Below are positions 1 to 64,000 of a stretch of 64,000 bases of DNA, piece by piece. Position 1 is the first letter of the stretch. Each line of letters starts with the position of its first letter. The stretch lies in NCBI GenBank assembly GCA_024641665.1, contig JAHECP010000009.1, forward strand, positions 3,038 through 67,037, in the 5' to 3' direction. The stretch comes from Acidobacteriota bacterium. Lineage in GTDB: Bacteria; Acidobacteriota; Vicinamibacteria; Vicinamibacterales; JAHECP01. The notes under the pieces are model-generated. The model did not search any database and was not told the DNA's origin. It was given only the letters and a program-made list of their open reading frames with translations. The translations under genes were made by a program, and so were the position numbers.

Positions 1-1827
1 GTACGGCAGCCCCCGGTCGGAGCCAAAATGGCGGCGGCTTTGGCTGTCGCTCAAGGCGCCCCGGAGGCCATCCACGATCGCGATCGCCTTCCGGATGTAG
101 ACCTCTGCCTCGTCAAGTCGTCCGAGCTTCACGAGAGATCGACCAAGGCCCGTGAAGACGCGCCAGGTGTTGTCCGGATCGGGCTGTGCGATGTGGCCGG
201 CCGTTGTCAATGCCTCTTCGAATCGTGCAAGCGCGGTAGTAGGGTCCTCGAGGAGGTCCAGGTACAACTCAGCGATGTTGGTTTGCGTCTGAAGCACGCG
301 GTCGGCGTCGCTCGACTTACGGTCCAGAGCGAGCGTTTCGTTATAAAGCGGCAGAGCGTCGGCGGCATTGCCAGCGAGGGTGTACGCCGTTGCCAAGCTA
401 TCCAATGTGTCACCAAATGTGACCTGCCGCTTGCCGCGCGCCGCAAGGCGTCGTTGAATATCGGCCGCTTCGCGTAGTAAGGGCAAGCCGTCCGACATGC
501 TGTCCAATTCGTCAACCAGCACGTTACCGAGATCCGTCAGATCGTCCGCAACCCGTCCGTCATCCTGGAGAACGCGATCGATTTCGAGAGCCTTCTCGTA
601 GGCACCCTTCGCGGCGGTGGGAATGCCGCGCTCTCGGTACAGAGTCCCGAGATCTAGCTCCGCTGTACTGTAGGCCCGCATAACCGCGGCGTCCGGCGGT
701 TGCCGCCGCAGAGAGTCCAAGGCGTCAAGGTATGCCCGGAGCGACGCATCGAGTTGACCTGCTAGTTGCAGGGCCTGTGCGTAATTGATGACAAGCCGCG
801 CGTACAGGAGGTCGTGAACGAGGTGCGACTGCGACCAGATCGCGAGCGCGCTTTCGTATCGTGTGAGCGAATCAGCCTTCCTATCCAGTTGAAGCGAAAT
901 GTCGCCAAGAATCTTCCAGAGCCAGGCGCTATCCTCTGGTGCGAGCGTCTTGTCGAGAGCGGTGAGAGCAGCGAGGGCCTGATCCTCAACAGCGCTAAGC
1001 CGCTTTTCATCATCCCCGGCGCCCTCTCTGGCGCGTTCAAGGGCATCGGGGCTGACTGCACTCTTGGGCGGTGCGGTCGTCGACGGTTCGCCCGTGAAGT
1101 CGATGTGGCGCGATGGAGCCTCAATCTCCTCTTTCCTGCCAGCCTCGTCCGTGAATGTACAACGAATTGTCCAGGTGTAGTGCGAGCCGATCGTCAGTTG
1201 AGAGGAGTCGTCACGGGTCAAGACATATGGGGACTGGTTGACGGAGCGGATTAGGGACCGCCCGGATGCTGATGGCGTGAATGCAATGGTGCACGGGCCA
1301 TCAATACCGGTCGCCTGCCAGGAGAATTGTTCCCAGACGGAGACCATGGCGCCGTCGGTCGGAGACGTAAGGATCAGTGCGCGCTGTGATCGAAATGGTG
1401 CTGGTGGTGTGGGTCGTGGTTGAAGGACCCGGGCGCCAATGATCCCGATAATGACGACAAGGGTGCCGCCGACCGCCAACGTCACCCAGCGACCGAGGAC
1501 GTCGGGCTGCTTTGTTTCAGATAGTTGGTCGTACTGCCGACGGCAAGCAGGGCAGACCAGAACATGCCACTGGTCGACGGAGATCGCGCTGGCGGCAGTT
1601 GGGACGAAGCCGGTTGCCTTCAGCGCCTTGAGTCGTCGCGTCGCGAGGTGATCCCATGTCTTGCGCAGTGGACCAACGACGTGGACATCGAATTCCAGTG
1701 CCCGTCCGAGCAGCGTCGCGCATTCCTGGCAATCAGCGACGTGGCTCCGCAGGGTAGCGAGCTGCTCATCAGTTTCAATCAGATGCGGATCTTTCGCAAA
1801 CGCCCGAAGCGCCTGGTGGTCGAGCAT
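1..1827 (-). CDS. Anti-sigma factor with an N-terminal zf-HC2-type anti-sigma domain, one TM helix and C-terminal TPR repeats; the 3' end runs off the window
   Basis: Not in the ORF track because there is no stop inside the window. My minus-strand translation from ATG 1827-1825 stays open for 609 codons down to base 1. It begins MLDHQALRAFAKDPHLIETDEQLATLRSHVADCQECATLL (H-x3-C-x2-C anti-sigma motif). A hydrophobic helix WVTLAVGGTLVVIIGIIGA follows, then TPR-like repeats (e.g. AELDLGTLYRERGIPTAAKGAYEKALEI). It starts 7 nt after the sigma-factor stop. Confidence 0.75.
   Translation of the reverse strand, partial: MLDHQALRAFAKDPHLIETDEQLATLRSHVADCQECATLLGRALEFDVHVVGPLRKTWDHLATRRLKALKATGFVPTAASAISVDQWHVLVCPACRRQYDQLSETKQPDVLGRWVTLAVGGTLVVIIGIIGARVLQPRPTPPAPFRSQRALILTSPTDGAMVSVWEQFSWQATGIDGPCTIAFTPSASGRSLIRSVNQSPYVLTRDDSSQLTIGSHYTWTIRCTFTDEAGRKEEIEAPSRHIDFTGEPSTTAPPKSAVSPDALERAREGAGDDEKRLSAVEDQALAALTALDKTLAPEDSAWLWKILGDISLQLDRKADSLTRYESALAIWSQSHLVHDLLYARLVINYAQALQLAGQLDASLRAYLDALDSLRRQPPDAAVMRAYSTAELDLGTLYRERGIPTAAKGAYEKALEIDRVLQDDGRVADDLTDLGNVLVDELDSMSDGLPLLREAADIQRRLAARGKRQVTFGDTLDSLATAYTLAGNAADALPLYNETLALDRKSSDADRVLQTQTNIAELYLDLLEDPTTALARFEEALTTAGHIAQPDPDNTWRVFTGLGRSLVKLGRLDEAEVYIRKAIAIVDGLRGALSDSQSRRHFGSDRGLPY
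1536..1800. repeat. Copy 1 of a 265-bp direct repeat (inside the full-length anti-sigma gene)
   Basis: Direct comparison with 2678-2942 shows a single mismatch (t at 1600 vs c at 2742). All three reading frames in the ORF track give identical peptides except at that one position. Confidence 0.95.
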
Positions 1828-1834
1828 GATTTTC

Positions 1835-2641
1835 TCAATCCTCGTCAGCGTTGACTTGCCGGAGGGAAACCTCGATGTTCAAGACTTTGCTCCCGGTAGT
1901 GGCCGCAGCCCTGTACGGCCGAAAGCCCTCTGTTTGTACGGTCAGCCAGTATTCTCCTGGCGGTATTAAGGGAAGAGTGAATGCTCCCCCCTTACTCGTT
2001 CGGACCTCTCTTGTTAAGGGCACCTTGTCCCCCCGAATGCGCACGCGAGCGCCCTGGAGCGGTTTACCGTCAGGGGATCTCACTACCCCGGTGACCTTTC
2101 CCCAATCAAGCGCGGCTTGAATCACTGATCTGGCCCTCTGTGCGCGCTTGCAGGCCGTTGATGGTGCACAGCGGAGCTGTTGGCCGATGGCGCCATAAGT
2201 GAGGCGTTCGAGGTCAGCAAGGACAAACGCATCTCGGTATTCCTTGGGCAGTGTGGCAATGATTCGCCACAAGGAGCTCTGGTCGAACTCGGCGGATGAT
2301 TCCCCTCTATCGTCTGGAAGCCCCTTTTCCGGCAGAGGGCTAAGGACAGAATCACGATTCGACTTCTTCCTTCTTTCCAGCGAAACATTCTTGCCGATCG
2401 TATAGAGCCAACCAATTCGGTGTTGATCCGACTGAGGTGCGCGTCCCCCAACCTCGACCGAACGGAGCAGGATGTCCTGAAGTAGATCACGCGCATCTTC
2501 GGAAGCTTCAGATCGTCTGAGAGCAAAGCCACGAAGCCGGCCGCCATTCCGCTCAAGAAAGGCTTCGAGCCAGCTTAGAAACGTCACTGAAATGCCCCTT
2601 CGCGCAGAAAAAGCCCCCGTACGTAAACGGACGAGGGCCAT
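1835..2641 (-). CDS. ECF (group 4) sigma-70 factor with a C-terminal carboxypeptidase-regulatory-like (CarboxypepD_reg) beta-sandwich extension
   Basis: ORF-track entry 1835..2707. Region 2-like segment ARDLLQDILLRSVE...HRIGWLYTIGKNVSLERRKK. Region 4-like segment LPKEYRDAFVLADLERLTYGAIGQQLRCAPSTACKRAQRARSVI. The tail GKVTGVVRSPDGKPLQGARVRIRG...FTLPLIPPGEYWLTVQTEGF is a typical CarboxypepD_reg pattern. I prefer ATG 2641 as the start because the 2707 start lies inside repeat copy 2; the start remains uncertain. Confidence 0.8.
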   Translation of the reverse strand: MALVRLRTGAFSARRGISVTFLSWLEAFLERNGGRLRGFALRRSEASEDARDLLQDILLRSVEVGGRAPQSDQHRIGWLYTIGKNVSLERRKKSNRDSVLSPLPEKGLPDDRGESSAEFDQSSLWRIIATLPKEYRDAFVLADLERLTYGAIGQQLRCAPSTACKRAQRARSVIQAALDWGKVTGVVRSPDGKPLQGARVRIRGDKVPLTREVRTSKGGAFTLPLIPPGEYWLTVQTEGFRPYRAAATTGSKVLNIEVSLRQVNADED

Positions 2642-2657
2642 ATGAAGGGCGGCTTCA

Positions 2658-2984
2658 TCAACCAAGCTGATGATAACGCCGACGGCAAGCAGGGCAGACC
2701 AGAACATGCCACTGGTCGACGGAGATCGCGCTGGCGGCAGTCGGGACGAAGCCGGTTGCCTTCAGCGCCTTGAGTCGTCGCGTCGCGAGGTGATCCCATG
2801 TCTTGCGCAGTGGACCAACGACGTGGACATCGAATTCCAGTGCCCGTCCGAGCAGCGTCGCGCATTCCTGGCAATCAGCGACGTGGCTCCGCAGGGTAGC
2901 GAGCTGCTCATCAGTTTCAATCAGATGCGGATCTTTCGCAAATGCGCGGAGATGGGCCGCGCACGCGATGACGGTCGGCTTCAC
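2658..2984 (-). CDS. Truncated duplicate of the anti-sigma N-terminal (zf-HC2) domain: 108 aa, no TM or TPR part; either a gene fragment or a soluble anti-sigma domain
   Basis: ORF-track 2658..2984: MKPTVIACAAHLRAFAKDPHLIETDEQLATLRSHVADCQECATLL...VLVCPACRRRYHQLG. From AFAKDP to CPACRR it is identical to the 1-1827 protein. It ends just after the repeat boundary. Confidence 0.5.
   Translation of the reverse strand: MKPTVIACAAHLRAFAKDPHLIETDEQLATLRSHVADCQECATLLGRALEFDVHVVGPLRKTWDHLATRRLKALKATGFVPTAASAISVDQWHVLVCPACRRRYHQLG
2678..2942. repeat. Copy 2 of the 265-bp direct repeat (upstream of the ECF sigma gene)
   Basis: 264/265 identical to 1536-1800. The flanks on both sides are unrelated. Confidence 0.95.
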
Positions 2985-4066
2985 GAGGGTCCTCCTTGGG
3001 TTTCAGGAACGGGGGAACAAAGGGGCCGGGGCGATCCGTGTGGGTCGCTCCACGCGTTCAAGTCAAGCGGCCGAAGTCGGACTGGGACAGTGCTGGGCGA
3101 ATGACCTGGCGGGAACCCGCCATATAGGGAAGAGGCCGTCAGGAGATGGCAAGGCACTCGCCCGACCGAATGACACGGCGGATGACGCCATTCATGAGTG
3201 TGGGCCGCTTGACGGCGGGCAGGCGCACCTATGATACACGATGCCGCCCGCATGAGTCAATGTAAGTACTTATAACAAAGGGACTTACCTATGTGCTGGG
3301 AAGAGAGTCTTTCATCGGAGGCGCATCGACGATTTCGAACTCACCGCTGGTCGACCGGACAGATGCGCGCCGCAGGCTGGCAGATCGTTGGAAGGATCGA
3401 GGCGTTCGAACAGACCGGTCGTCTGGAAGCCGCCACGCACGAAGCGGACTACCTTTTCGACTTTCTCCGGGCTGATGCCCAGATTGTCTTCGGTAGCCTC
3501 GCGGCTTCCAGTTCGACAACGAACGACGCCGCGATGATCCACGAGCAGCGCGTCGAGGTGTTGCAGTGAAACAGCGAGCACAAACCCAGCGGGGTGTCGC
3601 CGCCGGAGTCCTCCGGGTAATCGCTGCCGGCGGAAGGTCTGCAAGCGATATCGCTCTACCTGACGTCGGAAACGCGCAAGCTGATCGAGCCCGCGCCTGG
3701 AATGTCCCATTCCTACGCAAGCGCGCGCTCGACAATCTCTCGGCCATCGAGGCGCTTGGCGTCGGGCTCGACAGGCAACTCGTGCTGGTTCGATCCGCGC
3801 ACTGGGCCGAACGCTCATGCCCTCGGGCCTCAAGCCGCAACACGTCAAGTGAACGCGGTCCCCCGCACACCTTGACAGCCGCCCTCTTCATAGGAGGGTC
3901 TGGGGCATCCCAAAGACCGCTGATCATCGCGACGCGATGGCACGGTCTGAACCTGACAAGGCATCTCACGACGTTGTGAGCCTTGTTCGTGCCCCCGACT
4001 GTCGGGTCTGCTTTCGGCGCAGCGTTAACCGGGGCATCGCCGCCCCATCACCACGAGGAGGTCGAG

Positions 4067-4183
4067 ATGAGGAGAGTCTACGACGGCGAGTGCATTCCCC
4101 CTGGGTCGTTCTGTGGTGGTGATTCAGTACCGCCTGGGACGTTCCACGGTGGTGACAGCGTGCCGCCTGGCACGTTCCACTAA
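4067..4183 (+). CDS. 38-aa mini-ORF with three PPG-containing repeats; candidate leader peptide
   Basis: ATG 4067 is preceded by GAGGAGG (4055-4061). The peptide is MRRVYDGECIPPGSFCGGDSVPPGTFHGGDSVPPGTFH. It is the last part of ORF-track entry 3983..4183. It is followed 8 nt later by a strong hairpin. Confidence 0.35.
   Translation: MRRVYDGECIPPGSFCGGDSVPPGTFHGGDSVPPGTFH
4097..4180. repeat. 33-bp tandem repeat, about 2.5 units
   Basis: Units at 4097-4129, 4130-4162 and 4163-4180 (partial). They encode (I/V)PPG(S/T)F(C/H)GGDS. Confidence 0.9.
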
Positions 4184-4190
4184 AGCCACT

Positions 4191-4221
4191 GCCCCGGCGG
4201 GGCCTCGCGCCCCGCCGGGGC
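4191..4221 (+). terminator. GC-rich hairpin (13-bp perfect stem, 5-nt loop) without a U-tract; possible attenuator or terminator
   Basis: gccccggcggggc (4191-4203) / ctcgc / gccccgccggggc (4209-4221) are exact reverse complements. No T-run follows, so this is not a canonical intrinsic terminator. Confidence 0.4.
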
Positions 4222-4315
4222 CTCGGCTCGCAGGAGGACGGGCATGGTGGGGCTTCTCATCTTCTTGGCGCGCCTGCTCGCACCAGACGGCAGCCGCGAG
4301 GAGCGTACGGAATCC

Positions 4316-4594
4316 ATGGCTCAGACGATCTACTACCGCACACGGGACGGACAGGCGGATTACCGCTTTTCGATTGAGCGCCAGTCAGACGGCACGTACC
4401 AGTCCTTCATTCTCTCTCAGCCCAATTACGGATCGCGAGCCACGGGAGCGCACGACACGCATCGTTTGACCGCCAGTGGCCGCCGGTACGTCTGTTGGAA
4501 TCGGCCGCTGCAGAATGCGGAAGAGGCAAAGAGTGTGGCCGCGCTGTGGGCCGATGCCACCCAGGAGTACATCAGGACCGGTCGACGATTCTAA
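4316..4594 (+). CDS. Hypothetical 92-aa protein, first full gene of the JAB-E1 cluster
   Basis: ORF-track 4244..4594 trimmed to ATG 4316 (GAGGAG lies 12 nt upstream). Sequence: MAQTIYYRTRDGQADYRFSIERQSDGTYQSFILSQPNYGSRATGAHDTHRLTASGRRYVCWNRPLQNAEEAKSVAALWADATQEYIRTGRRF. No family that I recognise. Confidence 0.7.
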   Translation: MAQTIYYRTRDGQADYRFSIERQSDGTYQSFILSQPNYGSRATGAHDTHRLTASGRRYVCWNRPLQNAEEAKSVAALWADATQEYIRTGRRF

Positions 4595-4608
4595 AGGTGG
4601 GGACAACC

Positions 4609-6090
4609 ATGAGGCGACCCCGCTGGTGCGAACGGATGACAAGAGATGGCGCACTGTCGGCTATGAAGATCTCCCGCCAGGTATTGGGACGCATCCGGGA
4701 CACCGTCGGTTCGATGCCCCCGGAGACCGGAGGCATGTTAGGTGGAAATCGTGATGTGGGTATGGTCACCCATTTCCATTTCGACCAGGCGGCGACCCAA
4801 ACCGGCGCGACGTACTCGCCGGATTGCGAGCTGCTGAACCGCATTCTCAGCGAGGAATGGAATCCCGCCGGCGTTCGGCTGATGGGCTTCGTACATTCAC
4901 ACCCACGATCGTGTCGGACGCCGTCTGGCGGCGACGAGGTGTACGCGAACAGGATTCTCGCGGCCATTCCGGACATGGATCGGCTGCTGTTGCCGATCGT
5001 GATGACCGATGGCGACAAGGGTCGTTTTGAGCTTCTAGGGTTCACGGCTACTCGGAACGCGGACACGTTGGCGGTCCAGAAGATCCCGATCGCCGTGGAA
5101 GACCAAGACGTCGCCGCCGAAACATGCGTGTCGTTCAAGGAGTTGGCGACCTTTGCGCGGGTGCGTCGGGCCTACGACCTCGACCAGCTTCAGCGTGCGA
5201 GAATCGTCGCGGTCGGGTGCGGCGGGGCCGCCGAGTTTCTCGAGGCGCTCGCGAGAGCGGGTGTGGGAGAATTCGTGCTCATCGACGGGGATGTCGTGTC
5301 AGAGACCAACCTCGCCACCCAACAGACATATCGGTGCGACATTGGCCGCATGAAGGTGGAGGCTATTGCCGAGCGAATCGAGGACATCAATCCTCATGCG
5401 ATCGTGAAGCCGTTGTACCTCTTCTCGCACCAACTCGCGGACGAGGATTTTGGGAGGCTGCTTCGTGTTGTGCGTCGCCGGGAGCAGCCCGGCGTAACGC
5501 TACTCTGCGGCATGACGGATTCGTTCCGGGCGCAGGCGCGCGTCAATCGTTTGGCCCTGCAGTATGTGGTGCCCAGCCTGTGTGCCCAGGTCTACTTCGA
5601 AGGGCGCGGCGCCGAAGTGACGTTCACACATCCCGAGACGACGCCCGCATGCCACCGCTGCATGCTGAGCAGTCGCTATCAGGCGTACCTTCACGAAGGG
5701 TTCCGCAACGAGACGACGTCGGACGGCACACCGATCGGATCCACAGGGCGCCTCAATGCATTGAAATTCCTCGTCGCGATGGCACTCTTGCATCACGGCA
5801 CGGAGCATCCCCGATGGGGCCAGATGCTGCACCGGATCGGCAACCGGAACCTCATTCAGGTACGCCTGGATCCCGATCTCGATCTGCCCGTGTTCGATCG
5901 GGTGTTCGGGACCGCGGATAGGACGCGGATCTTCTGCGACGAGACCGTGTGGTTGCCGCAGTTGCCCGACAATCCGGCCAACGGCTATCCAACGTGCCCC
6001 GACTGCGGTGGGACCGGCGATCTCCGGCACGCCATGGGAACCATTCCTGACACGCGAGAAGTGAGGTGTCAACCATGTGGCAATTTCTGA
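4609..6090 (+). CDS. JAB/JAMM metallopeptidase fused to an E1-like (ThiF/MoeB-type) adenylation domain
   Basis: ORF-track 4495..6090 trimmed to ATG 4609, 15 nt after the previous stop and with AAGGTGGGG upstream. JAMM motifs are PPETGGMLGG and HSHPRSCRTPSGGD (HxHx7Sx2D). The E1 Rossmann segment is RIVAVGCGGAAEFLEALARAGVGEFVLIDGDVVSETNL. CxxC pairs are CHRC and CPDC. Confidence 0.85.
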   Translation: MRRPRWCERMTRDGALSAMKISRQVLGRIRDTVGSMPPETGGMLGGNRDVGMVTHFHFDQAATQTGATYSPDCELLNRILSEEWNPAGVRLMGFVHSHPRSCRTPSGGDEVYANRILAAIPDMDRLLLPIVMTDGDKGRFELLGFTATRNADTLAVQKIPIAVEDQDVAAETCVSFKELATFARVRRAYDLDQLQRARIVAVGCGGAAEFLEALARAGVGEFVLIDGDVVSETNLATQQTYRCDIGRMKVEAIAERIEDINPHAIVKPLYLFSHQLADEDFGRLLRVVRRREQPGVTLLCGMTDSFRAQARVNRLALQYVVPSLCAQVYFEGRGAEVTFTHPETTPACHRCMLSSRYQAYLHEGFRNETTSDGTPIGSTGRLNALKFLVAMALLHHGTEHPRWGQMLHRIGNRNLIQVRLDPDLDLPVFDRVFGTADRTRIFCDETVWLPQLPDNPANGYPTCPDCGGTGDLRHAMGTIPDTREVRCQPCGNF

Positions 6091-7502
6091 TTGGCGGGGA
6101 CTCTGCATTCGCCGCTCTCAAAGAACGGGTCATCGGCGCGTGCGTGGTCTTCCAGCAACAGCCGATGCCGCCCGGGTCGACGCCGACGACCGCGAGGGTG
6201 GGGGTGGAAGTCCGGGCTGCGGACGGCACCGCGACTCTGTTTGTGGAGCGCGGCGTCCAGTACGCAGGCCCAAGCGACGCAGCCCGCCGCTGGCTCGCCG
6301 ACGGGCACATAGAGTTCGACAACTTCGATCAGATGCGCCAATGGATCCAGGTCGACCTGAAGGCCTGCTATACGTCGCCAGCCGATTCGCAGACTCGGCC
6401 GACCCGACGTGAAGACAGCTCCACCCTGGCCGCCGGTGAACTGACTGACCTCCGAGCCGTCGACCGCCAACTTCCTAGGGGTCCGACTGCCACGAACATC
6501 GACGAGAACGGGCTGTTTCAGCAGTTGGTCAGGAGAATTCGAGGGCAGGACGACGCGATGGGGCTGCTTGCCAAACAGGTTCACCGCCATCTGGCTCGGC
6601 GCACGCCCCGGCGTCCGTCAACACTCATGGCGTTGGGGCCGACAGGTGTTGGGAAGACGGCGTCTGCCGAATGCTTGCCAGCCATGCTCCAGGGCCGACT
6701 GCCTGACGGGGCCCAATACGGCTATCTGCGACTCGACATGTCCGAGTACCAGGAGCGCCATCGCATCAGCCAACTGCTGGGGGCACCGCAGGGGTATCTC
6801 GGCTACGACGAAGGCGCGCAGTTGACCAACACCCTCCGGCTCAACCCGCGAACCATCGTCCTGTTCGACGAGATTGAGAAGGCCCACCCTGACATCCTGC
6901 GCGCGCTGATGAATGCGATGGATGCCGGACGCCTCTCCAGCGCCTCGGCAACCGGCGCAGCAGGCCATGAGATCGACTGCCGGCGTGCGATGTTCATCTT
7001 CACCAGCAACCTGGACGCGGGAGGCATTCTGCAGGACCTGAAGACGCGAAACGCGTTCGGCCATCGGAGCGCCGTGGACGCCGTGTGCCGGAACCGCCTG
7101 CGAGCCGCTGGCGTGGCGCCAGAACTCATCGGCCGGATCGGGTGCTTTCTGGTTTTTCGGCCGCTCGACCGAGAGGCCCGCGCGGAGATTGTCACGTTGG
7201 CCATCACGAGGGTCGCCGAGGAGTACGGCGTGCGGGTGACCGGGATCGATCCCACCGTTGTGGCCGACATCCTTAAAGCCTCTCCAGACGAGGGGTTCGG
7301 CGCCCGTCCGGATGAGTACCTGATCGACGAACTGCTCGGGTCATGTTTGGCGGAGGCGGCGGCCGCAGGTCTTGAACAGCCCGCATTGGTTGAAGCGGGT
7401 CCTCCGTACCGATGTGTGCCGTTCGACAGCCGCGCGGCCTTGTCCCTCGACCAATCTGATGCGACCCTCGGAGACAAGCCACGCAAGGAACATCAGATGT
7501 GA
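6075..7502 (+). CDS. AAA+ ATPase of the ClpA/ClpB second-module type (AAA_2 plus D2-small) with an unrecognised ~190-aa N-terminal region
   Basis: ATG 6075 overlaps the E1 stop (6088-6090) by 16 nt. Walker A is LGPTGVGKT and Walker B is IVLFDEIEKAHPD. DMSEYQERH and GAPQGYLGY are typical of Clp D2 modules. Confidence 0.85.
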   Translation: MWQFLIGGDSAFAALKERVIGACVVFQQQPMPPGSTPTTARVGVEVRAADGTATLFVERGVQYAGPSDAARRWLADGHIEFDNFDQMRQWIQVDLKACYTSPADSQTRPTRREDSSTLAAGELTDLRAVDRQLPRGPTATNIDENGLFQQLVRRIRGQDDAMGLLAKQVHRHLARRTPRRPSTLMALGPTGVGKTASAECLPAMLQGRLPDGAQYGYLRLDMSEYQERHRISQLLGAPQGYLGYDEGAQLTNTLRLNPRTIVLFDEIEKAHPDILRALMNAMDAGRLSSASATGAAGHEIDCRRAMFIFTSNLDAGGILQDLKTRNAFGHRSAVDAVCRNRLRAAGVAPELIGRIGCFLVFRPLDREARAEIVTLAITRVAEEYGVRVTGIDPTVVADILKASPDEGFGARPDEYLIDELLGSCLAEAAAAGLEQPALVEAGPPYRCVPFDSRAALSLDQSDATLGDKPRKEHQM

Positions 7503-7555
7503 GAGCCGCCGACCTTTTCCACTTCGAGAATCAGCGAGACAGCCAGGAGACGTCA

Positions 7556-7747
7556 ATGACCGACCACTGCTCGTTCGATCTCGGCGCCGTTACGGTCACG
7601 CTCATCGTCGTTGTAGCCATGGTCGCGATCGTCATCCGTCTCATTCCGGCCCTGCGTCAGATGGTGTGGCAGGTACTGCCCGGGATTTTAGCGCTGTGGC
7701 TGATCGTGGCCGTGCTCCGCGGCATGGTGAAGAAGTTGCTCGGATAG
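7556..7747 (+). CDS. Small membrane protein (63 aa, two predicted TM helices)
   Basis: ORF-track 7499..7747 trimmed to ATG 7556 (AGGAGA lies 6 nt upstream). Hydrophobic runs are AVTVTLIVVVAMVAIVIRLI and VLPGILALWLIVAVL. It lies 54 nt after the AAA+ stop on the same strand. Confidence 0.5.
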   Translation: MTDHCSFDLGAVTVTLIVVVAMVAIVIRLIPALRQMVWQVLPGILALWLIVAVLRGMVKKLLG

Positions 7748-7762
7748 CAGCAGCCCAGACCA

Positions 7763-8284
7763 TCACCGACGCCTGCGCATGCGGTTCTTCAACCGCCACC
7801 ACGTCCAGAACCGAACTGCTCGCTCCCTGACGTGATCGATTCTCGACTCGATCGCTTGCGGCGCCACTCGCTCGCGTCTAGCGTGTTCGCGCAGCGAGAA
7901 CCCGTCGCGCCACAGGGCCTCAATCGTCCTGAGTTCCTTCGGCGAGACCTGGCTGTTGATTCGATACTTCGCAATCTCAGCGGCCACGCACCGCCGGAGT
8001 TCAGCCAGCATGCTTCGTTCCCCGGAGGCCGGCAAGGCAGTTGCTAGGTCCGCCCGGCCGGGAGCAAACGTCCAGACTCCACCGCGCCAGTATCCCGACA
8101 CCGCGCGAGGCCGCCCGAACAGGTCGGCCACATCCGCACGAACGCCGCGCGCCTTGTAGAACGACCATGGATCCGCGACTCGGATCGCGCACCGTCGACG
8201 CGGAGTCGGTCCTCCCGACGCGGCCTTGACTGCCGCCGCCGTCCGACGGCCATGGCGCACGTGGTTAGACCTGATCGTGCGCAT
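7763..8284 (-). CDS. Hypothetical protein with a C-terminal HTH-like segment
   Basis: ORF-track 173 aa. SPKELRTIEALWRDGFSLREHARRERVAPQAIESRIDHVRERA resembles a sigma region-4 / small HTH unit. The N-terminal half is Arg-rich and of uncertain quality. Confidence 0.5.
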   Translation of the reverse strand: MRTIRSNHVRHGRRTAAAVKAASGGPTPRRRCAIRVADPWSFYKARGVRADVADLFGRPRAVSGYWRGGVWTFAPGRADLATALPASGERSMLAELRRCVAAEIAKYRINSQVSPKELRTIEALWRDGFSLREHARRERVAPQAIESRIDHVRERAVRFWTWWRLKNRMRRRR

Positions 8285-8447
8285 TCGGATTGCCCTCCCA
8301 AATGGAGTTGCTGATCAAAAGCCACTCGTCGGTCACGGCATTGCGCTCTACGCTGACAGGCCGAAGTTCACACGCCTGGATCACCTCCGGACCACGCGCA
8401 TAGGTCTCCATCGGATGCGCATCACCTGGGATAGGTGCTTCTGTCAT
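8265..8447 (-). CDS. Hypothetical 60-aa protein
   Basis: The ATG is preceded by a strong SD (GAGGAGGG, reverse complement of 8451-8458). Codon third positions are mostly G/C. It overlaps the start of the downstream gene by 20 nt, which suggests an operon. Confidence 0.45.
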   Translation of the reverse strand: MTEAPIPGDAHPMETYARGPEVIQACELRPVSVERNAVTDEWLLISNSIWEGNPNAHDQV

Positions 8448-8640
8448 GATCCCTCCTCATCTAAGCCCAGGACACGATAGAGCGTCTGAGAACATCGCAC
8501 AAGAGTCGGCGTGAACGTGCATGGGTGCATATCTCATGGCAGGCAGCCGCCGTTCGCGTCAAAAAAAGACCGCAGGTTCACGTGTGGAACCTGCGGACGG
8601 AGGCGGCGCGAGAGCGCAGCCGCGTCTGGCCTCGAAGAAG

Positions 8641-8907
8641 TTACAGATCTCGGAGCAATGGGCGAAGCAAGAACACGTGGAAGAGCGGTGGCGGAGCATC
8701 TCCGGTGAACTCCGTCGGCGAGTAGATCCCCACGGGTTCATCCGTCTCTGGATCGGTCGCGACGTAGCTCTGCGTCGGGTCGAGCGGGTGGTTGAATTCA
8801 AAGCCGCAATCGGCGCGAAAGAGGCAGGGCCTGCCCTCGGTGGCGAAGTAAAGGCCAGCCAGCCGGTCCTCGGCGTACACCCGTTGATGAGGTCGCGTGT
8901 GTGTCAT
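8641..8907 (-). CDS. Hypothetical 88-aa protein
   Basis: Non-repetitive composition and G/C-rich third positions. It competes with an Arg-rich plus-strand ORF (8521..8982) that looks spurious. Confidence 0.3.
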   Translation of the reverse strand: MTHTRPHQRVYAEDRLAGLYFATEGRPCLFRADCGFEFNHPLDPTQSYVATDPETDEPVGIYSPTEFTGDAPPPLFHVFLLRPLLRDL

Positions 8908-9057
8908 ACAGCCCTCCTTTGGGCGCAGTCGCTCGGCCTTAGCCGCAGCAATCAGGAGAGCTTTGTCGCAAGTGCCGATTAGGAGGAGGTTGGAACGAAG
9001 ACGGGCGGGAAAGACCTGCTTATTGCTAGTGCCAAAACTACGACCTCGAATTATAGA

Positions 9058-9879
9058 TTACTGGGCGATCGGTGTCAAGGATCGCCTGCTTAATGCCACG
9101 ATCAACGCATCCACGTGATCAACGGTAACATATGTGCCACCGACGCGCTCGCTGACTGCGTTGATGTACCCCAAGGCCTCGAGCTTACGCAGCCCCGCGC
9201 GGACAGCGTTCACAACGAAGCCTGTCAAGTGCGCGAGCTCGCCAAAGGTCACTGTCTTTTCGACAGCCGCTCGGTAGCCCAAGTACCGTAGAGTCGGATG
9301 AAGCCGATGAACGGTGCCACACGTCGGGACGACGCAGAAATGACCGACTGCGAGCGCAGGCTCACGGCGCAGAGGCATCCAGGCCAATGCGCTGGACGCC
9401 ATCCGAAGGATAGTCATAGCGGCCAGAGCACGTTCGAAGCTCTGGGTTCTCAAGAGTTCAGCCGTGGCTGCGCACGGAATCTCCAGGAGCAGCGCTACGC
9501 GAGTGCGGCGGGACGCGACCGGGCAGGCACGCAGCCCAAGGTCGAGCCACGGCAGGTCGAGCAGACCGGAGGCGAGTTCGCCGAAAAGATCGGCTTCGCA
9601 GCAAGTGCATAGGGCAACACCATTGCCAGCCGGAAGGTTCTCCCATTGCAGACTCACTCGGCCTCCCAGCACGCAATACAGATGGCCGTGTTCCGGCAAC
9701 CTAGTGTCGAAAGCGGCACCGCTGGCGTCCACTTCCAGAATAGCCGAGTTCTTCCTGTAACGCTCGAGCACCGCGCGTAGGGCAGCCCGGTCACCGTCCG
9801 GACACGCAGAGAAGGCGTTCGGGCCCGCGAACATTCGATCGAGCGCTCCGATTGTGGCCGCCGTTCGTCGAATCATCAC
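9058..9879 (-). CDS. Crp/Fnr-family-like transcriptional regulator (cNMP-binding-like barrel plus C-terminal HTH)
   Basis: HLYCVLGGRVSLQWENLPAGNGVALCTCCEADLFGELA is the barrel with the FGE motif. VTFGELAHLTGFVVNAVRAGLRKLEALGYI is a Crp-type HTH. Confidence 0.65.
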   Translation of the reverse strand: MMIRRTAATIGALDRMFAGPNAFSACPDGDRAALRAVLERYRKNSAILEVDASGAAFDTRLPEHGHLYCVLGGRVSLQWENLPAGNGVALCTCCEADLFGELASGLLDLPWLDLGLRACPVASRRTRVALLLEIPCAATAELLRTQSFERALAAMTILRMASSALAWMPLRREPALAVGHFCVVPTCGTVHRLHPTLRYLGYRAAVEKTVTFGELAHLTGFVVNAVRAGLRKLEALGYINAVSERVGGTYVTVDHVDALIVALSRRSLTPIAQ

Positions 9880-10270
9880 CTACCAACCCTGACTTACTGT
9901 GCAATATCGCAGCGTCGCCGAATCGCACGCAACGGACACTAGAGGTCAGACGGGCCGCAATCCGCCTTGTCCCCAAATGGCCGCTGAAGTCCAGAGGGTC
10001 GTTATCGGGCCGGCCGGATGGCCCTTCGCCGACGGCAACTACGCTGGCGCGCAGGCCGACCCGCGAGGGACTGCCGCTTTCAACTTCGCAGGACACATAG
10101 CGCGCACTCGATAGGACTACCCTGCTTCGGAGGCACACAATCCTCTCCCAGGGCGCCTCACTCAGGACTTCTAGACAGCAGACGCCCAGTTAGGACAACA
10201 TGAACTGCGTCACGTGTGTGAATTCGTGGACCGTTCTACGGTCAAGGCCTGACGTTCGGGGGCATCACTG

Positions 10271-11839
10271 GTGACCTCGAAATCGCCGAGAGACGCGGGC
10301 GAGTCGCAGCCCGACGGAAAACGCCTCAACGGATGGGGTCAGATTGCGACCTACCTGGGGACAAGTGTTAAGACGGCTAGGCGATATGAGCAACGGGAAG
10401 GGATGCCCGTCTATCGCCACCAGCACGCCACAAGGTCGTCCGTCTATGCGTTCGAATCGGAGCTCGCCACTTGGCGAGCCGGGCGTCGGCCAACCAATGT
10501 CGATCCGGCAAGGCTGCAGCACAGGCCGCTCTCCACGGACGAGCCACCTCGAGCGACCTCGAAGTCACGATCATTGGTCAGCGAGGACGCCGCCCTCGGC
10601 CTCTTGCCAGCTATTCGCCTGGCCTATGTGCTGTTGCGGCTGGACCAGTTGCCGGGGGTCGGGACATGGGGATTCACGATTAACAAGTACATCGAACTCA
10701 ATTACTCAACAAATGCGCAGATACTCAGACAGAGGAACGCCTATCTAATCGAGGGGAGCATTACGCACACTGCTCATGCGCTCCGAGGTCTTGGATTCCT
10801 ACGCACGTCGCTTCCGGGCGTTCAGCCCCAGTTGATTCGACAATGGATTGAACGACACAGTGTCAATGTGGGCTTCATAGAACTAGCCCTTCCGGCGAAT
10901 CCGGACGAGGCTCGCGACATCGCCAAACAGGTCAGGCACACTGCTAGTGCAATTTTGGCGTCGCTTCGCTTGCGGGCCCACGTGTCCATTGCCGCCGGTG
11001 TCGCGGAGATTGAGCGGTGGGCAGACGCACGAGCCAAGCTACTGCTGCGCTTTGCGAGCGTATGGGTCCACGACCCCGAAATGACCTACTCGCACGCCTA
11101 CCTGCTTGAGCTGTTTGACCTGCTGAGGGGTGAGACTCGATATGCCAGCCTAAGGCCTGAACTGACGAGCCAAATCGATCATGGCCTCGGCCGACTGTTT
11201 GATCGGATCTCACTTGTGTCTCCCTACTGGTGCTGGGACACACATCGTGAGACGAAGAGATTCTACACGTTGTTGATCCTGACGCGCATCCTCTCCATTG
11301 CGGAGACATATCGCGAGCCGGCATGGGTAGATCGAGTGCACGCTTGTCTGGAAGATATTGGACGAAGCGCCCGGGGAATTGGGGGCGTTTCGCTCGGCGA
11401 GGGATCCCAAGAGAGCCGGTTCGGCAGGCCGGATCTTGGAGCAACGGCGGCGTTCTTTGGTTGCTGCCAACAAGCGAGCCGATTTGGGCTGCCCATCGAG
11501 CGATTGGGAGCAGAAGCGTATGAAATGCTCAGAAACGTCTGGGACACATTCGAGGAGTCAGCAGAGAATTCGATCACTCATACATGGGAGGCGATCGTCT
11601 CGCTGGTTGATAGGACAGACCTCTTGAAGAGCCTTGACAGTCAGGTGTTGTGCGAGCAGCTTGAGCCGCAGTTGCAGGGCGTCGTGAACGAGCTCGCCTC
11701 GGCCTGTGAGCTGCCATCAAAGGCAATACGCGAGATTGGAGAGGCAATTGGCTGTCCGGACCGGCTAGCGTGGTGTTTTGAACGTGACATTTGGCGGAGT
11801 GCCGTTCATCGCATCCAAAAGACCGCTGATAGACGGTGA
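10271..11839 (+). CDS. 522-aa protein with an N-terminal HTH (GWGQIATYLGTSVKTARRYEQREGMPV); the rest is helical and unassigned
   Basis: ORF-track entry with a GTG start. Coding-like composition throughout. I recognise no catalytic motif. Confidence 0.65.
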   Translation: MTSKSPRDAGESQPDGKRLNGWGQIATYLGTSVKTARRYEQREGMPVYRHQHATRSSVYAFESELATWRAGRRPTNVDPARLQHRPLSTDEPPRATSKSRSLVSEDAALGLLPAIRLAYVLLRLDQLPGVGTWGFTINKYIELNYSTNAQILRQRNAYLIEGSITHTAHALRGLGFLRTSLPGVQPQLIRQWIERHSVNVGFIELALPANPDEARDIAKQVRHTASAILASLRLRAHVSIAAGVAEIERWADARAKLLLRFASVWVHDPEMTYSHAYLLELFDLLRGETRYASLRPELTSQIDHGLGRLFDRISLVSPYWCWDTHRETKRFYTLLILTRILSIAETYREPAWVDRVHACLEDIGRSARGIGGVSLGEGSQESRFGRPDLGATAAFFGCCQQASRFGLPIERLGAEAYEMLRNVWDTFEESAENSITHTWEAIVSLVDRTDLLKSLDSQVLCEQLEPQLQGVVNELASACELPSKAIREIGEAIGCPDRLAWCFERDIWRSAVHRIQKTADRR

Positions 11840-12425
11840 CGGTGGTTCGTCGCTCGCGGCGAGTTGACATTGGTGAGTGATCTCGCGCCTGCAAGTCCGA
11901 AAGCAGCGGCAACGACCGGAGGTACTCCGGCGGCGCAACGGCGATGCCCGCGAGCTGTGCGAAGCACCAGTGCGTCCGTCCTGCGCAAAGGGCCTGGACG
12001 CTCGCGTAGCGCGCATTGGGTGGACGGTAGGCCCAGGCGGCGGGCCAGGATGAGAAACGACTTGCGCACGGCGGAGCCAGTACGGTAAAAGCCTCATGTC
12101 TCAACGGGCTCCTGAGACGAGCGGGTTTGCCCGTGATTTGTGCTGTCCTTCAGTGGACTGCTAGAACGTGACCGTTTGCCGGCCTTAACAGTCGGGCCGT
12201 TGCGGACACCGCTATCTAAGGTCGTGCTGGGCCGCCTTGCAGAAGAATTGGGTAGTCCGGTTGCTCGGCCCGCTCCAGAATTCTGGACGGGTGCCCAGCC
12301 GGCGCTTTGGGTTGGGACGAAGTGTAGCCGAATAGCCGGCCACCGCTTCCGACAGGGGTCGGCGCGACCTTATCGGGGCAACCTTGATGAAGGGAGCGCT
12401 CTATCCGACGCGCGAGGCGAGTGTT

Positions 12426-12902
12426 CTAGCAGCCAAGGATGTCCCAAGATGGCCAAGACGCTCGATGGATCGCCTCTAGGCACGGCTTGCACTCGCGGCG
12501 TCTCTGTAGGTGGGCGGTGGCTGCTTCGAGAGTCCAGCCGAGGCAGTGGTGAAGGTAGGCAATGGCGACAGTGGGCGAGCGGCCAAGCCCCCATCGGCAG
12601 TGAAGAAAGACCGCGTCACCGGCGGTAAGCAACGCTCGAAGGGTGGAGACGCAACGTGGGAGTACAGCAGCGAGTGCGGAAAGGTCCGAATCCCTAACCG
12701 GTATTCGATTCACTGCGATTCCTATGAGCCCATAATGTGCTTCAAGTGTTCGCCAATCCAAACCGGCATCGAGCATGTCGTCGTCCGTCTCCAAGTTGAC
12801 AACCGCGGTGACGCGAAGGATCTGCCGGAGCACTTCAATGTCTTCAAACGTCTCAGGATGGGACCCTAGGAACAGACTCCGGTCGACTTGTGCGTACTCC
12901 AT
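12426..12902 (-). CDS. Dual-specificity (Cys-based) protein phosphatase
   Basis: ORF-track 12426..12962 trimmed to ATG 12902 (MEYAQVDRSLFLGSHP). The active-site P-loop is VFLHCRWGLGRSPTV (HCxxGxxRS). Confidence 0.8.
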   Translation of the reverse strand: MEYAQVDRSLFLGSHPETFEDIEVLRQILRVTAVVNLETDDDMLDAGLDWRTLEAHYGLIGIAVNRIPVRDSDLSALAAVLPRCVSTLRALLTAGDAVFLHCRWGLGRSPTVAIAYLHHCLGWTLEAATAHLQRRRECKPCLEAIHRASWPSWDILGC

Positions 12903-12992
12903 TGTGCACCTGTCACAGGTAATGACTCGGAGGTGCCTCGCTTCCGAGTGAGCAAGGCCCAACCGGGGTGGGCGTTTCCAATGGAGGGCTCA

Positions 12993-13682
12993 ATGTCATT
13001 TGAAGAGTATGTAGCTGCTCTAGCGAGACACGAAGCCACCAAATCCATCCAAGTGCTTGAAGACCCAAGGGATCTGATCCTCGTCCACTCCGGCGTTCGC
13101 CTCAACAACATAGGTGATTATCTCACAGACACGTCTATCGAGTGGCACCTTGAGGACGTGCCCGTCGACCACATCGGTTTCTGCAGCACTACGCCGGCAA
13201 GAAACAGGGTGCTCCTTGACCAGTGCGAAAGATCTCCTGTTAGGTTCAAGCAGCTGCTCGCCTCGGATGATCAAGTCCGTGCGACTTTCGCACGGGACGC
13301 TTCGTTTGGCGACGAGCCACTTCTCCTGAAGAAAGTCGATGGAGGCCTACGAGTAGTTGATGGCATGCACCGTCTTGTTGGCGCGATACTCTGCGAAAGG
13401 CTAACGGTCTCCGCGTTTGTTCCTCGCGATGCCCTGCCCATTCTGCCGAAGTGTGAAGCCCACACAGTCTACGATCTCATTCGGGGGTATCAGAAGAATG
13501 CTCGTGACGAACAAGGCCAGCGTGATCTGTTCCACGGACTGCGGTTGCTCTGTAGAACCTACGCCAATGCTGTCGATCTACTGCGCCACCGCTTCAGTTC
13601 CAGATACATCCCCGACGAAGACGTCCAGCAGACGATCTCATCCGTCTTGAACGTTATGGCTACAACAGACCCAGCGTCATAA
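12993..13682 (+). CDS. ParB/sulfiredoxin-fold (ParB-like nuclease N-terminal domain) protein
   Basis: ORF-track 12888..13682 trimmed to ATG 12993. LLLKKVDGGLRVVDGMHRLVGAIL matches the DGxHR core of ParB/Srx domains. Confidence 0.6.
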   Translation: MSFEEYVAALARHEATKSIQVLEDPRDLILVHSGVRLNNIGDYLTDTSIEWHLEDVPVDHIGFCSTTPARNRVLLDQCERSPVRFKQLLASDDQVRATFARDASFGDEPLLLKKVDGGLRVVDGMHRLVGAILCERLTVSAFVPRDALPILPKCEAHTVYDLIRGYQKNARDEQGQRDLFHGLRLLCRTYANAVDLLRHRFSSRYIPDEDVQQTISSVLNVMATTDPAS

Positions 13683-13692
13683 CCGATTCTCC

Positions 13693-14286
13693 ATGAGTCA
13701 GGCTGTCATTATCCTAGTCGGCTTCTCCCGGTCCGGGAAGACCACCCTCGCATACAAGATCCGCGAGCGTTTCGCGTCCCACGCCTTTCACATTCTCTCC
13801 GGTGATCCAATCCACGTCTATCTAAACACACAGTTCCCGTATTTCGCCGACGACAGCACGGTGTTTGGCCACGCCTTTTGGGCGCGCCGCGCAGTAACCC
13901 TCGATATTCAGCTCCTGCTACTGCAAACCTTTCTTGGTCTCGGTCTGTCAGTCATTATAGACCTCGCCAATCTCAGGCGCGCGGAGCGTCAACGAATAGC
14001 CGCGGCTGTACGCAAGGTACGTCCTTCGGCAAGAATTGCGATAATCTCTCTCCAGATCAGCGAACAGGAACTCCTCAGACAGATCGCGAATACCGAACGC
14101 GAGAAGGCCGCCAAGAAAGGCCGCAAGCCAGCCTACCTGGACCTCTACCAGGTCATCGAGAAGCCACTGCTCGAATGGCCCCTTCCCGACGAAGCAGATC
14201 AGGTGTTACACACGACGTGGGAGCGAGAGGCCGAGACATTGAACGACCTCGATCCTTTTCTTTGCGGTTCCAACAGCGAGCGCTGA
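13693..14286 (+). CDS. P-loop kinase (AAA_33 / zeta-toxin / polynucleotide-kinase-like)
   Basis: Walker A is VIILVGFSRSGKTTLA at the N-terminus. It is about 200 aa in size and lies 10 nt after the ParB-like gene. Confidence 0.75.
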   Translation: MSQAVIILVGFSRSGKTTLAYKIRERFASHAFHILSGDPIHVYLNTQFPYFADDSTVFGHAFWARRAVTLDIQLLLLQTFLGLGLSVIIDLANLRRAERQRIAAAVRKVRPSARIAIISLQISEQELLRQIANTEREKAAKKGRKPAYLDLYQVIEKPLLEWPLPDEADQVLHTTWEREAETLNDLDPFLCGSNSER

Positions 14287-14334
14287 AGCCGCAGAGGTGG
14301 TTCCGTGCAGTGCTTTTTCGATTGAGGGAGACGC

Positions 14335-15570
14335 GTGATCAACTTCATCTCGACGTTTCCACCCATCGTGTGCGGCATCGCGTCGTATACGAGTTACTTG
14401 GTGAACGCCATGCCGGCCGGCAGATGGAGTGTTACGTCGTTCCAGCGCGACGAATTCGATAGAACCGGGAGTGCCGATCGGCCTCGAAGGGAGGTGCTCG
14501 AGTCGATATCTCTGCGCTCGCCGCGGCTTCCACGCGTGCTTCTGGGGGACGTGGTGTGGTTCCAGCATTCCTTCGGTATTTGGGGTGACAATCCGACGGC
14601 GGTCTGCGAACTAGCCGAGCAGGCGAAAGAGCGAAGGAAGAAGGTGGTTGTTACCTTTCATACCGTTCATTTTGAGGGTGCCGAAACGGAGATGGGTCTG
14701 CAGCGGAGGGAAGAGGCCCTTCTCAAGAGACTTCTGCCAAGAGTCGACGGTGCTAGTGTGTTTACGGCGGGCGCCTTCCAGGCCGTGCGCAAGACCTTTC
14801 CGGAGTTCGCTGACCGTGTGACACTAATCAGGCACGGCGTGCCATCGCACCCGCGAATCAGCATGGCAGCAGCGAGGCGCCGGTTGCGGGACCACTTGAC
14901 GGTTGTACCGCACGTCAGGCCGAAAGACGCGAAGAGGATTGCTCAGATTCTTGCCCCAGACACAATCGTGCTTGGGCACTTCGGATTCGTTGGCACCGAT
15001 AAGGATCCCAGCCCAATCTATGAGCTGGGAGCAATGCTTCGCAAGCGACTACCAATGCGTCGCATCGCGGTTCTCTGTGGAGGAACTATTCAGAGGAGAA
15101 AAGACCGTTGCGGAGCCGGCGCCGCCGGAGTAGTCGCTCGCCTGCGAGTGCTTGGTGCTCAGGGTTTGGATGTCTTTGTTGAAGGCTATCTGCCGGAATT
15201 CATCCTTCCGTGTGCTTACGGAGCATTGGACTTTGCCGTCTTTTGGCCGAGGAACGGTACGCAATCTGGCACGCTCGCACACGCACAAGGCGCAGGGACG
15301 TGCGTCGTTGGACGGTCTATTGAAGGAGTTGGCGAGACGCTTAAAGCGATCGGCTCGCCGGTAGCCGATGACCTAGAGGACCTCGCGCACCAACTTGAGC
15401 AGCACCTGTCGGACATGAGGGTGCAGGAGGTTAGGAAACGAGCTGGTCAGCGATATCGGCAGCTACATTCATTCTCTGTGCAGGCCCGGCAGCACTTAGT
15501 GCTGGAGGCCCAGATCGTCGGTAGCCAAGGGTGGTGGTCGAGGGAACTCGGCAGAGGCGAAGAGGCATGA
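14335..15570 (+). CDS. Glycosyltransferase (GT-B fold, GT4-like)
   Basis: GTG 14335 with a GAGGGAG SD. MINFISTFPPIVCGIASYTSYL is a typical GT4 N-terminus. It is coupled to the next GT gene by an ATGA overlap. Confidence 0.7.
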   Translation: MINFISTFPPIVCGIASYTSYLVNAMPAGRWSVTSFQRDEFDRTGSADRPRREVLESISLRSPRLPRVLLGDVVWFQHSFGIWGDNPTAVCELAEQAKERRKKVVVTFHTVHFEGAETEMGLQRREEALLKRLLPRVDGASVFTAGAFQAVRKTFPEFADRVTLIRHGVPSHPRISMAAARRRLRDHLTVVPHVRPKDAKRIAQILAPDTIVLGHFGFVGTDKDPSPIYELGAMLRKRLPMRRIAVLCGGTIQRRKDRCGAGAAGVVARLRVLGAQGLDVFVEGYLPEFILPCAYGALDFAVFWPRNGTQSGTLAHAQGAGTCVVGRSIEGVGETLKAIGSPVADDLEDLAHQLEQHLSDMRVQEVRKRAGQRYRQLHSFSVQARQHLVLEAQIVGSQGWWSRELGRGEEA

Positions 15571-16724
15571 GGATCTGTCTAGTTACGCACAGCCTGCCAC
15601 CATACATCGGTGGCTGCGAGACGTATGTGTGGCTTCTTGCTGCTGGACTGCACGAGAATGGGCATGACGTCACTGTGGTGAGTGAGCCGGTCGCCGGCGG
15701 GGCAGCGAAAGGACGCATGTATCCATTCCGCGTCATCGGAGTTCCGGGGTTCCGAGAATTCGACAGGGGCAACGCGTCGCTGACTGCGATTGTGCCTCCG
15801 TTGCGTGCGGCCCTGTTGAACGGGTCGTTTGACGTCATCCACGTTCACAAGTTCTTGCCGGGCCTTGCATGCGCGGTCGTGTTGGCGGAAGAGCCGGCCA
15901 AGGTAGTATTTACATTCCACAGTCACCCGGACTTAGGTTCCGAGCGCAGCCGACGGCCTGGAGGACAGGTACCAGCTGAGACGTCATACGCTAAGTTTGT
16001 ATTAGGTTTGCCCTTTTACAGGTACGTGGTCTGTCCGTGCAGGCATTACGGAACCTGGGCTACGGCTATGGGAGTGGCCGATAGCAAGGTGCGAGTGGTC
16101 TATCCAGGAATAGACGTCGGACGCTTTCGAGTCAGCAGAGATAGTAGGCTGCGAGGGCGGCTCGGTTTCAGAGCGGACGACTTTGTTGTTCTGTGCGCGG
16201 CGAGAATGTCGGAACGAAAGGGAATACTTGACTTGCTACGAGCGATGGAGCATATCACAGATGGCCGCATTCGAGTCTGGCTCGTGGGCAGTTCGTTGAG
16301 CGGGTCGAAGGACTATGCGGACTCTGTGAAGAGATCTATTCGGGAGCATCGCCTTGAGCAACGGGTTAGGCTGAGTCTGGAGAAGTACGACTGCTTCGAC
16401 ATGCCACAGGTGTTGGCAAGTTGTGATGCATTCGTTCTTCCTTCCTATGGAGAGGGGTTGCCTTTGGCGATCCTTGAGGCAATGGCCGCCGGTATTCCCA
16501 CTATTGGGTCGCGAACGGCTGGCGTTGACGAGATCATTAGCGACGGCGCGAATGGCCTTCTGACCGGCTGTGGCGAACCAGAGGCGCTCGCGGAGAGGCT
16601 TGAGGCGCTAGCATCAGATTCTTCCCTAGCTAAGAAGCTGGCTGAGGGCGGATTGGAGACGGTACAGACGCGATTTGAAGCAGGAAAACAGATTGCCGCA
16701 CTGGAGGCTGTTTACGCTGGCTAG
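15567..16724 (+). CDS. Glycosyltransferase family 4
   Basis: ORF-track 15531..16724 trimmed to ATG 15567 (MRICLVTHSLPPYIGGCETY). The C-terminal motif is PSYGEGLPLAILEAMAAGIPTIGSRTAGVDEIISDGANGLL. Confidence 0.85.
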   Translation: MRICLVTHSLPPYIGGCETYVWLLAAGLHENGHDVTVVSEPVAGGAAKGRMYPFRVIGVPGFREFDRGNASLTAIVPPLRAALLNGSFDVIHVHKFLPGLACAVVLAEEPAKVVFTFHSHPDLGSERSRRPGGQVPAETSYAKFVLGLPFYRYVVCPCRHYGTWATAMGVADSKVRVVYPGIDVGRFRVSRDSRLRGRLGFRADDFVVLCAARMSERKGILDLLRAMEHITDGRIRVWLVGSSLSGSKDYADSVKRSIREHRLEQRVRLSLEKYDCFDMPQVLASCDAFVLPSYGEGLPLAILEAMAAGIPTIGSRTAGVDEIISDGANGLLTGCGEPEALAERLEALASDSSLAKKLAEGGLETVQTRFEAGKQIAALEAVYAG

Positions 16725-17329
16725 TGCACCGTAACAGGTGAATCGATAGTAATCCGGTGAGACGGCGTGCGATAGGTCCGCCGGACGGGTTTCGGGGCGC
16801 GGTTGTAGTGACGGATGTAGCGCATGATCTTCCGACGAAGGTCCGCAACCGAGCTGAAGATGCCGCGGGCAATGGGGTCCCGCTCGATCTTCGAGAACCA
16901 GATCTCGATCTCGTTGAGCCACGAGCTATAGGTCGGCGTGAAGTGGAGGTGCACGGTCGGATGGTCGGCCAGGAATTGCGCGACGCGCCTGGTCCTGTGG
17001 ATCGAGAGATTGTCCACGATCAGATGCATCTCCGTGCCGCGCGGGTGCGTGTCGACCACGTCGTGCAAGAACTCGACGAACACCTCGCTCGTATGCCGGA
17101 GGGCCGTCTGGCCCAGCACCTCACCCGTCTGCGTGTTCAGCGCGGCCAGCAGGGACAGGGTCCCATGGCGGTGGTATTCGAACCCGTGGCGCTCGGCTCG
17201 GCCCGGCGAGAGCGGGAGCACCGGCTGCAGACGGTCGAGCGCCTGAATCGCGCTCTTCTCGTCCAGCGCAAAGACCGCCGCGTGGCGTGGGGGATTCACA
17301 TACAGCCCAATGACGTCGGCGGCCTTGGT
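16721..17329 (-). mobile_element. IS630-family transposase remnant (5' third of the gene and both IS ends not identifiable)
   Basis: See the chimeric ORF above. The DDE triad context is DEK...DN...E(IEIWF). The junction coordinate is approximate. Confidence 0.7.
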
Positions 17330-17797
17330 TTCGAACAGCTCGCCGAAGAATCGCTGCCGCCGGTCGGCTTCGGGATAGCGAGCGTCCGGTAAGAGTACCC
17401 ACGCGGTGAGAACCTGCCGCGCGTCGAATCCCGGATTGACGTCTTCGAGCCTGAGCACGCTGCCAACGAGCAGAACGACCGCGACAGCCAGCACGGCGGA
17501 TGCGGCGGTCTCGAAGAGGATCAGGACCTGGGTCAGACGACGGCGCCGGGCGCCGGGCCCAATCGCGTGCGGATTGTCCTCCTTGAGTGCCGTCACCAGA
17601 TCGAAGCCGCGTGTTTGGAGGGCCGCCGCCACCGCGCTGACGCCGCCCGCCACCAGCGTCGCCGGCACCGCGAGCAGGAGGACGGGAACGCCAACGTGGA
17701 TGTCATCGATGCGCGGCAGGCGGACCGGATTGAGCGCGCGAAATACGTCGATGGGTGTCGTGGAGGCGGCCGGACGATCATTGCGACGAGGTCTCAA
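16721..17797 (-). pseudogene. Chimeric ORF: an internal fragment of an ADOP/MacB-like permease fused in frame to the C-terminal ~200 aa of an IS630-family transposase
   Basis: The N-terminal ~155 aa (LILFETAASAVLAVAVVLLVGSVLRLEDVNPGFDARQVLTAWVLLPDARYPEADRRQRFF) parallel the mid-section of the 905-aa permease at 48148-50865. The remainder (KAADVIGLYVNPP...DEKSAIQALDR...HLIVDNLSIHRT...FTPTYSSWLNEIEIWF) is a DDE_3 / IS630 core. Confidence 0.75.
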
Positions 17798-18820
17798 TCA
17801 TGAAGTGGAGACGCATCAGCCCTGTGGCGCGCCGCCGGGTGCAACGCGGCACGATTTCGGGGCACCGGCTTGTTCTTGAGACCAAGACCGCCACGACGCC
17901 GCACGGCGGGATGATCCGGGTGTCAGAACAACAGTGGCAAACGGGGGATCAGACGGTAGCGGACGCCTTCGTTAGTTCGATGGAACGTGGCCTGGCTGTG
18001 CTGCGCGTCGGGTCTGTCGACGGTTGCCGCGCTGTTCCGAAGGCAGTGGTCGAGACGATGGACTTCTTCGACGTAGACACCAACGAGCATGTCTGGGTGT
18101 GGCGGGTGGCGTGCGAGCAGGTTCAGCAGCGCCGATGACGGATCGGCCGTATGACACGCGCCATCACGAGCCGCTGGAGTCCTAGGTTGACGGGCCGAGC
18201 TGGGTCGGACGGACCTCGACCCTACGCCGCAGGCCGAGCTGGACGACCTGTGCCCAGGACGCGCGGGCCCGCCGGGCGCCCGTCGACGCGGCTGGGGATC
18301 AGGAGCCTGGCGGAGGAATGGGTGGCGCACCGGGTCATGGTCCGACAGTATGCCCGGCCGCTCTAGAGGACGGAGTGCTTCCGGCACGCTTGGCTGGTTC
18401 GAACGTCTGGTTCATCCGCTAAAGATCTGTCATGACGACCGGTGCGTAATCTGCGTGGCATTCGTCGGGCCAGCGCATGCTGGGCCGGTGTGCCCTGGAG
18501 CGCCGTTGGGATGGGTCCTGCGTGACGCCGCAGCTTTGGCCGATTCTGGCTGAGCGCATCGTTCGCCCCTTGGCGACTCAGGATTGACGGAGGGCTCTTC
18601 GAGAAAACTCGGCCTCCGCTGTCGTATTCTACCCTAAGAGGCGACGTTCTGGTCTTTTCCTAAACAGTTCCGTCAGCCATGCGCCGAGTCGGGTTCGCGC
18701 TTAGGGTTCAAATTGCTCGCAACCCAAGACCGTATCACCCTGGCCAAGAACCGACCCAGCGTGGGCGGGACATGATGATCTCTGCTCTCGATCGACAAGT
18801 CCAAGGGAGGCTCTGGCTAT

Positions 18821-19489
18821 CTACGGCTTCACAAGGGAAGGAACGTGCTTGCTGGCACTGCGCATCGCGTAGGCCACGAGCTCATGAAACGGGCGCGCCT
18901 CGAAGAGCGTCCCAAAGTCCGCGCGGATCTTTACGGCGACCTTTCTCAGATCAGCGTGTATCGCCCTGAGTTCTGTAAGCGTCGGCTGATGTGGTTCTGT
19001 AACCAGGGCGTTAGCCAAGCAGCGCAACATGCCTTCTGGCGTCCCTCCGTGAATCCTTGGATCGGTCCCGTTCAGGTCGCCCAACGATTTGTTCAGCCGG
19101 TGCTCCTCGGCTTCCAACACGACCCACTCGTGCTTGCCGCCAGCGACGTCTGCATGAACGACGGCAAGGCCAAGTTCGAAGGGCATGTTGAACCTGGGAG
19201 TAGGAGGAGGGCTCGGATCGACCTCGACCCGCGAAAGGTCATGCAGAGAGTAGCGACTGGCCCTTATCAAACTCAGGATACGGTTCAGGCGCCTATCGCT
19301 GCTCGGGATTTCGAGCGTGGATGTGGGAACCAAGCCGAATCCACACGTTCCCGCAACAAGAGCTAGGAAGAGAGGCTCGTACTTCGTATCGAATGGGAAG
19401 TTAAGGAATACCGACTCAGACCACGGTCTCTTTTGCAGCGGTCTCCGTCTTGCTGCCTTCCGTCGGGCAATTGTGCGTGCCTTTGCCAT
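18821..19489 (-). CDS. Hypothetical protein; weak resemblance to nucleoside 2-deoxyribosyltransferase-like / TIR-like Rossmannoid domains
   Basis: SVFLNFPFD...RYSLHDLS...RFNMPFELGLAV recalls the first-strand and acidic-loop pattern of that superfamily (by eye only). It lies 6 nt downstream of the HU-like gene on the same strand. Confidence 0.55.
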   Translation of the reverse strand: MAKARTIARRKAARRRPLQKRPWSESVFLNFPFDTKYEPLFLALVAGTCGFGLVPTSTLEIPSSDRRLNRILSLIRASRYSLHDLSRVEVDPSPPPTPRFNMPFELGLAVVHADVAGGKHEWVVLEAEEHRLNKSLGDLNGTDPRIHGGTPEGMLRCLANALVTEPHQPTLTELRAIHADLRKVAVKIRADFGTLFEARPFHELVAYAMRSASKHVPSLVKP

Positions 19490-19495
19490 GTGCGC

Positions 19496-19903
19496 TCACT
19501 TGCGAGGCAACACCGCGCTTTTGAGCTGCCTGGCGATTCGCGCCTTGACAACGGTCTTGGCCGGGATTTTGATCGGCTCGCCGGTGGCCGGGTTGCGCCC
19601 CATCCGCGCCTTGCGCTTCTGGACGACCAGCTTGCACATCCCCGGCAACACGAACTCACCGGAACGCTTGAGCTCCTTCTCCGAGAGCGCCATCAGCTCG
19701 TTGAAGAACTCGCGCGCCTGCGTGTGCTTCATCTCGAAGCGCTCGGCGAAATGCGAGAAGAGCTCGGACTTGCCCATCCTCGTGGCTGAGCCTGAGCCAA
19801 GGAAGGCATCCAGTTCTCGAAGCCTCTCACGGGACACGCGTAACCTCGCGGCAACCGCGCTCGCGGATGGAAAGGCAGCAGTAATGTGAATTCGCTTCGC
19901 CAT
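19496..19903 (-). CDS. HU/IHF-family DNA-binding protein, possibly with a 42-aa N-terminal extension
   Basis: MGKSELFSHFAERFEMKHTQAREFFNELMALSEKELKRSGEFVLPGMCKLVVQKRKARMGRNPATGEPIKIPAKTVVKARIA is a classic HU fold sequence. Alternative starts are ATG 19903 and ATG 19777. The upstream part of ORF-track entry 19496..20167 looks spurious. Confidence 0.8.
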   Translation of the reverse strand: MAKRIHITAAFPSASAVAARLRVSRERLRELDAFLGSGSATRMGKSELFSHFAERFEMKHTQAREFFNELMALSEKELKRSGEFVLPGMCKLVVQKRKARMGRNPATGEPIKIPAKTVVKARIARQLKSAVLPRK

Positions 19904-20067
19904 TTGACGGTCGATTCTAGCAGAACATTGTCGCCTTCCACCTAGGAACGCCGATCTCTTCTGGGACGCGGTTTCTGATGTTCGTACGCAGGGTAGCAAC
20001 CTCGGATCTGGTTCACCCGCGCCGCAGTGTTTAGAAAAGAGGGGGAACTTCAAACGGAAGTTCTCTG

Positions 20068-20273
20068 ACGAGAAGAGCTCTGAAGACGCTCGCGGCGAGT
20101 GACATTGTGAGTGACATCGCACCCGCAAAATCTGAAAACAGCGGCGAACGGAGGAAAGCGGCCGCAAAGAACGGAAGATGGCAAATGGCTGACCCCATTT
20201 CGGTTAAGCGGAAAATGCCCCTGTTTGCTGGGGTTTCTTGATCTGGCGTGACAGATTCCCACTCTCTCCGCCA
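20068..20273. repeat. Copy A of a 206-bp direct repeat (candidate structured RNA or multicopy intergenic element)
   Basis: Aligned by eye to 37281-37486: 6 mismatches, no gaps. It sits in an intergenic position. Confidence 0.9.
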
Positions 20274-20499
20274 GTCATTTTCTGTCGTTTTCCTCAATAT
20301 GCCTGCGAAAACCATCAAGAGCACGATTCTCTGACTCATCTCCATCAGTTTGCGCAGGAATGCTGAGCAAATCATCGAATTGTACCGGTCGGAATCCGCT
20401 GAGTGACATTCTCGCGTGACATTTCGGTCGTGAAAGGTCGGCTGGGTTCGGACCCCCCAAAGGGATCCAGCGGAAAGGGATTGCAAAACCATACGCATT

Positions 20500-20877
20500 A
20501 TGCGTATGGTTAAAGCAGTGGAATTCTTTGAAGCGCCGGCGTTCACGCGCCATTTCCGCGCGTATCTCGACGACGCGGGGCTGTTGGCGCTTCAACGCTT
20601 TCTGATCGACCATCCCGAGGCCGGAAAGATCATGCCTGGCACCGGTGGATTCCGGAAGTTGCGCTGGGGTGATGAAGCCCGGGGCAAGGGAAAGCGCGGC
20701 GGCCTGCGCATCGTCTATTTCTTTCTTCCCGAGGCGCACCAAGTCTGGCTGTTCACGCTGTACGGGAAGGGCGAAGCTGACGATCTGACGCCGGCGCAAA
20801 AGGCACACTTGCGCGCAGCGATCGAGGCGGAACGAGTGGCTCGTCGTGCACAACGCGGGGAGCGACGACGGAGATGA
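20500..20877 (+). CDS. Type II toxin, RelE/HigB-like
   Basis: GTGGFRKLRWGDEARGKGKRGGLRIVYFFLPEAHQVWLFTLYGKGEADDL is a typical HigB-2/RelE-family pattern. The toxin gene precedes the antitoxin gene. Confidence 0.8.
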   Translation: MRMVKAVEFFEAPAFTRHFRAYLDDAGLLALQRFLIDHPEAGKIMPGTGGFRKLRWGDEARGKGKRGGLRIVYFFLPEAHQVWLFTLYGKGEADDLTPAQKAHLRAAIEAERVARRAQRGERRRR

Positions 20878-20881
20878 CCAT

Positions 20882-21223
20882 ATGGCCACAAGGAAGCTGA
20901 AGAAGCGCGATCTCTTTGGTGAACTGATGGAGGGCGTCTCTGCCATGCGAGCCCACCGTGAGGGACGTATCACGCTGCGCTCGCATCAGGTGGAACGGTT
21001 GTCGCTGCCCCGTATCAATCAGCAAATCATTCGGAGCACGCGCGAGCGCCTGCGCATGTCGCGTCCGGCGTTTGCCTACCGCATCGGCGTCAACCCGCGC
21101 ACACTCGAGCGATGGGAACAGGGACGAAGCCGGCCGAATGACCAGGCCGCGGCGCTCATCCTGCTCGTGCGCAAGTACCCTGACACGCTCAAGCGCCTGC
21201 AGCACTTGGCGGTGGCGGAGTAA
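20882..21223 (+). CDS. XRE-family HTH antitoxin (HigA-like)
   Basis: ATG 20882 lies 4 nt after the toxin stop. IRSTRERLRMSRPAFAYRIGVNPRTLERWEQGRSRPNDQAAALI is an XRE HTH. Confidence 0.8.
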   Translation: MATRKLKKRDLFGELMEGVSAMRAHREGRITLRSHQVERLSLPRINQQIIRSTRERLRMSRPAFAYRIGVNPRTLERWEQGRSRPNDQAAALILLVRKYPDTLKRLQHLAVAE

Positions 21224-22662
21224 CCTCGGCACTGGTCCACCGTGACGCCCCACTGATGTCTGACACTCCGACCAGTTCAGCCGCTCGGGGAGCGCTTGGT
21301 GTGGTGCGGCCACGTTGCATGTATGAAACGCGATGTGCCACTCTGGAACACTCGGCGTCGGCGCTCTCCCGCCATTGCGATCCGCTGACGCTTCACCCCC
21401 ATAATGCGATCACTTCGCCGCGCGAACAGGTTGCACCGACATCACCAAGCGGGACTCCGACAACCGCCGCACCGGCGCCACGAGCCGCGCCCGCTTCGTC
21501 TGGCTGGTGTCAGGCCATCACCAAGAAGCGCACGCAAGGCTCGCTGCGCGCGCAGCCCGGCGGCATTTGCCGCCGGCAGCACGCATGCGAGTGAGGGGGA
21601 AGACCACGTCGTAGAAGCGAAGAAGACCGTGACGACGACTCTCCCAGACGTCGCCAAGGAGAGGAATGCGCGCAGCTTTGACGATCGGAGGAAGAAACAG
21701 GAGGCCTGCATGGATTGAGGCGGGCACGCACCGATCGAGCGTCCAGTCGGCGGGAGCTGCAAGATCCAGTACTGCCAGGACTGGCTCGTCGTCTTGATCG
21801 ACGGTCGTGCGCTGAATTCACTCGTGCCCTGACGGGTCGATACGTGGTGGCGATACAGGGTCTTCCGCGCATCCCGTGGGACAACGGGACGGTCCGCGAG
21901 CGCGGCACGCTCGGGGCGCTCACCGGGCCGCAGGGCGACACGGTGCGCTGCCTCCTGACGACGCACCCGGACGGGAGGGATTTTGCGGCTGGGGCGCCAA
22001 GGGGGCAGCCGCTGCGCATGCGCCAAGAACGACACGGCGCTCTTTCAAGGCGGAGAGATGGAGAACCCGTTCAAGGGTTGTGCGTGACGACTTACCCTAG
22101 AAGTGGGATGCCTTGATGGATCCGCGCGAACCGAGCCGGGTCCGGCGTATGCCGGACGATGTTGTGCTCTTTCCCGAGCGCGACGATACCTGGCGTATTC
22201 TTGTCTGGCGTCTGCTCGCGAACCGGGTTGCTCGGTGGTCCTCTGAGGCGGATCCCCTCCTCGAAGAGGGACGGATCCTCGCCCGCCAACGCCAGGTCAG
22301 TTTCTGTCTCGTGGTCGACGCCGACTCCACGTGCGGCGAGCTCATCGACAGCCATCGCCCAGGTCCGTGGCGCCGGCAGCATGGCGACCATCACTGGACG
22401 GCGTCGGTGTTCCGGATCGGAACCCGTTTTGCGGCCGGCGCGACCTCACCCGATGGACGCATGAAGACCGTCAACGCGTTCGACTCGTTATTGGAGGCGA
22501 TGCAGGCGGCCGACGGTGCGATTCCGGCGCACGTCTGCCCTGGTACCTGCGGGCTGTGGCAGGCTGAGCCGTGAGCGAAGGCTCAGGCACCTTGCGGCAG
22601 TCTGTCCAGCTCGTTAGACTGGGACGTTCCCCAACCGGCGCTGGCGCGCGCGGAGACCCCTC

Positions 22663-24330
22663 ATGTGTTCCATCCTGGGCATGCTCGAATTGAAGTCCGA
22701 TCCGGCGGCCTTGCGCGAGCAGGCACTCGCCCTCTCAAAGCGACAACGCCACCGCGGCCCCGACTGGAGCGGCATCTTCTCGTGCGATCGCGCGATCCTC
22801 GCGCACGAGCGGCTCGCGATCGTCGACATCGAGCACGGCGCCCAGCCCCTCTACGGGCCCGATCGCCGGACGGTCCTCGCGGTCAACGGTGAGATCTACA
22901 ACCACCAGCACCTCGAGCGTGCCCTCGCCCACCGGTACCCGTTCCAGACCCAGTCGGACTGTGAAGTCATCCTCGCCCTCTACGCCGAGAAGGACACGGC
23001 GTTTCTCAACGACCTCAGCGGCATCTTCGCCTTTGTGCTGTACGACGAGGCGCGCGACCGCTATCTCGTCGCACGCGACCCGATCGGCGTCATGCCGCTC
23101 TACACCGGGCGCGACGAGCAGGGCACCTTCTTCGTCGCGTCGGAGATGAAGGCGCTCATCGGGGTCTGCCGGACGATCGAGGATTTCCCGCCAGGCCACT
23201 ATCTCGACAGCGAGGTCGGCGAGGTTCGCCGCTACTACGAGCCCGCGTGGCGGGACTACGAGGCGGTGCGCGGCCGGCCGTGCGACATCGACGCCGTACG
23301 CCACGCGCTCGATCGAGCGGTCGAGCGCCAGTTGATGTGCGACGTGCCCTACGCGGTCCTGCTGTCGGGCGGCCTGGATTCCTCCGTCGTGTCCGCACTG
23401 GCGCAGCGCCACAGCAAGAACCGCGTGGAGGATGGGGGCTTGACGCCAGCCTGGTGGCCGCAGCTCCACTCGTTCGCCATCGGCCTCGATGGCTCGCCTG
23501 ACCTGGCGGCGGCCCGTGACGCGGCCCGCACCATCGGGACGATTCATCACGAGCTGCACTTCACCGTCCAGGAGGGGCTCGATGCGCTGTCGGACGTCAT
23601 CTACCACATCGAGAGCTATGACGTCACGACCGTGCGGGCCTCGACGCCGATGTACCTGCTCGCGCGCCGCATCAAGTCCGTCGGGATCAAGATGGTGTTC
23701 ACCGGCGAAGGATCGGACGAGATCTTCGGCGGGTATCTCTACTTCCACAAGGCGCCCAGCGCCCGGGAATTTCACGCCGAGACGGTGCGCAAGCTCGATC
23801 GGCTCTACAAGTACGACTGCCTGCGTGCCAACAAGTCGATGGCCGCCTGGGGGATCGAAGCGCGGGTGCCCTTTCTCGACCGCGAGTTCCTCGACGTGGC
23901 GATGGGCTTCGATGCCGCCGAGAAGATGGTGACCACGGATCGGTCGATGGAGAAGTGGATCCTCCGCAGGGCGTTCGAGGAACTGCTGCCCGCCAGCATT
24001 GTCTGGCGGCAGAAAGAGCAGTTCTCCGACGGCGTCGGCTACGCCTGGATCGACAGCCTGAAGGCGCTCGCGGAGCGTGACGTGAGCGACGACGAGCTGC
24101 GCCGCGCGCACTATCGGTTTCCGGTGAATACGCCGCAGACCAAGGAAGCGTATGCGTATCGGGCGATCTTTGACCGGCACTTCCCGGGTGACGCCGCCGC
24201 GCAGTGCGTGCCGAGCGGTCCGAGTGTCGCCTGCAGTACACCGGCCGCCGTGGCGTGGGACGCCTCGTTCGCCCAATTGACGGATCCGTCGGGCCGGGCG
24301 GTACGCGGCGTGCACCGCGAGAGCTACTGA
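22663..24330 (+). CDS. asnB: Asparagine synthase (glutamine-hydrolysing)
   Basis: It has the MCSILG N-terminal nucleophile Cys, the SGGLDSS PP-loop, is full length at 555 aa, and shows typical AsnB motifs throughout. Confidence 0.95.
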   Translation: MCSILGMLELKSDPAALREQALALSKRQRHRGPDWSGIFSCDRAILAHERLAIVDIEHGAQPLYGPDRRTVLAVNGEIYNHQHLERALAHRYPFQTQSDCEVILALYAEKDTAFLNDLSGIFAFVLYDEARDRYLVARDPIGVMPLYTGRDEQGTFFVASEMKALIGVCRTIEDFPPGHYLDSEVGEVRRYYEPAWRDYEAVRGRPCDIDAVRHALDRAVERQLMCDVPYAVLLSGGLDSSVVSALAQRHSKNRVEDGGLTPAWWPQLHSFAIGLDGSPDLAAARDAARTIGTIHHELHFTVQEGLDALSDVIYHIESYDVTTVRASTPMYLLARRIKSVGIKMVFTGEGSDEIFGGYLYFHKAPSAREFHAETVRKLDRLYKYDCLRANKSMAAWGIEARVPFLDREFLDVAMGFDAAEKMVTTDRSMEKWILRRAFEELLPASIVWRQKEQFSDGVGYAWIDSLKALAERDVSDDELRRAHYRFPVNTPQTKEAYAYRAIFDRHFPGDAAAQCVPSGPSVACSTPAAVAWDASFAQLTDPSGRAVRGVHRESY

Positions 24331-24522
24331 AGGCCGCCAAGCCAGCCGGGCCTCCACAGGCCCGGCTGCCTGGGGCGGACCCCGCTGAGCATCGGATTCC
24401 GGAAAACTGCCGGGGTAGCACGGAAAGAGGAGGGGTGATCAAGGGCGCCCACGCTCGTCGGCCCAAGGAACACCCGGCCCTGTGCGACAGCGCGGGAGCG
24501 TCTGTCACCTGAGAACTCGGCC

Positions 24523-24855
24523 ATGTTCAACGATCCTGATCTGGAAGGCGCGGCGGAAGCCGAGGACGGCGTGTTCTACGGGGGTGCCCTTCGCCGCATG
24601 ACCATCAGCCAGCGACTCGACGGGGTGCTCTGTGCGGGATGGGGAGCGATCTTCGCGGAGTGTGTCCGCGTCCTGCTCGCCAGCACTGCTTGGGTCACGA
24701 CCGACAACCTCCTCGCGCTGGTCCTCGGCACCTTTGCGGTGCTGGCGGCTATCCGCACGTTCCTTGGCTCCCAAAGCGTGGCGTGGCACCAGGGGTACCG
24801 CGCGAGTCGGGCGGACGCTGGGCTGGAGGGGTCAACACAGGCGGTCTTCGTTTAG
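24523..24855 (+). CDS. Small hypothetical membrane protein (110 aa)
   Basis: Two hydrophobic segments (VLCAGWGAIFAECVRVLLA and LLALVLGTFAVLAAI). No homology that I recognise. Confidence 0.35.
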   Translation: MFNDPDLEGAAEAEDGVFYGGALRRMTISQRLDGVLCAGWGAIFAECVRVLLASTAWVTTDNLLALVLGTFAVLAAIRTFLGSQSVAWHQGYRASRADAGLEGSTQAVFV

Positions 24856-24932
24856 CGGGTGCCCCCATCTGACGGCGTCAGATCCAAGATTGTGTACTTG
24901 TACTTTTTTCGCGAGTCTGCCATAAATCTCGT

Positions 24933-26390
24933 GTGGCAGATGAGCGCGCGCGCCGGCCCGGCGACGACCGCGACGAGCTGATTCAGCGCCAACAAGAAGA
25001 AATCGCACGGTTGCGCGAGGAGGTGGCGCGGGCGGAGCGTCAGCGCCGAGAGATGGAACGCGAACGCGATCGCTTGAAGCGGCGCAACGAGTATCTGAAG
25101 CAGCAACTCGACGCGGCGCGGCGCGCGGGCTTCCGCCAAGCCGCCCCCTTCGCGAAAGATCGTCCACAGGGCCGCGGCCGGCGGCCGGGGCGACGGCCCG
25201 GCGCGGCCTACGGGTGCCACGCGCGACGACCCATTCCGTCGCGGGTCGATGAGACCTACACCGCGGCGCTTCCCGCCGCGTGCCCCGGCTGTGGCGGGGC
25301 GATCCAGCTCACCCGCGTGGCCCCGCAGTATCACGACGATCTGCCCGTGGTGCGGCCGATCGTCCGGCGATTCGACGTGCAGGTGGGGCACTGTGTCGCC
25401 TGTGGCCGGCGCGTCCAAGGGCGGCATCCCCTTCAGACCTCGGACGCGTTGGGGGCCGCGGGCGTGCAACTGGGCCCCAGTGTCGTGACGCTCGTCATGC
25501 TCTTGCACAAGCACGCAGGGATGCCCCTTGAGAAGATCGCGACGCTGCTGCGCGAGCGCTTTGGGTTGACGGTGACGCCCGGGGGACTCGTGCACGCGCT
25601 GCATCGCGCGGCCCGCGTGGCGGCGCCGACCTATGCGGCGTTGTGCGAGCAGATTCGCGGCAGTCCGGTCGTCAGTCCCGATGAAACCGGGTGGCGCGTC
25701 GGGGCCCGGCTGCACCGGCTCTGGGCGTTTGCCACGCCGACCACCACGGTGTACGCCATTCGGCCCGGGCGCGCCTTCGACGATGCGGCGGCCATGCTGG
25801 GCGCCGACTTCGACGGCGTGCTGGTGCGCGACGGCTGGGCGCCGTATCGGCAGTTCACGAACGCGCTGCACCAGAGCTGCCTCCAGCACCTGGCTCGCCG
25901 GTGTCGCACACTGCGGGTCGACCATCCGCGCAGCCCGTGGGCGGCGCACGTGCAGGACGTCTTCACCGACGCGCTCGCGATCCGCGATCGGCGGAACGCC
26001 CGTCAGATCTCGGCCCATGGGGTCGCCGTCGCTCGCGGGCGCTTGCTCGCACGCTTGGGCCGCCTCATCGACACCGTCCCGGCCCTGCCCGCCGCGACGC
26101 GCTTCGCGGCCCATCTCGCCATCGAGTTCCCAGCCGTCCTGGGGTTCTTGTGGGACGCGCGCGTCGACGCGACCAATTGGCGGGCTGAGCACGCGATCCG
26201 TCCCGCGGTCGTCAACCGTAAGATCTGTGGCGGCAATCGCACCCCACGCGGGGCGCACACCCAAGAGGTGCTCGCCAGCGTCGTCCGGACCGCTCGTCAG
26301 CGCCACGTCGATCTCACCAGCTTCTTGACCACGGTCCTACGCGCGCCTCGTCCGACGGTGCCGACCGCCTTCAGAGTCCCGACGCAGTAG
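24933..26390 (+). mobile_element. IS66-family transposase gene (single-ORF type); the IS termini are not resolved
   Basis: The N-terminal coiled coil is ELIQRQQEEIARLREEVARAERQRREMERERDRLKRRNEYLKQQL. The zinc-finger-like motif is CPGCGG...CVACG. The DDE context is VSPDETGWRV...LVRDGWAPY...NWRAEHAIRPAVVNRKICGGNRTPRGA. GTG start. Confidence 0.9.
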
Positions 26391-26921
26391 AATCACCCGG
26401 TAAACGAAGACCCTTTTTTCTGCGACACGCAAGACCGTTTTTGATGTATAAGAGTGCGGATCCGAACGGCCAAAATGGAGGATGTTGGTTTACTGACTAA
26501 GAAAACCGCATAAACAGGATCGCCTCGTTCTCCATCCACCGTCCTAGTCCCGCTGCGACTCAAAGGTGCGGGGCCACTCCACAGAGTTCCGCGGAAGGCC
26601 GTGGTCGACCGCACCCGCCGCAGCACTTCGACCCGAAGTCCTCGCCCGCCGGGACATGTTGAAGGAGCGTGGTGAAACCGCGGCAACATCAGGGTTGTCC
26701 GGCTCAGCCGAAAGCGATATCCTTCGCATTGTGATCGCTCCACGAGCGGTCGCACATAAGCGGGCGGCCATTGGCTCACACCGTCAACCGAATAGACGCA
26801 GACGACATCGACATCCGGGTCTTCGGCGTCTTTCGCCGGCCGCAGGCCGTGATCGCCCGGGGACCGAGGCCCTCCGCCCTCTCGCATCCCTCGACGGCGA
26901 ATTGGAAACGGAGAGTCGCCG

Positions 26922-27455
26922 ATGATTCTGACTGGGGCTGCCATTCGCGAGGGTGTCACGAATGGCGAAATCATCATCGAGCCGTTCGACGAACGAGCTG
27001 TCAACCCAAACAGCTACAACTACCGCCTCGGCGACACGCTGATCCAATTGGGACACGGCCCCGCGTTCACAATTGATCGTCACGGCTACGTATTGCTGCC
27101 AGGCAACCTCTACCTGGGCCACACCGAAGAGATTCTCGGTAGCCGAAAGTACGCCATGACGCTGCTCGGTCGATCATCGACTGGCCGCTTGGGACTCTTC
27201 GTGAACATCAATGCCGACCTCGGCCACGTAGGGTCAATGGGCCAGTGGACACTCGAACTGAGCGTCGTTCAACCGCTGCGTGTTTATCCTGGGTGTCGCA
27301 TCGGACAGATCGCGTTTTGGGAAATCACTGGGCGTTCGGTCGCCTACACCGGGCGATATTCGCTCGACCTCGGGCCTGTGGCCAACCGGGATAGGAGCCT
27401 TGAGGGCGAATTACGAGATTCCCTGCAGGTCAGCATTGCGCGGGAGGAACGATGA
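26922..27455 (+). CDS. dCTP deaminase / dUTPase-fold (Dcd-Dut family) protein, paralog 1, catalytic Glu present
   Basis: MILTGAAIREGVTNGEIIIEPF...NPNSYNYRLG, GRSSTGRLGLFV and QWTLELS align with E. coli Dcd (GRSSLARLGL ... IVLEF). The Glu sits 23 residues after the conserved Arg, as for Glu138. GGAGAG SD. Confidence 0.85.
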   Translation: MILTGAAIREGVTNGEIIIEPFDERAVNPNSYNYRLGDTLIQLGHGPAFTIDRHGYVLLPGNLYLGHTEEILGSRKYAMTLLGRSSTGRLGLFVNINADLGHVGSMGQWTLELSVVQPLRVYPGCRIGQIAFWEITGRSVAYTGRYSLDLGPVANRDRSLEGELRDSLQVSIAREER

Positions 27456-27991
27456 TTCTCACCGGCTCCGCGATTTCTGATGCTGTTTCGTGCGGCGACA
27501 TCGTTATCAGGCCATTCAATCCACAACAACTGGGAGCCAACTCGTACGACTTTAAACTAGGAAATAGGTGCGTGACGTACAAGGAGTCTCTTCTTGATTG
27601 CGCGAAAAGCAATCCTACGGAACGTCACGTGGTCGACTCGTACGGCTTGCTCCTCGAACCCAGCAAGATCTACCTCTTCAATACCGATGAGGTAATGGGT
27701 AGCACGAAATATGTGCCGATCATCCGAGGTCGTTCATCGCTCGCGCGTCTCGGTGTGTTCATCAATGTGACAGCGGATCTCATTGACATCGGCTCCGTGA
27801 ATCAATGGACGTTGCAGCTTCACGCTGTCACACCTACCAGAGTGTACCCAGGCATGCTGGTCGGCCAGGTGACGTTCTGGCGTGCCCACGGATCGATTGA
27901 TCTCTACTCCGGCAAGTACGGGAGGCTGACAAGCCCCGTTCCGTCCCTCCTTTTTATGGACTTTGACGCTGAGCGGAGGGCCGATGGCTAA
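27452..27991 (+). CDS. Dcd-Dut family protein, paralog 2, with Gln at the catalytic-Glu position
   Basis: ATGA start/stop overlap with paralog 1. MILTGSAISDAVSCGDIVIRPF...GANSYDFKLG and GRSSLARLGVFI are present, but the sequence reads QWTLQLH where paralog 1 and Dcd have Glu. Confidence 0.8.
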   Translation: MILTGSAISDAVSCGDIVIRPFNPQQLGANSYDFKLGNRCVTYKESLLDCAKSNPTERHVVDSYGLLLEPSKIYLFNTDEVMGSTKYVPIIRGRSSLARLGVFINVTADLIDIGSVNQWTLQLHAVTPTRVYPGMLVGQVTFWRAHGSIDLYSGKYGRLTSPVPSLLFMDFDAERRADG

Positions 27992-29993
27992 GGTTGATCA
28001 CGTTGATCACTTCGGATCCCTCTACGATCCCATACATGGGACTCTTGACCTAGCAGACGCCGTCCCGGCCGACACGTTTGTCGGCAGCCTCGCGACGGCA
28101 GTGCGTTCACCCCTAGTCGATCGGCTTCGGCGCATCAAGCAGCTAGGGTTCGCGTCGTACCAGTTCGTGGGCGCCGATCACAGTCGGTACGCGCACGCCC
28201 TCGGCACGATGCACATGATGCGTGCCCTCCTTCGCCGCCTTGCACCAAGTCTTCGAGTGGACGCTGTCTCTCGACTGCGGAACAGGCTGCCGGCCGCAGA
28301 GCGAGTGTTTTCACAGGCGGAGGCGGCCGGCGTCAACGGCGCGGATGTGCTAACGCAGTACACCCTAGCAGCCGCGTTGTTTCAAGACGTTGGCGAACTG
28401 CCATACGAAACGGCGACGGGACTCATTTTCAAGCCAGACGAGGAGACACAGAGGAGGGTTGCTCAGCACGTGGGTCACGATGTTTACGCTTGGGAGCCGA
28501 AGAAAGTCTTCGGTATTGCAAGTCTGATTGATTCAGGGTCAGAACGGTCTCTGAAGGGCTTCGACCTCCAGTTGTTGGCCTTCCTTATCGTAGGGCGGCA
28601 GTATCCATGGATAAGCGAAGAGCCACAACTGCGCGCGTGGCTAAACCTGCTCGAAGGGGAGGTCGATGCTGACAGGCTCGACTACGTCTATCGAGACGCG
28701 CATCACACTGTCGGCGTCCGCGGCGATCCGCAGTCCGTCGTGGAGTCCCTCGTCGAGTACGACGAGATCGGCCCGGTCGTCTCCGATGTCGGACCGGTCA
28801 TCGACTTCCTCGCTACGCGAGCGAATCTCTGGCGTAGCGTTTATCTGTCTCCCCAGAACCGCTTCCGACGACTGCTTCTCGTCGTCTTACTTCGCGATAT
28901 CTTCTTCAATGAGAACTGCGCTCCCTGCGCGCAGGACTTTGTTCACTCTCATCAAGTTGCGCCATTACTCGGAATGGTTGGATTCAAGACGCTCGACGAT
29001 GTGTGGCTATGGGAGCGGCTCAGGCAGATATCTGAGAGTCGATTGAAACGTAATCTATCTGTGCGTGCCAGCGTCGCGCTCGAGTTGTTGCTCAGCGAAA
29101 GAGCTGACTACGAACACGCCTGGGTTCGTCCGTGGGATGGCGCAGCCTCTAGTGGCAATGACACTGTGCTCCCAGACGAACTGTTTTTTGACACGTATCA
29201 GGAACTGTATCGGCACCACTTCTATGAGCCGGGTTCGGTTCGCATCCATTCGCACAGTTTGAGGTTCCTGCGCACACCACTTGCGCTCGAAGACGCGTCT
29301 TTCGGCGGTTTTATGGCACCGGACTGGACACCGCTGCCGGTCCTTAAGGCCGCTCAAGTGTTCATGCCGATCGACCGTCAAGGTGCGCAATGGGACCAAG
29401 TGCAAAGCCTGCTAGATTCTGGTGGGCTGTACGAGGTCCTCTTCAGGAATGACCTGATCTCCCAGCTTGAGGTACCGACTGACACCCGCACACACAGGGA
29501 CTGTAAGGGGCCAGACATCTTCATATCCTTTCGCTGGGATAATGTGGATATCGTCGACGAGGTCCTGAGAGAGCTGTACTCGCGTCGTCGGCGCTACCAC
29601 GCATTGCGCGGCTCATATGAAGGCCTCGGTGGTACCACTGCTGACAACAGCCGTGCCGCCGCAAGAGAGGGCGAGGCCGCTTTGGTGATTGCATCCGTCG
29701 AGTACGGCGCCGCGTATAAGAACGATCCGAATGGCAACATTCATATTGAGATCGATGAGCTCGTTAGGCGTCGTGACAAGTCTTCAGGGAGCCCGATCGT
29801 CCCACTGGTGTTTCTGTCCATCGATCCTTGGCGAGACATTGAACGGACGCTGCCATGGCAGGGTCTCGGATTCGCGACCGTCCCTACCGTCGGTGAAGGG
29901 CTTCGAGGGCAACCACGGTCCAGAATCGTCAAGGCAGTGGATGTCGCGCTGCAGAAAATTGATTCTGAATATGACGGACCAAACCGTTTCTGA
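27984..29993 (+). CDS. HD-domain dNTP triphosphohydrolase-like (SAMHD1/Dgt type) fused to a C-terminal TIR-like domain (669 aa)
   Basis: ATG 27984 (GGAGGG SD) overlaps the previous stop by 8 nt. The HD signature is PLVDRLRRIKQLGFASYQFVGADHSRYAHALGTMHM plus DADRLDYVYRDAHHTVG. The C-terminus PDIFISFRWDNVDIVDEVLRELY...ALVIASVEYGAAY...IEIDEL is TIR-like. Confidence 0.8.
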   Translation: MAKVDHVDHFGSLYDPIHGTLDLADAVPADTFVGSLATAVRSPLVDRLRRIKQLGFASYQFVGADHSRYAHALGTMHMMRALLRRLAPSLRVDAVSRLRNRLPAAERVFSQAEAAGVNGADVLTQYTLAAALFQDVGELPYETATGLIFKPDEETQRRVAQHVGHDVYAWEPKKVFGIASLIDSGSERSLKGFDLQLLAFLIVGRQYPWISEEPQLRAWLNLLEGEVDADRLDYVYRDAHHTVGVRGDPQSVVESLVEYDEIGPVVSDVGPVIDFLATRANLWRSVYLSPQNRFRRLLLVVLLRDIFFNENCAPCAQDFVHSHQVAPLLGMVGFKTLDDVWLWERLRQISESRLKRNLSVRASVALELLLSERADYEHAWVRPWDGAASSGNDTVLPDELFFDTYQELYRHHFYEPGSVRIHSHSLRFLRTPLALEDASFGGFMAPDWTPLPVLKAAQVFMPIDRQGAQWDQVQSLLDSGGLYEVLFRNDLISQLEVPTDTRTHRDCKGPDIFISFRWDNVDIVDEVLRELYSRRRRYHALRGSYEGLGGTTADNSRAAAREGEAALVIASVEYGAAYKNDPNGNIHIEIDELVRRRDKSSGSPIVPLVFLSIDPWRDIERTLPWQGLGFATVPTVGEGLRGQPRSRIVKAVDVALQKIDSEYDGPNRF

Positions 29994-30993
29994 AGTCGGC
30001 GAGAAGGCTCTTATTGCGAAGTTGATAAGGCCACTGTTTGACGGGGGTGAGCCGTCGCCGACTATTGGCAATGACTGCGCGATCCTAGCCAGCCATGCAG
30101 AGCATGACTTGCTTTTGTCGACGGACCGCGTGCCGGCAGATCTGATTGCGTTTCGGCTAGGGATACTTGACCACTTTGGCTTGGGTCGTTATTTGGCGTT
30201 TCTGAACATTAGCGATATCGCGGCATGTGGGGGTGAACCGGCGGCCTTGCTCCTCAATATGGGGATTCCCGCTCAGCTGCCCGTAAGCGATTTCGATGCC
30301 ATTTGCCGCGGTGTCCACGAAGTGGTACTGCATTTCGGTTGTCGCGTGGTTGGCGGTGACATCAGTTCGAGCACGGAGCTGAGTTTGTCGGCTACCTCGG
30401 TAGGATTTGTGCCAAAGGGACGGGCGCTCACACGGAGCGGTGCGCGGCCCGGCGACAAGGTATTCATCACCAGAGAACTTGGCCTCACGCCAGCCGCCTT
30501 CGGCTATTTCCTTTCACAGGAGTGCAGGCTTGAACTGAGCGAAGCCGACGTCGAGCGGCTCAAGCGTCAATTCACAGACATTGTTCCGCTGGTCGATGTC
30601 GGCCGTTGGTTGCGGAATTCCGGCCGCTGCACGGCGTGTATGGATAATACGGACGGTGTCGCTCAGTCCTTTTCGGAGATTGGAGCGGAAAGCGGTGTAG
30701 CGATCGTTCTAGAACGAGAGCTCTTCAGCGTACCAGAACTCGTGACTTCGATCGCTGTCGCATCGGGCGTCGATCCCCTCAATCTGGCCCTCGGTCCAGG
30801 TGCGGATCTTTCTCTTGTGGGCACCCTTGCCAGTGATTGTGAACCTCCGGCCAATGTGGAGCCGTCCGCCAGAATTCGGGTAGTCGGCCGCGTCGAGGAG
30901 GGTCGTGGCGTACACCTCGCCGACGGCTCGGGTCGCCACCCGTTCGCGATCAAAGGGTGGGATTATTTTGTCGGGGAGATCAGCCGTCGATGA
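29971..30993 (+). CDS. ThiL/PurM-superfamily (AIR-synthase-related) ATP-utilising enzyme
   Basis: ORF-track 29689..30993 trimmed to ATG 29971, which overlaps the previous gene by 23 nt. GEKALIAKLIRPLF...IGNDCAIL...STDRV...NISDIAACGGEPAALLLNMGIP...VVGGDISSS...RSGARPGDKVFITRELG parallels thiamine-monophosphate kinase motifs. Confidence 0.8.
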   Translation: MTDQTVSEVGEKALIAKLIRPLFDGGEPSPTIGNDCAILASHAEHDLLLSTDRVPADLIAFRLGILDHFGLGRYLAFLNISDIAACGGEPAALLLNMGIPAQLPVSDFDAICRGVHEVVLHFGCRVVGGDISSSTELSLSATSVGFVPKGRALTRSGARPGDKVFITRELGLTPAAFGYFLSQECRLELSEADVERLKRQFTDIVPLVDVGRWLRNSGRCTACMDNTDGVAQSFSEIGAESGVAIVLERELFSVPELVTSIAVASGVDPLNLALGPGADLSLVGTLASDCEPPANVEPSARIRVVGRVEEGRGVHLADGSGRHPFAIKGWDYFVGEISRR

Positions 30994-31247
30994 AGTTGCC
31001 GACCCGATGCAGACCGAGTGATTAGCCGGGGAATGATTGCCCGGATCTGAGAAGACGAAGAAGACAACGTGGTCAGTCGGCTCGGATCCTTTCCCGGATG
31101 GGCTGCGGAAGGGCCGGGCCGGCCGCGGCTGTGGCCAGCGCCGCCTTGGATGAGCTCGAGCGCGGTCCATGGGGTACCAAGATTCCCACGGTGGTCCCGT
31201 CGTGGCGGTGGGCCTGGACCCGATCGCCGGGTCGACGATCGGCGTAC

Positions 31248-32138
31248 CTAGTTCAGCTTGCTCCGCTCCTCCTCGAGCCATCCGCGCATCCTGTCGATCG
31301 ATTCCTCAATGTCGCGGATGCGGCTCTCCTCCTCGTCCATCCACTCCTGGCATCGCTCCTTGAACTTGTCGCTCCAAGCTGACTCATAGTCACTTTCGAG
31401 CTTCGACAGATGTGCCTTCGCCTTTTCGAGAGCGTTTTCTGCCTTGTCCAGCTTGCCTTCCAGCTTTTCGATATTGGCCTCGATCCGGGCGCGCCTGTTC
31501 TCCTGGCGCTCCTGCCACTGACGCCGGCGTTCCTCGTGAAAGCGGTTCTTGGCTTCCTTCCACCTGGCCCAGGCATCGTTCAGGCGATCCTGCGCCTTGT
31601 TCAGGGCTTCGTAGGCCGCGTGCCTGTCCGCAGGAAGCATCACGTCCTTGGATTCGCCGAAGAACGCCCATGCCTCTTTCATCGCGGCGCTGCAGTTCTT
31701 CAAGTCTTCGTGGACTTCATCGAGTTGCTCCAGACCCATCACGGAGCGCAGAGCATTTTCGAGCAGCGTCAACGGCCCGAGCACCACAGAGGCGATCATG
31801 CGTTCCAGGTCCGTGACGGGCCGCGTGCCGCCCAGCTTCGATTCGAGGCTGCCACGGGCACGTTCGCTGCGTTCGACCTTTTCCTGCCACGCGCGCTGGC
31901 GCTTCTCGCGCTCCTCCTTCTCGCGCGCGCTGCGCTCACGGGCCTGGTCGATCAGCTCGTTCAGGCGCTGCCAAGCGGCCTGCCTGTCTTCAAGCCTGGG
32001 ATAGCGCACGCCTTTGAAGCCTGCCTTGACGTCCCCGACCAGGGACCACAGCCCCTTCCAGTAGCCCTTTTGCGGCGCGTCGTCCTCCACGCACGCCTGA
32101 AGCGCGTCGATCATCCTGTCGAGTTCGCTGTAGTCCAT
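31248..32138 (-). CDS. Hypothetical coiled-coil protein (296 aa)
   Basis: Long heptad-like, charged helical stretches (RERSAREKEEREKRQRAWQEKVERSERA; IEANIEKLEGKLDKAENALEKAKAHLSKLESDYE). Clean coding composition. Confidence 0.6.
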   Translation of the reverse strand: MDYSELDRMIDALQACVEDDAPQKGYWKGLWSLVGDVKAGFKGVRYPRLEDRQAAWQRLNELIDQARERSAREKEEREKRQRAWQEKVERSERARGSLESKLGGTRPVTDLERMIASVVLGPLTLLENALRSVMGLEQLDEVHEDLKNCSAAMKEAWAFFGESKDVMLPADRHAAYEALNKAQDRLNDAWARWKEAKNRFHEERRRQWQERQENRRARIEANIEKLEGKLDKAENALEKAKAHLSKLESDYESAWSDKFKERCQEWMDEEESRIRDIEESIDRMRGWLEEERSKLN

Positions 32139-32395
32139 GCGATCTCACCCGCCTGCGAGGCCGGTCCTAGTCTAGATCAGGCCGGCTGCGCGCCCCGTAT
32201 CAGAACGAACCGGGAACGTCAGCGCCGGGCGGCGCGGCAGGAAGGGACGGGAGCCGATATGGCTCGCATTTGGCAGAGGATGGGTGCTGGTGAGTGAAAA
32301 GGGGTGTCGGAGCCTTCTCTCTCCCGGGTGGGCTACGGAGGGGCCACCTGGGGCGCGCCTTCCGCCTCGGCATGGAATGAGAGAGAATTCCGCCT

Positions 32396-32941
32396 GTGAC
32401 TCTCTCTGACGAGACGCGCCTGGAAGCGATGAGCCTGGGGCTGAGGCGCATCGTTGAGGATCTCGGGGACGGCGCGTTTGACGGCCTGCGCTGCCGGCCC
32501 GACTCCGAGCGCTATCGGGATGTCCCGCAGACGACATGGGTCGAGCTGGAAGGGTTGGGTTACGTACGGGCCGCTCACGCCGTCGGCAGCCCAGGCTACC
32601 GGCTCACCGGCGCGGGGTGGATCGCGGCGCTGCGAGTCTCCGGGGTGTTTGACTCGGAGAAGCTGCGCGCCCGGGCCGTCACGCTGCGGGCGGCGCTGAA
32701 GGACCTCGTCAAGGGACGCCCGTTGAGCGGCGCCATCACGGACTTCTACGAGCTTTCTGCAAGAACGGGACTGCCGTTTGAGTGGATTGCAGGCGCGCTG
32801 GAGTCGCGTCTGTTGCAGCACCTGTGGAGCTGGGATCATCTCGATGTGGCCCTGGAGCATGGCGGGCGCGTCATTCGCGTGCCCGCGCGTTTCGGCTCGA
32901 AACGCCCGCTGTACGAAGCCGGCCCCTTCCCGGACCCGTAG
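32396..32941 (+). CDS. Hypothetical protein (181 aa)
   Basis: ORF-track entry with a GTG start. G/C-rich third positions and non-repetitive sequence. No family recognised. Confidence 0.55.
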   Translation: MTLSDETRLEAMSLGLRRIVEDLGDGAFDGLRCRPDSERYRDVPQTTWVELEGLGYVRAAHAVGSPGYRLTGAGWIAALRVSGVFDSEKLRARAVTLRAALKDLVKGRPLSGAITDFYELSARTGLPFEWIAGALESRLLQHLWSWDHLDVALEHGGRVIRVPARFGSKRPLYEAGPFPDP

Positions 32942-33344
32942 GGCGGGTGCGAGGCGGAGAGTTTGCGGCGCGCGGTGCAGGGATGAGAATCAGCGATCTT
33001 TTGTTCTTCGCGCACTTAAGGGTCGGCTTTCTTCGCAGGCTCTTGCAGGAGCGGCCCTTCAAGGCATCCCGCAAGAGTAAGTCCGAGAGGGTCGTTCCGC
33101 CTTCACCAAGGCTGCGGCGTGACGGGTCCGCCTTGCGCTGAACCCCTGAAAAGGGCTACGGCGCGATAAGTCCGCTTGATGGATTGACCTCACGCACGCG
33201 GCCTTCGCCCGCGCCCCACGATTTCGTGCTATGATTGCTCCACCTTGCGCGAGCGGGCATTCTCCCGCTCCCCATAGCGCAGGCTCTGCGAAGCCGTCCA
33301 ACGGTTTCCCGTGTTCCGGGTCACTAAGACCCAGGGAGGGCCTC

Positions 33345-33863
33345 ATGGCCATTGTCCGCGCCGATCCGTCCGCCGGTCCTGCTCCCCTCTCACCTCCAAG
33401 CGCTCCTGAGCGCATCACGGCCGCGTTCGAAAAGCTCACCGTCTCGGCCAAGACCATCAACGACGCCTCCGGCGAGCTCGCGAAGCCTGTCGCGTCGCTC
33501 GAGAAGGCCCTGCAGCGCCTGAATGTCGGCGTCGCCTGCTGGACGAAGATCAGCGGCGGCAGCGACGAATACGATTACTGGAGCCAGGATGTCGGCTATG
33601 CCAGGGTCAAGGGCGAATGGTGCCTGGCCATCCGCACCGTCAGCGGCAACGAAGGCGACCCGGAACGGGAAAGCCAGGAGATCTGGCCGTTCAACGAAGC
33701 ACCGCGCTATCTGCGGATCAAGGGCGTCGACAAGCTGCCTGACCTGATCGAGGCGCTCATCGAGGCGACCAACGCCACGGCCAAGCGGCTGAGCGAGAAG
33801 GTCGCCCCGGCACAAGATCTCGCGGCGGCCGTCAACGCGCTCGTCAACCCGAAGAAGAAGTAG
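33345..33863 (+). CDS. Hypothetical protein (172 aa)
   Basis: ORF-track 33231..33863 trimmed to ATG 33345 (GGGAGGG SD). No family recognised. Confidence 0.55.
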   Translation: MAIVRADPSAGPAPLSPPSAPERITAAFEKLTVSAKTINDASGELAKPVASLEKALQRLNVGVACWTKISGGSDEYDYWSQDVGYARVKGEWCLAIRTVSGNEGDPERESQEIWPFNEAPRYLRIKGVDKLPDLIEALIEATNATAKRLSEKVAPAQDLAAAVNALVNPKKK

Positions 33864-33869
33864 GGCGTG

Positions 33870-34037
33870 ATGACGAGCTTGCTGATCGCAGGCGTCGTGT
33901 GTCTTGTCGCAAGCGCCGTCGTCCTGTGCGCTCGCGGGCTCATCGCCATGGCGATGCGGCGCTACCCCCGCGTGAAGGCCGGAGTCCATGTCGGGCGGTC
34001 CGGCTTCTATATCGAGGCGGATGACGGGCGCGAGTAG
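33870..34037 (+). CDS. Possible 55-aa single-TM peptide
   Basis: Below the ORF-track size cutoff. Own translation: MTSLLIAGVVCLVASAVVLCARGLIAMAMRRYPRVKAGVHVGRSGFYIEADDGRE. It starts 7 nt after the previous stop. Confidence 0.3.
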   Translation: MTSLLIAGVVCLVASAVVLCARGLIAMAMRRYPRVKAGVHVGRSGFYIEADDGRE

Positions 34038-34307
34038 AGTGGTCGCATCGGCGTTACACCCGGCGCGCCGGAGCCAGGGCGCGTGCTGCCTTGAGCGGGT
34101 TTTCAGGGGATTGTGGACGAGCGGGCGCTGTAGCATCTGCCGCAGGGTGCGCTCGTCTGGCGGTTAGTCGTGGGCCCTGGATGTTAACGGCCCACCTGCG
34201 TGGTTTGGATCGCGGGCGAGGGGCTTCGGGAGGCCGTGGCAGGCTTACCCCAGCGGCTCGCTGGCGGCCCTATGCCCTGGGTATTCCCCACTCTGGTGGA
34301 GGTCCCG

Positions 34308-34532
34308 ATGGCGATTGTGGAAGAGGGGCAGCTGAAGGAGTCATTTCGCGGGTTTCACAACCGCGATACGGTGTTTGAATTCTACGGCGGCGGCAAGTGG
34401 CGGCAGAACGAGTATAAGTACTTCTACTACTACGCCTACATGCCGCAGGCGCGCGTCGTGGATGACCAGGGCGGATACCGCCTGGAGGTGGACGGCATGG
34501 GTGAGAGCGTGGAGGTCGTGCGGGTGCGGTAG
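34308..34532 (+). CDS. Hypothetical 74-aa aromatic-rich protein
   Basis: ORF-track 34200..34532 trimmed to ATG 34308 (GGAGG lies 7 nt upstream). Sequence: MAIVEEGQLKESFRGFHNRDTVFEFYGGGKWRQNEYKYFYYYAYMPQARVVDDQGGYRLEVDGMGESVEVVRVR. It ends 18 nt upstream of the AbiJ-like gene. Confidence 0.5.
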   Translation: MAIVEEGQLKESFRGFHNRDTVFEFYGGGKWRQNEYKYFYYYAYMPQARVVDDQGGYRLEVDGMGESVEVVRVR

Positions 34533-34549
34533 CAGGAGGTGGCAGAGCC

Positions 34550-35476
34550 ATGCGTTACCCGCCAAACCAGATTACCGAGCCGACGCGGCGGAACATCGCG
34601 GATGAGTTGCTGTTGCGCGGCATGCCGCCGAACGGCCGGCTGAACGAAGTCGAGTTCTTCTCCCGCCTGTTTGATCTGAAGGCGCTGCCGACGCGCGACT
34701 ACCGCACACACGAGTTTCCCGACATGGCGGCCGACCTGTGGCAGCACCGCGTGAACAATGCCGACTGGGATGATGGGTGGTGGTGGACGGACGATCGGCT
34801 GGCCCTGCTGCATGCGCCCGACGAGGCGTTCCTGCGCTTCCTTGCGGAGATGGTTCATCCAATCGTGCGCCCTGACCCTGCGGAGCGGGAAGCGTATCTG
34901 GAGGTTTTCAACCGGCATCTGGCGGCTGAAGGGTGGGAGATCGGACCGGTGAGCCGGATTGGCGCGCATCCCGTCTATGGCGGCAGGCGGCTGGAGCAGA
35001 TGCCTCCGGCCGTGGTCGCCGAGGCGAAGGCACTGGCCCAAACGCTCGGGGATTATGTCGCGCGGCAGGTTACGCGGATGGAGGCGGCCCTGCCCGGAGA
35101 TCTCGAGCTGGCGATCGGCACCGCCAAGGAGTTTATGGAGACCGTCTGCCGGACGATTCTTGAAGAGCGCGGGATTGGACTTCCTGGGGACGATGATCTG
35201 CCGGCTCTGGTCAAGCTGACGGTCAGGAGCCTGCCGGTGGTGCCCGACGGGATCGAGGATAAGGCAAAGTGGGAGGGAACGGTCGTTCGGCTGGTGAACA
35301 ATCTCTCGTCGGCGGGACAGAGTCTTGCGGAGCTGCGCAACGCCTTCGGAACCGGGCATGGCAAGGAAGCGGGCCACAAGGGACTGGACACCCATCACGC
35401 GAAGCTCATCGTCCACCTCGCAACCACTGTCGGCGTCTTCTTGTACGAGGCGCATGAGAGGAATCCGGTTGCGTAG
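34550..35476 (+). CDS. Abortive-infection protein, AbiJ-like N-terminal region plus an Abi_C (HEPN-type) C-terminal domain
   Basis: The C-terminal LAIGTAKEFMETVCRTILE...LSSAGQSLAELRNAFGTGHGK contains the R-x4-6-H HEPN/Abi_C motif (RNAFGTGH). Confidence 0.8.
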   Translation: MRYPPNQITEPTRRNIADELLLRGMPPNGRLNEVEFFSRLFDLKALPTRDYRTHEFPDMAADLWQHRVNNADWDDGWWWTDDRLALLHAPDEAFLRFLAEMVHPIVRPDPAEREAYLEVFNRHLAAEGWEIGPVSRIGAHPVYGGRRLEQMPPAVVAEAKALAQTLGDYVARQVTRMEAALPGDLELAIGTAKEFMETVCRTILEERGIGLPGDDDLPALVKLTVRSLPVVPDGIEDKAKWEGTVVRLVNNLSSAGQSLAELRNAFGTGHGKEAGHKGLDTHHAKLIVHLATTVGVFLYEAHERNPVA

Positions 35477-35714
35477 CGTGGAGGCCGGTGCGGCGCGCGG
35501 GTTTTCGGGAGCGACCGCCAAGGCATCCCACAAGCGTGAGACCGGGGGGCTGCTCCTACTCCGCTACTTACGCAGCTACGGCCGCCTCTTTCGCAGTGAT
35601 TCGATCTCACGCGGCGCTGTGTCACTCCAGGCCGGCGTGGCGGGTAGCGTCTTGAAGACAGCGGCCGTGGCGGTGTCGCTCGGCGGTGGCCGAGGCGGCA
35701 GGGTGATGCTGGCT

Positions 35715-36536
35715 CTACCGTGGCCTCGTCTTGAGGGCTGTCAACAGGAGCTCACATACCAATCCTGCGGACTGAGTGCTGAGCCTACCCTCCAGAAGCG
35801 TCGCAACGCTTGGCTCCGGCCGACCATGCCCGTCACCCCGATCGTTCCTGAGGCGGTTTACGGCGCACGCTAACAGAAACAGCGCCTGTTGCAGCGCCCG
35901 GTACGGGTCCTTGTCCAGCTTTGCGTCTGAACCCGAGAGACCCAGGGAATAAAACGCGCTGAAGAGCGCCGTGGGAAAGTTGGAGGCCGGACCCACGGTC
36001 GCGTAGTGGCCGGTGGTTTCCTTGAGAACGTGCCTGACCGTCGCCTCTTCGAGGTTCTTGGCAGTGCCGATCAAGAGCTCCGCGTCACCCGACCCCGTTT
36101 GCGCGCGGCGCACATAGGCCCACAGCGCCTCCGTCAGGTCAGTCCCCTCAAGGTTCTCAAGAACGGTCGGCCGGAGATTGCCTTCCGGATCAAGGTCAAA
36201 CCCGACCCGCCGAAAGGCGGCGCGGAGCTGCGCGACAGTCTCGGCCCCTGGGCAATCCGGGGTGCCGAGCCGGAAGCCGCCGGAGGCCCGCACCTGGTTG
36301 ACGAAGAGCTCGACAAACCGCGCTCCCTCGTCAGGCTGGTGGTCTATCGCATGGGCGAGAATCATGCGGAGGCGTTTGACCTTGCCCCGCTGCACGCCTT
36401 CCTGGACATCAGGCTCGGCGTCCGACAGGCGCGCCCGTGCCACCATGCGCGAGATCTCGTCGTGCGAGGGACCGCGCTGATCGACGAAACGCGGAAGAAG
36501 GGTGATCAGTTCTTCCGTGAGCATGTATTCCCGCAT
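35715..36536 (-). CDS. Abi_C (HEPN-type) domain protein
   Basis: ORF-track 35715..36578 trimmed to ATG 36536. LLIGTAKNLEEATVRHVLKE...LLACAVNRLRNDRGDGHGR carries the same Abi_C pattern as the convergent neighbour. Confidence 0.75.
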   Translation of the reverse strand: MREYMLTEELITLLPRFVDQRGPSHDEISRMVARARLSDAEPDVQEGVQRGKVKRLRMILAHAIDHQPDEGARFVELFVNQVRASGGFRLGTPDCPGAETVAQLRAAFRRVGFDLDPEGNLRPTVLENLEGTDLTEALWAYVRRAQTGSGDAELLIGTAKNLEEATVRHVLKETTGHYATVGPASNFPTALFSAFYSLGLSGSDAKLDKDPYRALQQALFLLACAVNRLRNDRGDGHGRPEPSVATLLEGRLSTQSAGLVCELLLTALKTRPR

Positions 36537-36764
36537 ATTTGTGCCGCGTCGGGCGCGTGATGACAAACCATCATGCATGGCCGACGCAGCGTTGGCTGCG
36601 ACGTCGCAGAGAAACCAGAAACCGCTGCGCTAGCCGAGGACCAACGCGACCACCGTGTGCCTGTTCCGCGGCCAACGGCATGACTGAGGTCGTATCGAGC
36701 ACAGACACCGAGGCGTTCAGCCTGGACGGGAAGCTGACAGCTCGATTCTCTCTAACGCCGGATC

Positions 36765-37073
36765 CTATTTTGCCACAGCCTTCTTGCGCTTAGCCCAATA
36801 CGCTTTCATGCGTTTGCTCACCGCTCGCTTCTGGGCAGCGCTCATCGTCCGGCTGGCGCGCTTCGTCGTCTTCTTCACGGCACGGGCCGCACGGCGGCCG
36901 ACTCCCCTTCCGAGGCTTGAGAGCGCGCCTTCCACGGCCGTAATCTGCCGATCGAGGCGGGTGCGCTCGGCGCGGAGTTCGTTAAGGGCTTTCTCTAGCG
37001 TCGATGCGACGTTTGGCAAGTGGGGCTCCTTTTCAAGGACAGATGACGGGCCGACAAGCAGCCGTTGCGGCAC
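36765..37073 (-). CDS. Hypothetical 102-aa protein with a coiled-coil segment and a very basic Lys/Arg/Ala tail
   Basis: LEKALNELRAERTRLDRQITAVEGAL is followed by RRAARAVKKTTKRASRTMSAAQKRAVSKRMKAYWAKRKKAVAK, a histone-H1-like tail. Confidence 0.5.
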   Translation of the reverse strand: MPQRLLVGPSSVLEKEPHLPNVASTLEKALNELRAERTRLDRQITAVEGALSSLGRGVGRRAARAVKKTTKRASRTMSAAQKRAVSKRMKAYWAKRKKAVAK

Positions 37074-37280
37074 TTATCTTACCCGGGTGCGCGGTGCGGC
37101 CGGTGCGGGATTTTGGCATTGGCACCAGCGAGAGCGGCGGCGACGTCGCGTCCGCGAGGCAAGGCGCCCTGACGCCTGGTCGGCAGCACGGCGCAGAATC
37201 AGCCAGCGGGTCGGTCTTTGCGCGCTGGCCGTCTCATCGCTCCTCCCCGCTGAGCGAGAGATCCGCGACTGCCTCTTCTA

Positions 37281-37486
37281 ACGAGAAGAACTCTGAAGAC
37301 GCTCGCGGCGAGTGACATTGTGAGTGACATCCCGCCCGCAAAATCTGAAAACAGCGGCGAACGGAGGAAAACGGCCGCAAAGAATGGAAGATGGCAAATG
37401 GCTGACCCCATTTCGGTTAAGCGGAAAATGCCCCTGTGTGCTGGGGTTTCTTGATCTGGCGTGACAGATTCCCACTCTCTCCGCCA
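37281..37486. repeat. Copy B of the 206-bp direct repeat
   Basis: 200/206 identical to 20068-20273, same orientation, intergenic. Confidence 0.9.
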
Positions 37487-37499
37487 CACCAATCTGATT

Positions 37500-37610
37500 C
37501 TTGTCCGTTCGGACGATCCTTGTCCGTTCGGACGATCCTTGCCGTTCAAGGCGATCCTCGTCCGTTCGAACGATCCTTCCCGTTCGAGCGATCCTTGCCG
37601 TTCGGACGAT
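37500..37610. repeat. Tandem array of six 18-19-bp units, each built around a short palindrome (gtccg-tt-cggac type)
   Basis: Units at 37500-18, 37519-37 (identical to the first), 37538-56, 37557-75, 37576-93 and 37594-610. The consensus is cttgtccgttcggacgatc. The units are contiguous, with no spacers. Confidence 0.9.
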
Positions 37611-37839
37611 GTTGGCCCAGGCGCGCCTGACCGAGGCCGGACGCAGCAGTCCCAGGCCCGGACAGTGCACGGCAGCGCCTGTGCGCAACCGCGCCCAACG
37701 AGGCCACCCGTCGGCGCGCGCAGCCGAAGGGAACGGGCACTGTCGTTGCACGTGCTGCATATCGGTCACGGCGCGACGCGCGACGTGGCACGAGACCGGC
37801 GCCCGGCCACCCTGAGGCCGTCCAGTGGGAGGCGCGCCC

Positions 37840-40233
37840 ATGGCCGTCATTCCGCCCGACACGCGTCAGGCCCTCCGTGCGGCATTCCGCGACCGGCGGG
37901 CGGCGCTGGTCGTGGTGCTCACGCTCGCCCTCGCCATCGGCGCCGCCGTCGCGATCTTCACCCTTCTCGACGCCGTCGTTCTCCGGCCGCTCCCCTTTCG
38001 GGATCCCGCCGCTCTGATGCTGATCAGGCAGACCAGGCCGGACAACGGCGCGCCGTTCGCGGTGACGGCGCAGGACTACGTGACGTGGCGGGCAGAGAGC
38101 ACCGCCCTGATTTCGCTCGGCGCGATAAGGGTCGTGCGCGTCAACCTGGGTGGCCCGAGCGCGCCGGCATGGGTGACCGGCGCGCGCGTGTCGGCGAGCT
38201 TCTTCCACGCGCTGGCGATGCCGCCGCTGCTGGGTCGCGTCTTCACGAAGGAGGAGGACTCGCCCTCTGGAGCGCGCGTCACCGTCATCAGCGAGGGCCT
38301 GTGGCGCCGGTGGTTCGGCGCCGCGCGCCTCGAAAGGCTGCGCCTGACGATCGACGGGACCGAACACACGGTCGTCGGTGTGATGCCGGACCGATTCCGG
38401 TTCCCGCCACAGTGCGAGCTCTGGACGCCGCTCGCGCTCGACGCGGCCCGGGAGGAGGCTGGCAACCATACGCTGGCCGTGCTCGGACGCCTGGCACCCG
38501 GACGCACGCTCGAGCAGGCCCGCGCCGAGCTGTCGGCCATCGCGGAGCGGATGGCCGAGCGCGACCCGGACATCAGCCGTGGATGGGGCGTCACGATCGC
38601 CCCGCTCGCGGAGCTGCTGGCGCGCGAGCCGCGTCCGGTCCTGCTGCTGCTGCTCGGCGCTTCGCTGTGCACGCTCCTCATCGCCTGCGTGAACGTGGGG
38701 CTGCTGCTGCTCGCGCGCGCGGTCGCACGCCGGCACGAGGTGGCCGTGCTCTTCGCGCTCGGCGCGAGCCGCGCACGGATCTTCTGGCAGTTCGTGCTCG
38801 AAGCCGAGCTCCTCGCGCTGGCCGCCAGCGCCGGGGCCCTGCTCGTCGTCCTGTGGCTCTCCGACGTCCTCCTCGGCTCGATCCCGCCCGCGCTGCTCGT
38901 CAGGGGCGACCTGCGCGTCGGCGGAACCGTTCTCGCGTTCGCGACGACCGTCGCGCTGGCCGCCGGCTTCACGCTGGGCGTTCCCGCGGCATTCGCCGCG
39001 ATTCGCGTGAGCGGCGCCGACGTGATGCGCGGCCAGCCCGGGATCGCGCGGTCGAGGGGGGAACGCCTCGGCCAGTCGCTCCTGAGCGCCGAGCTCACCC
39101 TGGCCGTCGTGCTGCTGGTGGGCGTGGGCCTGATGCTCCGCACCTTCAACCGCCTGGCCGCCACGGATCCAGGATTCGATCCCACGGGGGTCGTCGCCGC
39201 CGAGGTGGCACCGGCTGGCGCGGTGCCGCCCGGCGAATCGGCACGGCGCCAGATCTATGCAGATCTGGTCGCGCGCGTCGAGGCGCTCGGCGACATGTCG
39301 GCCGCGGGCGCCATCAGCTCGTTGCCGCTGGCCGGGGCGTCGAACGCGCACGTCATCGCGATCGAAGGCCTGCCGGAGCGCCAGCGGGCCGCCCTGCACG
39401 TCGTCACGGCGGGCTACTTCCGGGCGATGGGCATTCCGGTGACCCGTGGCCGTCTGTTCGCAGCCGACGAGACGACCACCGTGCCCGGCCCTGGCGTGGC
39501 GCTCGTGAACGAGACCATGGCCCGGCGCTTCTGGCCCGGCGAGGATCCGATCGGCCGCCACCTCGCGCTGTTCGCCGACGAGTCCACGCCGAGGCCGTGG
39601 TTGACCGTGGTGGGCGTGGTGGGCGACGTGCGGCACCGCGGTCTCGGCGTCGAGGCCGAACCGGAGTTCTACCTTCCGCACGCCGAGCTTCCGGTGCCGG
39701 CGATGTTCGTCGTCGCGCGAGGGAGCGGAGACGCGGCCAGCCTCGCGCGGGCACTGCGCGAGCTGGTGCGCGCGGCCCCGGGGCTCGCCGTTCGCGACCT
39801 TCGGCCGATGGATGCGTTCGTCTCCGGATCCGTCACGCCCCAACGCACGCGTGCGGCGCTCGCGCTCGCCCTCGCGCTGCTCGGCTCGACGCTCGCCACC
39901 ATCGGCCTGTGGGGGCTGACCGCGTGGGCCGTGGCGCGGCGGCGCCACGAGTTCGGCGTGCGCCTCGCGCTGGGCGCCGACCCGCGTCGGCTCCTCGGCA
40001 TGGTGTTCGCGTGGACGTTGCGGCTCGTCGTCGTAGGCACCGTGTTGGGCTTCTGCAGCGCCGTCGTCGTGTGGGGCCTGCTGGCCCGATCGCTGACGGC
40101 CATCGGCCCGGTGGATCCGATCGTCTTGGCGGCCGTGGCCGTGCTCATGGGCGCCTTGGTGGTGGCGGCCGGCTACGTGCCCGCGCGCCGGGCCGCACGG
40201 ATCGATCCGGCTGCGACGCTCAGGCACGAGTAA
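37840..40233 (+). CDS. ADOP-type (duplicated FtsX/MacB-like) ABC transporter permease
   Basis: ORF-track 37825..40233; ATG 37840 is preferred (GGGAGG lies 8 nt upstream). The N-terminus [46 protein letters not shown] and two FtsX modules are present. It is homologous to 48148-50865. Confidence 0.9.
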   Translation: MAVIPPDTRQALRAAFRDRRAALVVVLTLALAIGAAVAIFTLLDAVVLRPLPFRDPAALMLIRQTRPDNGAPFAVTAQDYVTWRAESTALISLGAIRVVRVNLGGPSAPAWVTGARVSASFFHALAMPPLLGRVFTKEEDSPSGARVTVISEGLWRRWFGAARLERLRLTIDGTEHTVVGVMPDRFRFPPQCELWTPLALDAAREEAGNHTLAVLGRLAPGRTLEQARAELSAIAERMAERDPDISRGWGVTIAPLAELLAREPRPVLLLLLGASLCTLLIACVNVGLLLLARAVARRHEVAVLFALGASRARIFWQFVLEAELLALAASAGALLVVLWLSDVLLGSIPPALLVRGDLRVGGTVLAFATTVALAAGFTLGVPAAFAAIRVSGADVMRGQPGIARSRGERLGQSLLSAELTLAVVLLVGVGLMLRTFNRLAATDPGFDPTGVVAAEVAPAGAVPPGESARRQIYADLVARVEALGDMSAAGAISSLPLAGASNAHVIAIEGLPERQRAALHVVTAGYFRAMGIPVTRGRLFAADETTTVPGPGVALVNETMARRFWPGEDPIGRHLALFADESTPRPWLTVVGVVGDVRHRGLGVEAEPEFYLPHAELPVPAMFVVARGSGDAASLARALRELVRAAPGLAVRDLRPMDAFVSGSVTPQRTRAALALALALLGSTLATIGLWGLTAWAVARRRHEFGVRLALGADPRRLLGMVFAWTLRLVVVGTVLGFCSAVVVWGLLARSLTAIGPVDPIVLAAVAVLMGALVVAAGYVPARRAARIDPAATLRHE

Positions 40234-40338
40234 CCCGCCCGGGCTCACCCGCCCGAGCTCACCCGCTCGGCCTGCACGCCGTTGGTCGGCATCGTCATCG
40301 GCTTCTGGGCGTCGGACCGCTCGTGAAGAGGAGGTCCC

Positions 40339-41772
40339 GTGCGATTCCGAGCCACGACCTGGGGCGGCGCGCTCGCGATGACGATCGTGCTGGTCGGCCT
40401 GACGGCCACGGCCGCGCGCGCGCAGCCGCGCGAGGCCCCGTTCGAGCAGGTCGTCTTCGACGGCTTCTCGCTGGGCGCGGGCGCCCGGCCCTGGGGCATG
40501 GGCGGCGCGCACCTGGCGATCCACGGCGATCCCGAAGCCGGCTCGTGGAACCCGGCCGCGCTGGCCGACCTCGACCGCCCGTGGGTGACCGTCTCGTTCC
40601 TCGGCGACCGGCTCGACGGCAGCCCCCGCACGATCCAGATCGACCGCACGTCCGGCGCGACCGGCACCGTCGGGATCCTCCGCGAGAGCCTCGTCACGGC
40701 CGCGGGCGGCGGCTTCGACGATCTCGCGGCGGCTGTGCCCTTCCGTCTCGGGCGCCTGCGCGCCGTGGCGCAGGTCGGCTACCAGCGTCGGGTGCGATTC
40801 GGCTACGACTTCGCGTACGCCTCCGCGTTCGACTACCTGGAGCCCGACGTCTACCACCATGACTATCGCTACGACGCGGCCGCCTCGGGTGGTCTCGACA
40901 CGGTGGCGGTCAGGCTGGCGGCGGCGCCCACCCGTTGGCTTCGGGTCGGCGCCGGCCTGCACCGCTGGTTCGGCGGCTACATGCTGCCCGTGCGCGAGAC
41001 CAGCGTCAGGTCCTTCTACATCACCGAAGCGCTCAGGGCCGGCTGGACCGAGTCGCTCGACGACGACCTGCGTTTCGAGGTGTCGGGATGGAGCTGGGAC
41101 CTGGGCGCGCAGGCGGACGTCACCGACTGGCTGGTCGCCGCGGTCGTCGTCAGGCCGGGCTTCGACACCGGCGTCGAGTACTCGAACACCGCCGCGTCGG
41201 TGGACGAGCGGTTGGGCGAGCGGTTCACGGGCGCGACCCACGCCGGCCGCGGCCGTCTCGAGCTGCCGGACGCGGTCGCGGTGGGCGCGGCGGCCGCCCT
41301 TGGCGATCGCCTGGTTCTGGCGCTCGACGTCACGACCACGCTGTGGTCCGAGGCGAGCCTCGACTAGTACGCCCGCATCACGAGCCGCGGGGACCTCCCG
41401 TCGCCGGGCACGTACGCGTACCCCACGATGGCCGCGCCGGTCCCGGTGGTGCCCGCGAGGTTCCGGACCGCCGCGCCGCCCCGGTCCTGTCAGCGCAACA
41501 CCGTGCAGGTGCACGCCGGAGCGGAGCACGCGGCCCGCGTGAAATCCGTCCGCGTGCCGCTCAGGGCCGGTGTCTTCCGGGACGAGTCGATGGCGATCGA
41601 TTCGGACGGCGAGGTCCGACACGCGTGGGGGTTCACGGTCGGCGCCGGCGTCCGGTGGCGACAGCTCGCGCTCGACGGCGCGTGGGTCCGCTCGCTGGCC
41701 ACGAACCGCTACCAGCGCGACACGTTCCGCACGTCGCTCCGGGTCGAGCTGCCCGAGTGGAGGCGGCCATGA
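40339..41772 (+). pseudogene. Outer-membrane beta-barrel-like protein interrupted by one in-frame TAG (41365-41367)
   Basis: GTG 40339 with a GAGGAGG SD. The signal peptide is GGALAMTIVLVGLTATAARAQ. ORF-track entries 40339..41367 and 41428..41772 are in the same frame with no other stop between them. The tail (GFTVGAGVRWRQLALDGAWVRS...RTSLRVEL) looks like terminal barrel strands. Confidence 0.6.
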
Positions 41773-42554
41773 GCCGGCCGCTCATCGCGCCGCCCGCGCT
41801 GGCCGCGGTCGTCCTCGCGATCGCGTGCTCGTCCTCACCGACGGCGCCGACCGCGGGCCCGACGATGTCGGCCTTCGTGCAGCTCACCGAGCGGTTCGAG
41901 ACCGCTCACTTCGTCCTCCACCACGCTCCCGGCGACTCGGTGGACGCCGAGCGCTGCGAAGCGCACCTCCAGTGGCTGAGCGCGTATCTGGGCGTCGCGC
42001 TGCCGGCAAAGGTGGACTACTACAAGTTCCGGGAGTGGGAGGACTACTGGGCAGCCGTCAGCCCGGGCACCTCGCTCGGCATGGCCCAGCCGGGTGGACC
42101 GGCCGTGTTCACGATCCAGCCGTTCCACGCGCACGAGGTCGTCCACCTGTTCACGGGGCAGCTCGGCAGTCCCAACTCGTTCTTTCACGAGGGCATGTCG
42201 AACGCGTTCCAGAACGACCCGCTCGCGGGCGACTACGAGGGGCGCGACCACTGGTCCGGCCTGACCTTCCACGATCTCGCGCGCCAGGCCCGCGCCGCCG
42301 GCACGCTGCCTCGCCTCGAGACGATCATCGACACCGACGGGTTCCGGTCCACCCCGGGCGCCGCCAGACCGGCCGGCTCGTTCGTCCGCTACCTGGTCGA
42401 CACGCAGGGCGTCGGACGGATGAAGCAGACCTGCGCCGCCGTCGGATGGAGCGACTCGCGGGAGACCGTCGCCGACACGCTGCTCGCGATCTACGGCGAG
42501 AGCCTGCCGGAGCTCGAACGGGCGTGGCTCGCGTTTCTCGACGCTGGCCGATGA
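41769..42554 (+). CDS. Putative lipoprotein with an HExxH motif
   Basis: ATG 41769 overlaps the previous stop (ATGA). The lipobox-like sequence is VVLAIACSS. The HExxH motif lies in FHAHEVVHLF. It is part of the longer out-of-context ORF-track entry 40935..42554. Confidence 0.7.
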   Translation: MSRPLIAPPALAAVVLAIACSSSPTAPTAGPTMSAFVQLTERFETAHFVLHHAPGDSVDAERCEAHLQWLSAYLGVALPAKVDYYKFREWEDYWAAVSPGTSLGMAQPGGPAVFTIQPFHAHEVVHLFTGQLGSPNSFFHEGMSNAFQNDPLAGDYEGRDHWSGLTFHDLARQARAAGTLPRLETIIDTDGFRSTPGAARPAGSFVRYLVDTQGVGRMKQTCAAVGWSDSRETVADTLLAIYGESLPELERAWLAFLDAGR

Positions 42555-42581
42555 CGCGTGCCGTCGCCCGGTTCCCCTCGG

Positions 42582-43418
42582 TCAGCGGCCCGCCGCCGGC
42601 CGCGCCGGCGGACGACCCAGCACGTTGACCACCCGCCACGCGCCCTTCTGCTTCGCCAGGTGCAGGTAGAACGGCATCGCCGGCGTCGTCAGCTTCACCG
42701 ACGCGATGTCGTAGTCCACGCCGAGCACCTCGATCCGGGAAGTCTCGACGGCAAACGGCGTCTTCTGTCCGGCCGACAGGACGGCGACGATCGTCTCGGC
42801 GTTCTGATCGACGACGATGCGCGCGCCGCCCGAGGCGGGTACGAAGTAGCGCCAGGCCAGCGCGGGGTGCAGCAGTCCCTGCACGCTCGCGGCGTCGCCG
42901 GACGCCAGCCCCTTGACGAGGCCCTTCACCGCCTGCTCCACCGCCGCGCGGTCGGCGTCGGCGGGGCCGGACGGGTTCGCGACGGGCGGGTGCCACAACA
43001 CGTTCACCAGCCTCCACTCGCCGTTCCGCTTCACCAGATGCAGGTAGTCGTTGAACTCGCTCGTGAACACCTGCGCGGACGCGATGTCCCCCTCGACGTC
43101 CAGCACCGTCACGGCGAGGTTCCGCTTCTCGGGCTCGAGCTTGCCGCGGCCGCTCCGTGTCGCGTCGACGAGCATCTCCGAGTTCATCTGGACCAGGAAC
43201 GGGTCGGCGCCGGGCCGGGCCACGAGCCCGCGCTTGGTCAGCATCGGGGACACCGCGCGCGCCATGCGATCGTCCGCGCCTTCGTAGAACCCCTCGGCGT
43301 AGTCGAGCGCGGCCTGCACGATGGCCGCCTTGTCCTTCCCGAGATCGGCCGAGGCCTGGGGCGGCGCGCCCGAGGGGCCTGCGGCCGCGAACGCCAGCAG
43401 GAAGAGAAGGGATGACAT
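42582..43418 (-). CDS. Secreted protein with two tandem NTF2-like (lumazine-binding / SnoaL-like) domains
   Basis: Signal peptide MSSLLFLLAFAAAG. Two repeats show the pattern ...ALDYAEGFYEGADDRMA...VLDVEGDIASAQV...NGEWRLVNVLW and ...VKLTTPAMPFYLHLAKQKGAWRVVNVL. Confidence 0.7.
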   Translation of the reverse strand: MSSLLFLLAFAAAGPSGAPPQASADLGKDKAAIVQAALDYAEGFYEGADDRMARAVSPMLTKRGLVARPGADPFLVQMNSEMLVDATRSGRGKLEPEKRNLAVTVLDVEGDIASAQVFTSEFNDYLHLVKRNGEWRLVNVLWHPPVANPSGPADADRAAVEQAVKGLVKGLASGDAASVQGLLHPALAWRYFVPASGGARIVVDQNAETIVAVLSAGQKTPFAVETSRIEVLGVDYDIASVKLTTPAMPFYLHLAKQKGAWRVVNVLGRPPARPAAGR

Positions 43419-43792
43419 GAGGCAGCTCCTTGCTCCGGGGCTGGTCCGGACGGGGGATCCGGGCGTCGCCCGGCAAGCCAGTCGATTGGATCCAGCAAGA
43501 GGCGGACCACCGCAGGCGGGGGTTCTCGGCCGATCCTCGGGGGTGGGATCCGCGGACTGTCCGGCTCCGGGATCGGGCGTGCCGCGGGCGGCCAGCCGGC
43601 GTGGTGCCGCACCAAGAATTTCCCGCCTCGACCCGGCGACGGACCGCGGTCGGGCGTCTGCTGCGCCGGGCTCGCCACCGCGGCCGGGTTCAGCGTCGCC
43701 GAGCGGAAGAGGATCGGGCGCTTCTTTTATCTCGAGCTGCGGAAGCCCGGATCCATCAGCTGATCACCGGGGCGTCGCGCGTCCCCGCCATC

Positions 43793-44434
43793 TCACGGCT
43801 CTTCGGAACCCGGGCGCGCCACGAACGTGAACTGCAGGCCGACCCCGTTCTTGACGCGCACGGTGCCCCCGCCCGCCGTGACCGGCTCGATGCCGAAGTC
43901 GGTCTGTTTGACGACGAGCGTTCCGGTCGTGGTCAGGCGGTCCAGGCCGATCTCGACGGTGACGTCCACGGTGACCGACCTGGTCACGCCGTGCAACGTC
44001 AGGGCGCCGGTCAGTCTCAGGCGCAGGCGATCCGTGTCGCGGGCGATCACGTGGACCTCCCGAGACGCGAACACGATCCGGGGAAACCGCGAGACGTCGA
44101 GGACGCGCGCGCCCTCCATCGTGCGCTGGACCTCCGGCACGTCGCCGGCCGGTTCTCCCTTCCCCGTCACCGCGAGTGCCGCCGCGTCGAACTCGACGCG
44201 CACGGTCGAGCGGTCCGGCGCGTCCCGATCCAGCACCACCGTTCCCTCGGCCACCGGCGCGACCACCTCGTGCGCGTGCCCGAGGAACGAGAACACCCCG
44301 GCCTTGTCCACGTGAATGACGACCCGACTGGCCGCCGGATCGACCTGGTAGGTGGTGGGGCCGTCGGCGGACGGCGCGGGCGCGGCCAGGAGCGGCGCGG
44401 CGGCGAGCAGAACGAGCAGTGAGATTCTCTGCAT
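43793..44434 (-). CDS. YceI-family periplasmic protein
   Basis: Signal peptide. YQVDPAASRVVIHVDKAGVFSFLGHAHEV...LTLHGVTRSVTVDVTV is a typical YceI pattern. Confidence 0.85.
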   Translation of the reverse strand: MQRISLLVLLAAAPLLAAPAPSADGPTTYQVDPAASRVVIHVDKAGVFSFLGHAHEVVAPVAEGTVVLDRDAPDRSTVRVEFDAAALAVTGKGEPAGDVPEVQRTMEGARVLDVSRFPRIVFASREVHVIARDTDRLRLRLTGALTLHGVTRSVTVDVTVEIGLDRLTTTGTLVVKQTDFGIEPVTAGGGTVRVKNGVGLQFTFVARPGSEEP

Positions 44435-44456
44435 GGCACGTTCGATTCGGAGTCGA

Positions 44457-45152
44457 TCAGCGGACGCGATACGTCACGAGGCCGCGCAGCGTGAGCAGCC
44501 CGTCAATCGAAGGCGACGGATCGGATGGCCTCCGGATGCGGAGGGGCGCGTACAAGGCGTCGACGGCGAGCCCCAGCCGGTGGGTCAGGGTCCAGTCCAC
44601 GCCAAGTGTCGCGAAATAGGTGATCCCGCGGGCCTCGAGCCGCGTGCGATCGAGGACGCCGAACGTCAGCGCGTTGGTCTGGAACGCGCCGTCGACGAAG
44701 GTGAGGCCGATCGACCCTCGAGGCGTCAGGCGCGGCAGCCGTGCGAGCCGGCGGGCGACGTCGAGCTCGACCGACAGGTAGTCGAGCGACGTGACGTCGG
44801 ACGAGCGGGCTTCACAGCCCCGCGGATTGCCTGGCGATCCCGGCTCGGACGCCAGCACGTCGGACGGGCAGGTGATCGTCGCGGTCACGCTGCCCACCTG
44901 GCCGTGCGCGCGGCCCGTCACGGCCCAGCGCTCGCCGTCCCGGATCGTCCAGCCGAGCCCGGCGGCGAACAGCCTCGCGGTCACGCCGAACGTCCGCACG
45001 GGCGGCACGCCGGCAAGGGTCAGCGCCAGGCGGCCCGACAGGCCGACGGTGATCTGCGGACGGGCGAAGAGCGGCGCCTGATTCAGGTCCTCCTGGATCG
45101 TGCCGTTGAAGCCCACGCGCTGCCGGGCGGTGTCGAGCACGGGCAGCCCCAC
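44457..45152 (-). CDS. Beta-barrel-like hypothetical protein; the start is unclear and no signal peptide is found (possibly 5'-truncated)
   Basis: ORF-track 44457..45425, but its first ~50 codons are antisense to the EVE gene and its SD. No in-frame ATG lies below 45276. GTG 45152 is only the first plausible start. It shows an alternating-residue strand pattern and the C-terminal LTLRGLVTYRVR. Confidence 0.4.
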   Translation of the reverse strand: MGLPVLDTARQRVGFNGTIQEDLNQAPLFARPQITVGLSGRLALTLAGVPPVRTFGVTARLFAAGLGWTIRDGERWAVTGRAHGQVGSVTATITCPSDVLASEPGSPGNPRGCEARSSDVTSLDYLSVELDVARRLARLPRLTPRGSIGLTFVDGAFQTNALTFGVLDRTRLEARGITYFATLGVDWTLTHRLGLAVDALYAPLRIRRPSDPSPSIDGLLTLRGLVTYRVR

Positions 45153-45275
45153 CAGCTCGACCCCGAGCCGGACCTCTCCGCGCCGGACGCCCGCGTTGCC
45201 GCGTGCCGCCGCGTGCGGATTACGTTTCTCGAAAGGACTACCGACGCGCTCCGTAAGAGGAGGTAGGATCGCTCC

Positions 45276-45686
45276 ATGAACTTCCTCTTCAAAGAAGAAC
45301 CCGAACACTACGGCTACGACCGGCTGGTGGAGGACGGCCGGACGTCCTGGTTCGGCGTGCGCAACCCCGTGGCGCAGAAGCACCTGCGGTCGGTGAAGAA
45401 GGGCGACCGCATCTTCTATTACCACACGGGGAAGGAGAAGGCGGTCGTCGCCATCGCGAAGGGCGCCGGCGCCGCCTACCCCGATCCGGCTGACACGACC
45501 GGCAGACTCTCCGCCGTGGATATCGTCCCGGTGAAGAAGCTGAAGCGGCCGGTGACGCTCGCCGAGATCAAGGCCGACAAGGCGTTCGCGGGATTCGAGC
45601 TGGTACGCATCCCGCGGCTGTCGGTGATGCCGGTGCCGGACAAGCTCTGGGCGCGCATTGAGGACATGGCGCGCGAGTCCGTGTAG
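45276..45686 (+). CDS. EVE-domain (PUA-like) protein
   Basis: MNFLFKEEPEHYGYDRLVEDGRTSWFGVRNPVAQKHLRSVKKGDRIFYYHTGKEKAVVAIA is a typical EVE/DUF55 N-terminus. SD is AGAGGAGG. Confidence 0.85.
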   Translation: MNFLFKEEPEHYGYDRLVEDGRTSWFGVRNPVAQKHLRSVKKGDRIFYYHTGKEKAVVAIAKGAGAAYPDPADTTGRLSAVDIVPVKKLKRPVTLAEIKADKAFAGFELVRIPRLSVMPVPDKLWARIEDMARESV

Positions 45687-45764
45687 AGGTCAGGCGTCAG
45701 CCGTCAGGCTTCAGGCCTGTCACGCCGTCACGCCGCCTGACCCCTGCCCCCTGACCGCTGACCG

Positions 45765-47987
45765 CTATTCCCGCTTCAACATCAGGCAGCCGAGCGGGGG
45801 CAGCGTCAGGCGCAGCGCGTGGGGCCGCCCGTGGGTGACGATCGGCTCGGTCGAGGCACCGCCGCCGTTGCCCACGTTGCCGCCGCCGTAGATTCCGGCG
45901 TCGCTGTTCAGGATCTCGCGATACCAGCCCGCCTCGGGCACGCCCACCAGGTACCCCTCGCGCGGCACGGGCGTGAAGTTCAGCACGACTACGACGCAGT
46001 CCGCCGGGTCCGTCGCGCGGCGGAGGAACGACACGACGCTGTTCTCGTTGTCGCTGCAGTCGATCCACTCGAAGCCCGCCGGGTCGCCATCCACCTCGTG
46101 GAGCGCCGGCTCACGCCGGTACACCCGGTTGAGGTCCTCCACCCACCGGCGCAGCCCCTCGTGCACCGGCTCGTCGAGCAGGTGCCAGTCGAGGCTCCGG
46201 TCGTGGGCCCACTCGCGCCACTGGCCGAACTCGCTTCCCATGAACATCAGCTTCTTGCCGGGGTGCGCGTACATGAAGCCGTAGAGCGCGCGCAGGTTGG
46301 CGGCCTTCTGCCACACGTCGCCCGGCATCTTGTCGAGCATCGAGCGCTTGCCGTGCACGACCTCGTCGTGCGAGAAGGGCAGCACGAAGTTCTCGGAGAA
46401 GGCGTAGAGCATCGAGAACGTCAGGTGACGGTGCTCCCAGCGACGGTAGATGGGGTCCTTGGAGGCATAGAGCAGGATGTCGTGCATCCAGCCCATGTTC
46501 CACTTGTAGGTGAAGCCGAGGCCGCCCACGTAGGTCGGCCGACTCACGGCGGGGAACGCCGTGGACTCCTCGGCGATCATCACCGAGCCGGGGTGCCGCT
46601 CGTGGGTCAGCGTGTTGAGGTGCCGCAGGAAGTCGATGGCGTCGAGGTTCTCGCGGCCGCCGTACCGGTTGGGCACCCACTCGCCTTCCTTGCGCGAGTA
46701 GTCGAGGTAGAGCATCGACGCGACCGCGTCCACCCGCAGCCCGTCCACGTGGTACTCGTCGAGCCAGAAGAGCGCGTTGGCGAGGAGGAAGTTCCGCACC
46801 TCGTTGCGGCCGTAATTGAAGATGAGCGTGCCCCAGTCCTGTTGCTCGCCCTGCCGCGGGTCCTCGTGCTCGTAGAGCGCGGTGCCGTCGAACCGCGCGA
46901 GGCCGTGCGCGTCCTTCGGGAAGTGGCCCGGCACCCAGTCCAGGATCACGCCCAGGCCGTGGCGGTGGCACTCGTCCACGAAGTGCTTGAAGTCCTCGGG
47001 CGCGCCGTGCCGGCTGGTCGGCGCGTAATAGCCCACCACCTGGTAGCCCCACGACCCCGAGAAGGGGTGCTCCATCACCGGCAGCAGCTCCAGGTGGGTG
47101 TAGCCCTGCTTCTTCGCGTAGGGCACGAGCCGGTCGGCCAGCTCGCGGTAGGTGAGGAACCGGTCGCCCTCGTCGGGCATGCGCGCCCACGAGCCGAGGT
47201 GCACCTCGTACGCGGCCATCGGCGCGCGCAGCCAGCCGCCGCCCGCCGCGCGGCGGTCGAGCCAGTCCCGGTCGCGCCACGCGTAGTCGTCGAGCCGCCG
47301 CACCACGGACGCCGACCGCGGCGGCTGCTCGAAGCCGAACCCGTACGGATCGGCCTTCTGCAGCAGCGCGCCGTTCAGCCGGGATCGGATCTCGAACTTG
47401 TACCGCTCCCCTTCGCCGAGGCCGGGCACGAAGATCTCCCACACGCCGCTCCCGCCGAGCAACCGCATCGCGTGCACGCGCCCGTCCCACCCGTTGAAGT
47501 CGCCGACGACGCTGACGCGCTCGGCGTTGGGGGCCCAGACGGCGAAGTGCACGCCCCGCGCCTCGCCGATGGTCTTCAGGTGCGCGCCGAGATGATCGTA
47601 CGCGCGCAGCAGCGAGCCCTCGCCGAGCAGGTGCAGGTCGAAGTCGCCGACAACGCGGCCGTAGCGGTAGGGATCGTCGATCTCGACGTGGTGGCCGCCG
47701 GGATAAGTCACGCGCAGCCGGTAGTCGAACACGGCCGTCGCGTCGTCGAACACCGCTTCGTAGACGCCGTAGGGGTGACGCCGCGTCATCGGCGCGACCG
47801 CGCCGGTGTCCCGGCGCAGGACCTCCACCTGCTGCGCCGCCGGGTGGCAGGCGCGAATGACGAGGCCGCGCGCGTCGGCGTCCTCTTCGCTGAGGAGGTG
47901 GGGCCCGAGGAGGGCGAAGGGGTCGGAATAGTCGCCGTTGACGTGCGCGTCGATGGCGCGGTCGATCCGGCCGGCTCTCTTGGTCAT
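45765..47987 (-). CDS. glgB: 1,4-alpha-glucan branching enzyme
   Basis: 740 aa. GH13 motifs are [27 protein letters not shown] and IAEESTAFP. The whole length looks like GlgB. Confidence 0.95.
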
Positions 47988-48147
47988 CTTTCCCTTTGTG
48001 CGCGAGGAATCCTCCTACCAGCCTATCGGCCGGTTGCGGGGAGGGTCAAGTCGTGCCGATTGCCCGCCTTCGCGCGCCGGCACTCGCCGCGCTTCGGCGA
48101 GGCAGGCCGACTGCCGATTGAAAGGCGTGGCGTCACGAGGCTGAACG

Positions 48148-50865
48148 CTACTCGCAGCGGAGCGCGACCACGGGGTCGATCTTCGCCGCGCGGCGCGCCG
48201 GCACCCACGACGCGACGGCGGCGACTACCGCGAACAGCACGGCCGCCAGGAAGTAGGTGGCCGGGTCGAGCGGAGTGAGACCGTAGAGCAGGCTCGCCAG
48301 CGACCGCGCCCCCACGGTCGCCGCCGCGAGGCCGGCGCCGACGCCGATGGCCGTCATGATCAGGCTCTGCGACAGAACGAGGGCAACCACGCGGCCCCGC
48401 CGGGCGCCGAGTGCCAGCCGGATGCCGATCTCGCGCGTGCGCTGCGCGACCGCGTAGGCCAGCAGGGCGAAAATCCCGATCGCTGCCAGCGTCACCGCGA
48501 CCGCCGCGAAGATGGCGACGAGGACGGCGTACATATGCGGCCGCGCGATCGTCGCGGCCACAATCCGGTCCATCGGGGCGACATTGAGCGCCCGGGCCTG
48601 CGCGTCGAGGTCGCGGACGAGACGGCGCACGTCGGCGACGAGGGTCGCGGGATGGCCGGAAGTCCGGACTACGAAGTACGGCCCGAGGGGAAACGGCGGA
48701 AGGCCGAGGGCGGAGGCCTGGCGAAAGTCGATGAAGATCTGCGGCTCCGGCGGCCGATCGAGGCCGAACTCGCGCACGTCGTCGACGATGCCGGCGATCT
48801 GCCAGGGCTCGGCGTCGCTGCCCAGATAGACGCTTTGGCCGACCGGTTCCTCGCCAGCGAAGTCACGGTGCGCGAGCGTCTCGTTGACGAGCAGCACCCG
48901 CGGCCGGCCGGGGCCGTCGCCGTCGCCGAACCCGCGGCCGTCGATCACACGCACGCCCATCGTCTTCAGGTAGTCGCGGCTGACGAGGCGGATGTCCGGA
49001 GGCGATGCCGAGGGCGCGGCCGGCGCCGCCGGTGCGGTCCGGAGCGGAAGGCTGTCGACCAGCTGCACGAGCGGCAGCTGCCGCGCGAAGCCGGCGGCCG
49101 CGACCCCAGGGATCCCGCGGAGCCGCGCCACGAGGCGCTCGGCGAACGCCTGCACGCGGGCATCCGGGTAGAGGTCTCCGGGCGTGGCGACCTGGAACGT
49201 GAGGACATTGGACGGGTCGTACCCGAGATCGACCGCGGCCAGCGCGACGAAGCTGTGCACGAGCAGGCCGGCGTCGACGAGCAGCGTCGTGGCGAGCACG
49301 ATCTGCGCCGCCACCAGCGATCCGCGGGCGCCCCGCGGCCGCACGCGCAGGAGTCCCGGCCCGGTGGCCGCCCGGGACTCGCGCAGCGCGTTCATCCGCG
49401 CCGGACGGGACGCGCGAAGGGCCGACCCGACCCCGACAAGCAGCCCCGCGACGATCGACGTGGCGACGGCGAAGAGCAGCGCGGCGCCGTCGACGCCCAC
49501 CTCGTCCAGCCTGGGCAGCGAGACGCCGCCGCCCAGGTCGATGCGCGACAGCGCGGCCGCGAGCGTCCGCAGGAGCTCGACGCCGCCGATCGCCAGAACG
49601 GTCCCCGCGAGGCCGCCGGCGAGCGACAGCATCACGCTCTCGGCCAGCAGGTGCCGGATGACGCGGCCGCGGCCGGCGCCGAGCGCGAGCCGCACCGCGA
49701 TCTCGCGCTGCCGGCCCGCCGTCCGCGCGAGCAGGAGGCTGGCGACGTTCGCGCAGGCGATGAGCAGCACGCACGCCGCCGCGACCGCGAGGACGATCAG
49801 CGCGGGCCGCACCGGCGCCACCAGGTCGTCCTGCAGCCGGACGAGCGTGACGCGCACCGGCGGCGCGGCGTCCGATTTCTGCGGGTCACGACCGCGGGCC
49901 CTCGACAGGATGGAGCCGGCTTCGGCTTCTGCCGCGTCGATCGACGCGCCCTTGGCGAGGCGCGCAATCGCGAACGCCCGCTGGGCCGCGCCGAAGCGGG
50001 AGGGAATCCAGGCCCGCGTCCGGCCGTCCGGGAAGTGGAAGGCCGGCGGCATGACGCCGACGATCGTGTACGCCTGGTTCGGCCTGGATGCGCCCAGCAG
50101 CGGCTGCAGGCTCACCGGCTGCCCGATGACGCGCGGATCGCCGCCGAAGTGCGCCTGCCAGAGGTCGTAGCCGATGACGACCACCTGGTCCGCGCCCGGT
50201 GCGCCGTCCTGCGGCTCGAACAGGCGGCCGGCGAGCGGCCGCACGCCCAGCGTGCCGAACACGGCCGGCGACACCGCAGCCGCCATGAAGCGCACCGCTT
50301 CGTCTGGCGCGCGCATGATCAGCACCGACAGGCCGTAGCCGGCCGTCTGCGACAACGTGCGGCTGTCCTGGAGGGCGTCGAGGTCGGCGCCGGTGAAGAC
50401 CACCCGCCGCTGCGGCTGGCCATCGCGGGTCTCGCTTCCCGGCACCTGCTCGACCAGGCGGACGAGCCTGTCGGCGTCTGCGTACGGCAGCGGGCGCAGG
50501 AGGACCGCGTTCACGACGCTGAAGATGGCCGTGTCGGCCCCGATGCCGAGCGCCAGCGTCAGCACCACGACCAGCGCGAAGCCGGGACTCCGGGCGAGGC
50601 TGCGCGCGGCGTGCCGCACGTCCTGCCGCAGTGCCTCGAGCCACACGAACGATCGCTCGTCCCGCTGGCACTCCTTCGCCTGCTCGACGCCGCCAAACGC
50701 GCGTCGCGCGGCGGCGCGCGCCTCGTCTGCCGGCAGGCCGCGGCGCCGGAAGTCCTCCTCGATCAGCGACAGGTGCGCCTCGACCTCACGGGCCAGCTCC
50801 CGCTCGGCGCGTCCGGGCCGGAGGAAGCGATCGAGGCGGAGCCAGAACCGCCGCCAGCGCCACAT
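48148..50865 (-). CDS. ADOP-type (duplicated FtsX/MacB-like) ABC transporter permease
   Basis: 905 aa. The N-terminus is [57 protein letters not shown]. Two FtsX modules are present. It lies directly downstream of the PadR gene. Confidence 0.9.
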
Positions 50866-50869
50866 CGGC

Positions 50870-51217
50870 TCACGACTCCCTGGGCAGCAGCTTGTCGATG
50901 AGGCCGACCAGGCGGCGCCACCGCTCCGTCTCGCGCCCGAGGGCCCGTTCGCCGGCTCTGGAAATGGCGTAGTACTTCGCCTCGCGGTGGCTCTCGGTCG
51001 TGCGCCAGGTCCCCTTGATCCACCCTTTCTGCTCGAGGCGCACCAGCGCGGGGTACAGCGTGCCCTGGTTGAGGGTGAAGGGCTGGTCGGCGACCTGCTC
51101 GAGGCGGGCGGCGAGGCCGTAGGCGTGCTGCGGCCCCATGGCGGTCAGGGCGCGCAGGACGATCAGGTCGAGGGTCCCCTGCAGCAGCGCCACGCGCGTC
51201 GCGTCCCCACTTGGCAT
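50870..51217 (-). CDS. PadR-family transcriptional regulator
   Basis: [59 protein letters not shown] is a canonical PadR winged helix. Confidence 0.9.
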
Positions 51218-51218
51218 A

Positions 51219-51248
51219 CCAGTGGAAGGGTGTCACGCGGTCCACTGG
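51219..51248. promoter_or_regulatory. 7-bp inverted repeat CCAGTGG-N16-CCACTGG in the PadR / collagen-like divergent intergenic region; candidate operator
   Basis: ccagtgg (51219-51225) and ccactgg (51242-51248) are exact reverse complements. The repeat abuts the PadR start codon (51217). Confidence 0.35.
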
Positions 51249-51302
51249 GCTGTCAAGGAGCGATCACGGTGTTTTGTTGCGTCAGCCAAGGAGGAGCGAC
51301 TC

Positions 51303-52163
51303 ATGGCGACATCATGCATTCCATCACGGTTGGGAGTGGCCGTGGCCATCGTGGCCGGGCTGGTCGTCGGATGGGCTGCACCGCTCTCTGCGCAGATTCC
51401 CGCAGGCAACGGTGTCATCTACGCTTGCGTACGGATGGATCGCGATCACGACGAGGGCAAGCTCGTGCGTCTGGTCGCTGCGAATGAGACGTGCAGACGG
51501 AACGAGGTTCGCATCCACTGGAACATCGCTGGCCTGCCGGGGCCGGCGGGTCCGGCCGGATCGACGGGTGCGACGGGACCTGCCGGTGCGACTGGTCCCC
51601 AAGGGCTGCAGGGGCTTCAGGGCGAACCGGGACCTTTGGGTCCAACAGGGCCGAAGGGCGATCCCGGGGATGCCGGCTCAGGCGGCGGAATTCGAATCAC
51701 GGACGCGAACGGCACGTACATCGGGAACTTCGCCGGAGGCTACTACTCGCCAATCGGCGGCGACTGGATCACGCTCGCGACCCGAGAGGACAATGGCGTG
51801 ACGTTCGTCATAAGGTTGGCAGTCGATTACGTGCTGGGACCTGACCCCGACCCCGTGCACGATCTGCACTTCTATGACACGGTCTGGTTCCTCGATTCGG
51901 AGTGCTCAGCCACACCTTATGTCGTCAACTCCAACGAGGCCACGAAGTCGGCAGTCCCTCCGGTCAACCTCGAAGGGGAGACGCTGGTCTACTACCCCGT
52001 CGCATCAGTCGACATCGATCCGTTCGTGACTCCCATTTACCACTGGATGGACCAGCGGGTGGGCCCTCCGGCCTGCACGATGGGCTTTTCCGGCGGGCTC
52101 TTTCTCGAGGCACGCGTGCCCAACCTGGGCGTGCTCGTGCCACCGTTCGGCTTCGCCCGCTGA
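51303..52163 (+). CDS. Secreted collagen-like (Gly-X-Y) repeat protein
   Basis: ORF-track 51138..52163 trimmed to ATG 51303 (AAGGAGGAG SD). The signal-like sequence is [20 protein letters not shown]. There is an uninterrupted G-X-Y run, [49 protein letters not shown]. Confidence 0.75.
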
Positions 52164-52346
52164 TTCGGGACCGCGATGTCCTGGTTTTGAGGTGATATAG
52201 CAGAACGCGCGTGTGCCCCAGTGGGGCGTCAGGCTTGCGAGGTCGAGCCGCACGGGCACGTGCTCGACTGGGCTGTCAAGTGGGGAGCTGCAGGACTCGC
52301 GCGGCCCCGTCGGCGGGCCGCCGGGCCGCCCGGGTCCCGCGGGGCG

Positions 52347-53009
52347 CTAGCCGGGCCGCGCGAAGAGCACGGACAGCAGGCGGGGCGGCGCGTCGGGAGG
52401 TGCGCCCGGCTCGGTCCACTCGCCCAGATGGCGAAGGACGAAGCCGGCGCCGATCCCGCCGTTCACGAACTCGGCGACCGTGTGCCGATGGGCCGCCACG
52501 CGGCGCGTGCCGCCGGTGGCCGGATCGACGAACTCCGCCTGACGGCCGGCGCGCTGGCGGTCGGGGTGCAGCTCGCAGAGGAACAGCTGCCCGTCCCGTC
52601 GCAGCACGCGCGCCGCCTCGCCGTAGACCGGCGTCAGGTCCCGCACGTGCTCGAGCACCAGGTTGCCGACGACCACGTCCACGGCGTCGTCGGCGACCGG
52701 CCATGGCTCGCGCACGTCGTGGCGGACGAACGTCACCGGCCCAGCCGGCACCCGCGTCCGGGCCCGCGCGAGCATGGCGGGCGAGAAGTCGAGGGCGATG
52801 ACCGACCGGGCCTGGACGGCCAGCCACGTCGTGTTCTTCCCCGTGCCGCAACCGATCTCGAGCACGTCGAGGCCGGTGACGGCGAGGCCGACCCGCCGGA
52901 CGACCTCGGCGTCGAGATCGCGCGTCAGGTTGCGGTCCAGGTCGTAGGTCCCGGCCCAGGCGTCGTACGCGCCCGCCACCTCGTCGGGCGGCCCGGAATC
53001 GTCGCACAC
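52347..53009 (-). CDS. Class I SAM-dependent methyltransferase
   Basis: ORF-track 52347..53126; I prefer GTG 53009, preceded by GGAGGAGG. Motif I is VLEIGCGTGKNTTWLA. Confidence 0.8.
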   Translation of the reverse strand: MCDDSGPPDEVAGAYDAWAGTYDLDRNLTRDLDAEVVRRVGLAVTGLDVLEIGCGTGKNTTWLAVQARSVIALDFSPAMLARARTRVPAGPVTFVRHDVREPWPVADDAVDVVVGNLVLEHVRDLTPVYGEAARVLRRDGQLFLCELHPDRQRAGRQAEFVDPATGGTRRVAAHRHTVAEFVNGGIGAGFVLRHLGEWTEPGAPPDAPPRLLSVLFARPG

Positions 53010-53236
53010 GGGTCCTCCTCCGCAGGCAGGGAGCCATCGCGCGCCCGCCCGCACGTGGTCCTGCCGGACGTGTAAGATCAAGGCCAACCCGAGCTTACCG
53101 GAAAAGGCCGAAGAACGCCGCCCCACGTGTCGATCCGGCCGCCGCCCGTTCGACTGACGAGCAGAGGGCGGATCGCGGCGCGTCGGGACTGTCCGGACAC
53201 AACGCCGACCCGCGAGATCAGGAGGAGACGGAGACC

Positions 53237-53662
53237 ATGCGATTCATGATGCTCATGGTCCCCAAGGGCTACGAGCAGACCGCGCCCGGCACGGTGCCCG
53301 ACGCCAAGGCCGTGGCGGCGATGATGAAGTACAACGAGGCGCTGCAGAAGGCCGGCGTGCTCGTGACCCTCGACGGCCTGCACCCGCCGTCGATGGGCGC
53401 GCGCGTGTCGTTCGCCGGCGGCAAGCCGACCGTGACCGACGGTCCCTTCGCCGAGGCGAAGGAGGTCATCGACGGCTACTGGATGATCCAGGTGGCGTCG
53501 AGGGACGAGGCGATCGCGTGGGCGACGCGCTGCCCGGCATCGAACAACGAGGTGACCGAGATCCGCCAGGTGCAGGAGATGGCGGACTTCCCCGCCGACG
53601 TGCAGGCCGCCGCGGCCGGCTTCTCCGAGATGCGGGGGCCGGGCGCGCCGCGCAAGGGCTAG
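53237..53662 (+). CDS. YCII-related (DGPF-motif) protein
   Basis: MRFMMLMVPKGYE...VTDGPFAEAKEVIDGYWMIQVASRDEAIAWA is a typical YCII/DGPF-family sequence. Confidence 0.85.
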   Translation: MRFMMLMVPKGYEQTAPGTVPDAKAVAAMMKYNEALQKAGVLVTLDGLHPPSMGARVSFAGGKPTVTDGPFAEAKEVIDGYWMIQVASRDEAIAWATRCPASNNEVTEIRQVQEMADFPADVQAAAAGFSEMRGPGAPRKG

Positions 53663-53693
53663 GCGCGCGCGGCGGCGAGGTGCCGGCGCGGCG

Positions 53694-56264
53694 TCAGAAC
53701 TTGAACCGCGCCGAGAGCTGCAGCTCGCGCGGCGCCTGGGCACTCACCGGCTGCTCGAAGAAGGGCGAGCCGACGGTGCCGACGTAGGTGGCGTAGTTCA
53801 CCCGGTTGAGCAGGTTGAACGCGTCGACGCCCACGCTGACCGTCCTGGCGCCCTCGCCTGCGCCGAACGTGAAGTCGCGCGACACGCGCACGTCGAGGTC
53901 GGCGTAGCCGGCCCGCTGCAGCGTGTTGCGCGCGACGCCGGCCGGCCGGGCGTTTCCTCGCCCGTTGTTGTACGGATCGGTGCCCAGCGTCTCGCTGTAC
54001 GGCAGGCCGCTCTCGAGCGTCAGCGCGACGCCGAGGCTCACCTTCCGTCCCGGTGTCACGCTGCCGAGCAGCAGCAGGCGGTGGCGGCGGTCGAAGTCGG
54101 CGCGGGCCCATTCGCCCGACAGGTCGTAGTCGTTGGCCGGATACCAGTTCAGGCCGCCCGAGTCGTTGAGCGTCCGGCTGAGCGCGTACTGGACCTGCCC
54201 GTTGAACCACTTCGCGATCCGGCCGCGGAAGGTGAGCTGCAGGGAATCGCTACGCTGCCGGGCGTTCGACTCGATCTGCCTGACCACGCCGAGCGCCGGA
54301 TCGGGCCGGGTGATGTAGAGCGGCGACTGCGGCGCGTTGATGTCGTGCGAGCGGAACAGCGTCCCCCTCGACCCGTAGTACATGATCGACAGCGTCGCCG
54401 TCTTCAGCAGCTGGCGCTCCACGCCCGCGCTGTACTGCAGCACCCACGGCACCTGGATGCCGGGCGCGAACCGGGCCGTGCTCGGCGGCGCGACCTCGGC
54501 GGACGCTCCCGACTGGAACGGGTTCGGATACGCCGGGTTGGTGATCACGATCCGCTGGAGCCCGCCCGGCCGGAAGTCCAGGACGTCGACGACCGGGAAC
54601 GGGCCCACCTTGTCGTTGAACAGCCCCGCGCCCCCGCGAACGATCGTGGCGCCGGTGCCGCCCGGCTTGACGGCAAACGAGAAGCGCGGCGCGAACGTGT
54701 CGTGGTCGTGGAAGTAGTTCGACCAGTCGTAGCGCAGGCCGAGCGACAGCGTGGCGCGCGGCCCCAGCTGCCAGTCGTCGTTGACGTAGAAGCCGAGCAC
54801 CTTCTCGAGCCACACCACGTGGCCGTTGCCCGTCTGCTGCACGTAGGCGTAGGGGCGGCCCGCCTCGTACGACGCCAGGTCCGCGAAGTAGTAGGTGCCG
54901 CCGAAGCCGCTGTGATCGTCGAAGCGGCGCCGGCTCCAGTCCGGCACCTGGAACCCCATCTGCAGCAGGTGCCGGCCGAGCGTCGCGGCGACGTTCTCCG
55001 ACAGCTGGAAGTGGAGCTCGGTGCGCCGCACGTCGACCTGCGCGCCGCCGCCGGTGAACGCGCCGTTCACCACCACCCCGGGCGCATCCGACACGCTCGT
55101 CATCGGCTCCAGCTCCTGCCCGACGAGAATCTGGAACTGGTTCAGCAGCGTGGGGCGGATGACGGTCTGCTGGTTGTAGGTGAGGTCCATCTCCCGGTGG
55201 TAGTACGTCGTGCCCGCGGACCCGAGCGTCGTCCCGCCCACGCCGCGATACGCGTCGGTCTCCTGCTCGTAGGACGGACGGATCGAGATCGTCGACGCCC
55301 CGCGCTGGTGCGTAACGCCGAACGACGCCAGCAGGTGCCGGAACGACTGCGGCACGGCGTCCCGAATGTCGCCCTGCGGGCCCAGCGCGTACACGATCGC
55401 CTGCCGGTCCTCGCTGTCGGCCTTGACCGACAGCATGAACGACGTGTTGCCGCCGTGGCCCAGCGGCCCGCCCAGGAACCCGTCGCCGATGCGCCGCTGC
55501 TCGGGCGGCTTGACCGTCGCGAAGGCGTTCCGCGCGTTCAGGCCCGCGTCGCGGAAGATGAAGCTCGCGCTCCCGTGGTACGTCTGGGACCCCGGCTTCG
55601 TGAGGATGTCGATCCGCCCGCGGCCGGGCCGCGAGTAGGCGGCCGAGTACGGATCCTGGTTGATCTTGATCTGCTGGATCGCCGCCGTGCTGACGTTGAG
55701 GCTGTTCACTTCCATCCCGTTGACCAGGATGGTGACGCCGCCCGTCCCGAGCGACCCGCTGTCGAGGAACCGCGACAGCGTCGCCACCGCGTCGTCGTCG
55801 AAGACCGGGAGGCTCTCGAGCGCGCGCTGGTTGACCGTCACCGTGTCCGCGTTCGCGGCCGCGCCCGTCCCGACCTGCGGCGTCTGGCTGGTCACGGTGA
55901 TCTCCTGATGCACCGCGGCCAGCGCCAGCGTGATCCGCAGGGGCTCGACGCCGCGGGCGCCGACGTTCACCGCCACGGTCTGAGGCCGGAAACCGTCGAG
56001 CGTCACCCGGATCTCGTAGCGTCCGGGGCGAACCGGACCCACCGTGAAGGTGCCGGTCGCGCTCGTGGTCACCGACTGGAGCACGCCGCCCGAGGCGCTC
56101 GTCAGCCGCACCCGCGCGGACGGCAGCACCGCGCCGGTCGCGTCGACGACGACGCCGGAGATCGGGGGCGCCGGACGCGGCTGCGCCGACGCGATCCCTC
56201 CCCATGCCGCGATCAGCAGGATCGAGAGCGCCGCCGACTGGCGCACCGGTCGGACTCTGCGCAT
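53694..56264 (-). CDS. TonB-dependent receptor-like outer-membrane protein with an N-terminal CarboxypepD_reg domain
   Basis: Signal peptide ALSILLIAAWGGIASAQ. ISGVVVDATGAVLPSARVRLTS...VRPGRYEIRVTLDGF is the CarboxypepD_reg domain. A long barrel ends in LQLSARFKF. Confidence 0.9.
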   Translation of the reverse strand: MRRVRPVRQSAALSILLIAAWGGIASAQPRPAPPISGVVVDATGAVLPSARVRLTSASGGVLQSVTTSATGTFTVGPVRPGRYEIRVTLDGFRPQTVAVNVGARGVEPLRITLALAAVHQEITVTSQTPQVGTGAAANADTVTVNQRALESLPVFDDDAVATLSRFLDSGSLGTGGVTILVNGMEVNSLNVSTAAIQQIKINQDPYSAAYSRPGRGRIDILTKPGSQTYHGSASFIFRDAGLNARNAFATVKPPEQRRIGDGFLGGPLGHGGNTSFMLSVKADSEDRQAIVYALGPQGDIRDAVPQSFRHLLASFGVTHQRGASTISIRPSYEQETDAYRGVGGTTLGSAGTTYYHREMDLTYNQQTVIRPTLLNQFQILVGQELEPMTSVSDAPGVVVNGAFTGGGAQVDVRRTELHFQLSENVAATLGRHLLQMGFQVPDWSRRRFDDHSGFGGTYYFADLASYEAGRPYAYVQQTGNGHVVWLEKVLGFYVNDDWQLGPRATLSLGLRYDWSNYFHDHDTFAPRFSFAVKPGGTGATIVRGGAGLFNDKVGPFPVVDVLDFRPGGLQRIVITNPAYPNPFQSGASAEVAPPSTARFAPGIQVPWVLQYSAGVERQLLKTATLSIMYYGSRGTLFRSHDINAPQSPLYITRPDPALGVVRQIESNARQRSDSLQLTFRGRIAKWFNGQVQYALSRTLNDSGGLNWYPANDYDLSGEWARADFDRRHRLLLLGSVTPGRKVSLGVALTLESGLPYSETLGTDPYNNGRGNARPAGVARNTLQRAGYADLDVRVSRDFTFGAGEGARTVSVGVDAFNLLNRVNYATYVGTVGSPFFEQPVSAQAPRELQLSARFKF

Positions 56265-56426
56265 GCTCGCCCCGTACGGGCGGTCTCCACTCCCTCCAAC
56301 GGCCGAAACGCGAGTATAGCGGGGCGAAGATGAACGGGAGATGAATGAGGCATTGCCGATTGCCGATTGAAGAGCGTTCGGATCACGCGGGTCCCGCGTG
56401 TCATGATGGGCCTCTGGAGGCCCACA

Positions 56427-56760
56427 GTGAACAGGCTCATGGCCGCGGCGTTGCTCGCTGTGGCAACGGTCGCGTATGGGTCACCGGCCGGCCGCTTGGG
56501 AACCGACGCCGCGCGTGAGGCTGTCGTGAAGATGGAATGGGATTAGCTCGGCGGCCTGCACGATCGCGCGACGCTCGAGCGCATCCTCGCGGACGACTTC
56601 GTGCACCCGGTGCCGACCGGGGACTTTCTCACCAAGGCGCAGCACATCGCCCGGGCCGTGGCGCACCCCGACCCGCCCGGCCTCCGGCGGCATTTCGACC
56701 AGATGCGCGTCCGCCTCTACGGCAACACGGCCGTCGTCAATGGCCCTGCTCGACACAAAA
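56427..56760 (+). pseudogene. DUF4440/SnoaL-like (NTF2-fold) gene with an in-frame TAG (56544-56546) and loss of its C-terminal end
   Basis: GTG 56427 gives a signal-like MAAALLAVATVAYG, then AAREAVVKMEWD-TAG-LGGLHDRATLERILADDFVHPVPTGDFLTKAQHI...VRLYGNTAVVNG in one frame. Homology-like sequence stops where the low-G+C 24-bp array begins. Confidence 0.55.
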
Positions 56761-56852
56761 AGCTAATTGTGATACGACATAAAGAGCTAATATTGATTCG
56801 GCGCGAAAAGCTCACAACGGCACGGCTCCAAGAGCTAACGGAAGCCCCCCAT
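56757..56852 (+). promoter_or_regulatory. Four units of a strict 24-bp periodic motif (A/G)AGCT(A/C)A immediately upstream of the Fic start codon; candidate operator or iteron array
   Basis: AGCT cores start at 56761, 56785, 56809 and 56833 (spacing exactly 24). The units are aaaaagctaattgtgatacgacat / aaagagctaatattgattcggcgc / gaaaagctcacaacggcacggctc / caagagctaacggaagccccccat. The segment is conspicuously A+T-rich for this genome. Confidence 0.5.
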
Positions 56853-58479
56853 GGCCACACCCTCGGAGAAGCTCGCTGAGTCCCTCAAGGTCCTGCGCGC
56901 GCTGCAGAAGGCCGGTGGCGGCGCGGCGATCCGGGCGCGCGACCTGACGCGGACGCATCGCGAACGTCTGGTGTCGAGCGGGTTCCTCCGCGAAGTCATC
57001 AAGGGCTGGTACACACCCGCCAGGCCGGACGAGGCTCCGGGCGAGAGCACGGCCTGGTATGCGGCATTCTGGCCGTTCGCCGCCGCCTACCTCGAACACC
57101 GGTTCGGCCGGAACTGGGCGCTGTCGCCCGAGCAGTCGATTGCGCTGCATGGCGGCAACTGGACGGTGCCCAGGCAGCTCGTCGTGCGCGCTCCCAGGGG
57201 ACGCAACAAGATCACGAGCTTCCCGCATGGCACGTCACTGCTCGACCTGCGCGCGGCACTTCCCGCCGCGTCCGACAGACAGGAACGCGAAGGCCTGCGG
57301 ATCTTCTCGCTCGAGTCCGCCCTGATCCAATGCTCTCCGAACGTCTTCTCGCGCCGCGCGACGGATGTTCGCGCCGCGATGGCGACCCTGCGCTCACCGT
57401 CCCGTCTGCTTTCCAGGCTGCTCGAAGGAGGCCACACGACCGTTGCCGGCCGACTCGCGGGCGCGTTCCGCAACAACGGCCGAGGTGACGTCGCCGACGA
57501 CATCGTCAGGACGATGAGGACCGCGGGGTACGACGTGCGCGAAACCGACCCCTTCGCGGATCGTCCGGCACTTGCGCTTCTCTCACGCGAGACGTCTCCG
57601 TACGTGAATCGCGTCAGGCTCCTCTGGCAGAAGATGCGCGCGCCCGTCATCGAACGATTCCCGAAGGCGCCGGGACTACCGCCGGATGCCGACGCGTACA
57701 TGAAGGGTGTCAGCGACGCCTACGTGACCGATGCGTATCACTCCCTCTCGATCGAGGGCTATCAGGTCTCGCCTGAGCTGATTGAGCGGGTGCGCAGCGG
57801 CGTATGGAATCCGGCGGGTGATCGGCACGACCGCGAGCAGCGCGACGCGATGGCGGCACGCGGGTATTTTCAAGCCTACGGCGCGGTGCAGCTCACTATC
57901 CGCAGAGTCCTGAGCGGTCAAGACCCCGGCGAGGTCGCGCGAGAAGATCATCCCACGTGGCATCGGGAGCTCTTCGCGCCCTCCGTCTCGGCCGGCCTGC
58001 TCCGCCCTGCCGACCTCGCGGGTTATCGCAACGGCCCCGTGTACATCCGGGGCTCCATGCACGTACCGCCGAACCGCGATGCGGTGCTGGATGCCATGCC
58101 GGCCCTGTTCGATCTGCTGCGCGACGAGACGGACCCGGCGGTGCGCGTCGTGCTCGGGCATTTTCTGTTCGTCTACATCCATCCCTATCTGGACGGCAAC
58201 GGCCGCATGGGTCGGTTCCTGATGAACCTCGTGCTGGCGGCGGGCGGGTATCCCTGGACCGTCATTCCGATCGCGAGGCGCACAGCCTACATGGCCGCTC
58301 TCGAGCGGGCGAGCGTCGGCGAGGACATCCGGCCGTTCGCGCAGTTCCTGGCCGACCTCGTCGAAGAGCGCCTGGCCGGAGGACCGCTGCCGGACGTACC
58401 GAAGAGCTCCGGTGCAGATGGTGCACAAGGGTGCGAGGTGGCAGCCGCCGTCGCTGCGCTTTGGCGAGCCAAGCCATGA
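56851..58479 (+). CDS. Fic-family protein (AMPylase-type motif) with an N-terminal winged-helix / AbiEi-like region
   Basis: The Fic motif is HPYLDGNGRMGRFLMNLVL (HxFx[D/E]GNGRxxR variant). The N-terminus IRARDLTRTHRERLVSSGFLREVIKGWY resembles AbiEi-type wHTH antitoxin domains. Confidence 0.85.
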   Translation: MATPSEKLAESLKVLRALQKAGGGAAIRARDLTRTHRERLVSSGFLREVIKGWYTPARPDEAPGESTAWYAAFWPFAAAYLEHRFGRNWALSPEQSIALHGGNWTVPRQLVVRAPRGRNKITSFPHGTSLLDLRAALPAASDRQEREGLRIFSLESALIQCSPNVFSRRATDVRAAMATLRSPSRLLSRLLEGGHTTVAGRLAGAFRNNGRGDVADDIVRTMRTAGYDVRETDPFADRPALALLSRETSPYVNRVRLLWQKMRAPVIERFPKAPGLPPDADAYMKGVSDAYVTDAYHSLSIEGYQVSPELIERVRSGVWNPAGDRHDREQRDAMAARGYFQAYGAVQLTIRRVLSGQDPGEVAREDHPTWHRELFAPSVSAGLLRPADLAGYRNGPVYIRGSMHVPPNRDAVLDAMPALFDLLRDETDPAVRVVLGHFLFVYIHPYLDGNGRMGRFLMNLVLAAGGYPWTVIPIARRTAYMAALERASVGEDIRPFAQFLADLVEERLAGGPLPDVPKSSGADGAQGCEVAAAVAALWRAKP

Positions 58480-58739
58480 CGCCGTGGTGCGGCTTTGTTC
58501 AAGAGAAGCTGCCGCGTGAGCGAAGGGATCGCGCCACCGGGCACCTCGTGCACCTAGCACCTTGCGCACTCCGGTGCACCTCGCCCCGCCCTGACGTCAC
58601 CATCTCGACCGCCGCGTCGGTCCCACGGCCTCGGCGATCGCGTTGACCAAGTAACGACTCGCGCCTCACCGCTCGCCAATTCCCTCTGGGGCCGTACAGC
58701 CCGTCAATTCCCCTTGAGGCCGCACAGGGCCGTACAAGA

Positions 58740-59396
58740 TCACTGAAGTCGACGAATGCCCTGAAGCTGAAAGGACGTGTTCAAGGTCACCACCACTCGG
58801 TCCCTGTTGGGTCCCCGAACGGTCACTTCCCACTCGCCTTCAGTCAGCGAGACCGCAACAACCTCAGGGGATGGGGCGGGCTCGGCGCGGTTCCTGAAAA
58901 AAAAGAAGTCGAGACCGACTTGACTGAGATCGACGAGCGTGTACAGGTCATAGCCTCGTCGCCTGACCTCACCTTTGGCGAACTCTCCCTTCTTCGGCTC
59001 GACAGCAGCCACCGCGGCATTCAGCGCGTCCTGCAGACTCTCGGCGCGTTCGCTCGATGTCCTGATCGCCAACGACCGGTGCAGCATCGTGAAGAGCACG
59101 AGCCTATCGTCCGCGAGATACACCAGCGAACCGCTCCGGAGCCCGTCCAGTATGCCCGGCCGCGTGCCAGCACTCGCCAGGCCGAACACCCAGCAAAACA
59201 AGCCGCTCTCGGGCTCGTAGAACACTGCAATTGCGCCTTCATCTCCTTCACCGAGGACCTCGACGTCGACGTACCGCTCGCCCGCCTCCACGCTTCGAGA
59301 ACCTTCGGGAGTCACGACGGGAAACTGCTCCGTTATCGGTTGCCAGACGTACAGCTTCTGAATACAAGCCAAGCCCGACATCAAGAACACGGACAT
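58740..59396 (-). CDS. Hypothetical protein (218 aa)
   Basis: ORF-track 58740..59849 trimmed to ATG 59396, because the upstream part is Arg/Pro-rich and implausible. The retained part has ordinary composition. Confidence 0.5.
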   Translation of the reverse strand: MSVFLMSGLACIQKLYVWQPITEQFPVVTPEGSRSVEAGERYVDVEVLGEGDEGAIAVFYEPESGLFCWVFGLASAGTRPGILDGLRSGSLVYLADDRLVLFTMLHRSLAIRTSSERAESLQDALNAAVAAVEPKKGEFAKGEVRRRGYDLYTLVDLSQVGLDFFFFRNRAEPAPSPEVVAVSLTEGEWEVTVRGPNRDRVVVTLNTSFQLQGIRRLQ

Positions 59397-59680
59397 CGTG
59401 ATCGTCTTCGCCAGGAGGCGGAGGAAGGCGCGCCGGAGCTGGGCGATCTGGCGGAGCGGGCTCCCGCTCTGGGCGCCGACCGAGGCGGTCGGCGCGAGGC
59501 CCATCGGGGCCACGAGCCACAGGCGAGCGCGACCCACGAGGAGCCCCTTTCTGCCCGCGGCGGCACCACGCGCGCATGGGGGGTGGCGCGCGCGTTTCGG
59601 AGACTCTACGCAGGAGGTTGGACACTCCGCCCCCTGAGGCCGCCCCGGCTCAGCCCAACGGCGTTGCGTTGATGATGCCG

Positions 59681-60259
59681 TCACCGGCCCCGGCGAGCAA
59701 GGGCCCTGTTCCGGAGCACCACTGCGGCCGTGACGCCGTTGACCGCGATCATGGTGATGATGGCGGCCTTGCGGTGGTGCTTGGCCATGCGGCTGACAAA
59801 GTAGAGCGTCCCCGCTGTGGTCACGGCCTTGATGGCCGTCGACGCCCACGGGTTGCTCGCCGTGGACCTGAGCAGCGGACTAACCTCGTGTGCGCCGTTG
59901 TTCAGTGCCGCCATCGTGGAGTGGATGTCCATCGCCTGGAGCACTCCATAGGTGCCGTACAGCGCAGGCAGGACGATCGAGGCATTCTGGACGTTGGCCT
60001 GGGGCGCGGGCACGCGCACGCTTACCTGCGCCGGCTTGACGACCACCGGCGCCGACCCCTGAACGGGCTGGACGTCGGGGGCGGCACACAGGATGCTGTG
60101 ATCCGGCACAATGATGTCGCTGCTGTACACGCTGCCCCAAACGATGGTGTCCGGGGCGCTCACAGGCCGGCACAGATCGAATGAATTCTGGGCGGCGGCT
60201 GGTAGCGCCCCGAGGGTGACCATCGAGCACATCAGGGCGGCGGTGAGCGTGCGTGACAT
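59681..60259 (-). CDS. Secreted/membrane hypothetical protein
   Basis: ORF-track 59681..60325 trimmed to ATG 60259 (GGAGTC SD). The signal peptide is MSRTLTAALMCSMVTLGALPAAAQ. The C-terminal region has hydrophobic helices. Confidence 0.6.
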   Translation of the reverse strand: MSRTLTAALMCSMVTLGALPAAAQNSFDLCRPVSAPDTIVWGSVYSSDIIVPDHSILCAAPDVQPVQGSAPVVVKPAQVSVRVPAPQANVQNASIVLPALYGTYGVLQAMDIHSTMAALNNGAHEVSPLLRSTASNPWASTAIKAVTTAGTLYFVSRMAKHHRKAAIITMIAVNGVTAAVVLRNRALARRGR

Positions 60260-60313
60260 CGTTGACTCCTGCAAGACCAGCTCACGCCTCATTGCGCGGC
60301 TGCCCTTCTTTAC

Positions 60314-60328
60314 TGCGGGATCCATGCC
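60314..60328 (-). promoter_or_regulatory. Candidate sigma-54 (-24/-12) promoter for the 59681-60259 gene
   Basis: The minus strand reads GGCATGGATCCCGCA, with GG and GC separated exactly as in TGGCAC-N5-TTGCA. It lies about 55 nt upstream of ATG 60259. An adjacent inverted repeat is cctgca-N8-tgcagg (60329-60348). Confidence 0.4.
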
Positions 60329-60854
60329 CCTGCAAAGGTCAATGCAGGCAGTTGAAAATAAAAGGCTTCGAAGACTTGGCGCTGGCTGTCCACCGTGCGA
60401 AACGTGCAGCGTTGTCTCACTAGGCGTGCGGGTCTGATACGGTCGAGGGGGGTCAGAACGGAATCGATTTCGGGGAATTCAGAGCGGCCTGGGAGACCGT
60501 ACGTCAGTGACCGTCCACGTTGTCGGCAAACGGTACGGCCCTGGCTCAGTCCAGATCGACCGGCGTAATCACACGCACGGTGTTTCTGGGGAAACAGCCA
60601 TGGTTCGCACATGTGTTGCACTATTCTCGACCACGTTGCCCTGACGACGGATCGGCCGTACCGCAACGCCCTGACCTCCCGAGCGGGCCGCCGAAACGCT
60701 GCGTAACGAGGCCTGCCGCGGACGGCGGCAGCTGGACCTCGTGGAGACGTTCCTGGGTTCCATGGGCTTGTGACGATTGCGTTTACCGCCGGGAGCCGTT
60801 CTGCGGGAAGCGTGGGCGTGCGCCAGCCGCGCTCAGACTGGCGCACTCCGTGGC

Positions 60855-62239
60855 TCACTTGTTGATGTTCAACCGATCGAGCCACCGATAGAGGGACCGC
60901 CGACTCATGCCGAGGAGTTGCGCCGCTGCGGTCTTGTTGCCGCCGACCTCACGCAGCACATGCTCGATCTGATCGCGCTGCGCCGTCGAGAACAGGTGCG
61001 CGCCGGCCGGAGGTGCGTTGGGCGCGCCCAAGCCTGCGGCAGTCCTGGGCGGCGGGGTCGACATCGCGGCGACGAACTCACGTTCGGTGAGGATCTGACT
61101 CTCGCTCAGGATGCACGCTCGCTCGACGATGTTCTTGAGCTCGCGGACGTTGCCGGGCCACGGCGCCTGCTGCAGGAGCCGCTCGGCGGCGGGCGTGACG
61201 CCCGTGATCGGACGCTTCAGCCGCGCGGCGAACTGCCGCACGAAATTGGCGGTGAGATACGGGATGTCCTCGCGGCGCTCGCGGAGCGGCGCGAGGTGGA
61301 TCTCGATGATGCTGAGCCGGTAGAACAGGTCGGAGCGAAAACGGCCCGCGGTGGCTTCGACCCTGAGGTCACGATTGGTCGCCGCCATCACGCACACGTC
61401 GACACGCCGGGTCTCCAGCGACCCGACGCGCTGCACCTCTCCCTGCTCCACCGCCCGCAGCAGCTTCGCCTGGAGCGGGAACGGCAAGTCGCCCGCTTCG
61501 TCGAGAAACAACGTACCGCCGTCGGCGTGCTCGAAGAGGCCGACTTTTGCCTCGGTCGCCCCCGTGAACGCGCCGCGGACGTGGCCGAACAGCTCGCTCT
61601 CGAACAGCGTCTCCACGACGGCCGAGCAGTTCACGGTGACGAGCCGCCGATCGCGGCGCGCGCCCAGCTTCTGGAGCGCCTTGGCGACCAGCTCCTTTCC
61701 AGTGCCGGTCTCCCCGACGATGAGCACGGTACGCACGTGCCGCGCCAACCGGCGAATCAGGTCGAACAGCTCCTGCATCGTCGGGCTGCGACCGATCATC
61801 CCGTGAAACTCGAAGCGCTTCGCGACGTCGGCGTCGATCTGCAAGAGCCGTTCGCGCTGCTCGATCCGCTCGCGAACCGCCACCAGGAGCTTCCGCAGCC
61901 GCTCGAAGTCCAACGGCTTGCTCAGATAGTCGAGGGCGCCCGATTTGACTGCTTCGATTGCGGTATCGACGGTCGCATTGCCGGTCATGAGGATGACCTG
62001 ACATTGGGATCGGCGGTGCGAATGGCCTGGAGCACGTCGATTCCGATGAGCCCCGGCATGCGGAGATCGACCAGCGCAACGTCCGGCTTCACGTCAGGAA
62101 GGCACGCGAGCGCCTCCCGCCCGCTGCGTCGGAAGGCGACCTCAAAGCGCTGTTGCCTGGCGAACCGCTCGACGATCTCCAGCACGACCGGCTCGTCGTC
62201 GACGACCAGCAGTCGCGGAGTGCTCTCAGTCAGCAGCAT
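60855..62239 (-). pseudogene. NtrC-family sigma-54-dependent response regulator (receiver + AAA+ + Fis-type HTH) split by a 1-nt frameshift near 62000
   Basis: ORF-track 61985..62293 is the receiver (LLVVDDEPVVLE...VALVDLRMPGLIGIDVLQAIRTADPNV) and stops as RSSS*. ORF-track 60855..61988 continues as MTGNATVDTAIEAVKSGALDYLSKP...GETGTGKE...GAFTGA...ESELFGH...QLLGMSRRSLYRWL. The frame just upstream of 61988 reads QVIL, the expected continuation. Confidence 0.8.
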
Positions 62240-62660
62240 GGGCCATGTGCTCGCAGCGTTGGCGCGAACTTCAGCGACTGCTCGGCGCCGCATCCGTAAA
62301 TGTCCTGGAATGGCGCGAGGAGAATCATGTCTTCAGCGCGATCGGTGCCTCGTGCCACTTCGACCCCGTATCCGCTTGAGTACAAGACGCCGAGGGCCAG
62401 GCAGCTCATCTCCTTAATTTCTCGGCAGTGCTGACAACTATACGATAAGGAGCAGATCGCAGAAGGATGCAAACATAGGTAACCATGGGCAACTATAGCC
62501 CCGCGCCGATCCTCCAGGCCGTTGCGCCCCCCCCACCTCGACTGACGATTCCCGCCCAGACTTGTTCCAAATCTGAACGGATTCGCGTCTGATGGTCTCG
62601 CCCGGAAAAGGCCTCGTAACTACCCACGCTGGCAGGATGTTACTTGCAGATGGCACAGGA

Positions 62661-62676
62661 TGGCGCAGATTTTGCG
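62661..62676 (+). promoter_or_regulatory. Candidate sigma-54 (-24/-12) promoter upstream of the PAS histidine kinase gene
   Basis: tggcgcagattttgcg = TGGCgC-N5-TTGCg with correct GG/GC spacing. It is preceded by a second TGGCAC (62651-62656). It lies 120-165 nt upstream of the candidate start codons. Confidence 0.5.
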
Positions 62677-62841
62677 TGCGGTAAGAACCGGTTCGGTCTG
62701 CCACGCCGAGCCAGCGGCACAGAGCCGTCGATGCTGCAAGGGGGCGAACACTTGGACGTCGCGGCACCAAATGCTCCGGCCGGGTCACGCCGATAGATGA
62801 TCCAGAGTTTGTGTCGGGCCCGAGGATGCAACCCATGCATC

Positions 62842-64000
62842 ATGAGACCACTGAGGACTGAGCCAACGCCGGCAGATGATCCACCAACGGCGACCGAGGT
62901 GCTGTGGGATGCGGCAGAACGGCTACGCGCCGTCGAGGAGGCCGCGCCGGTCAGCCTCGTCGCGCTCGATCAGGACGAGCGCGTCACGATGTGGAATCGC
63001 GCCGCTGAGCGCCTGTTTGGGTGGCGCGCCTCGGAAGTCATGGGCCGTCCCAACCCGCTGATCCCGGATGACCGACAGACTGAGTATGCGGCCTTGCGCG
63101 CGCGTGTGCTGCAGGGCGAGGCCTTGTCGGGGATCGAGATATGCCGCCAACGCAAGGATGGATCCCTGATTACGATCAGTCTGTGCATCGCTCCCATTCG
63201 GGACGCCGAGGGGCACGTGTGCGGCACCATGAACGTGCTGACCGACCTCAGCGAGGCCAAGCGTCTGGAGCAACAGTTCGCGCAGGCGCAGAAGATGGAG
63301 GCCATCGGACAGCTGGCCGGCGGCATCGCGCACGATTTTAATAATCTCCTGACTGCGATCATCGGGTACAGCAACCTCGTGCTTGATCGGGTCCGTGATC
63401 AGCCCGACATCGCGGCCGATGTTGAAGAGATTGGGAAGGCGGGCGAACGGGCCAGTTGCCTCACTCGTCAACTGCTCGCGTTCAGTCGCAAGCAGCTGTT
63501 GAGGCCGCAGGTTCTGGATCTCAATCAGGTGGTGCGCGATTTCAACAAGATGCTGAGACGCGTCGTCAGTGACGACATCCGCTTCGACATCGTCGCGGCG
63601 CCCTCCCTCGGCCGCACGAAAGCCGATCCAGGCCACATGGAGCAACTGCTGATGAACCTCGTCGTCAACGCGCGCGACGCGATGCCGCAGGGCGGCGCAC
63701 TGACGCTCGAGACCGCCAACGCCGTCCTGGACCCAGAGTTCGTTCGCCGGCACCCGGGATCCGAACCCGGCGACTACGTCTCGCTCGCCGTCAAGGACAC
63801 CGGCTGTGGCATGGCACCCGAGGTGCTCGCCCACGTCTTCGAGCCGTTCTTCACGACCAAGGGGCCCGCTAAAGGCACCGGCCTCGGCCTGTCCACGGCG
63901 TACGGGATCGTGAGGCAGAGTGGCGGCTATATCACGGTCGAGAGCACCCCTGGAGTCGGAACGACTTTTACCATCTACTTGCCAAGAGTGAACGAGGCGA
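62842..64000 (+). CDS. PAS-domain sensor histidine kinase (HisKA + HATPase_c); the 3' end runs off the window
   Basis: Not in the ORF track because there is no stop in the window. Own translation: MRPLRTEPTP...VSLVALDQDERVTMWNRAAERLFGW (PAS), then MEAIGQLAGGIAHDFNNLLTAI (H-box), NLVVNARDAM (N-box), DTGCGM and GTGLGLSTAYGIV (G-boxes). An alternative in-frame ATG lies at 62797. Confidence 0.85.
   Translation, partial: MRPLRTEPTPADDPPTATEVLWDAAERLRAVEEAAPVSLVALDQDERVTMWNRAAERLFGWRASEVMGRPNPLIPDDRQTEYAALRARVLQGEALSGIEICRQRKDGSLITISLCIAPIRDAEGHVCGTMNVLTDLSEAKRLEQQFAQAQKMEAIGQLAGGIAHDFNNLLTAIIGYSNLVLDRVRDQPDIAADVEEIGKAGERASCLTRQLLAFSRKQLLRPQVLDLNQVVRDFNKMLRRVVSDDIRFDIVAAPSLGRTKADPGHMEQLLMNLVVNARDAMPQGGALTLETANAVLDPEFVRRHPGSEPGDYVSLAVKDTGCGMAPEVLAHVFEPFFTTKGPAKGTGLGLSTAYGIVRQSGGYITVESTPGVGTTFTIYLPRVNEA

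What the first reader, a model, noticed from the sequence alone, without database searches (positions are those of the whole stretch)
4067..7747. JAB-E1 fusion + single-module ClpB-type AAA+ ATPase + 92-aa orphan + small membrane protein: ubiquitin-like-conjugation-type cluster without a recognisable E2 or Ubl
Seen in the sequence:
- Five same-strand ORFs are tightly packed: 15-nt gap at 4594/4609, 16-nt overlap at 6075/6090 and 54-nt gap at 7502/7556.
- The JAB part has complete JAMM motifs (ETGG; HSHPx7SxxD).
- The E1 part has the ThiF Rossmann motif and two CxxC pairs, but reads TNLATQ where E1/ThiF/MoeB enzymes normally read SNLxRQ (Arg replaced by Thr).
- The AAA+ protein has Clp D2 motifs and a ~190-aa N-terminus that I cannot assign.
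Established knowledge: bacterial E1/JAB modules act in CBASS (Cap2/Cap3) and Bil antiphage systems and in sulfur-carrier pathways. Those systems contain an E2 domain and/or a beta-grasp protein ending in Gly.
Inference: neither an E2 nor a beta-grasp protein is evident here, and pairing with an AAA+ unfoldase-type ATPase and a membrane peptide is not a described arrangement to my knowledge. It could be a conjugation-plus-unfolding immune or regulatory module.
Basis: partly seen in the sequence, partly recalled or inferred. Interest (0 to 1): 0.8.

Follow-up and report, generated by a model that had tools for sequence, protein, structure and literature searches.

The report
Peptide-repeat ubiquitin-like conjugation gene cluster
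This conserved, apparently undescribed bacterial gene cluster pairs a ubiquitin-activating-type enzyme fused to a deubiquitinase-type protease with a tiny gene encoding tandem copies of an 11-residue peptide, which may stand in for ubiquitin itself.

Summary
The five ORFs exist as described. All motif observations hold, including Thr for Arg in the E1 NxxRQ motif, which is invariant across the family.

It encodes leader-[GG-D/E-x-I/V-P-x-G-T-F-H/R]n, here three units. A GC-rich hairpin follows it.

In about 100 related loci from at least seven phyla:
- The repeat peptide is present in 60-61 of 66 loci.
- The 92-aa protein is present in 67 of 72.
- A ~100-aa N-domain follows JAB-E1 in 59 of 76, and it is fused to the ClpB-D2-type AAA+ in 41 of 59.

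The 92-aa protein models confidently. Its best PDB matches are a bacterial CBASS E2, but the E-values are not significant. It has invariant His49 and Cys60.

The peptide's terminal residue (His or Arg) covaries perfectly with E1 residue 374: Thr in 49/49 His-type loci, Ser or Ala in 8/8 Arg-type loci. It covaries partly with K386 and with G108 in the JAB active site. Two loci fuse a peptide unit to the 92-aa domain, as in Bub Ubl-E2 fusions.

Best reading: a Bub/6E-like E1-E2-JAB pathway whose modifier is a short repeat peptide. Main rival: a multi-core RiPP pathway. No chemistry has been shown. I found no description in the literature or curated libraries.

The parts
4067..4183 (+). Tandem-repeat peptide gene (38 aa): MRRVYD-GECIPPGSFCG-GDSVPPGTFHG-GDSVPPGTFH*. 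One degenerate unit is followed by two canonical units, and the ORF ends exactly at the unit-terminal His.
   Evidence: Units 2 and 3 differ at 6 nucleotides, all synonymous, including a TCA/AGC Ser switch. Homologous repeat peptides lie upstream of JAB-E1 in 60-61 of 66 loci. The ORF is not called as a gene in the public collection.
4191..4221 (+). 13-bp GC hairpin directly after the peptide stop codon, with no U-tract. It could act as an attenuator or an mRNA stabiliser.
   Evidence: -45.6 kcal/mol, z -3.2. A long GC-rich stem-loop at the same position, with unrelated sequence, occurs in 49 of 55 loci.
4244..4594 (+). Conserved 92-aa domain protein (core 4316-4594). The 116-aa form from 4244 adds a short hydrophobic N-terminus. 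Candidate mini-E2. T48-H49-R50 and C60 (nt 4493-4495) are invariant.
   Evidence: 32-sequence alignment; AF2 pLDDT 94.4; top PDB Foldseek hits are the E2 of CdnG-E2, TMq 0.57-0.61, E 0.8-2. Present in 67 of 72 loci. 17 of 77 homologues have a clear N-terminal transmembrane-like extension.
4609..6090 (+). JAB-E1 fusion (493 aa). JAMM peptidase spans about aa 19-118 (nt 4663-4962). The ThiF/E1 adenylation domain spans about aa 180-490 (nt 5146-6087). T237 (nt 5317-5319) replaces the Arg of NxxRQ. T374 (nt 5728-5730) and K386 covary with the peptide terminus.
6075..6374 (+). System-specific N-domain (~100 aa, order helix-helix-strand-strand-strand-helix-strand-helix) with an exposed 'Q-P-M-P-P-G-S' loop that resembles the peptide unit.
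   Evidence: 182 clusters at 50% identity, domain always N-terminal; AF2 pLDDT 92.3; no PDB fold match, best TMq 0.37. It occurs alone or fused to other modules in some loci.
6618..7502 (+). Single ClpB/ClpA-D2-type AAA+ module with its lid. It has Walker A GPTGVGKT, Walker B DEIEKAH, pore loop GYLGY, sensor-1 TSN, Arg finger DAGR and sensor-2 GARP. No IGF/IGL ClpP-docking tripeptide is evident.
   Evidence: The motifs were read directly from the translation.
7556..7747 (+). 63-aa membrane protein with two hydrophobic helices (82 aa if it starts at GTG 7499). It is an accessory part. This position is often taken by small multi-pass membrane proteins of other families.
   Evidence: no homologues by tblastn; two unrelated families of 126-152 aa membrane proteins sit downstream of the AAA+ gene in other loci.

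Best explanation
The locus encodes a Bub/6E-like E1-E2-JAB pathway in which the modifier is not a beta-grasp protein. It is a 9-11-residue peptide unit, (G)G-[DE]-x-[IV]-P-x-G-T-F-[HR], encoded as a polyubiquitin-like tandem array (three units here, 1-11 elsewhere).

Proposed mechanism:
1. The hairpin after the peptide gene raises peptide expression over enzyme expression.
2. The JAB domain cuts the precursor after each unit-terminal His, exposing a free carboxylate.
3. The E1 domain binds that terminus next to T374 and K386 and adenylates it.
4. The activated peptide passes to Cys60 of the 92-aa UBC-like protein, which is membrane-anchored in some relatives, and from there to an acceptor.
5. 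The N-domain-AAA+ protein docks through its peptide-like E-h-P-P-G loop and acts as reader or effector, unfolding or remodelling target proteins. A small membrane protein completes the module.

The system travels on integrative mobile elements and probably serves in genetic conflict.

Shown here: gene content, co-occurrence, conserved motifs, the covariation, the fusions and the predicted folds.
Inferred: the cleavage site, adenylation, the thioester on Cys60, the acceptor, the AAA+ role and the biological role.
For: Co-occurrence in non-redundant loci from Acidobacteriota, Planctomycetota, PVC, Pseudomonadota, Actinomycetota, Myxococcota and Desulfobacterota:
- peptide 60-61 of 66
- 92-aa protein 67 of 72
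- N-domain 59 of 76
- AAA+ 41 of 59

The peptide is translated and constrained:
- The differences between repeats are synonymous.
- 37 of 60 ORFs end exactly at the unit end.
- The last residue is His in 54 and Arg in 6.

Covariation with the unit-terminal residue:
- E1 T374: Thr in 49/49 His-type loci, Ser or Ala in 8/8 Arg-type loci, across at least 5 independent lineages.
- K386: Lys in 49/49 His-type loci, lost in 6/8 Arg-type loci.
- JAB G108, next to the Zn ligand D109: Gly in 47/49 His-type loci, changed in 6/8 Arg-type loci.
- T374 lies 23 residues after the first CxxC. From recalled UBA5 numbering (not tested here), that roughly matches the crossover-loop position of the catalytic Cys.

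Fusion ORFs: L074 5488-5883 ('...DRVPVGSFH' followed directly by the 92-aa domain) and L066 1977-2501 (unit + transmembrane helix + 92-aa domain). These parallel the BubAB Ubl-E2 fusions, which the JAB domain of BubCD cleaves.

Gene order peptide / 92-aa / JAB-E1 mirrors polyUbl / E2-RWD-like / JAB-E1 in 6e operons.

The 92-aa model has pLDDT 94.4. It shows a beta-meander, then the loop carrying invariant THR, then Cys60, then a long helix. Its top PDB hits are a bacterial CBASS E2.

JAMM and adenylation residues are conserved.

The E-h-P-P-G motif recurs in the peptide, in the N-domain loop and in an inactive 92-aa paralogue.
Against: - No biochemical step has been shown.
- The E2 assignment rests on a non-significant Foldseek match (E 0.8-2). 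Nothing appears at sequence or profile level.
- Canonical E1 enzymes act on C-terminal Gly, whereas here the terminus is His or Arg.
- The Arg of NxxRQ, which contacts ATP phosphates in known E1s, is Thr in this family. Adenylation may therefore be altered.
- T374 is Ala in one locus, so it is a specificity contact and not an obligatory nucleophile.
- No acceptor has been identified, and neither the N-domain nor the 92-aa protein has an invariant Lys.
- The N-domain shows no covariation with the peptide terminus.
- 18 of 59 loci lack the AAA+ gene, so it is not a core part.
- A ThiF-like enzyme, a protease and a small precursor gene followed by a hairpin also fit a RiPP cluster.
Confidence: 0.45

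Rival explanations
1. Multi-core RiPP or peptide-derived metabolite pathway. The small ORF is a precursor with a leader and 1-11 identical cores. JAB excises the cores. The ThiF-like domain activates the C-terminal His carboxylate for macrocyclisation or adduct formation, as MccB, PaaA and IndF do. The 92-aa protein is a scaffold or carrier. The AAA+, membrane and TrwB-like proteins handle export or self-protection.
For: - ThiF-like enzymes are established RiPP tailoring enzymes that activate peptide carboxylates.
- MccB and PaaA are among the better PDB sequence matches, at 1e-12 and 2e-9.
- A small, unannotated precursor-like gene sits next to the enzyme, separated by a hairpin in 49 of 55 loci. 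From my own knowledge, the mccA-mccB arrangement is similar.
- The covariation of the C-terminal residue with the E1 and JAB domains fits this model equally well.
- Membrane proteins and translocase-type ATPases lie downstream.
Against: - The 'core' is nearly invariant across phyla while the leader varies. This is the reverse of most antimicrobial RiPPs, although cofactor-type RiPPs do behave this way.
- Translational fusions of a unit to the 92-aa domain and the Bub-like gene order are hard to explain for a secreted product.
- No RRE or peptide-clamp domain, ABC or MFS exporter, or other tailoring enzyme is conserved.
- The secondary-structure order of the 92-aa model is not that of an RRE winged helix.
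- Two 2025 reviews of ThiF-like RiPP enzymes mention no JAB-linked or tandem-repeat precursors.
Confidence: 0.3
2. Pseudo-substrate or regulatory model. The real client of JAB-E1 and the 92-aa protein is the N-domain-AAA+ (or another protein carrying the E-h-P-P-G loop). The repeat peptide is a competitive decoy or antitoxin-like buffer that occupies the same binding groove and holds the ATPase or membrane effector in check until the peptide is depleted.
For: - The E-h-P-P-G motif is shared by the peptide units, the exposed beta1-beta2 loop of the N-domain, and an inactive 92-aa paralogue.
- The hairpin implies the peptide is made in excess.
- The effector modules behind the N-domain are exchangeable: two AAA+ types, DUF697-like, and one TIR-TPR fragment. 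Such exchange is typical of conflict systems.
Against: - The covariation is with the extreme C-terminal residue and with catalytic-site neighbours (T374, K386, G108). That points to catalysis on the peptide and not mere binding.
- The JAMM and adenylation residues are fully conserved.
- Loci without any N-domain still keep the peptide, the 92-aa protein and JAB-E1.
Confidence: 0.12
3. Sulfur-carrier pathway. As with CysO/Mec+/MoeZ or QbsE/QbsD/QbsC, JAB trims a carrier and E1 adenylates it to form a C-terminal thiocarboxylate. Here the carrier would be a peptide.
For: JAB plus E1 without an E2 is the classical arrangement of such pathways (rows 4a-4e). MoeB and ThiF are among the closest solved relatives.
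Against: - There is no rhodanese domain and no beta-grasp carrier ending in Gly-Gly.
- No sulfur-metabolism, cofactor or siderophore genes are conserved nearby.
- Iyer et al. note that JAB-fused E1s of the 6a-6e type never carry rhodanese.
- The sporadic, mobile-element distribution does not fit housekeeping metabolism.
Confidence: 0.03

Closest known systems
Type I Bub (6E.1) operons: BubAB (Ubl-E2 fusion), BubCD (JAB-E1 fusion), BubE (Ye et al. 2024, PMC11601596; Iyer et al. 2006 row 6e, PMC1779556)
   Same: - JAB lies N-terminal to a ThiF-like E1 in a single polypeptide.
- The gene order is modifier, then small UBC-like protein, then JAB-E1.
- The modifier is encoded in tandem copies (polyUbl there, poly-peptide here).
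- Some loci have modifier-E2 translational fusions that would need JAB cleavage.
- The E1 is non-canonical, and no Cys follows the first CxxC where UBA5 and ThiF carry theirs.
- The distribution is sporadic and mobile.
   Different: - There is no beta-grasp domain. The modifier unit is 9-11 residues and ends in His or Arg, not Gly.
- The candidate E2 is only 92 aa and has Cys where BubB has Ser.
- No DUF6527/BubE is present. An N-domain-AAA+ ATPase takes that place.
- Sequence similarity to BubCD is only 1e-4 and limited to the Rossmann core.
- The Arg of NxxRQ is Thr.
Type II CBASS Cap2/Cap3 and E2-only CBASS (CdnG-E2, PDB 8hsb/8yjy)
   Same: E1/E2/JAB-type chemistry is applied to a C-terminal tail that is not a beta-grasp Ubl. 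The E2 of CdnG-E2 is the best structural match of the 92-aa model. PADLOC E1-E2 models match the E1 part.
   Different: There is no CD-NTase and no effector of the CBASS type. E1 and E2 are not fused. JAB is fused to the E1. The substrate is a free repeat peptide.
ThiF-like RiPP enzymes: MccB (microcin C), PaaA (pantocin A), IndF (Rajput et al. 2025, PMC12150305)
   Same: An E1-like adenylating domain acts on the C-terminus of a short ribosomal peptide encoded next to it. The precursor gene is small and easily missed.
   Different: Those enzymes have an N-terminal peptide-clamp/RRE domain instead of JAB. Their precursors have a single core. They have no UBC-like partner or AAA+ ATPase, and they have dedicated exporters.
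Pup-proteasome system (Pup, PafA, Dop, Mpa); from my own knowledge
   Same: A small unstructured peptide tag is paired with an AAA+ unfoldase that would read it. A tag-processing enzyme is also present.
   Different: Pup ligation uses glutamine-synthetase-like PafA, not an E1/E2. Pup is 64 aa and not tandemly repeated. Mpa feeds a proteasome, and no protease partner is seen here.
ClpB/ClpA/ClpV Hsp100 ATPases; Dodola DolB and PDC-M37B in PADLOC
   Same: The AAA+ module has all D2-type motifs, including the pore-loop Tyr.
   Different: It has one AAA+ module only, with no Clp N-domain, M-domain or D1. NCBIfam ClpB scores 180 bits against a cut-off of 1232. The DolB and PDC-M37B matches cover the AAA core only (44-58 bits), and their partner genes are absent.

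Membership tests
Type I Bub / 6E.1 | JAB/JAMM peptidase fused N-terminally to a homodimeric ThiF-like E1 (BubCD) | tested here: met
   Prok-JAB (aa 35-117) plus ThiF (aa 188-358) in one 493-aa protein. Similarity to BubCD itself is only E 1e-4 over 69 residues, so the shared feature is the architecture and not close homology.
Type I Bub / 6E.1 | Ubl with 1-3 beta-grasp domains ending in a conserved Gly, fused to the E2 (BubAB) | tested here: not met
   No beta-grasp protein is in the cluster. The upstream gene encodes 9-11-aa units ending in His or Arg. Only 2 loci fuse a unit to the 92-aa domain.
Type I Bub / 6E.1 | DUF6527 serine protease BubE | tested here: not met
   No DUF6527 hit in any of the 8 window proteins, nor among the 25 most frequent families of 118 neighbour ORFs.
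Type I Bub / 6E.1 | E2 (BubB) with catalytic Ser and oxyester chemistry | tested here: not met
   The 92-aa family has an invariant Cys60 at the candidate position. The chemistry cannot be tested with these tools.
Type II CBASS (Cap2/Cap3) | CD-NTase plus an E1-E2 fusion (Cap2) plus a separate JAB (Cap3) | tested here: not met
   PADLOC E1-E2 models align only to the E1 part (aa 173-351). No CD-NTase or fused E2 is present.
6A-MBL | Triple E2-E1-JAB protein plus a metallo-beta-lactamase | tested here: not met
   NF058523 scores 57.6 bits against a cut-off of 320. No MBL gene is present.
E1/ThiF/MoeB adenylating superfamily | Rossmann GxGxxG, ribose-binding Asp, catalytic Lys and Asp, two CxxC Zn pairs | tested here: met
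   G203-x-G205-G206, D226/D228, K249, D304, C348/C351 and C463/C466 are invariant in 23 sequences. ThiF 3.8e-23.
E1/ThiF/MoeB adenylating superfamily | Arg of the (S/T)N(L)xRQ motif contacting ATP phosphates | tested here: not met
   Thr237 aligns with the Arg of the TcdA NRQ motif and is invariant in the family.
JAMM/MPN+ metalloprotease | E...HxHx7Sx2D Zn site | tested here: met
   E39, H96, H98, S106 and D109 are present. E39, H96, H98 and D109 are invariant and S106 is nearly invariant.
UBC/E2 fold (for the 92-aa protein) | Beta-meander followed by a loop with His (HPN-like) and a catalytic Cys before a long helix, plus recognisable fold similarity to E2s | tested here: inconclusive
ClpB/Hsp100 | Two AAA+ modules, a Clp N-domain and a coiled-coil M-domain | tested here: not met
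   Only the D2 region aligns (ClpB model positions 561-830 of 853; 180 bits against a cut-off of 1232).
Dodola / PDC-M37 (PADLOC) | DolB-type ATPase with DolA (DUF6414), or PDC-M37B with its partner genes | tested here: not met
   Only core matches of 44-58 bits on aa 151-321. No DUF6414 or other PADLOC hit in the neighbouring window proteins.
ThiF-dependent RiPP clusters (MccB/PaaA/IndF type) | Adjacent short precursor peptide whose carboxylate is activated by a ThiF-like enzyme | tested here: inconclusive
   An adjacent peptide is present and its C-terminal residue covaries with the E1 domain. Activation itself cannot be tested here.
ThiF-dependent RiPP clusters (MccB/PaaA/IndF type) | N-terminal peptide-clamp/RRE domain on the ThiF-like enzyme, and a dedicated exporter | tested here: not met
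   JAB occupies the N-terminus. No ABC or MFS exporter is conserved among the neighbours; ABC_tran appears in 2 of 118 ORFs.

The most novel reading that the evidence does not exclude
A third kind of prokaryotic protein-tagging system beside Pup and the Ubl/SAMP type. A polyubiquitin-like tandem gene yields 9-11-residue peptide tags. A fused JAB protease cuts them out. An E1 that has Thr in place of the canonical Arg activates them at a C-terminal His or Arg. A 92-aa minimal E2 attaches them covalently to proteins or membrane lipids. A dedicated AAA+ unfoldase then reads or acts on the tags. E1-E2 chemistry would thus be shown to work without any beta-grasp fold.
Probability: 0.3. Interest if true: 0.95.

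Novelty: new variant of a known kind. Interest (0 to 1): 0.82.

Why it matters
All characterised E1-E2 conjugation pathways use a beta-grasp modifier or, in CBASS, the tail of a folded enzyme. This family would show the same machinery working on a free, genetically repeated short peptide that ends in His or Arg.

That would bear on several questions:
- what E1 enzymes can activate
- how the ubiquitin system's parts (polyubiquitin-type genes, JAB processing, a minimal E2, an AAA+ reader) can be assembled without ubiquitin
- what cargo integrative elements carry in Planctomycetota, Acidobacteriota and PVC bacteria

The T374/K386 covariation gives a directly testable specificity code.

If the RiPP reading is right instead, this is a new RiPP class with a JAB protease and multi-core precursors.

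The finding also shows that gene callers miss the key gene. The window's own peptide ORF is absent from the public protein collection.

Tried and rejected
Searches and tools that gave nothing or were unavailable:
- A word-indexed homologue search with the AAA+ N-terminus returned nothing. The exhaustive representative search then found 182 clusters.
An alignment of representative-search proteins was accepted.
- Foldseek of the N-domain against the PDB gave no credible match (best TMq 0.37).
- Foldseek of the 92-aa model against viral structures gave nothing informative.
- The profile of the 92-aa family against PDB sequences gave nothing.
- hhalign of the 92-aa family against UBE2D2 and a Prok-E2_D neighbour gave nothing.
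- hhalign of the N-domain against the 92-aa family (E 0.25) and against UBE2D2 was not significant. A possible remote relationship is only a lead.
- The viral contig scan found no relatives, so I found no evidence that the cluster is phage-borne.
- Literature searches for the peptide motif (PPGTFH, GTFHGG) and for JAB, E1, AAA+ or ThiF-like RiPP combinations found no description.

Readings considered and rejected:
- Units read as 'DSVPPGTFHGG' ending in Gly-Gly like ubiquitin. Rejected because most ORFs end at ...GTFH/R, single-unit peptides exist (L001), and the spacer before the conserved block varies (GG, G, GE, SG).
- T374 as an obligatory oxyester nucleophile. Rejected because one Arg-type locus has Ala there.
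- The 63-aa membrane protein as a conserved core component. Rejected because no homologues were found, although functionally similar small membrane proteins recur.

Full report
**1. Observation check**

- 4067-4183: a 38-aa ORF with a GAGGAGG ribosome-binding site.
- 4316-4594: 92 aa. An alternative ATG at 4244 gives 116 aa and has its own AGGAGGA site.
- 4609-6090: JAB-E1, 493 aa.
- 6075-7502: AAA+, 475 aa, with a 16-nt overlap on JAB-E1.
- 7556-7747: 63 aa with two hydrophobic helices.

Pfam finds Prok-JAB and ThiF in the 493-aa protein, and AAA_2 with a weak ClpB_D2-small in the ATPase. It finds nothing for the other products.

In an alignment of 23 homologues:
- The JAMM residues E39, H96, H98 and D109 are invariant, and S106 is nearly so.
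- The Rossmann GxGG, D226/D228, K249, D304 and both CxxC pairs are invariant.
- N234, T237 and Q238 are invariant. The profile alignment to TcdA places this Thr on the Arg of NRQ.

**2. The overlooked ORF is a tandem-repeat peptide gene**

The ORF at 4067 reads MRRVYD-GECIPPGSFCG-GDSVPPGTFHG-GDSVPPGTFH-stop. Units 2 and 3 differ at six nucleotides, all synonymous, including a TCA/AGC serine codon-family switch. Selection therefore acts on the peptide.

Evidence from related loci:
- tblastn and ORF extraction on 25 genome loci and 80 metagenome loci found the same kind of ORF upstream of JAB-E1 almost everywhere.
- Sixty non-redundant peptides hold 176 units, with 1-11 units each.
- The unit consensus is (G)G-[DE]-x-[IV]-P-x-G-T-F-[HR].
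- 37 of 60 ORFs stop exactly at the unit end, and 55 of 60 have a tail of at most 4 residues.
- The last residue is His in 54 and Arg in 6. Leaders are not conserved.
- A 13-bp GC hairpin follows the stop codon in the window (-45.6 kcal/mol, z -3.2). A comparable stem-loop of unrelated sequence sits at the same place in 49 of 55 loci.
- The window's peptide ORF is not in the public protein collection.

**3. Co-occurrence**

Counts are for non-redundant loci with enough flanking sequence:

| Component | Present |
|---|---|
| 92-aa protein | 67 of 72 |
| Repeat peptide | 60 of 66 (61 counting the single-unit L001 ORF) |
| ~100-aa N-domain just after JAB-E1 | 59 of 76 |
| AAA_2-type ATPase | 41 of 59 |

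- The core is therefore peptide + 92-aa protein + JAB-E1. The N-domain with or without the ATPase is a frequent accessory.
- JAB-E1 has at least 746 homologues in the large protein collection, at about 50% identity and E near 1e-160.
- The genome hits are MAGs, plus two genome records not labelled as MAGs, of Acidobacteriota, Planctomycetota, PVC (Kiritimatiellae, Lentisphaerae), Pseudomonadota, Actinomycetota, Myxococcota and Desulfobacterota. They come to only 25 of 185,579 species genomes. The pattern is sporadic.
- No viral contig carries the cluster.

**4. The 92-aa protein**

- It forms a tight family with invariant Y7, T9, D11, Y16, F18, P36, Y38, T48-H49-R50, C60-W61, W78, T82, Q83 and Y85.
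- It has no Pfam, NCBIfam or PADLOC match.
- AlphaFold2 with the family alignment gives pLDDT 94.4. The order is a three-strand meander, a short helix at the THR motif, a hairpin, Cys60, then a long helix.
- The two best Foldseek PDB matches are the E2 subunit of the Serratia CdnG-E2 CBASS complex (TMq 0.57-0.61). E is 0.8-2, which is not significant alone.
- Sequence-profile tests against E2s were negative.
- About a fifth of homologues carry an N-terminal hydrophobic helix. The window's 116-aa form has a short one.
- I treat 'mini-E2' as a moderately supported inference. Three things strengthen it: its position in the operon, the conserved His...Cys pair, and the fusions described in section 6.

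**5. The AAA+ protein**

- Residues from about 150 to 475 are a complete ClpB/ClpA-D2-type module. It has Walker A and B, the GYLGY pore loop, sensor 1, the Arg finger and sensor 2. It is a single module, far below the ClpB cut-off (180 bits against 1232).
- The first ~100 residues are an autonomous domain. It is always N-terminal and is found in 182 clusters at 50% identity.
- The domain occurs alone (L027, 108 aa), with a second Clp-D1-like AAA type (356-373 aa), with the D2 type (420-480 aa), with a DUF697-like tail, and once behind a TIR-TPR fragment.
- Its model is confident (pLDDT 92.3) but matches nothing in the PDB.
- Its exposed beta1-beta2 loop carries a conserved [QE]-[EP]-[ML]-P-P-G-[STC]-x-P segment that resembles the peptide unit D-E-I-P-P-G-T. 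An inactive paralogue of the 92-aa protein in L020 and L078 has D-E-V-P-P-G-C in place of the THR...Cys region. This suggests a shared docking epitope.

**6. Evidence tying the peptide to the enzymes**

I split loci by the unit-terminal residue and compared enzyme columns.

| Residue | His-type loci | Arg-type loci |
|---|---|---|
| E1 residue 374 | Thr, 49/49 | Ser (7) or Ala (1), 8/8 |
| K386 | Lys, 49/49 | lost in 6/8 |
| JAB G108 (next to Zn ligand D109) | Gly, 47/49 | changed in 6/8 |

- The Arg-type loci fall in at least five independent lineages. Each one's nearest relative is His-type with Gly-Thr-Lys at these three positions.
- L079 is one of them. Its peptide ends ...GTFHR.
- Loss of K386 is an electrostatically sensible change when the terminus becomes Arg.
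- The N-domain shows no such covariation.
- T374 lies 23 residues after the first CxxC. From recalled UBA5 numbering (not tested here), that roughly matches the crossover-loop position of the catalytic Cys.
- Two loci encode fusions. L074 5488-5883 has '...DRVPVGSFH' followed directly by the 92-aa domain. L066 1977-2501 has a unit, a transmembrane helix and the 92-aa domain.

Together these results argue that both catalytic domains handle the residue at the unit end. JAB would cut there and E1 would bind the new C-terminus.

**7. Comparison with known systems**

- Iyer et al. (2006) described five JAB/E1 operon types. Type 6e has a polyUbl gene, a standalone E2/RWD-like gene 'sandwiched' before a JAB-E1 fusion, and accessory genes.
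- Ye et al. (2024) showed for this type (Bub) that BubCD's JAB domain cleaves the BubAB Ubl-E2 fusion after a Gly. They also showed that the E1 lacks a catalytic Cys and that the pathway runs through oxyester intermediates.
- The present family mirrors that architecture gene for gene, with three substitutions: the beta-grasp modifier becomes a short repeat peptide, the Ser-type E2 becomes a 92-aa Cys protein, and BubE becomes an N-domain-AAA+ ATPase. At sequence level it is no closer to BubCD (1e-4) than to TcdA, MoeB or MccB (1e-15 to 1e-12).
- It fails the defining features of Bub, CBASS, 6A-MBL, Dodola and ClpB (see the membership table).
- The NCBIfam release of June 2026 and PADLOC 2.0 have no model for the peptide, the 92-aa protein or the N-domain.
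- Full-text searches found no paper with the motif or the gene combination.

**8. Genomic context**

- In L110 and L111 the operon lies between serine recombinases, an XRE regulator, a tyrosine integrase and a ~1050-aa TrwB/TraG-like ATPase.
- In L027 it abuts a Prok-E2_D/ThiF/DUF6094/helicase set.
- TrwB/VirD4/HerA-like ATPases recur downstream on the same strand in at least ten loci. In loci that lack the N-domain they follow JAB-E1 directly.
- Among 118 neighbour ORFs, the commonest families are AAA_16, TrwB_AAD_bind and XRE-type HTH. Two ORFs match DISARM models and nine match PADLOC mad8.
- Two unrelated families of small multi-pass membrane proteins follow the AAA+ gene in other loci. 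The window's 63-aa membrane ORF is a positional analogue of these and not a homologue.
- This context supports a role in genetic conflict on mobile elements, but it does not prove one.

**9. Mechanism and rivals**

- Best explanation (0.45): JAB excises units at the His/Arg boundary, E1 activates the new carboxylate, Cys60 of the mini-E2 carries it to an acceptor, and the N-domain-AAA+ is the docked reader or effector.
- RiPP reading (0.30): it explains the precursor-like gene, the hairpin and the ThiF-like chemistry equally well. It explains less well the invariant 'core' with variable leader, the unit-92-aa fusions, the Bub-like synteny and the absence of an exporter or RRE.
- Decoy or regulatory reading (0.12): it builds on the shared PPG epitope, but it conflicts with the covariation at catalytic-site neighbours.
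- Sulfur-carrier reading (0.03): it lacks any supporting gene context.
- Unexplained: what replaces the Arg of NxxRQ in ATP handling, what the acceptor is, and what the degenerate first unit (ending in Cys, Tyr or Gln) does.

**10. Verdict**

The cluster is a real and novel E1-JAB-AAA+ module. The claim that it lacks an E2 and a Ubl is wrong, because plausible counterparts of both are present in unexpected forms.
- The cluster is a new variant of the bacterial ubiquitination-like operons, and it comes with a directly testable specificity code. Interest is high.

Noticed in passing
window 1523-1809 and 2665-2951: A 287-nt direct repeat (97% identical, 1142 nt apart) brackets an ECF-sigma-like gene with a C-terminal beta-rich extension (1835-2707, minus strand). 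It duplicates part of an anti-sigma-like ORF with an HxxxCxxC motif (2658-2984, minus strand).
   Followed up: partly
L074 5488-5883; L066 1977-2501: These are single ORFs that fuse one peptide unit to the 92-aa domain. In L074 '...DRVPVGSFH' joins it directly. In L066 '...GGDEIPAGTFH' joins it through a transmembrane helix. They are Rosetta-stone fusions like BubAB.
   Followed up: partly
L020 11546-11833; L078 9574-9861: In the Kiritimatiellae/Lentisphaerae-type loci the 92-aa gene is triplicated downstream of the AAA+ gene. The middle paralogue has lost THR...Cys and carries 'DEVPPGC', a copy of the peptide and N-domain motif.
   Followed up: partly
L003 11809-15078, L038 4946-8203, L060 5039-6697, L071 7728-9581, L080 7634-9697, L095 9317-11914, L046 8834-10936, L010 2954-4273, L110 13989-17189, L111 14075-17191: TrwB/VirD4/HerA-FtsK-like ATPases, some with a C-terminal HTH_17, recur downstream on the same strand. 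In loci without the N-domain-AAA+ they follow JAB-E1 directly. They may be an alternative partner ATPase or just the coupling protein of the host element.
   Followed up: partly
L082 379-525: Upstream of the 92-aa gene this locus has no PPGTFH peptide. It has a 48-aa Cys-rich ORF (CAVCKGSGKCQGCGG...CPRCRG). This may be a different substrate or a spurious ORF.
   Followed up: no
protein P0211 (representative search): A 261-aa, probably truncated protein combines TIR_2, TPR repeats and the N-domain at residues 165-261. It is the only case where the N-domain is not N-terminal, and the only link to a classical immune effector domain.
   Followed up: no
L106 5779-7689: A low-GC, divergent JAB-E1 (636 aa with a hydrophobic N-terminal extension) has no repeat peptide, 92-aa gene or N-domain nearby. 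It may represent a separate subfamily with another substrate.
   Followed up: no
window 7763-8284 (-), 9058-9879 (-), 10271-11839 (+): Three ORFs downstream of the cluster have no Pfam family. The 522-aa product has a weak N-terminal HTH match (PADLOC mad1 4.8e-4, IS21 HTH 3.9e-3). None has homologues next to the cluster in other loci.
   Followed up: partly
window 6420-6450 (aa ~116-128 of the AAA+ protein) and the same position in other loci: A short motif '(E)LTD(L/M)xAV' is conserved in the otherwise variable linker between the N-domain and the AAA+ module. Its function is unknown.
   Followed up: no

What the first reader, a model, noticed from the sequence alone, without database searches (positions are those of the whole stretch)
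20068..37486. 206-bp direct repeat pair (97% identical) bracketing a 17-kb accessory block
Seen:
- 20068-20273 and 37281-37486 align without gaps and differ at 6 positions. Their flanks are unrelated.
- Both copies are intergenic. On the minus strand each lies about 165-210 nt upstream of a small basic DNA-binding-type gene: HU-like (19496-19903) and the basic-tail protein (36765-37073).
- The element contains internal complementarity: tggcg...cgcca near one end, and gcggc-N15-gccgc followed by tgttttcagatttt on the minus strand. It also contains a tandem gagtgacat motif.
- The DNA between the copies holds the TA pair, asnB, the IS66 transposase, the Dcd/HD-TIR/ThiL cluster and the Abi_C genes.
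Inference: this is either a structured small RNA or 5'-leader family, a multicopy intergenic repeat, or recombination scars delimiting an island. There is no integrase inside.
Basis: partly seen in the sequence, partly recalled or inferred. Interest (0 to 1): 0.6.

Follow-up and report, generated by a model that had tools for sequence, protein, structure and literature searches.

The report
Island attachment-site repeats at a tRNA
The two 206-bp repeats are attachment-site junctions: each is an integrase-binding arm followed by the last 20 bases of a tRNA gene. They were left when genomic islands inserted one after another into a tRNA gene of a soil Acidobacteriota bacterium, which is a well-known process seen here in a little-studied group.

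Summary
Window 20064-20273 and 37277-37486 are co-oriented, 97% identical, and have unrelated flanks.

They are not an RNA. Each copy ends in GATTCCCACTCTCTCCGCCA, the 3' end of a tRNA, matching 19 of 20 bases of a genuine tRNA-SeC in a related MAG.

Upstream of that end lies a conserved ~220-nt arm. It carries two GAGTGACAT direct repeats 12 bp apart and A-tracts phased at ~10 bp.

About 37 full-length relatives were found. All are in Acidobacteriota/Vicinamibacterales MAGs or unnamed metagenome contigs. They always point the same way within a locus. Where a tRNA gene is visible, they lie 2-8 kb downstream of an intact tRNA-Gln or tRNA-SeC on the same strand.

Complete relatives carry an excisionase-like gene and a tyrosine integrase whose stop codon is 20 nt from the tRNA.

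Copy A is followed by a conserved second arm (20276-20433). Copy B is followed by 72% GC chromosome.

So copy B is the terminal attR. Copy A is the junction between two tandem islands. The 17-kb block is an integrase-less, att-flanked island of the CIME type.

The sRNA option is not supported.

This is a new member of a known kind. One open twist is that such integrase-less cassettes may be moved in trans.

The parts
20034..20253 (+). P arm of the left-hand island (copy A). It is the distal arm of an attP-type site. The family-level homology reaches about 30 nt further left than the A/B repeat boundary at 20064.
   Evidence: nhmmer family model hit at 20053-20298, E=4e-58. Family alignment of 36 homologues.
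20097..20117 (+). A pair of direct GAGTGACAT repeats 12 bp apart, in the P arm of copy A. I infer that these are arm-type integrase-binding sites.
   Evidence: This is the most conserved block of the family. The same 21-mer retrieved the relatives.
20120..20250 (+). A-tract region phased at about 10 bp (GCAAA-type units) between the arm sites and the core. I infer an intrinsic bend or a docking region for an HU/IHF-type bending protein.
   Evidence: The AAA periodicity peaks at 9.5-10.5 bp, with z up to 26 against shuffles across 35 homologues.
20254..20273 (+). Core: GATTCCCACTCTCTCCGCCA. This is a tRNA 3' end fragment (T-loop half, T-stem, acceptor strand, G73, CCA) of the tRNA-SeC type.
   Evidence: 19/20 identical to the 3' end of the genuine tRNA-SeC of L110, which lies next to selD/selB/selA.
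20274..20433 (+). P' arm, the left end of the 17-kb island. It contains a TTTTCCTCA block, a GAGxxx...TCTC inverted repeat, and a second pair of arm-type sites (GAGTGACAT-TCTC-GCGTGACAT, 20401-20422).
   Evidence: P'-arm HMM hit at 20276-20433, E=7e-30. It aligns with the sequences that directly follow genuine tRNA-SeC/tRNA-Gln genes and internal junctions in L027, L110, L080, L057, L067 and L078.
20274..37276 (.). Body of the integrase-less 17-kb island. Cargo: an HTH-antitoxin TA pair, asnB, IS66, Dcd-Dcd-676aa-AIRS, AbiJ/Abi_C genes, and a 102-aa basic protein.
   Evidence: Pfam and PADLOC. GC is 56-72% per 1-kb bin, mostly near 60%, against about 72% for the chromosome. No tyrosine recombinase was detected.
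37277..37466 (+). P arm of the 17-kb island (copy B), including the arm-site pair 37310-37330.
   Evidence: (E=7e-54).
37467..37486 (+). Core of copy B: the displaced tRNA 3' end fragment. This is the terminal attR crossover region and the right-hand boundary of the island array.
   Evidence: No P' arm follows it. GC rises to 0.72-0.75 from about 38 kb.
37496..37610 (.). Tandem array of a 19-nt unit, 6.2 copies (GATCCTTGTCCGTTCGGAC), on the chromosomal side of attR. It is not part of the repeat family and its function is unknown.
   Evidence: TRF. The unit was not found in any other fetched locus.

Best explanation
Each 206-bp repeat is the distal junction of an integrative element that targets the 3' end of a tRNA gene. 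That junction is attR, made of a P arm plus the core.

The autonomous relatives encode an HTH_17 excisionase-like protein and a ~370-aa tyrosine integrase. Their attP has three parts:
- a ~160-nt P' arm;
- a 17-20-nt core identical to the tRNA 3' end;
- a ~220-nt P arm carrying two GAGTGACAT direct repeats and A-tracts phased at ~10 bp.

Integration into the tRNA regenerates the tRNA at the proximal junction. It leaves 'P arm + old tRNA 3' end' at the distal junction. Repeated integration at the regenerated tRNA pushes older islands outward, so that co-oriented copies bracket successive islands.

In the window, the tRNA lies off the left edge. It is of the SeC type by similarity; tRNA-Ser cannot be excluded. 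Copy A is the junction between a left island (at least 20 kb) and the 17-kb island. Copy A therefore consists of the left island's P arm, the core, and the 17-kb island's P' arm. Copy B is the terminal attR abutting the chromosome.

The 17-kb block has both att sites but no integrase, so it is a cis-mobilizable-element (CIME)-type island. It could be excised by an integrase supplied in trans, or deleted by RecA recombination between the 210-bp repeats.

Shown:
- the sequence identity of the core to the tRNA end;
- the family-wide position and orientation of the copies;
- integrase adjacency to the tRNA in relatives;
- the presence of a P' arm after copy A and its absence after copy B.

Inferred:
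- that GAGTGACAT is the arm-type binding site;
- that the A-tracts act by bending DNA;
- that the sites are still recombination-competent.
For: 1. **Core equals a tRNA end.** The window core is 19/20 identical to the end of the tRNA-SeC of L110, which lies beside selD/selB/selA. The second family variant, TCCCTGCCTCCCAGCCA, is identical to the end of the tRNA-Gln(CTG) genes in L031, L037 and L080.
2. **Family size and orientation.** There are 48 family hits in 36 loci, 37 of them full length. All named records are Acidobacteriota/Vicinamibacterales. In 9 of 9 multi-copy loci every copy has the same orientation.
3. **Position relative to the tRNA.** In all 5 loci where a tRNA and a copy are both visible, the tRNA is upstream on the same strand, 2.3-8 kb away.
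4. **Integrase relatives.** The L002 integrase gene stops 20 nt from the core. Three of three homologues looked up are convergent with a tRNA-Gln. In L133 and L135 the stop codon lies 20 nt from the tRNA 3' end. In L134 it lies about 20 nt from a duplicated core fragment, with the tRNA itself about 125 nt away. Each is preceded by an HTH_17 gene. L135 shows the whole element: tRNA, then int-xis, then about 8 kb, then P arm + core.
5. **P' arm.** It follows copy A (E=7e-30), genuine tRNAs and internal junctions. It does not follow copy B, L027 copy 4 or L008 copy b.
6. **GC step.** GC rises from about 0.60 to about 0.72 immediately right of copy B.
7. **A-tract phasing.** Shown.
8. **Published precedent.** Tandem accretion and CIMEs are described in PMC5704250. 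[quoted passage not shown]
Against: - The intact tRNA gene and any integrase for this particular array are not in the window: ARAGORN finds 0 tRNAs and no integrase was found. The assignment therefore rests on homology to other genomes.
- The integrases seen are all tRNA-Gln-linked. No tRNA-SeC-linked integrase was recovered.
- Binding of the integrase to GAGTGACAT is untested. The first ~65 residues of the integrase match no Pfam arm-binding domain.
- In L031 the tRNA-Gln is followed by a flank of a different type from the P' arm, so not every locus fits the simplest scheme.
- 97% identity between two arms that belong to different islands needs either two closely related donors or gene conversion.
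Confidence: 0.85

Rival explanations
1. The element is a structured small RNA, or a 5' leader, transcribed on the minus strand towards the HU-like and basic-tail genes.
For: Both window copies lie 165-210 nt upstream of small basic-protein genes on the minus strand. A terminator-like hairpin lies at 20063-20045(-), just outside copy A. Conservation over about 250 nt in many genomes could suggest an RNA.
Against: - No Rfam hit.
- MFE z-scores are about 0 on both strands.
- RNAalifold on 36 homologues gives -13 and -18 kcal/mol, with no helices supported on either strand.
- Neighbouring genes are not conserved and occur in either orientation.
- Some copies lie between convergent genes (L008 copy b).
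- The conserved 3' block is explained exactly as a tRNA fragment.
Confidence: 0.03
2. The element is a plain dispersed repeat or MITE-like mobile element that spreads by transposition. The 17-kb bracket is then a coincidence, or the result of homologous recombination only.
For: The element is multicopy in related genomes. The short-read assembly of the same strain breaks inside it (L001 ends at window 37320).
Against: - There are no terminal inverted repeats and no inverted partner of the conserved end anywhere in the window.
- I saw no target-site duplication at either copy when reading the sequence.
- Orientation is strictly the same within each locus (9/9).
- Copies lie downstream of tRNA genes.
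- The terminal 17-20 nt are identical to the tRNA 3' end.
- An integrase gene abuts the core in autonomous relatives.
Confidence: 0.04
3. The copies are integron-type attC sites, and the genes between them are integron cassettes.
For: The arrays are co-oriented repeats separating small accessory modules, many of them TA pairs. L027 has 4 copies in 8 kb and L008 has a similar layout.
Against: - I saw no imperfect-palindrome (R''-L''/L'-R') architecture when reading the family consensus, and the element does not fold better than shuffles.
- The length, 250-400 nt, exceeds that of attC sites.
- Cargo genes run in both orientations.
- No tyrosine recombinase is encoded near the integrase-less arrays. 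The integrases found beside the tRNAs were not typed against IntI.
- The conserved end is a tRNA fragment.
Confidence: 0.02

Closest known systems
Tandem accretion of integrative elements at a tRNA/tmRNA gene, leaving cis-mobilizable elements (CIMEs). Examples: ICESt1/ICESt3 relatives in Streptococcus, reviewed in PMC5704250; Dehalococcoides ssrA genomic islands, PMC3146451.
   Same: - Co-oriented direct repeats of the 3' end of the target RNA gene bound successive islands downstream of that gene.
- The distal repeat marks the island/chromosome border.
- Some islands keep both att sites but have no integrase.
- The cargo is accessory and defence-type.
   Different: - The host phylum is Acidobacteriota/Vicinamibacterales.
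- The conserved repeat is far longer than the 20-bp tRNA/tmRNA fragment, because about 220 nt of P arm (and about 160 nt of P' arm) are conserved across islands and genomes.
- Dehalococcoides uses a serine recombinase, whereas here it is a tyrosine integrase.
- Very small integrase-less units (1.2-3.6 kb, e.g. a single TA pair) with both arms intact are frequent.
Lambda-type attP organisation (arm-type sites, bending-protein sites, core). This comparison rests on my own knowledge of the lambda Int system.
   Same: - Tandem direct-repeat motifs lie far from the crossover, on both arms.
- A bend-prone region lies between the arm sites and the core.
- The int gene is adjacent to the P'-side junction and is transcribed towards it, with an Xis-like HTH gene just upstream.
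   Different: - The arm motif (GAGTGACAT) and its geometry are specific to this family.
- Bending appears to be partly intrinsic (phased A-tracts).
- Binding has not been tested.
- The integrase N-terminus has no recognised arm-binding Pfam domain.
selC (tRNA-Sec)-associated pathogenicity islands of Enterobacteria. This comparison rests on my own knowledge.
   Same: tRNA-Sec is used as an integration hotspot by islands that carry P4-like tyrosine integrases.
   Different: The integrase lineage and host are unrelated. Here the same arm family has two alternative cores, tRNA-SeC and tRNA-Gln (15 versus 16 copies).
Integron gene-cassette arrays
   Same: Arrays of small, promoter-independent accessory modules (often TA pairs) are separated by co-oriented recombination sites. 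The cassettes themselves lack a recombinase.
   Different: The recombination site here is an attP-like duplex site with arms and a tRNA core, not a folded single-stranded attC. The anchor is a tRNA gene, not attI/intI. Cargo orientation is not fixed.

Membership tests
att junctions of tRNA-targeting tyrosine-integrase integrative elements | The direct repeat at the island border is identical to the 3' end of a tRNA gene. | tested here: met
   Window cores 20254-20273 and 37467-37486 match the L110 tRNA-SeC 3' end at 19/20 positions. The Gln-type cores of relatives are identical to tRNA-Gln 3' ends.
att junctions of tRNA-targeting tyrosine-integrase integrative elements | An intact target tRNA gene lies at the proximal end of the array, on the same strand. 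| tested here: inconclusive
   There is no tRNA in the window, and the island continues to position 1. The feature is met in relatives L031, L037, L080, L110 and L135.
att junctions of tRNA-targeting tyrosine-integrase integrative elements | A cognate integrase (and a directionality factor) is encoded next to the tRNA-proximal junction. | tested here: not met
   No integrase was found in window 1-37.5 kb or in the 17-kb block. The feature is met only in autonomous relatives L002, L133, L134 and L135.
att junctions of tRNA-targeting tyrosine-integrase integrative elements | A compositional or synteny break lies exactly at the distal repeat. | tested here: met
   GC is about 0.60 left of 37.5 kb and 0.72-0.75 to the right. 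The P' arm is absent after copy B.
att junctions of tRNA-targeting tyrosine-integrase integrative elements | Excision to a circle and regeneration of attB. | not testable with these tools
   This needs reads or PCR across 20273|37487 and 37486|20274.
Cis-mobilizable element (CIME) | The element retains attL and attR but lacks integration and transfer genes (definition in PMC5704250). | tested here: met
   The core plus P' arm lies at 20254-20433 and the P arm plus core at 37277-37486. No recombinase or conjugation gene was found by Pfam or phmmer.
Cis-mobilizable element (CIME) | The element is actually mobilised together with, or by, a neighbouring integrase-encoding element. | not testable with these tools
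   This needs the rest of the genome and an experiment.
Structured small RNA / riboswitch-like leader | A conserved secondary structure with covariation, or a match to a curated RNA family. | tested here: not met
   Rfam gave no match. Folding z-scores are about 0. RNAalifold finds no consensus structure on either strand.
Integron attC site | An imperfect palindrome with R''/L''-L'/R' boxes, and an IntI integrase at the array head. | tested here: not met
   I saw no palindromic architecture in the consensus, and the element does not fold better than shuffles. No recombinase is encoded near the integrase-less arrays. IntI typing was not done.
MITE / transposon end | Terminal inverted repeats and target-site duplications. 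| tested here: not met
   No inverted copy of the conserved end exists in the window. I saw no TSD at either copy when reading the sequence.

The most novel reading that the evidence does not exclude
The integrase-less units may not be decay products. They may instead be a cassette class that is selected for. Each unit would be a small cargo module (often a single TA pair or defence gene, 1.2-17 kb) that keeps a complete two-armed attP, about 400 bp with arm-type sites on both arms. A trans-acting integrase of the ~370-aa family would capture, stack and release these modules at tRNA-Gln or tRNA-SeC. That would make this a tRNA-anchored, integron-like gene-capture platform in Vicinamibacterales.

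Supporting hints:
- In 4 of 4 pattern-sampled loci with a visible tRNA, the tRNA-proximal unit has no integrase, and in 3 of those 4 it has a complete P' arm.
- L027 stacks three units with unrelated cargo. Their P arms are only 68-74% identical, which points to independent acquisitions, while their P' arms are 82-86% identical.
- The same TA module (78% nt identity) sits behind a P' arm in two different MAGs.
Probability: 0.3. Interest if true: 0.65.

Novelty: new member of a known kind. Interest (0 to 1): 0.4.

Why it matters
This result turns an unexplained repeat into a precise map of an island array. The right-hand island border is at 37486. There is an internal junction at 20254-20273. 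The target tRNA is predicted just beyond the left edge of the window.

It also gives a ready-made marker for delimiting genomic and defence islands in Vicinamibacterales, an abundant but barely studied soil lineage. The marker is the GAGTGACAT-N3-GAGTGACAT motif plus a tRNA-Gln or tRNA-SeC core.

The unusually well-conserved 400-bp attP has clear arm sites and intrinsic bends. That makes the integrase system experimentally tractable.

If the integrase-less mini-cassettes prove to be mobilised in trans, the system would be a second, tRNA-anchored route to integron-like stacking of TA and defence genes.

Tried and rejected
- **Rfam.** Searches at the gathering threshold and at E<=10 gave nothing relevant.
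- **Single-sequence folding.** Both strands fold no better than shuffles.
- **RNAalifold.** On 36 homologues, no consensus structure appears on either strand.
- **BLAST.** The repeat and the 23-kb region have no match in the plasmid or phage collections.
- **First genome scan.** The 25-mer GGCTGACCCCATTTCGGTTAAGCGG found nothing.
- **Viral-contig scan.** The arm motif gave only chance hits in low-GC contigs.
- **Exact-protein look-ups.** Look-ups for the HU-like protein, the 92-aa protein, asnB and the first ORF of the window found nothing. Only AbiJ found the same strain, in Logan contig L001, which is 100% identical to window 26052-37320 and breaks inside the IS66 copy and inside the repeat.
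- **Transposon-end idea.** The conserved end finishes in ...CA-3', but no inverted partner exists, so I rejected it.
- **CsrA-sponge idea.** I considered this because of GGA motifs in the A-tract region. By my reading, the GGA motifs are not conserved.
- **Coding potential of ORF 20050-20262(-).** All frames show similar tblastn similarity and indels are frequent, so it is not coding.
- **Conserved neighbouring protein.** All-against-all clustering of ORFs from the family loci found none.
- **Integrase remnants.** tblastn found none in the window.
- **Sigma-70 promoter scan.** Around copy A it found none.

Full report
**Observation**

The repeat is real. MAFFT and the repeat finder align window 20064-20273 with 37277-37486 without gaps, at 97% identity over 210 nt. 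The flanks on both sides are unrelated. Both copies are intergenic. The window has no tRNA gene. GC is about 0.60 from position 1 to about 37.5 kb and 0.72-0.75 from about 38 kb onward, so copy B sits exactly on a compositional boundary.

**RNA hypothesis**

Rfam gives nothing at the gathering threshold, and nothing relevant at E<=10. The element folds no better than dinucleotide shuffles on either strand, with z = 0.03 and -0.11. After I collected 36 homologues, RNAalifold found only -13 kcal/mol (plus strand) and -18 kcal/mol (minus strand) for about 270 columns, with no helices supported by covariation. A structured RNA is not supported.

**Finding relatives**

Plasmid and phage collections have no match. 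One 25-mer from the repeat is absent from the species-representative genomes.

The 21-mer GAGTGACATTGTGAGTGACAT hit seven metagenome contigs. Five of them are homologous to the repeat over 190-250 nt.

The relaxed pattern GAGTGACATNNNGAGTGACAT hit more than 118 genome loci. An nhmmer profile separates chance hits (Bacteroidales, Firmicutes and others) from true relatives. The true relatives are 48 hits in 36 loci, 37 of them full length. Every named record among them is an Acidobacteriota or Vicinamibacterales MAG.

A core-genome protein of the window (a TonB-dependent receptor) has its best named relatives in Acidobacteriota/Vicinamibacterales at 72-73% identity. One higher-ranked named hit, at 76% identity, is labelled Betaproteobacteria and is probably a misbinned MAG. 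The window is therefore from that lineage.

A short-read assembly of the same strain (Logan contig L001) is 100% identical to window 26052-37320. It breaks inside the IS66 copy and inside the repeat.

**Anatomy of the family**

From left to right on the window + strand:
1. A variable stretch.
2. A nearly invariant GAGTGACAT-N3-GAGTGACAT pair.
3. About 130 nt of GCAAA-type A-tracts. Their spacing peaks at 9.5-10.5 bp (z up to 26 against shuffles). Shared ancestry inflates the z value, but the phasing is conserved.
4. A sharply conserved end, after which homology stops.

The end comes in two versions...TCCCACCCTCTCCGCCA (15 copies) and ...TCCCTGCCTCCCAGCCA (16 copies).

**The key result**

Those ends are tRNA 3' ends. 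ARAGORN finds tRNA-Gln(CTG) in L031, L037 and L080, and tRNA-SeC(TCA) in L110. The L110 tRNA-SeC lies next to selD, selB and selA.

The last 17-20 nt of these genes are identical to the two end variants. The window's GATTCCCACTCTCTCCGCCA matches the L110 selC end at 19 of 20 positions.

In each of these loci the tRNA lies upstream of the element copies, on the same strand, 2.3-3.7 kb from the first copy. In all nine loci with two or more copies, every copy has the same orientation. By chance this would happen about 1 time in 4,000.

So each copy is an arm followed by a displaced tRNA 3' end. This is the classical signature of the distal junction (attR) of an element integrated into a tRNA gene.

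**The integrase**

Its stop codon is 20 nt from the core, and it is transcribed towards the core.

It belongs to a large family: 4043 proteins at E<=1e-20, typically about 370 aa, with Phage_int_SAM_3 plus Phage_integrase domains.

All three homologues whose contigs I fetched are convergent with a tRNA-Gln(CTG) gene, and each is preceded by an overlapping HTH_17 (excisionase-like) gene. In L133 and L135 the stop codon is 20 nt from the tRNA 3' end. In L134 it is about 20 nt from a duplicated core fragment, and the tRNA itself is about 125 nt away.

L135 shows a complete element: tRNA-Gln, then int-xis, then about 8 kb, then a full P arm + core on the tRNA strand.

**The second arm**

The DNA just right of copy A (20274-20433) is homologous to two kinds of sequence elsewhere:
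- the DNA that directly follows the genuine tRNA-SeC of L110 and the tRNA-Gln of L080 and L037;
- the DNA that follows internal copies in L027 (three times), L008, L057, L067, L078 and L110.

It contains a TTTTCCTCA block, a short GAGAGAC...TCTCTC inverted repeat, and, about 128 nt from the core, a second pair (G/A)AGTGACAT-N4-5-CGTGACAT. In the window this pair is at 20401-20422.

A profile of this P' arm scores E=7e-30 at window 20276-20433. It finds nothing after copy B, nothing after the last copy of L027, and nothing after L008 copy b, which abuts rsmH.

The architecture is therefore: tRNA | P'...cargo...P+core | P'...cargo...P+core | chromosome.

**Interpretation of the window**

Copy B (37277-37486) is the terminal attR of the array. 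The chromosome starts at 37487, first with an unrelated 19-nt x 6 tandem array and then with a MacB/FtsX-like gene.

Copy A is the junction between a left island (from before position 1 to 20273) and the 17.2-kb island (20274-37486). The left island carries glycosyltransferases, an E1/JAB-like protein, an AAA protein, an IS630-like DDE gene and the HU-like gene.

Neither visible island encodes an integrase. The 17-kb block therefore meets the published definition of a cis-mobilizable element: attL and attR are retained, while integration and transfer genes are absent (PMC5704250).

Tandem islands that each end in a repeat of the 3' end of the target RNA gene, some of them without integration modules, are documented for Dehalococcoides ssrA (PMC3146451).

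**What is inferred rather than shown**

- GAGTGACAT is the arm-type integrase site. The integrase has about 65 residues ahead of the SAM-like domain, but they match no Pfam arm-binding domain.
- The phased A-tracts substitute for, or assist, HU/IHF-type bending.
- The window's target is tRNA-SeC rather than a tRNA-Ser with a similar acceptor end.
- The sites are still active.

It is not a family trait, because no neighbouring protein family is conserved.

**Open twist**

Integrase-less units are the rule in the unbiased sample. In four of four pattern-sampled loci with a visible tRNA, the tRNA-proximal unit has no integrase. Three of those four start with a full P' arm.

L027 stacks three units of 1.2, 1.7 and 3.6 kb. 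Two of them hold pairs of small, TA-sized ORFs and the third holds a Ser/Thr kinase. Their P arms are only 68-74% identical to each other, which argues for independent acquisition, while their P' arms are 82-86% identical. One of its TA modules recurs at 78% nt identity behind a P' arm in L008.

This pattern is compatible with simple decay. It is also compatible with a cassette-like, trans-mobilised lifestyle, which I rate at about 0.3.

**Verdict**

The 'island border / recombination scar' reading is right and is now mechanistically specified. The RNA reading is rejected. This is a new member of a known kind (tRNA-targeted tandem islands with a CIME) in an understudied phylum, and it has an unusually well-defined two-armed att site.

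Noticed in passing
window 1523-1809 and 2665-2951: A second direct-repeat pair: about 270-287 nt, 97-99% identical, 1142 bp apart. It brackets a minus-strand gene for an ECF-type sigma-70 fused to a CarboxypepD_reg domain (1835-2707). The flanks are unrelated. The plus-strand ORFs that overlap the repeats have no Pfam match.
   Followed up: partly
window 37496-37610: A 19-nt unit, GATCCTTGTCCGTTCGGAC, repeated 6.2 times directly on the chromosomal side of copy B, upstream of the MacB/FtsX-like gene. The unit contains a near-palindrome (GTCCGTTCGGAC). It was not found in any other fetched locus.
   Followed up: partly
window 26922-30993: Two adjacent dCTP-deaminase-like genes, a 676-aa protein with no Pfam domain, and an AIRS/ThiL-like gene form a co-oriented cluster inside the 17-kb island. 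None matches a PADLOC defence model, so this could be an undescribed nucleotide-targeting defence module.
   Followed up: partly
window 4495-7502: A ThiF/E1-like protein with a JAB domain (PADLOC E1-E2/JAB hits) lies next to a Cdc48-type AAA protein (PADLOC PDC-M37B/DolB-like) in the left island. This is a ubiquitin-like conjugation-type conflict system.
   Followed up: partly
L003 700-1090 and L005 840-1210 (metagenome contigs): Long tandem arrays with a 12-nt period built from the same GAGTGACATTGT unit as the arm sites, but without the rest of the element. Their origin and any relation to the integrase system are unknown.
   Followed up: no
L134 11129-11310; L029 1205-1310: A ~100-nt mini-unit (GCCT(T)CGCTC...GGCACGAATCCCTGCCTCCC) lies between a tRNA-Gln or core and a second copy of the core. 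It may be the footprint of an almost completely deleted island. A similar right-flank family follows the cores in L008 copy b, L064 and L095.
   Followed up: no
L133/L135 about 10995-11000 (int gene 3' end, about +143 from the tRNA end): In integrase-bearing elements, the codons just before the catalytic tyrosine read CTGAGTGACTGACATCTCC on the tRNA strand. This sits at the same distance from the core as the P'-arm GAGTGACAT pair of integrase-less units. The P' arm of the cassettes may therefore descend from the 3' end of int.
   Followed up: no
L031 7400-7457 versus L017 7039-7100: The flank after the L031 tRNA-Gln (AGTTCGAAACCCGGG...) is not a P' arm. It matches the flank after the L017 element copy, so it could be the native attB flank. 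If so, the two element copies further downstream in L031 do not fit the simple tandem scheme.
   Followed up: no

What the first reader, a model, noticed from the sequence alone, without database searches (positions are those of the whole stretch)
26922..30993. Four translationally coupled genes (Dcd/Dut paralog pair + HD-dNTPase::TIR + ThiL/PurM-fold enzyme): candidate undescribed nucleotide-targeting defence system
Seen in the sequence:
- Four same-strand ORFs have start/stop overlaps: ATGA at 27452-27455, 8 nt at 27984-27991 and 23 nt at 29971-29993.
- The G+C content is visibly lower than in the 37.8-56 kb core.
- The cluster lies between an IS66 transposase (24933-26390) and Abi_C/HEPN genes (34550-36536).
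- The products are a Dcd/Dut-fold protein with the catalytic Glu, a paralog without it, a SAMHD1/Dgt-type HD domain fused to a TIR-like domain, and a ThiL/PurM-fold ATP-utilising enzyme.
Established knowledge: stand-alone dCTP deaminases and dGTPases protect bacteria by depleting dNTPs (Tal et al. 2022). Bacterial TIR domains act as NAD-consuming or signal-producing immune modules (e.g. Thoeris).
Inference: this four-gene combination, especially the ThiL-like partner, matches no named defence system that I know. It could deplete or chemically convert (d)NTPs, possibly coupled to NAD chemistry, on infection.
Basis: partly seen in the sequence, partly recalled or inferred. Interest (0 to 1): 0.85.

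Follow-up and report, generated by a model that had tools for sequence, protein, structure and literature searches.

The report
Four-gene deoxynucleotide/TIR candidate defence cassette
A horizontally acquired, tightly coupled four-gene cassette (two complementary dCTP-deaminase-fold proteins, a SAMHD1-like protein that has lost its catalytic histidines and is fused to a TIR domain, and a ThiL-type kinase) recurs in the same order in at least nine bacterial phyla, usually beside known anti-phage genes, and matches no described defence system; it is a strong but untested candidate for a new nucleotide-based immune system.

Summary
In detail: four overlapping same-strand genes at 26922-30993, with low G+C for this genome, next to an intact IS66 and AbiJ/Abi_C genes. 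The cassette is real and conserved. In 33 of 34 genomes that carry the HD-TIR protein, the Dcd pair and a kinase lie beside it. The kinase is ThiL-like in 19 loci. In 14 actinobacterial loci a P-loop dNMP-kinase-like protein sits in the same slot.

Family-wide, DcdA keeps the deaminase Glu and DcdB has Gln there, while DcdB keeps an Asp that DcdA lacks. The SAMHD1/EF1143-like core keeps dNTP-binding residues, but its HD motif reads QDxGE instead of HDxGH. The C-terminal domain has a TIR fold with an invariant Glu. One variant replaces TIR with an EAD8 adaptor paired with an EAD8-STAND protein.

Neighbours vary and often include defence genes (McrBC, MADS, pAgo-SIR2, Septu-like, AbiJ) or conjugation genes. 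PADLOC-DB v2 and ten full-text searches find no described system; one 2026 paper mentions dGTPase-TIR fusions only in passing.

Best reading (about 0.4): the kinase and split Dcd make a deoxyuridine nucleotide that a SAMHD1-derived pseudo-enzyme reads, switching on the TIR NADase. This resembles Kongming in logic but not in ancestry. The same kinase+Dcd module also occurs in plasmid operons for modified nucleotides, so product-making rivals stay open.

The parts
26922..27455 (+). DcdA: dCTP-deaminase-fold protein, 177 aa. It keeps Ser85/Ser86/Arg89 (E. coli Dcd Ser111/Ser112/Arg115) and the deaminase Glu112 (Dcd Glu138). It has His102 where Dcd has Asp128.
   Evidence: PF22769 1.6e-30. phrog_1663 9e-35. 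In 32 DcdA orthologs Glu138 is invariant and position 128 is His or Asn. It falls below the TIGR02274 equivalog cut-off (64.5 against 92.8).
27452..27991 (+). DcdB: paralog of DcdA (41% identity), 179 aa. It keeps Ser95/Ser96/Arg99 and Asp112 (Dcd Asp128). It has Gln122 in place of the deaminase Glu.
   Evidence: PF22769 3.5e-34. Paralogy. The B-type pattern (Gln at 138, Asp at 128) holds in 34 of the 35 sequences labelled DcdB; the single exception carries the A-type residues and is read as a mislabelled DcdA. It is the most conserved of the four proteins (mean 55-59% identity to the window copy). 1437 relatives at E<=1e-10. ATGA start/stop overlap with DcdA.
27984..29993 (+). HD-TIR protein, 669 aa: a SAMHD1/EF1143-like core fused to a C-terminal TIR domain.
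   Evidence: PDB sequence hits to EF1143 (4.7e-13) and SAMHD1. AlphaFold2 model with pLDDT 92 and pTM 0.88. About 99 full-length homologs. 179 cluster representatives at E<=1e-30 among 1.84 billion. It is the fastest-evolving of the four proteins (33-35% identity).
28011..29483 (+). SAMHD1/EF1143-like core (about residues 10-500) with a remodelled catalytic centre. Retained: Arg68, His71, Asp135, Asp228, Asp230, Arg231, Tyr234, Asp238, Gln53, Leu54. Changed: Gln134 replaces the His of the HD motif, and Glu138 replaces the next catalytic His.
   Evidence: Foldseek aligns about 500-540 columns to EF1143 4lrl (1.5e-11), BT4208 2q14 and SAMHD1 6txe. Four solved relatives read LLHDxGHGP where the family consensus reads LLQDVGELP. 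Invariant columns are listed. There is no Pfam HD hit at E<0.1.
29505..29969 (+). TIR domain (about residues 508-662) with invariant Glu589 at the position of the TIR/SEFIR catalytic Glu.
   Evidence: A domain-only model (pLDDT 94.2) matches RUN1, RPS4, L6, TIR-STING, SARM1, AbTir and MyD88 TIR domains (Foldseek 2e-4 to 1e-2, probability 1.00 for most of them). The domain profile hits bacterial SEFIR 5y8f (9e-4) and the SIGIRR and MyD88 TIRs. PF13676 is precomputed in about half of the homologs. The window protein's own TIR_2 hit is sub-threshold (E 0.047). Glu589 is invariant in 91 sequences.
29971..30993 (+). ThiL-like (PurM-superfamily) kinase, 340 aa (350 aa from the alternative ATG at 29941). 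The phosphoryl-transfer residues are intact.
   Evidence: TIGR01379 thiL 198.8 bits (cut-off 184.15), but it fails all narrower ThiL equivalogs. The best solved relatives are all thiamine-monophosphate kinases (8yks, 6.6e-30). Asp35, Thr51-Asp52, Ser81-Asp82, Asp130, Arg155 and Asp225/Asp228 are conserved in the cassette clade. In 14 loci a P-loop dNMP-kinase-like protein occupies the same slot.

Best explanation
The cassette is a self-contained, horizontally mobile conflict (anti-phage) module built from two units.

Unit 1 converts nucleotides.
- DcdA and DcdB most likely form one Dcd-type oligomer with two kinds of active site.
- DcdA-type sites (Glu present) deaminate dCTP to dUTP.
- DcdB-type sites (Glu to Gln, Asp kept) cannot deaminate. 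They either bind or hydrolyse the deoxyuridine nucleotide, or they regulate the complex.
- The kinase (ThiL-like here, dNMP-kinase-like in actinobacteria) phosphorylates a deoxynucleoside monophosphate. It either feeds dCMP into the deaminase or re-charges dUMP, so a deoxyuridine nucleotide that housekeeping dUTPase normally keeps very low can build up.

- The SAMHD1-like core of the 669-aa protein keeps the residues that hold a dNTP but lacks the catalytic histidines. It binds the nucleotide rather than destroying it.
- On binding it oligomerises, as SAMHD1 and EF1143 do when nucleotides bind.
- Oligomerisation brings the TIR domains together. They then cleave NAD+, or make an NAD-derived product, and stop growth of the infected cell.

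The logic is that of Kongming (deaminase-made non-canonical dNTP, a sensor derived from a housecleaning enzyme, an NADase) and of sensor-TIR effectors such as TIR-STING, TIR-SAVED and Cat1. It is built from unrelated parts.

Shown here: gene set, synteny, residue patterns, folds, kinase displacement, TIR/EAD8 swap, genomic contexts.
Inferred: every enzymatic activity, the heteromer, the identity of the ligand, the direction of information flow, the trigger, and the defence phenotype.

I put about 0.7 on the cassette being an immune or conflict system of some kind, and about 0.4 on this specific mechanism.
For: Synteny:
- 33 of 34 species-representative genomes with the HD-TIR protein have DcdA, DcdB and a kinase adjacent on the same strand. 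L014 is counted although its DcdA was not detected.
- Eight further metagenomic loci have the same genes.
- The cyclic gene order HD-TIR, kinase, DcdA, DcdB is constant.

Kinase slot:
- It is filled by a ThiL-like protein in 19 loci and by a P-loop protein in 14. The P-loop protein matches phrog_139 deoxynucleoside monophosphate kinase over its full length at about 1e-11.
- This points to phosphorylation of a phosphate monoester as the shared chemistry.
- ThiL catalytic residues are conserved.

Dcd pair:
- DcdA has invariant Glu138 and lacks Asp128. DcdB has Gln138 and Asp128 in all but one labelled sequence (apparently a mislabelled DcdA). Both keep Ser111 and Arg115.
- Start and stop codons overlap as ATGA.

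HD core:
- Complete SAMHD1/EF1143 fold.
- Equivalents of the triphosphate-, sugar- and base-contacting residues are invariant (Arg68, Arg231, Tyr234, Asp238, Gln53, Leu54).
- The motif reads QDxGE where four solved relatives have HDxGH.
- Mapping to SAMHD1 residue numbers is from my own knowledge.

TIR:
- TIR fold with invariant Glu589.

Effector swap:
- In L078 the same HD core carries EAD8 instead of TIR and is followed by an EAD8-NACHT-WD40 protein. Kaur et al. describe EADs as adaptors that recruit effectors.

Context and mobility:
- Neighbours are not conserved, but they repeatedly include defence or mobile genes.
- The G+C of the cassette is foreign to its host.
- Distribution is patchy across at least nine phyla.

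Module reuse:
- Kinase plus DcdA plus DcdB also occurs in other operons that plainly use a product. This argues that the trio exists to make something rather than only to drain a pool.

Precedents:
- Kongming.
- A kinase domain is essential in the defensive dCTP deaminase.
Against: - No experiment exists, and no activity, ligand or phenotype has been shown.
- No infection trigger can be named. Unlike Kongming, the kinase is encoded by the system itself, so signal production would need some other gate.
- The invariant Gln134 and Glu138 could support a non-canonical hydrolytic activity rather than pure binding.
- In the EAD8 variant the HD protein sits where effectors normally sit relative to a STAND sensor. 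That fits an HD/Dcd/kinase effector machine at least as well as an HD sensor.
- If DcdB is a dUTPase, the kinase and DcdB would oppose each other.
- In plasmid operons the same kinase plus Dcd-pair module sits with methyltransferases, glycosyltransferases and NUDIX or phosphoesterases. There its product is a biosynthetic intermediate, so a product-making role is also possible here.
- Enrichment of defence genes among neighbours was judged by eye from about 40 contexts. It was not measured against a background.
Confidence: 0.4

Rival explanations
1. Parallel depletion without a messenger. The kinase funnels dCMP/dCDP towards dCTP. DcdA deaminates dCTP, and DcdB (Asp kept) hydrolyses dUTP to dUMP. 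The whole deoxycytidine pool drains into dUMP, as in the kinase-deaminase enzymes of Tal et al. and AvcD. HD-TIR acts separately, as an infection or dNTP-pool sensor and as a second effector that depletes NAD+.
For: - In the known defensive dCTP deaminase both the kinase and the deaminase domains are essential; dCMP, dCDP and dCTP all fall and dUMP rises.
- DcdA and DcdB split between them the Glu and the Asp that bifunctional Dcd-Dut enzymes carry together (the Dcd-Dut statement is from my own knowledge).
- In the EAD8 variant the HD protein occupies the effector position relative to a STAND sensor.
- PMC13519002 reads dGTPase-TIR fusions as TIR sensor plus dGTPase effector.
Against: - The HD domain lacks the catalytic histidines, so it adds no obvious depletion activity.
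- It does not explain why a nucleotide-binding pseudo-enzyme is welded to TIR and always linked to the Dcd/kinase trio.
- An ungated deaminase/dUTPase/kinase set would be toxic, and no regulator is evident.
- Reuse of the trio in operons that consume its product suggests its output matters.
Confidence: 0.25
2. Product-making pathway. The four proteins together synthesise a modified nucleotide or nucleoside. This could be an antiviral chain-terminator or poison in the manner of prokaryotic viperins, an ADP-ribose-nucleotide conjugate made by TIR transfer chemistry, or a precursor for DNA modification. The Dcd pair supplies deoxyuridine nucleotide, HD and TIR process it, and the kinase re-activates the modified monophosphate.
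For: - The same kinase plus DcdA plus DcdB module lies on actinomycete and Rhizobium plasmids. Its partners there are class I SAM methyltransferases, GT4 glycosyltransferases, sugar-nucleotide enzymes, NUDIX, metallophosphoesterase, HAD and a TauD-type dioxygenase.
- A HAD hydrolase follows the cassette in L022 and L033, and follows the solitary HD-TIR in L026.
- Phage dNMP kinases typically phosphorylate modified dNMPs (my own knowledge).
- The invariant Gln134/Glu138 may mark a changed rather than a lost catalysis.
Against: - The cassette has no methyltransferase, glycosyltransferase or other tailoring enzyme.
- The TIR domain matches NAD-cleaving immune TIRs.
- The TIR/EAD8 swap with a STAND partner is an immune-system signature.
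- Contexts are defence islands, not biosynthetic clusters.
- The cassette is absent from 2.9 million viral contigs. That argues against a phage DNA-modification role.
Confidence: 0.15
3. Ordinary housekeeping genes (dcd, a dNTPase and thiL) that merely sit together. The cassette would have no collective function beyond nucleotide and thiamine metabolism.
For: - Public annotations call the components 'dCTP deaminase', 'HD superfamily phosphohydrolase' and 'thiamine-phosphate kinase'.
- The ThiL-like protein passes the TIGR01379 cut-off.
Against: - Both Dcd proteins fall below the dCTP_deam equivalog cut-off, and the ThiL-like protein fails all narrower ThiL equivalogs.
- DcdB lacks the catalytic Glu, and the HD motif is degenerate.
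- The HD core is fused to TIR.
- The cassette occurs in only 34 of 185,579 species representatives, scattered over many phyla.
- Its G+C is foreign and it lies next to an IS66.
- A non-homologous kinase replaces ThiL in 14 loci.
- No thiamine-biosynthesis genes were seen among the neighbours (top-25 Pfam summary; gene tables).
Confidence: 0.03

Closest known systems
Kongming (KomA adenosine deaminase, KomB HAM1-like sensor, KomC SIR2 NADase; dITP messenger)
   Same: The proposed logic is the same. A deaminase makes a non-canonical deoxynucleoside triphosphate that housecleaning enzymes normally keep scarce. A nucleotide kinase step is needed. The sensor derives from a nucleotide-housecleaning fold. 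The output is NAD+ depletion.
   Different: - No homology in any component: Dcd/Dut fold instead of adenosine deaminase, SAMHD1-like HD instead of HAM1, TIR instead of SIR2.
- The kinase is encoded by the system here, whereas the phage supplies it in Kongming.
- The presumed base is uracil, not hypoxanthine.
- Sensor and effector are one polypeptide.
- Nothing has been shown experimentally here.
Defensive dCTP deaminase (Tal et al. 2022) and AvcD/DcdV (Hsueh et al. 2022)
   Same: Both pair a kinase-type module with a deoxycytidine-nucleotide deaminase in an anti-phage setting. In the Tal enzyme both parts are essential.
   Different: - Those enzymes are single polypeptides with a zinc-dependent cytosine-deaminase fold. 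Here there are two proteins of the unrelated Dcd/Dut fold, one of them deaminase-dead, plus a separate kinase.
- Those systems have no HD or TIR partner.
- None of the four window proteins matches any PADLOC-DB v2 model.
SAMHD1, EF1143 and bacterial defensive dGTPases, including Clover CloA
   Same: The N-terminal 500 residues have the same fold, with conserved substrate-contacting residues. Nucleotide-driven oligomerisation in SAMHD1/EF1143 is the model for activation. CloA is regulated by nucleotide ligands.
   Different: - Those enzymes keep the HD motif and the catalytic His/Glu dyad. The Clover paper reports 'strict conservation' of both.
- This family has QDxGE and no Pfam HD hit.
- It is fused to TIR.
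- There is no CloB-type nucleotidyltransferase.
Ligand-sensor::TIR effectors (TIR-STING, TIR-SAVED, CARF-TIR Cat1, Pycsar/Pucsar TIR effectors)
   Same: The architecture is the same: a nucleotide-binding domain fused to a TIR domain with a catalytic Glu, whose NADase is switched on by ligand-induced assembly. TIR-STING is among the structural matches of the TIR domain. PMC13519002 already suggested that dGTPase domains might stand in for STING or SAVED next to TIR.
   Different: - The sensor domain is an HD phosphohydrolase fold, not STING, SAVED, CARF or a cNMP-binding domain.
- The partner enzymes are a deaminase pair and a kinase, not a cyclase or CD-NTase.
- The presumed ligand is a linear, base-modified dNTP.
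Thoeris
   Same: Both have a bacterial TIR domain with a catalytic Glu in a defence-island setting.
   Different: - No ThsA (SIR2/Macro-SLOG) partner is present.
- There is no PADLOC ThsB hit.
- The TIR is fused to an HD core, and the other three genes have no Thoeris counterpart.
Housekeeping ThiL (thiamine-monophosphate kinase)
   Same: It has the same fold and the same catalytic residues, and it passes TIGR01379.
   Different: - It fails the narrower ThiL equivalogs.
- It belongs to a clade whose members sit in this cassette.
- No thiamine genes are nearby.
- It is interchangeable with a dNMP-kinase-like protein.

Membership tests
dCTP deaminase (Dcd/Dut fold) | Match to the DCD family model | tested here: met
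   PF22769 1.6e-30 (DcdA) and 3.5e-34 (DcdB). phrog_1663.
dCTP deaminase (Dcd/Dut fold) | Reaches the curated equivalog score for Dcd (TIGR02274) | tested here: not met
   64.5 and 80.1 bits against a cut-off of 92.8.
dCTP deaminase (Dcd/Dut fold) | Catalytic Glu (E. coli Glu138) together with Ser111 and Arg115 | tested here: inconclusive
   Met in DcdA (Glu invariant in 32 of 32). Not met in DcdB (Gln in 34 of the 35 labelled sequences). Ser and Arg are present in both.
dCTP deaminase (Dcd/Dut fold) | dCTP to dUTP (or dUMP) activity | not testable with these tools
   Needs an enzyme assay.
SAMHD1/EF1143-type dNTP triphosphohydrolase | Overall fold of the catalytic core | tested here: met
   Foldseek matches 4lrl (1.5e-11), 2q14 and 6txe over about 500-540 columns. 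The profile scores 5.4e-35 against EF1143.
SAMHD1/EF1143-type dNTP triphosphohydrolase | H...HD...D metal-binding tetrad and the catalytic His after the HD motif | tested here: not met
   The family reads QDVGELP where solved relatives read HDxGHGP. Gln134 and Glu138 are conserved in at least 90% of 91 sequences. There is no PF01966 hit.
SAMHD1/EF1143-type dNTP triphosphohydrolase | dNTP hydrolysis to nucleoside plus triphosphate | not testable with these tools
   Needs an enzyme assay.
TIR-domain NADase | TIR fold | tested here: met
   The domain model (pLDDT 94) matches RUN1, RPS4, TIR-STING, SARM1 and AbTir. The domain profile hits SEFIR and TIR chains.
TIR-domain NADase | Pfam TIR_2 gathering score | tested here: not met
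   The window protein scores 14.6 bits against a cut-off of 28. About half of the homologs carry a precomputed PF13676 hit.
TIR-domain NADase | Conserved catalytic Glu | tested here: met
   Glu589 is invariant in 91 sequences. It aligns with the Glu of bacterial SEFIR 5y8f.
TIR-domain NADase | NAD+ cleavage | not testable with these tools
   Needs an enzyme assay.
ThiL (thiamine-monophosphate kinase) | Curated family score and catalytic residues | tested here: met
   TIGR01379 198.8 bits against 184.15. The phosphotransfer residues are conserved. The top PDB hits are all ThiL.
ThiL (thiamine-monophosphate kinase) | Role in thiamine biosynthesis (context, unique copy, substrate) | tested here: not met
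   - It always lies in the cassette.
- It fails the NF00435x equivalogs.
- A P-loop dNMP-kinase-like protein replaces it in 14 loci.
- The substrate itself was not tested.
Kongming | KomA adenosine deaminase, KomB HAM1-like protein, KomC SIR2 | tested here: not met
   No such domains were found by Pfam, NCBIfam or PADLOC. The resemblance is in logic only.
Defensive dCTP deaminase / AvcD | Zinc-dependent cytosine-deaminase domain fused to an N-terminal kinase domain | tested here: not met
   The deaminase fold here is Dcd/Dut. No window protein hits any PADLOC model.
Clover | CloA with a canonical HD motif and HE dyad, plus the CloB nucleotidyltransferase | tested here: not met
   The HD motif is degenerate and the cassette has no nucleotidyltransferase gene.
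Thoeris | ThsB TIR protein plus ThsA (SIR2 or Macro with SLOG) | tested here: not met
   No PADLOC hit, and no ThsA-like gene in the cassette or in the window neighbours that were examined.
Any system in PADLOC-DB v2.0.0 | A hit to any of the 5027 models | tested here: not met
   No family matches any of the four proteins at E<=0.1. DefenseFinder and later PADLOC releases could not be run.

The most novel reading that the evidence does not exclude
A deaminated deoxynucleotide (most simply dUTP) is a previously unrecognised bacterial immune messenger. It is made by a split dCTP deaminase together with a dedicated kinase. That kinase would be the first PurM/ThiL-fold enzyme recruited to immunity. 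The messenger is read by a SAMHD1-derived pseudo-enzyme, whose nucleotide-driven assembly fires a TIR NADase. This would make SAMHD1-type proteins receptors as well as effectors. It would also link uracil-nucleotide surveillance to abortive infection.
Probability: 0.3. Interest if true: 0.9.

Novelty: new variant of a known kind. Interest (0 to 1): 0.78.

Why it matters
If the cassette defends against phages, it adds a system whose four parts have not been described together.
- A Dcd/Dut-fold deaminase pair with complementary active sites.
- A ThiL-fold kinase with no precedent in immunity.
- A SAMHD1-like domain that appears to have turned from enzyme into receptor.

It would be a second, independent case, after Kongming's dITP, of base-modified linear nucleotides acting as immune signals. 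That would suggest a general principle: scarce 'housecleaned' nucleotides make good alarm molecules, and the folds that normally destroy them make good sensors.

It also bears on SAMHD1 biology, because nucleotide-induced assembly would be used for signalling.

The cassette offers compact, mutable test cases: the Gln134/Glu138 versus His question, the Glu/Gln split in the Dcd pair, and the ThiL versus P-loop kinase swap.

The same kinase plus Dcd-pair module occurs in plasmid operons for modified nucleotides. This points to an evolutionary link between nucleotide tailoring pathways and immune signalling.

Tried and rejected
- PADLOC-DB v2 on all four proteins: no hits.
- NCBIfam and Pfam gave no family name for the HD-TIR protein.
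- Ten full-text literature searches found no description of the cassette. The apparent 'ThiL' hits in defence papers were the author name Thillaisundaram in reference lists.
- A scan of 2.9 million viral contigs for the HD-TIR family found no relatives.
- tblastn of HD-TIR against 72,556 plasmids found only remote Listeria HD proteins.
- Phage Dcd homologs are only about 33% identical and are ordinary Dcd genes next to thymidylate synthase genes. I rejected the idea that the pair came recently from phages.
- The promoter and terminator scan of 26.3-31.4 kb gave nothing above the shuffle expectation.
- A search for a conserved fifth gene found neighbours shared only between close relatives, apart from a HAD hydrolase in three actinobacterial loci.
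- The 1400-1650 aa proteins found by the exhaustive profile search are a different family, with a canonical HD domain plus CYTH.
- No tRNA gene or flanking direct repeat marks the island borders.
- I considered and rejected filing the cassette under Thoeris, Clover, Kongming or the Tal/AvcD deaminases, because defining components are absent (see the membership tests).
- The organism of the window could not be identified. The cluster look-up returned no names.

Full report
**1. The observation**

The four ORFs exist as described:
- 26922-27455 (177 aa)
- 27452-27991 (179 aa)
- 27984-29993 (669 aa)
- 29971-30993 (340 aa)

I read the junctions from the DNA.
- The first junction is ATGA at 27452-27455.
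- At the second, ATG 27984 lies 8 nt inside the preceding gene, which ends at TAA 27989-27991.
- At the third, ATG 29971 lies 23 nt inside the HD-TIR gene, which ends at TGA 29991-29993.
- The public gene call for the last gene starts at ATG 29941, giving 350 aa. The genes overlap with either start.

G+C is 0.56-0.59 over the cassette and 0.67-0.77 (0.65 in one 1-kb bin) in the 38-56 kb core. Third-position G+C is 0.62-0.67 for the three cassette ORFs scored, against mostly 0.83-0.98 (one ORF 0.74) in the core. The cassette is therefore foreign to this genome.

Upstream lies an IS66 transposase gene (PF03050, 8e-35) with 19-nt terminal inverted repeats. Downstream lie an AbiJ-like gene and a second Abi_C gene.

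**2. What the four proteins are**

*The Dcd pair*
- Both small proteins match the Dcd family (PF22769, 1.6e-30 and 3.5e-34). They are 41% identical paralogs. Both fall below the curated score for true Dcd.
- I aligned 32 DcdA and 35 DcdB-labelled sequences from related loci against E. coli Dcd.
- Both keep Ser111, Ser112 and Arg115.
- DcdA always has the deaminase Glu138. It has His or Asn at position 128.
- DcdB has Gln138 and Asp128 in 34 of the 35. The one exception carries the A-type residues and looks like a mislabelled DcdA.
- The pair is thus complementary, and the pattern holds across phyla.

*The 669-aa protein*
- It matches the dNTPases EF1143 (4.7e-13) and SAMHD1.
- An AlphaFold2 model built on 91 homologs (pLDDT 92, pTM 0.88) aligns over about 500-540 columns with EF1143, BT4208 and SAMHD1. 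The whole catalytic core is present.
- Four solved relatives read LLHDxGHGP. This family reads LLQDVGELP, with Gln134 and Glu138 in at least 90% of sequences and Asp135 invariant. Pfam's HD model does not match.
- Several residues are invariant or nearly so: Gln53, Leu54, Arg68, Arg231, Tyr234 and Asp238. By my knowledge of SAMHD1 they correspond to Gln149, Leu150, Arg164, Lys312, Tyr315 and Asp319, which hold the base, sugar and triphosphate.
- The pocket looks built to bind a dNTP but not to hydrolyse it in the canonical way.

*The C-terminal domain*
- Modelled alone (pLDDT 94), residues 508-662 match plant, animal and bacterial TIR domains, including TIR-STING, SARM1 and AbTir.
- The domain profile hits a bacterial SEFIR domain and the SIGIRR and MyD88 TIRs.
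- Glu589 is invariant.

*The fourth protein*
- Its closest relatives in every library are ThiL.
- The cassette clade keeps the phosphoryl-transfer residues.

**3. Is it a unit?**

A scan of one genome per species (185,579 species) found 34 loci that encode the HD-TIR protein. I searched their flanks with the window proteins.
- 18 loci have DcdA-DcdB-HD-TIR-ThiL-like. In one of them (L014) DcdA was not detected.
- One cyanobacterial locus has ThiL-like-DcdA-DcdB-x-HD-TIR.
- 14 actinobacterial loci have HD-TIR-X-DcdA-DcdB and no ThiL-like gene.
- One locus has HD-TIR alone.

Gene X is a 190-200 aa Walker-A protein. It matches phage deoxynucleoside monophosphate kinases over its full length (phrog_139, about 1e-11). 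It is present in all 14 of those loci and in none of the others.

Read as a circle, the order HD-TIR, kinase, DcdA, DcdB never changes. Two unrelated kinases fill one slot, so the needed chemistry is probably what ThiL and dNMP kinases share: phosphorylating a phosphate monoester.

Eight further metagenomic loci, reached through DcdB or HD-TIR homologs, carry the same genes.

The family is rare. An exhaustive profile search of 1.84 billion cluster representatives gives 179 hits at E<=1e-30, of which about 65-70 are full length.

Mean identity to the window copy is highest for DcdB and lowest for HD-TIR:

| Protein | Mean identity to window copy |
|---|---|
| DcdB | 55-59% |
| DcdA | about 51% |
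| ThiL-like | 46% |
| HD-TIR | 33-35% |

**4. A telling variant**

In a deltaproteobacterial contig the gene order is as follows (uncalled DcdA gene found).
- ThiL-like, DcdA, DcdB, a third small DCD gene, then an HD protein whose TIR is replaced by an EAD8 domain.
- Next comes a 1257-aa EAD8-NB-ARC/NACHT-WD40 protein, followed by a HIT protein.

Kaur et al. describe EADs as homotypic adaptors that recruit effectors in conflict systems. Swapping TIR for an adaptor that couples to a STAND NTPase is typical of immune systems. It does not by itself say whether the HD unit is a sensor or an effector.

**5. Context**

Among 133 flanking genes of the 34 loci, no family recurs beyond close relatives. 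The cassette therefore moves as a unit.

Defence or mobile genes recur among the neighbours:
- type I and II methyltransferases, MADS components, PD-T4-6-like kinases, TIR and NB-ARC proteins, integrases and transposases
- McrBC on one side and MADS on the other (L080)
- a short pAgo with SIR2 (L079)
- SIR2 plus a helicase (L081)
- an AAA_15/21 ATPase plus HNH, Septu-like (L074)
- two TIR proteins and a SLOG protein (L076)
- the cargo region of a type IV secretion (conjugative) element (L071-73)

In the window itself the neighbours are:
- IS66
- a DDE_3 transposase
- AbiJ/Abi_C
- a JAB-E1 fusion next to a ClpB-like ATPase that hits PADLOC candidate models

The cassette is absent from 2.9 million viral contigs. 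HD-TIR is absent from PLSDB plasmids.

I did not measure enrichment against a background. This evidence is suggestive rather than statistical.

**6. The module is reused elsewhere**

A tblastn search of plasmids with DcdB found paired Dcd genes (43-53% identity) on actinomycete plasmids, several of them linear, and on Rhizobium conjugative plasmids.

Where I read the sequences, in two loci, the pairs show an A/B-type split, exact in one and variant in the other. Five of seven loci also carry the same P-loop kinase. None of them has HD-TIR.

The partners in those operons are:
- class I SAM methyltransferases
- GT4 glycosyltransferases
- sugar-nucleotide enzymes
- NUDIX, metallophosphoesterase and HAD proteins
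- a TauD-type dioxygenase
- a small cytidine-deaminase-like protein

The operons look like pathways for modified nucleotides or nucleosides.

The trio of kinase, DcdA and DcdB is therefore a reusable unit whose output other enzymes consume. In the cassette the only 'consumer' is HD-TIR.

**7. Mechanism**

I commit to the following model.
- The Dcd pair and the kinase convert deoxycytidine nucleotides into a deoxyuridine nucleotide, most simply dUTP.
- The SAMHD1-like pseudo-enzyme binds it and assembles.
- The TIR domains then cleave NAD+.

The model accounts for:
- the retained binding residues and lost catalytic residues of the HD core
- the invariant TIR Glu
- the rule that ligand-binding domains fused to TIR are effectors (TIR-STING, TIR-SAVED, Cat1)
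- the effector swap in the EAD8 variant
- the reuse of the trio as a product maker
- the strict linkage of all four genes

Kongming gives a precedent in logic: a deaminase-made dITP, a kinase step, a HAM1-derived sensor and a SIR2 NADase.

Weak points:
- No trigger can be named.
- Gln134 and Glu138 could still catalyse something.
- The EAD8 variant places the HD unit in the effector position.
- If DcdB is a dUTPase, it would work against the kinase.

Confidence is 0.4 for this mechanism and about 0.7 for an immune or conflict role of some kind.

Rivals:
- Parallel depletion of the deoxycytidine pool and of NAD+ without a messenger (0.25). This is supported by the essential kinase domain of the Tal deaminase.
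- A small pathway that makes a modified nucleotide (0.15). This is supported by section 6.
- Housekeeping genes (0.03). This is contradicted by nearly every result.

**8. Comparison with what is known**

No component set of a named system is present. The membership tests for Kongming, Clover, Thoeris and the Tal/AvcD deaminases all fail on defining parts. PADLOC-DB v2 gives nothing.

A July 2026 paper lists dGTPase-TIR fusions among domain architectures. It suggests that the dGTPase might act like STING or SAVED, or as an effector. It does not mention the degenerate HD motif, the Dcd pair or the kinase.

That deaminase has a different fold.

**9. Verdict**

The finding is real and conserved, and I found no description of it in the resources available here. 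Its parts belong to known kinds (nucleotide-pool immunity, TIR effectors), so I rate it a new variant of a known kind. There is a fair chance (about 0.3) that it uses a new messenger. Interest is 0.78. It falls short of the top only because function rests wholly on inference and because the reuse of the module in non-immune operons keeps a non-signalling reading open.

Noticed in passing
L082-L088 (plasmids NZ_CP108096.1, NZ_CP108158.1, NZ_CP104146.1, CP074403.1, NZ_CP107854.1, NC_023286.1, NC_021909.1): The split DcdA/DcdB pair also occurs without HD-TIR, in most cases with the same P-loop dNMP-kinase-like protein. It sits in conserved plasmid operons with class I SAM methyltransferases, GT4 glycosyltransferases, sugar-nucleotide enzymes, NUDIX, metallophosphoesterase, HAD, a TauD dioxygenase and a small cytidine-deaminase-like gene. 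These may be an undescribed modified-nucleotide, DNA-hypermodification or nucleoside natural-product pathway.
   Followed up: partly
L078:500-9373 (GCA_024222795.1, JAAEOQ010001756.1): A variant cassette: ThiL-like, DcdA, DcdB, a third DCD gene, HD::EAD8 (no TIR), EAD8::NB-ARC/NACHT::WD40 (1257 aa), then a HIT-family protein.
   Followed up: partly
window 4495-7502: A JAB-ThiF(E1) fusion protein (PADLOC E1-E2 and JAB models, up to 4e-16) is followed by an overlapping ClpB-like AAA_2 ATPase (PADLOC PDC-M37B and DolB models). This may be a ubiquitin-like-conjugation defence module. An AAA_2/ClpB_D2-small gene also lies near the cassette in L071-73.
   Followed up: no
window 34550-36578: An AbiJ-like protein (AbiJ_NTD3 plus Abi_C; PADLOC AbiJ 1.1e-10) and a second Abi_C protein lie on opposite strands. 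Several small ORFs between 32.4 and 34.5 kb have no family match.
   Followed up: partly
window 1-37800: The whole left part of the window has lower G+C (0.55-0.67 in most 1-kb bins; 0.72 at 25-26 kb) and lower third-position G+C than the 38-56 kb core. It carries two transposases (DDE_3 at 16721-17797; IS66 at 24843-26412 with 19-nt inverted repeats). It looks like a large mosaic island. No tRNA gene or flanking direct repeat marks its borders.
   Followed up: partly
window 37505-37617: Five tandem copies of an 18-20 nt unit (CCGTTCGGACGATCCTTGCC) lie just upstream of the 802-aa FtsX/MacB-type permease gene, at the boundary between the island and the high-G+C core.
   Followed up: no
L022:13009-13734, L033:13002-13724, L026:11844-12554: A HAD-family hydrolase gene directly follows the cassette in two Streptomyces genomes. 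It also follows the solitary HD-TIR gene of a Micromonospora genome. It may be an accessory nucleotidase.
   Followed up: partly
L021:11971-14243, L030:12045-13038, L081:9522-11063: These copies have decayed. The ThiL-like gene is split by an insertion of about 1.3 kb (L021) or by a frameshift (L030). In L081 the HD-TIR gene is broken into small ORFs. Gene loss of this kind is common for costly defence genes.
   Followed up: no
window 29971-30993 (ThiL-like residues Cys36, Cys86, Cys220, Cys223): Four cysteines are conserved in at least 90% of the cassette ThiL-like clade, including a CxxC just before the MDNTDG motif. I do not know whether housekeeping ThiL proteins share them.
   Followed up: no
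proteins P0433-P0476: A separate group of 1400-1650 aa proteins has an internal canonical HD domain related to this family and a C-terminal CYTH (triphosphate tunnel) domain. Their function and context are unknown.
   Followed up: partly
window 31248-32138 (- strand): A 296-aa, highly charged coiled-coil protein is encoded convergently to the cassette. It has no family match.
   Followed up: no
L009:9373-9735 and L024:13815-14114: Extra truncated DCD-fold ORFs lie next to the DcdA/DcdB pair, so some cassettes carry a third Dcd paralog or a remnant of one.
   Followed up: no
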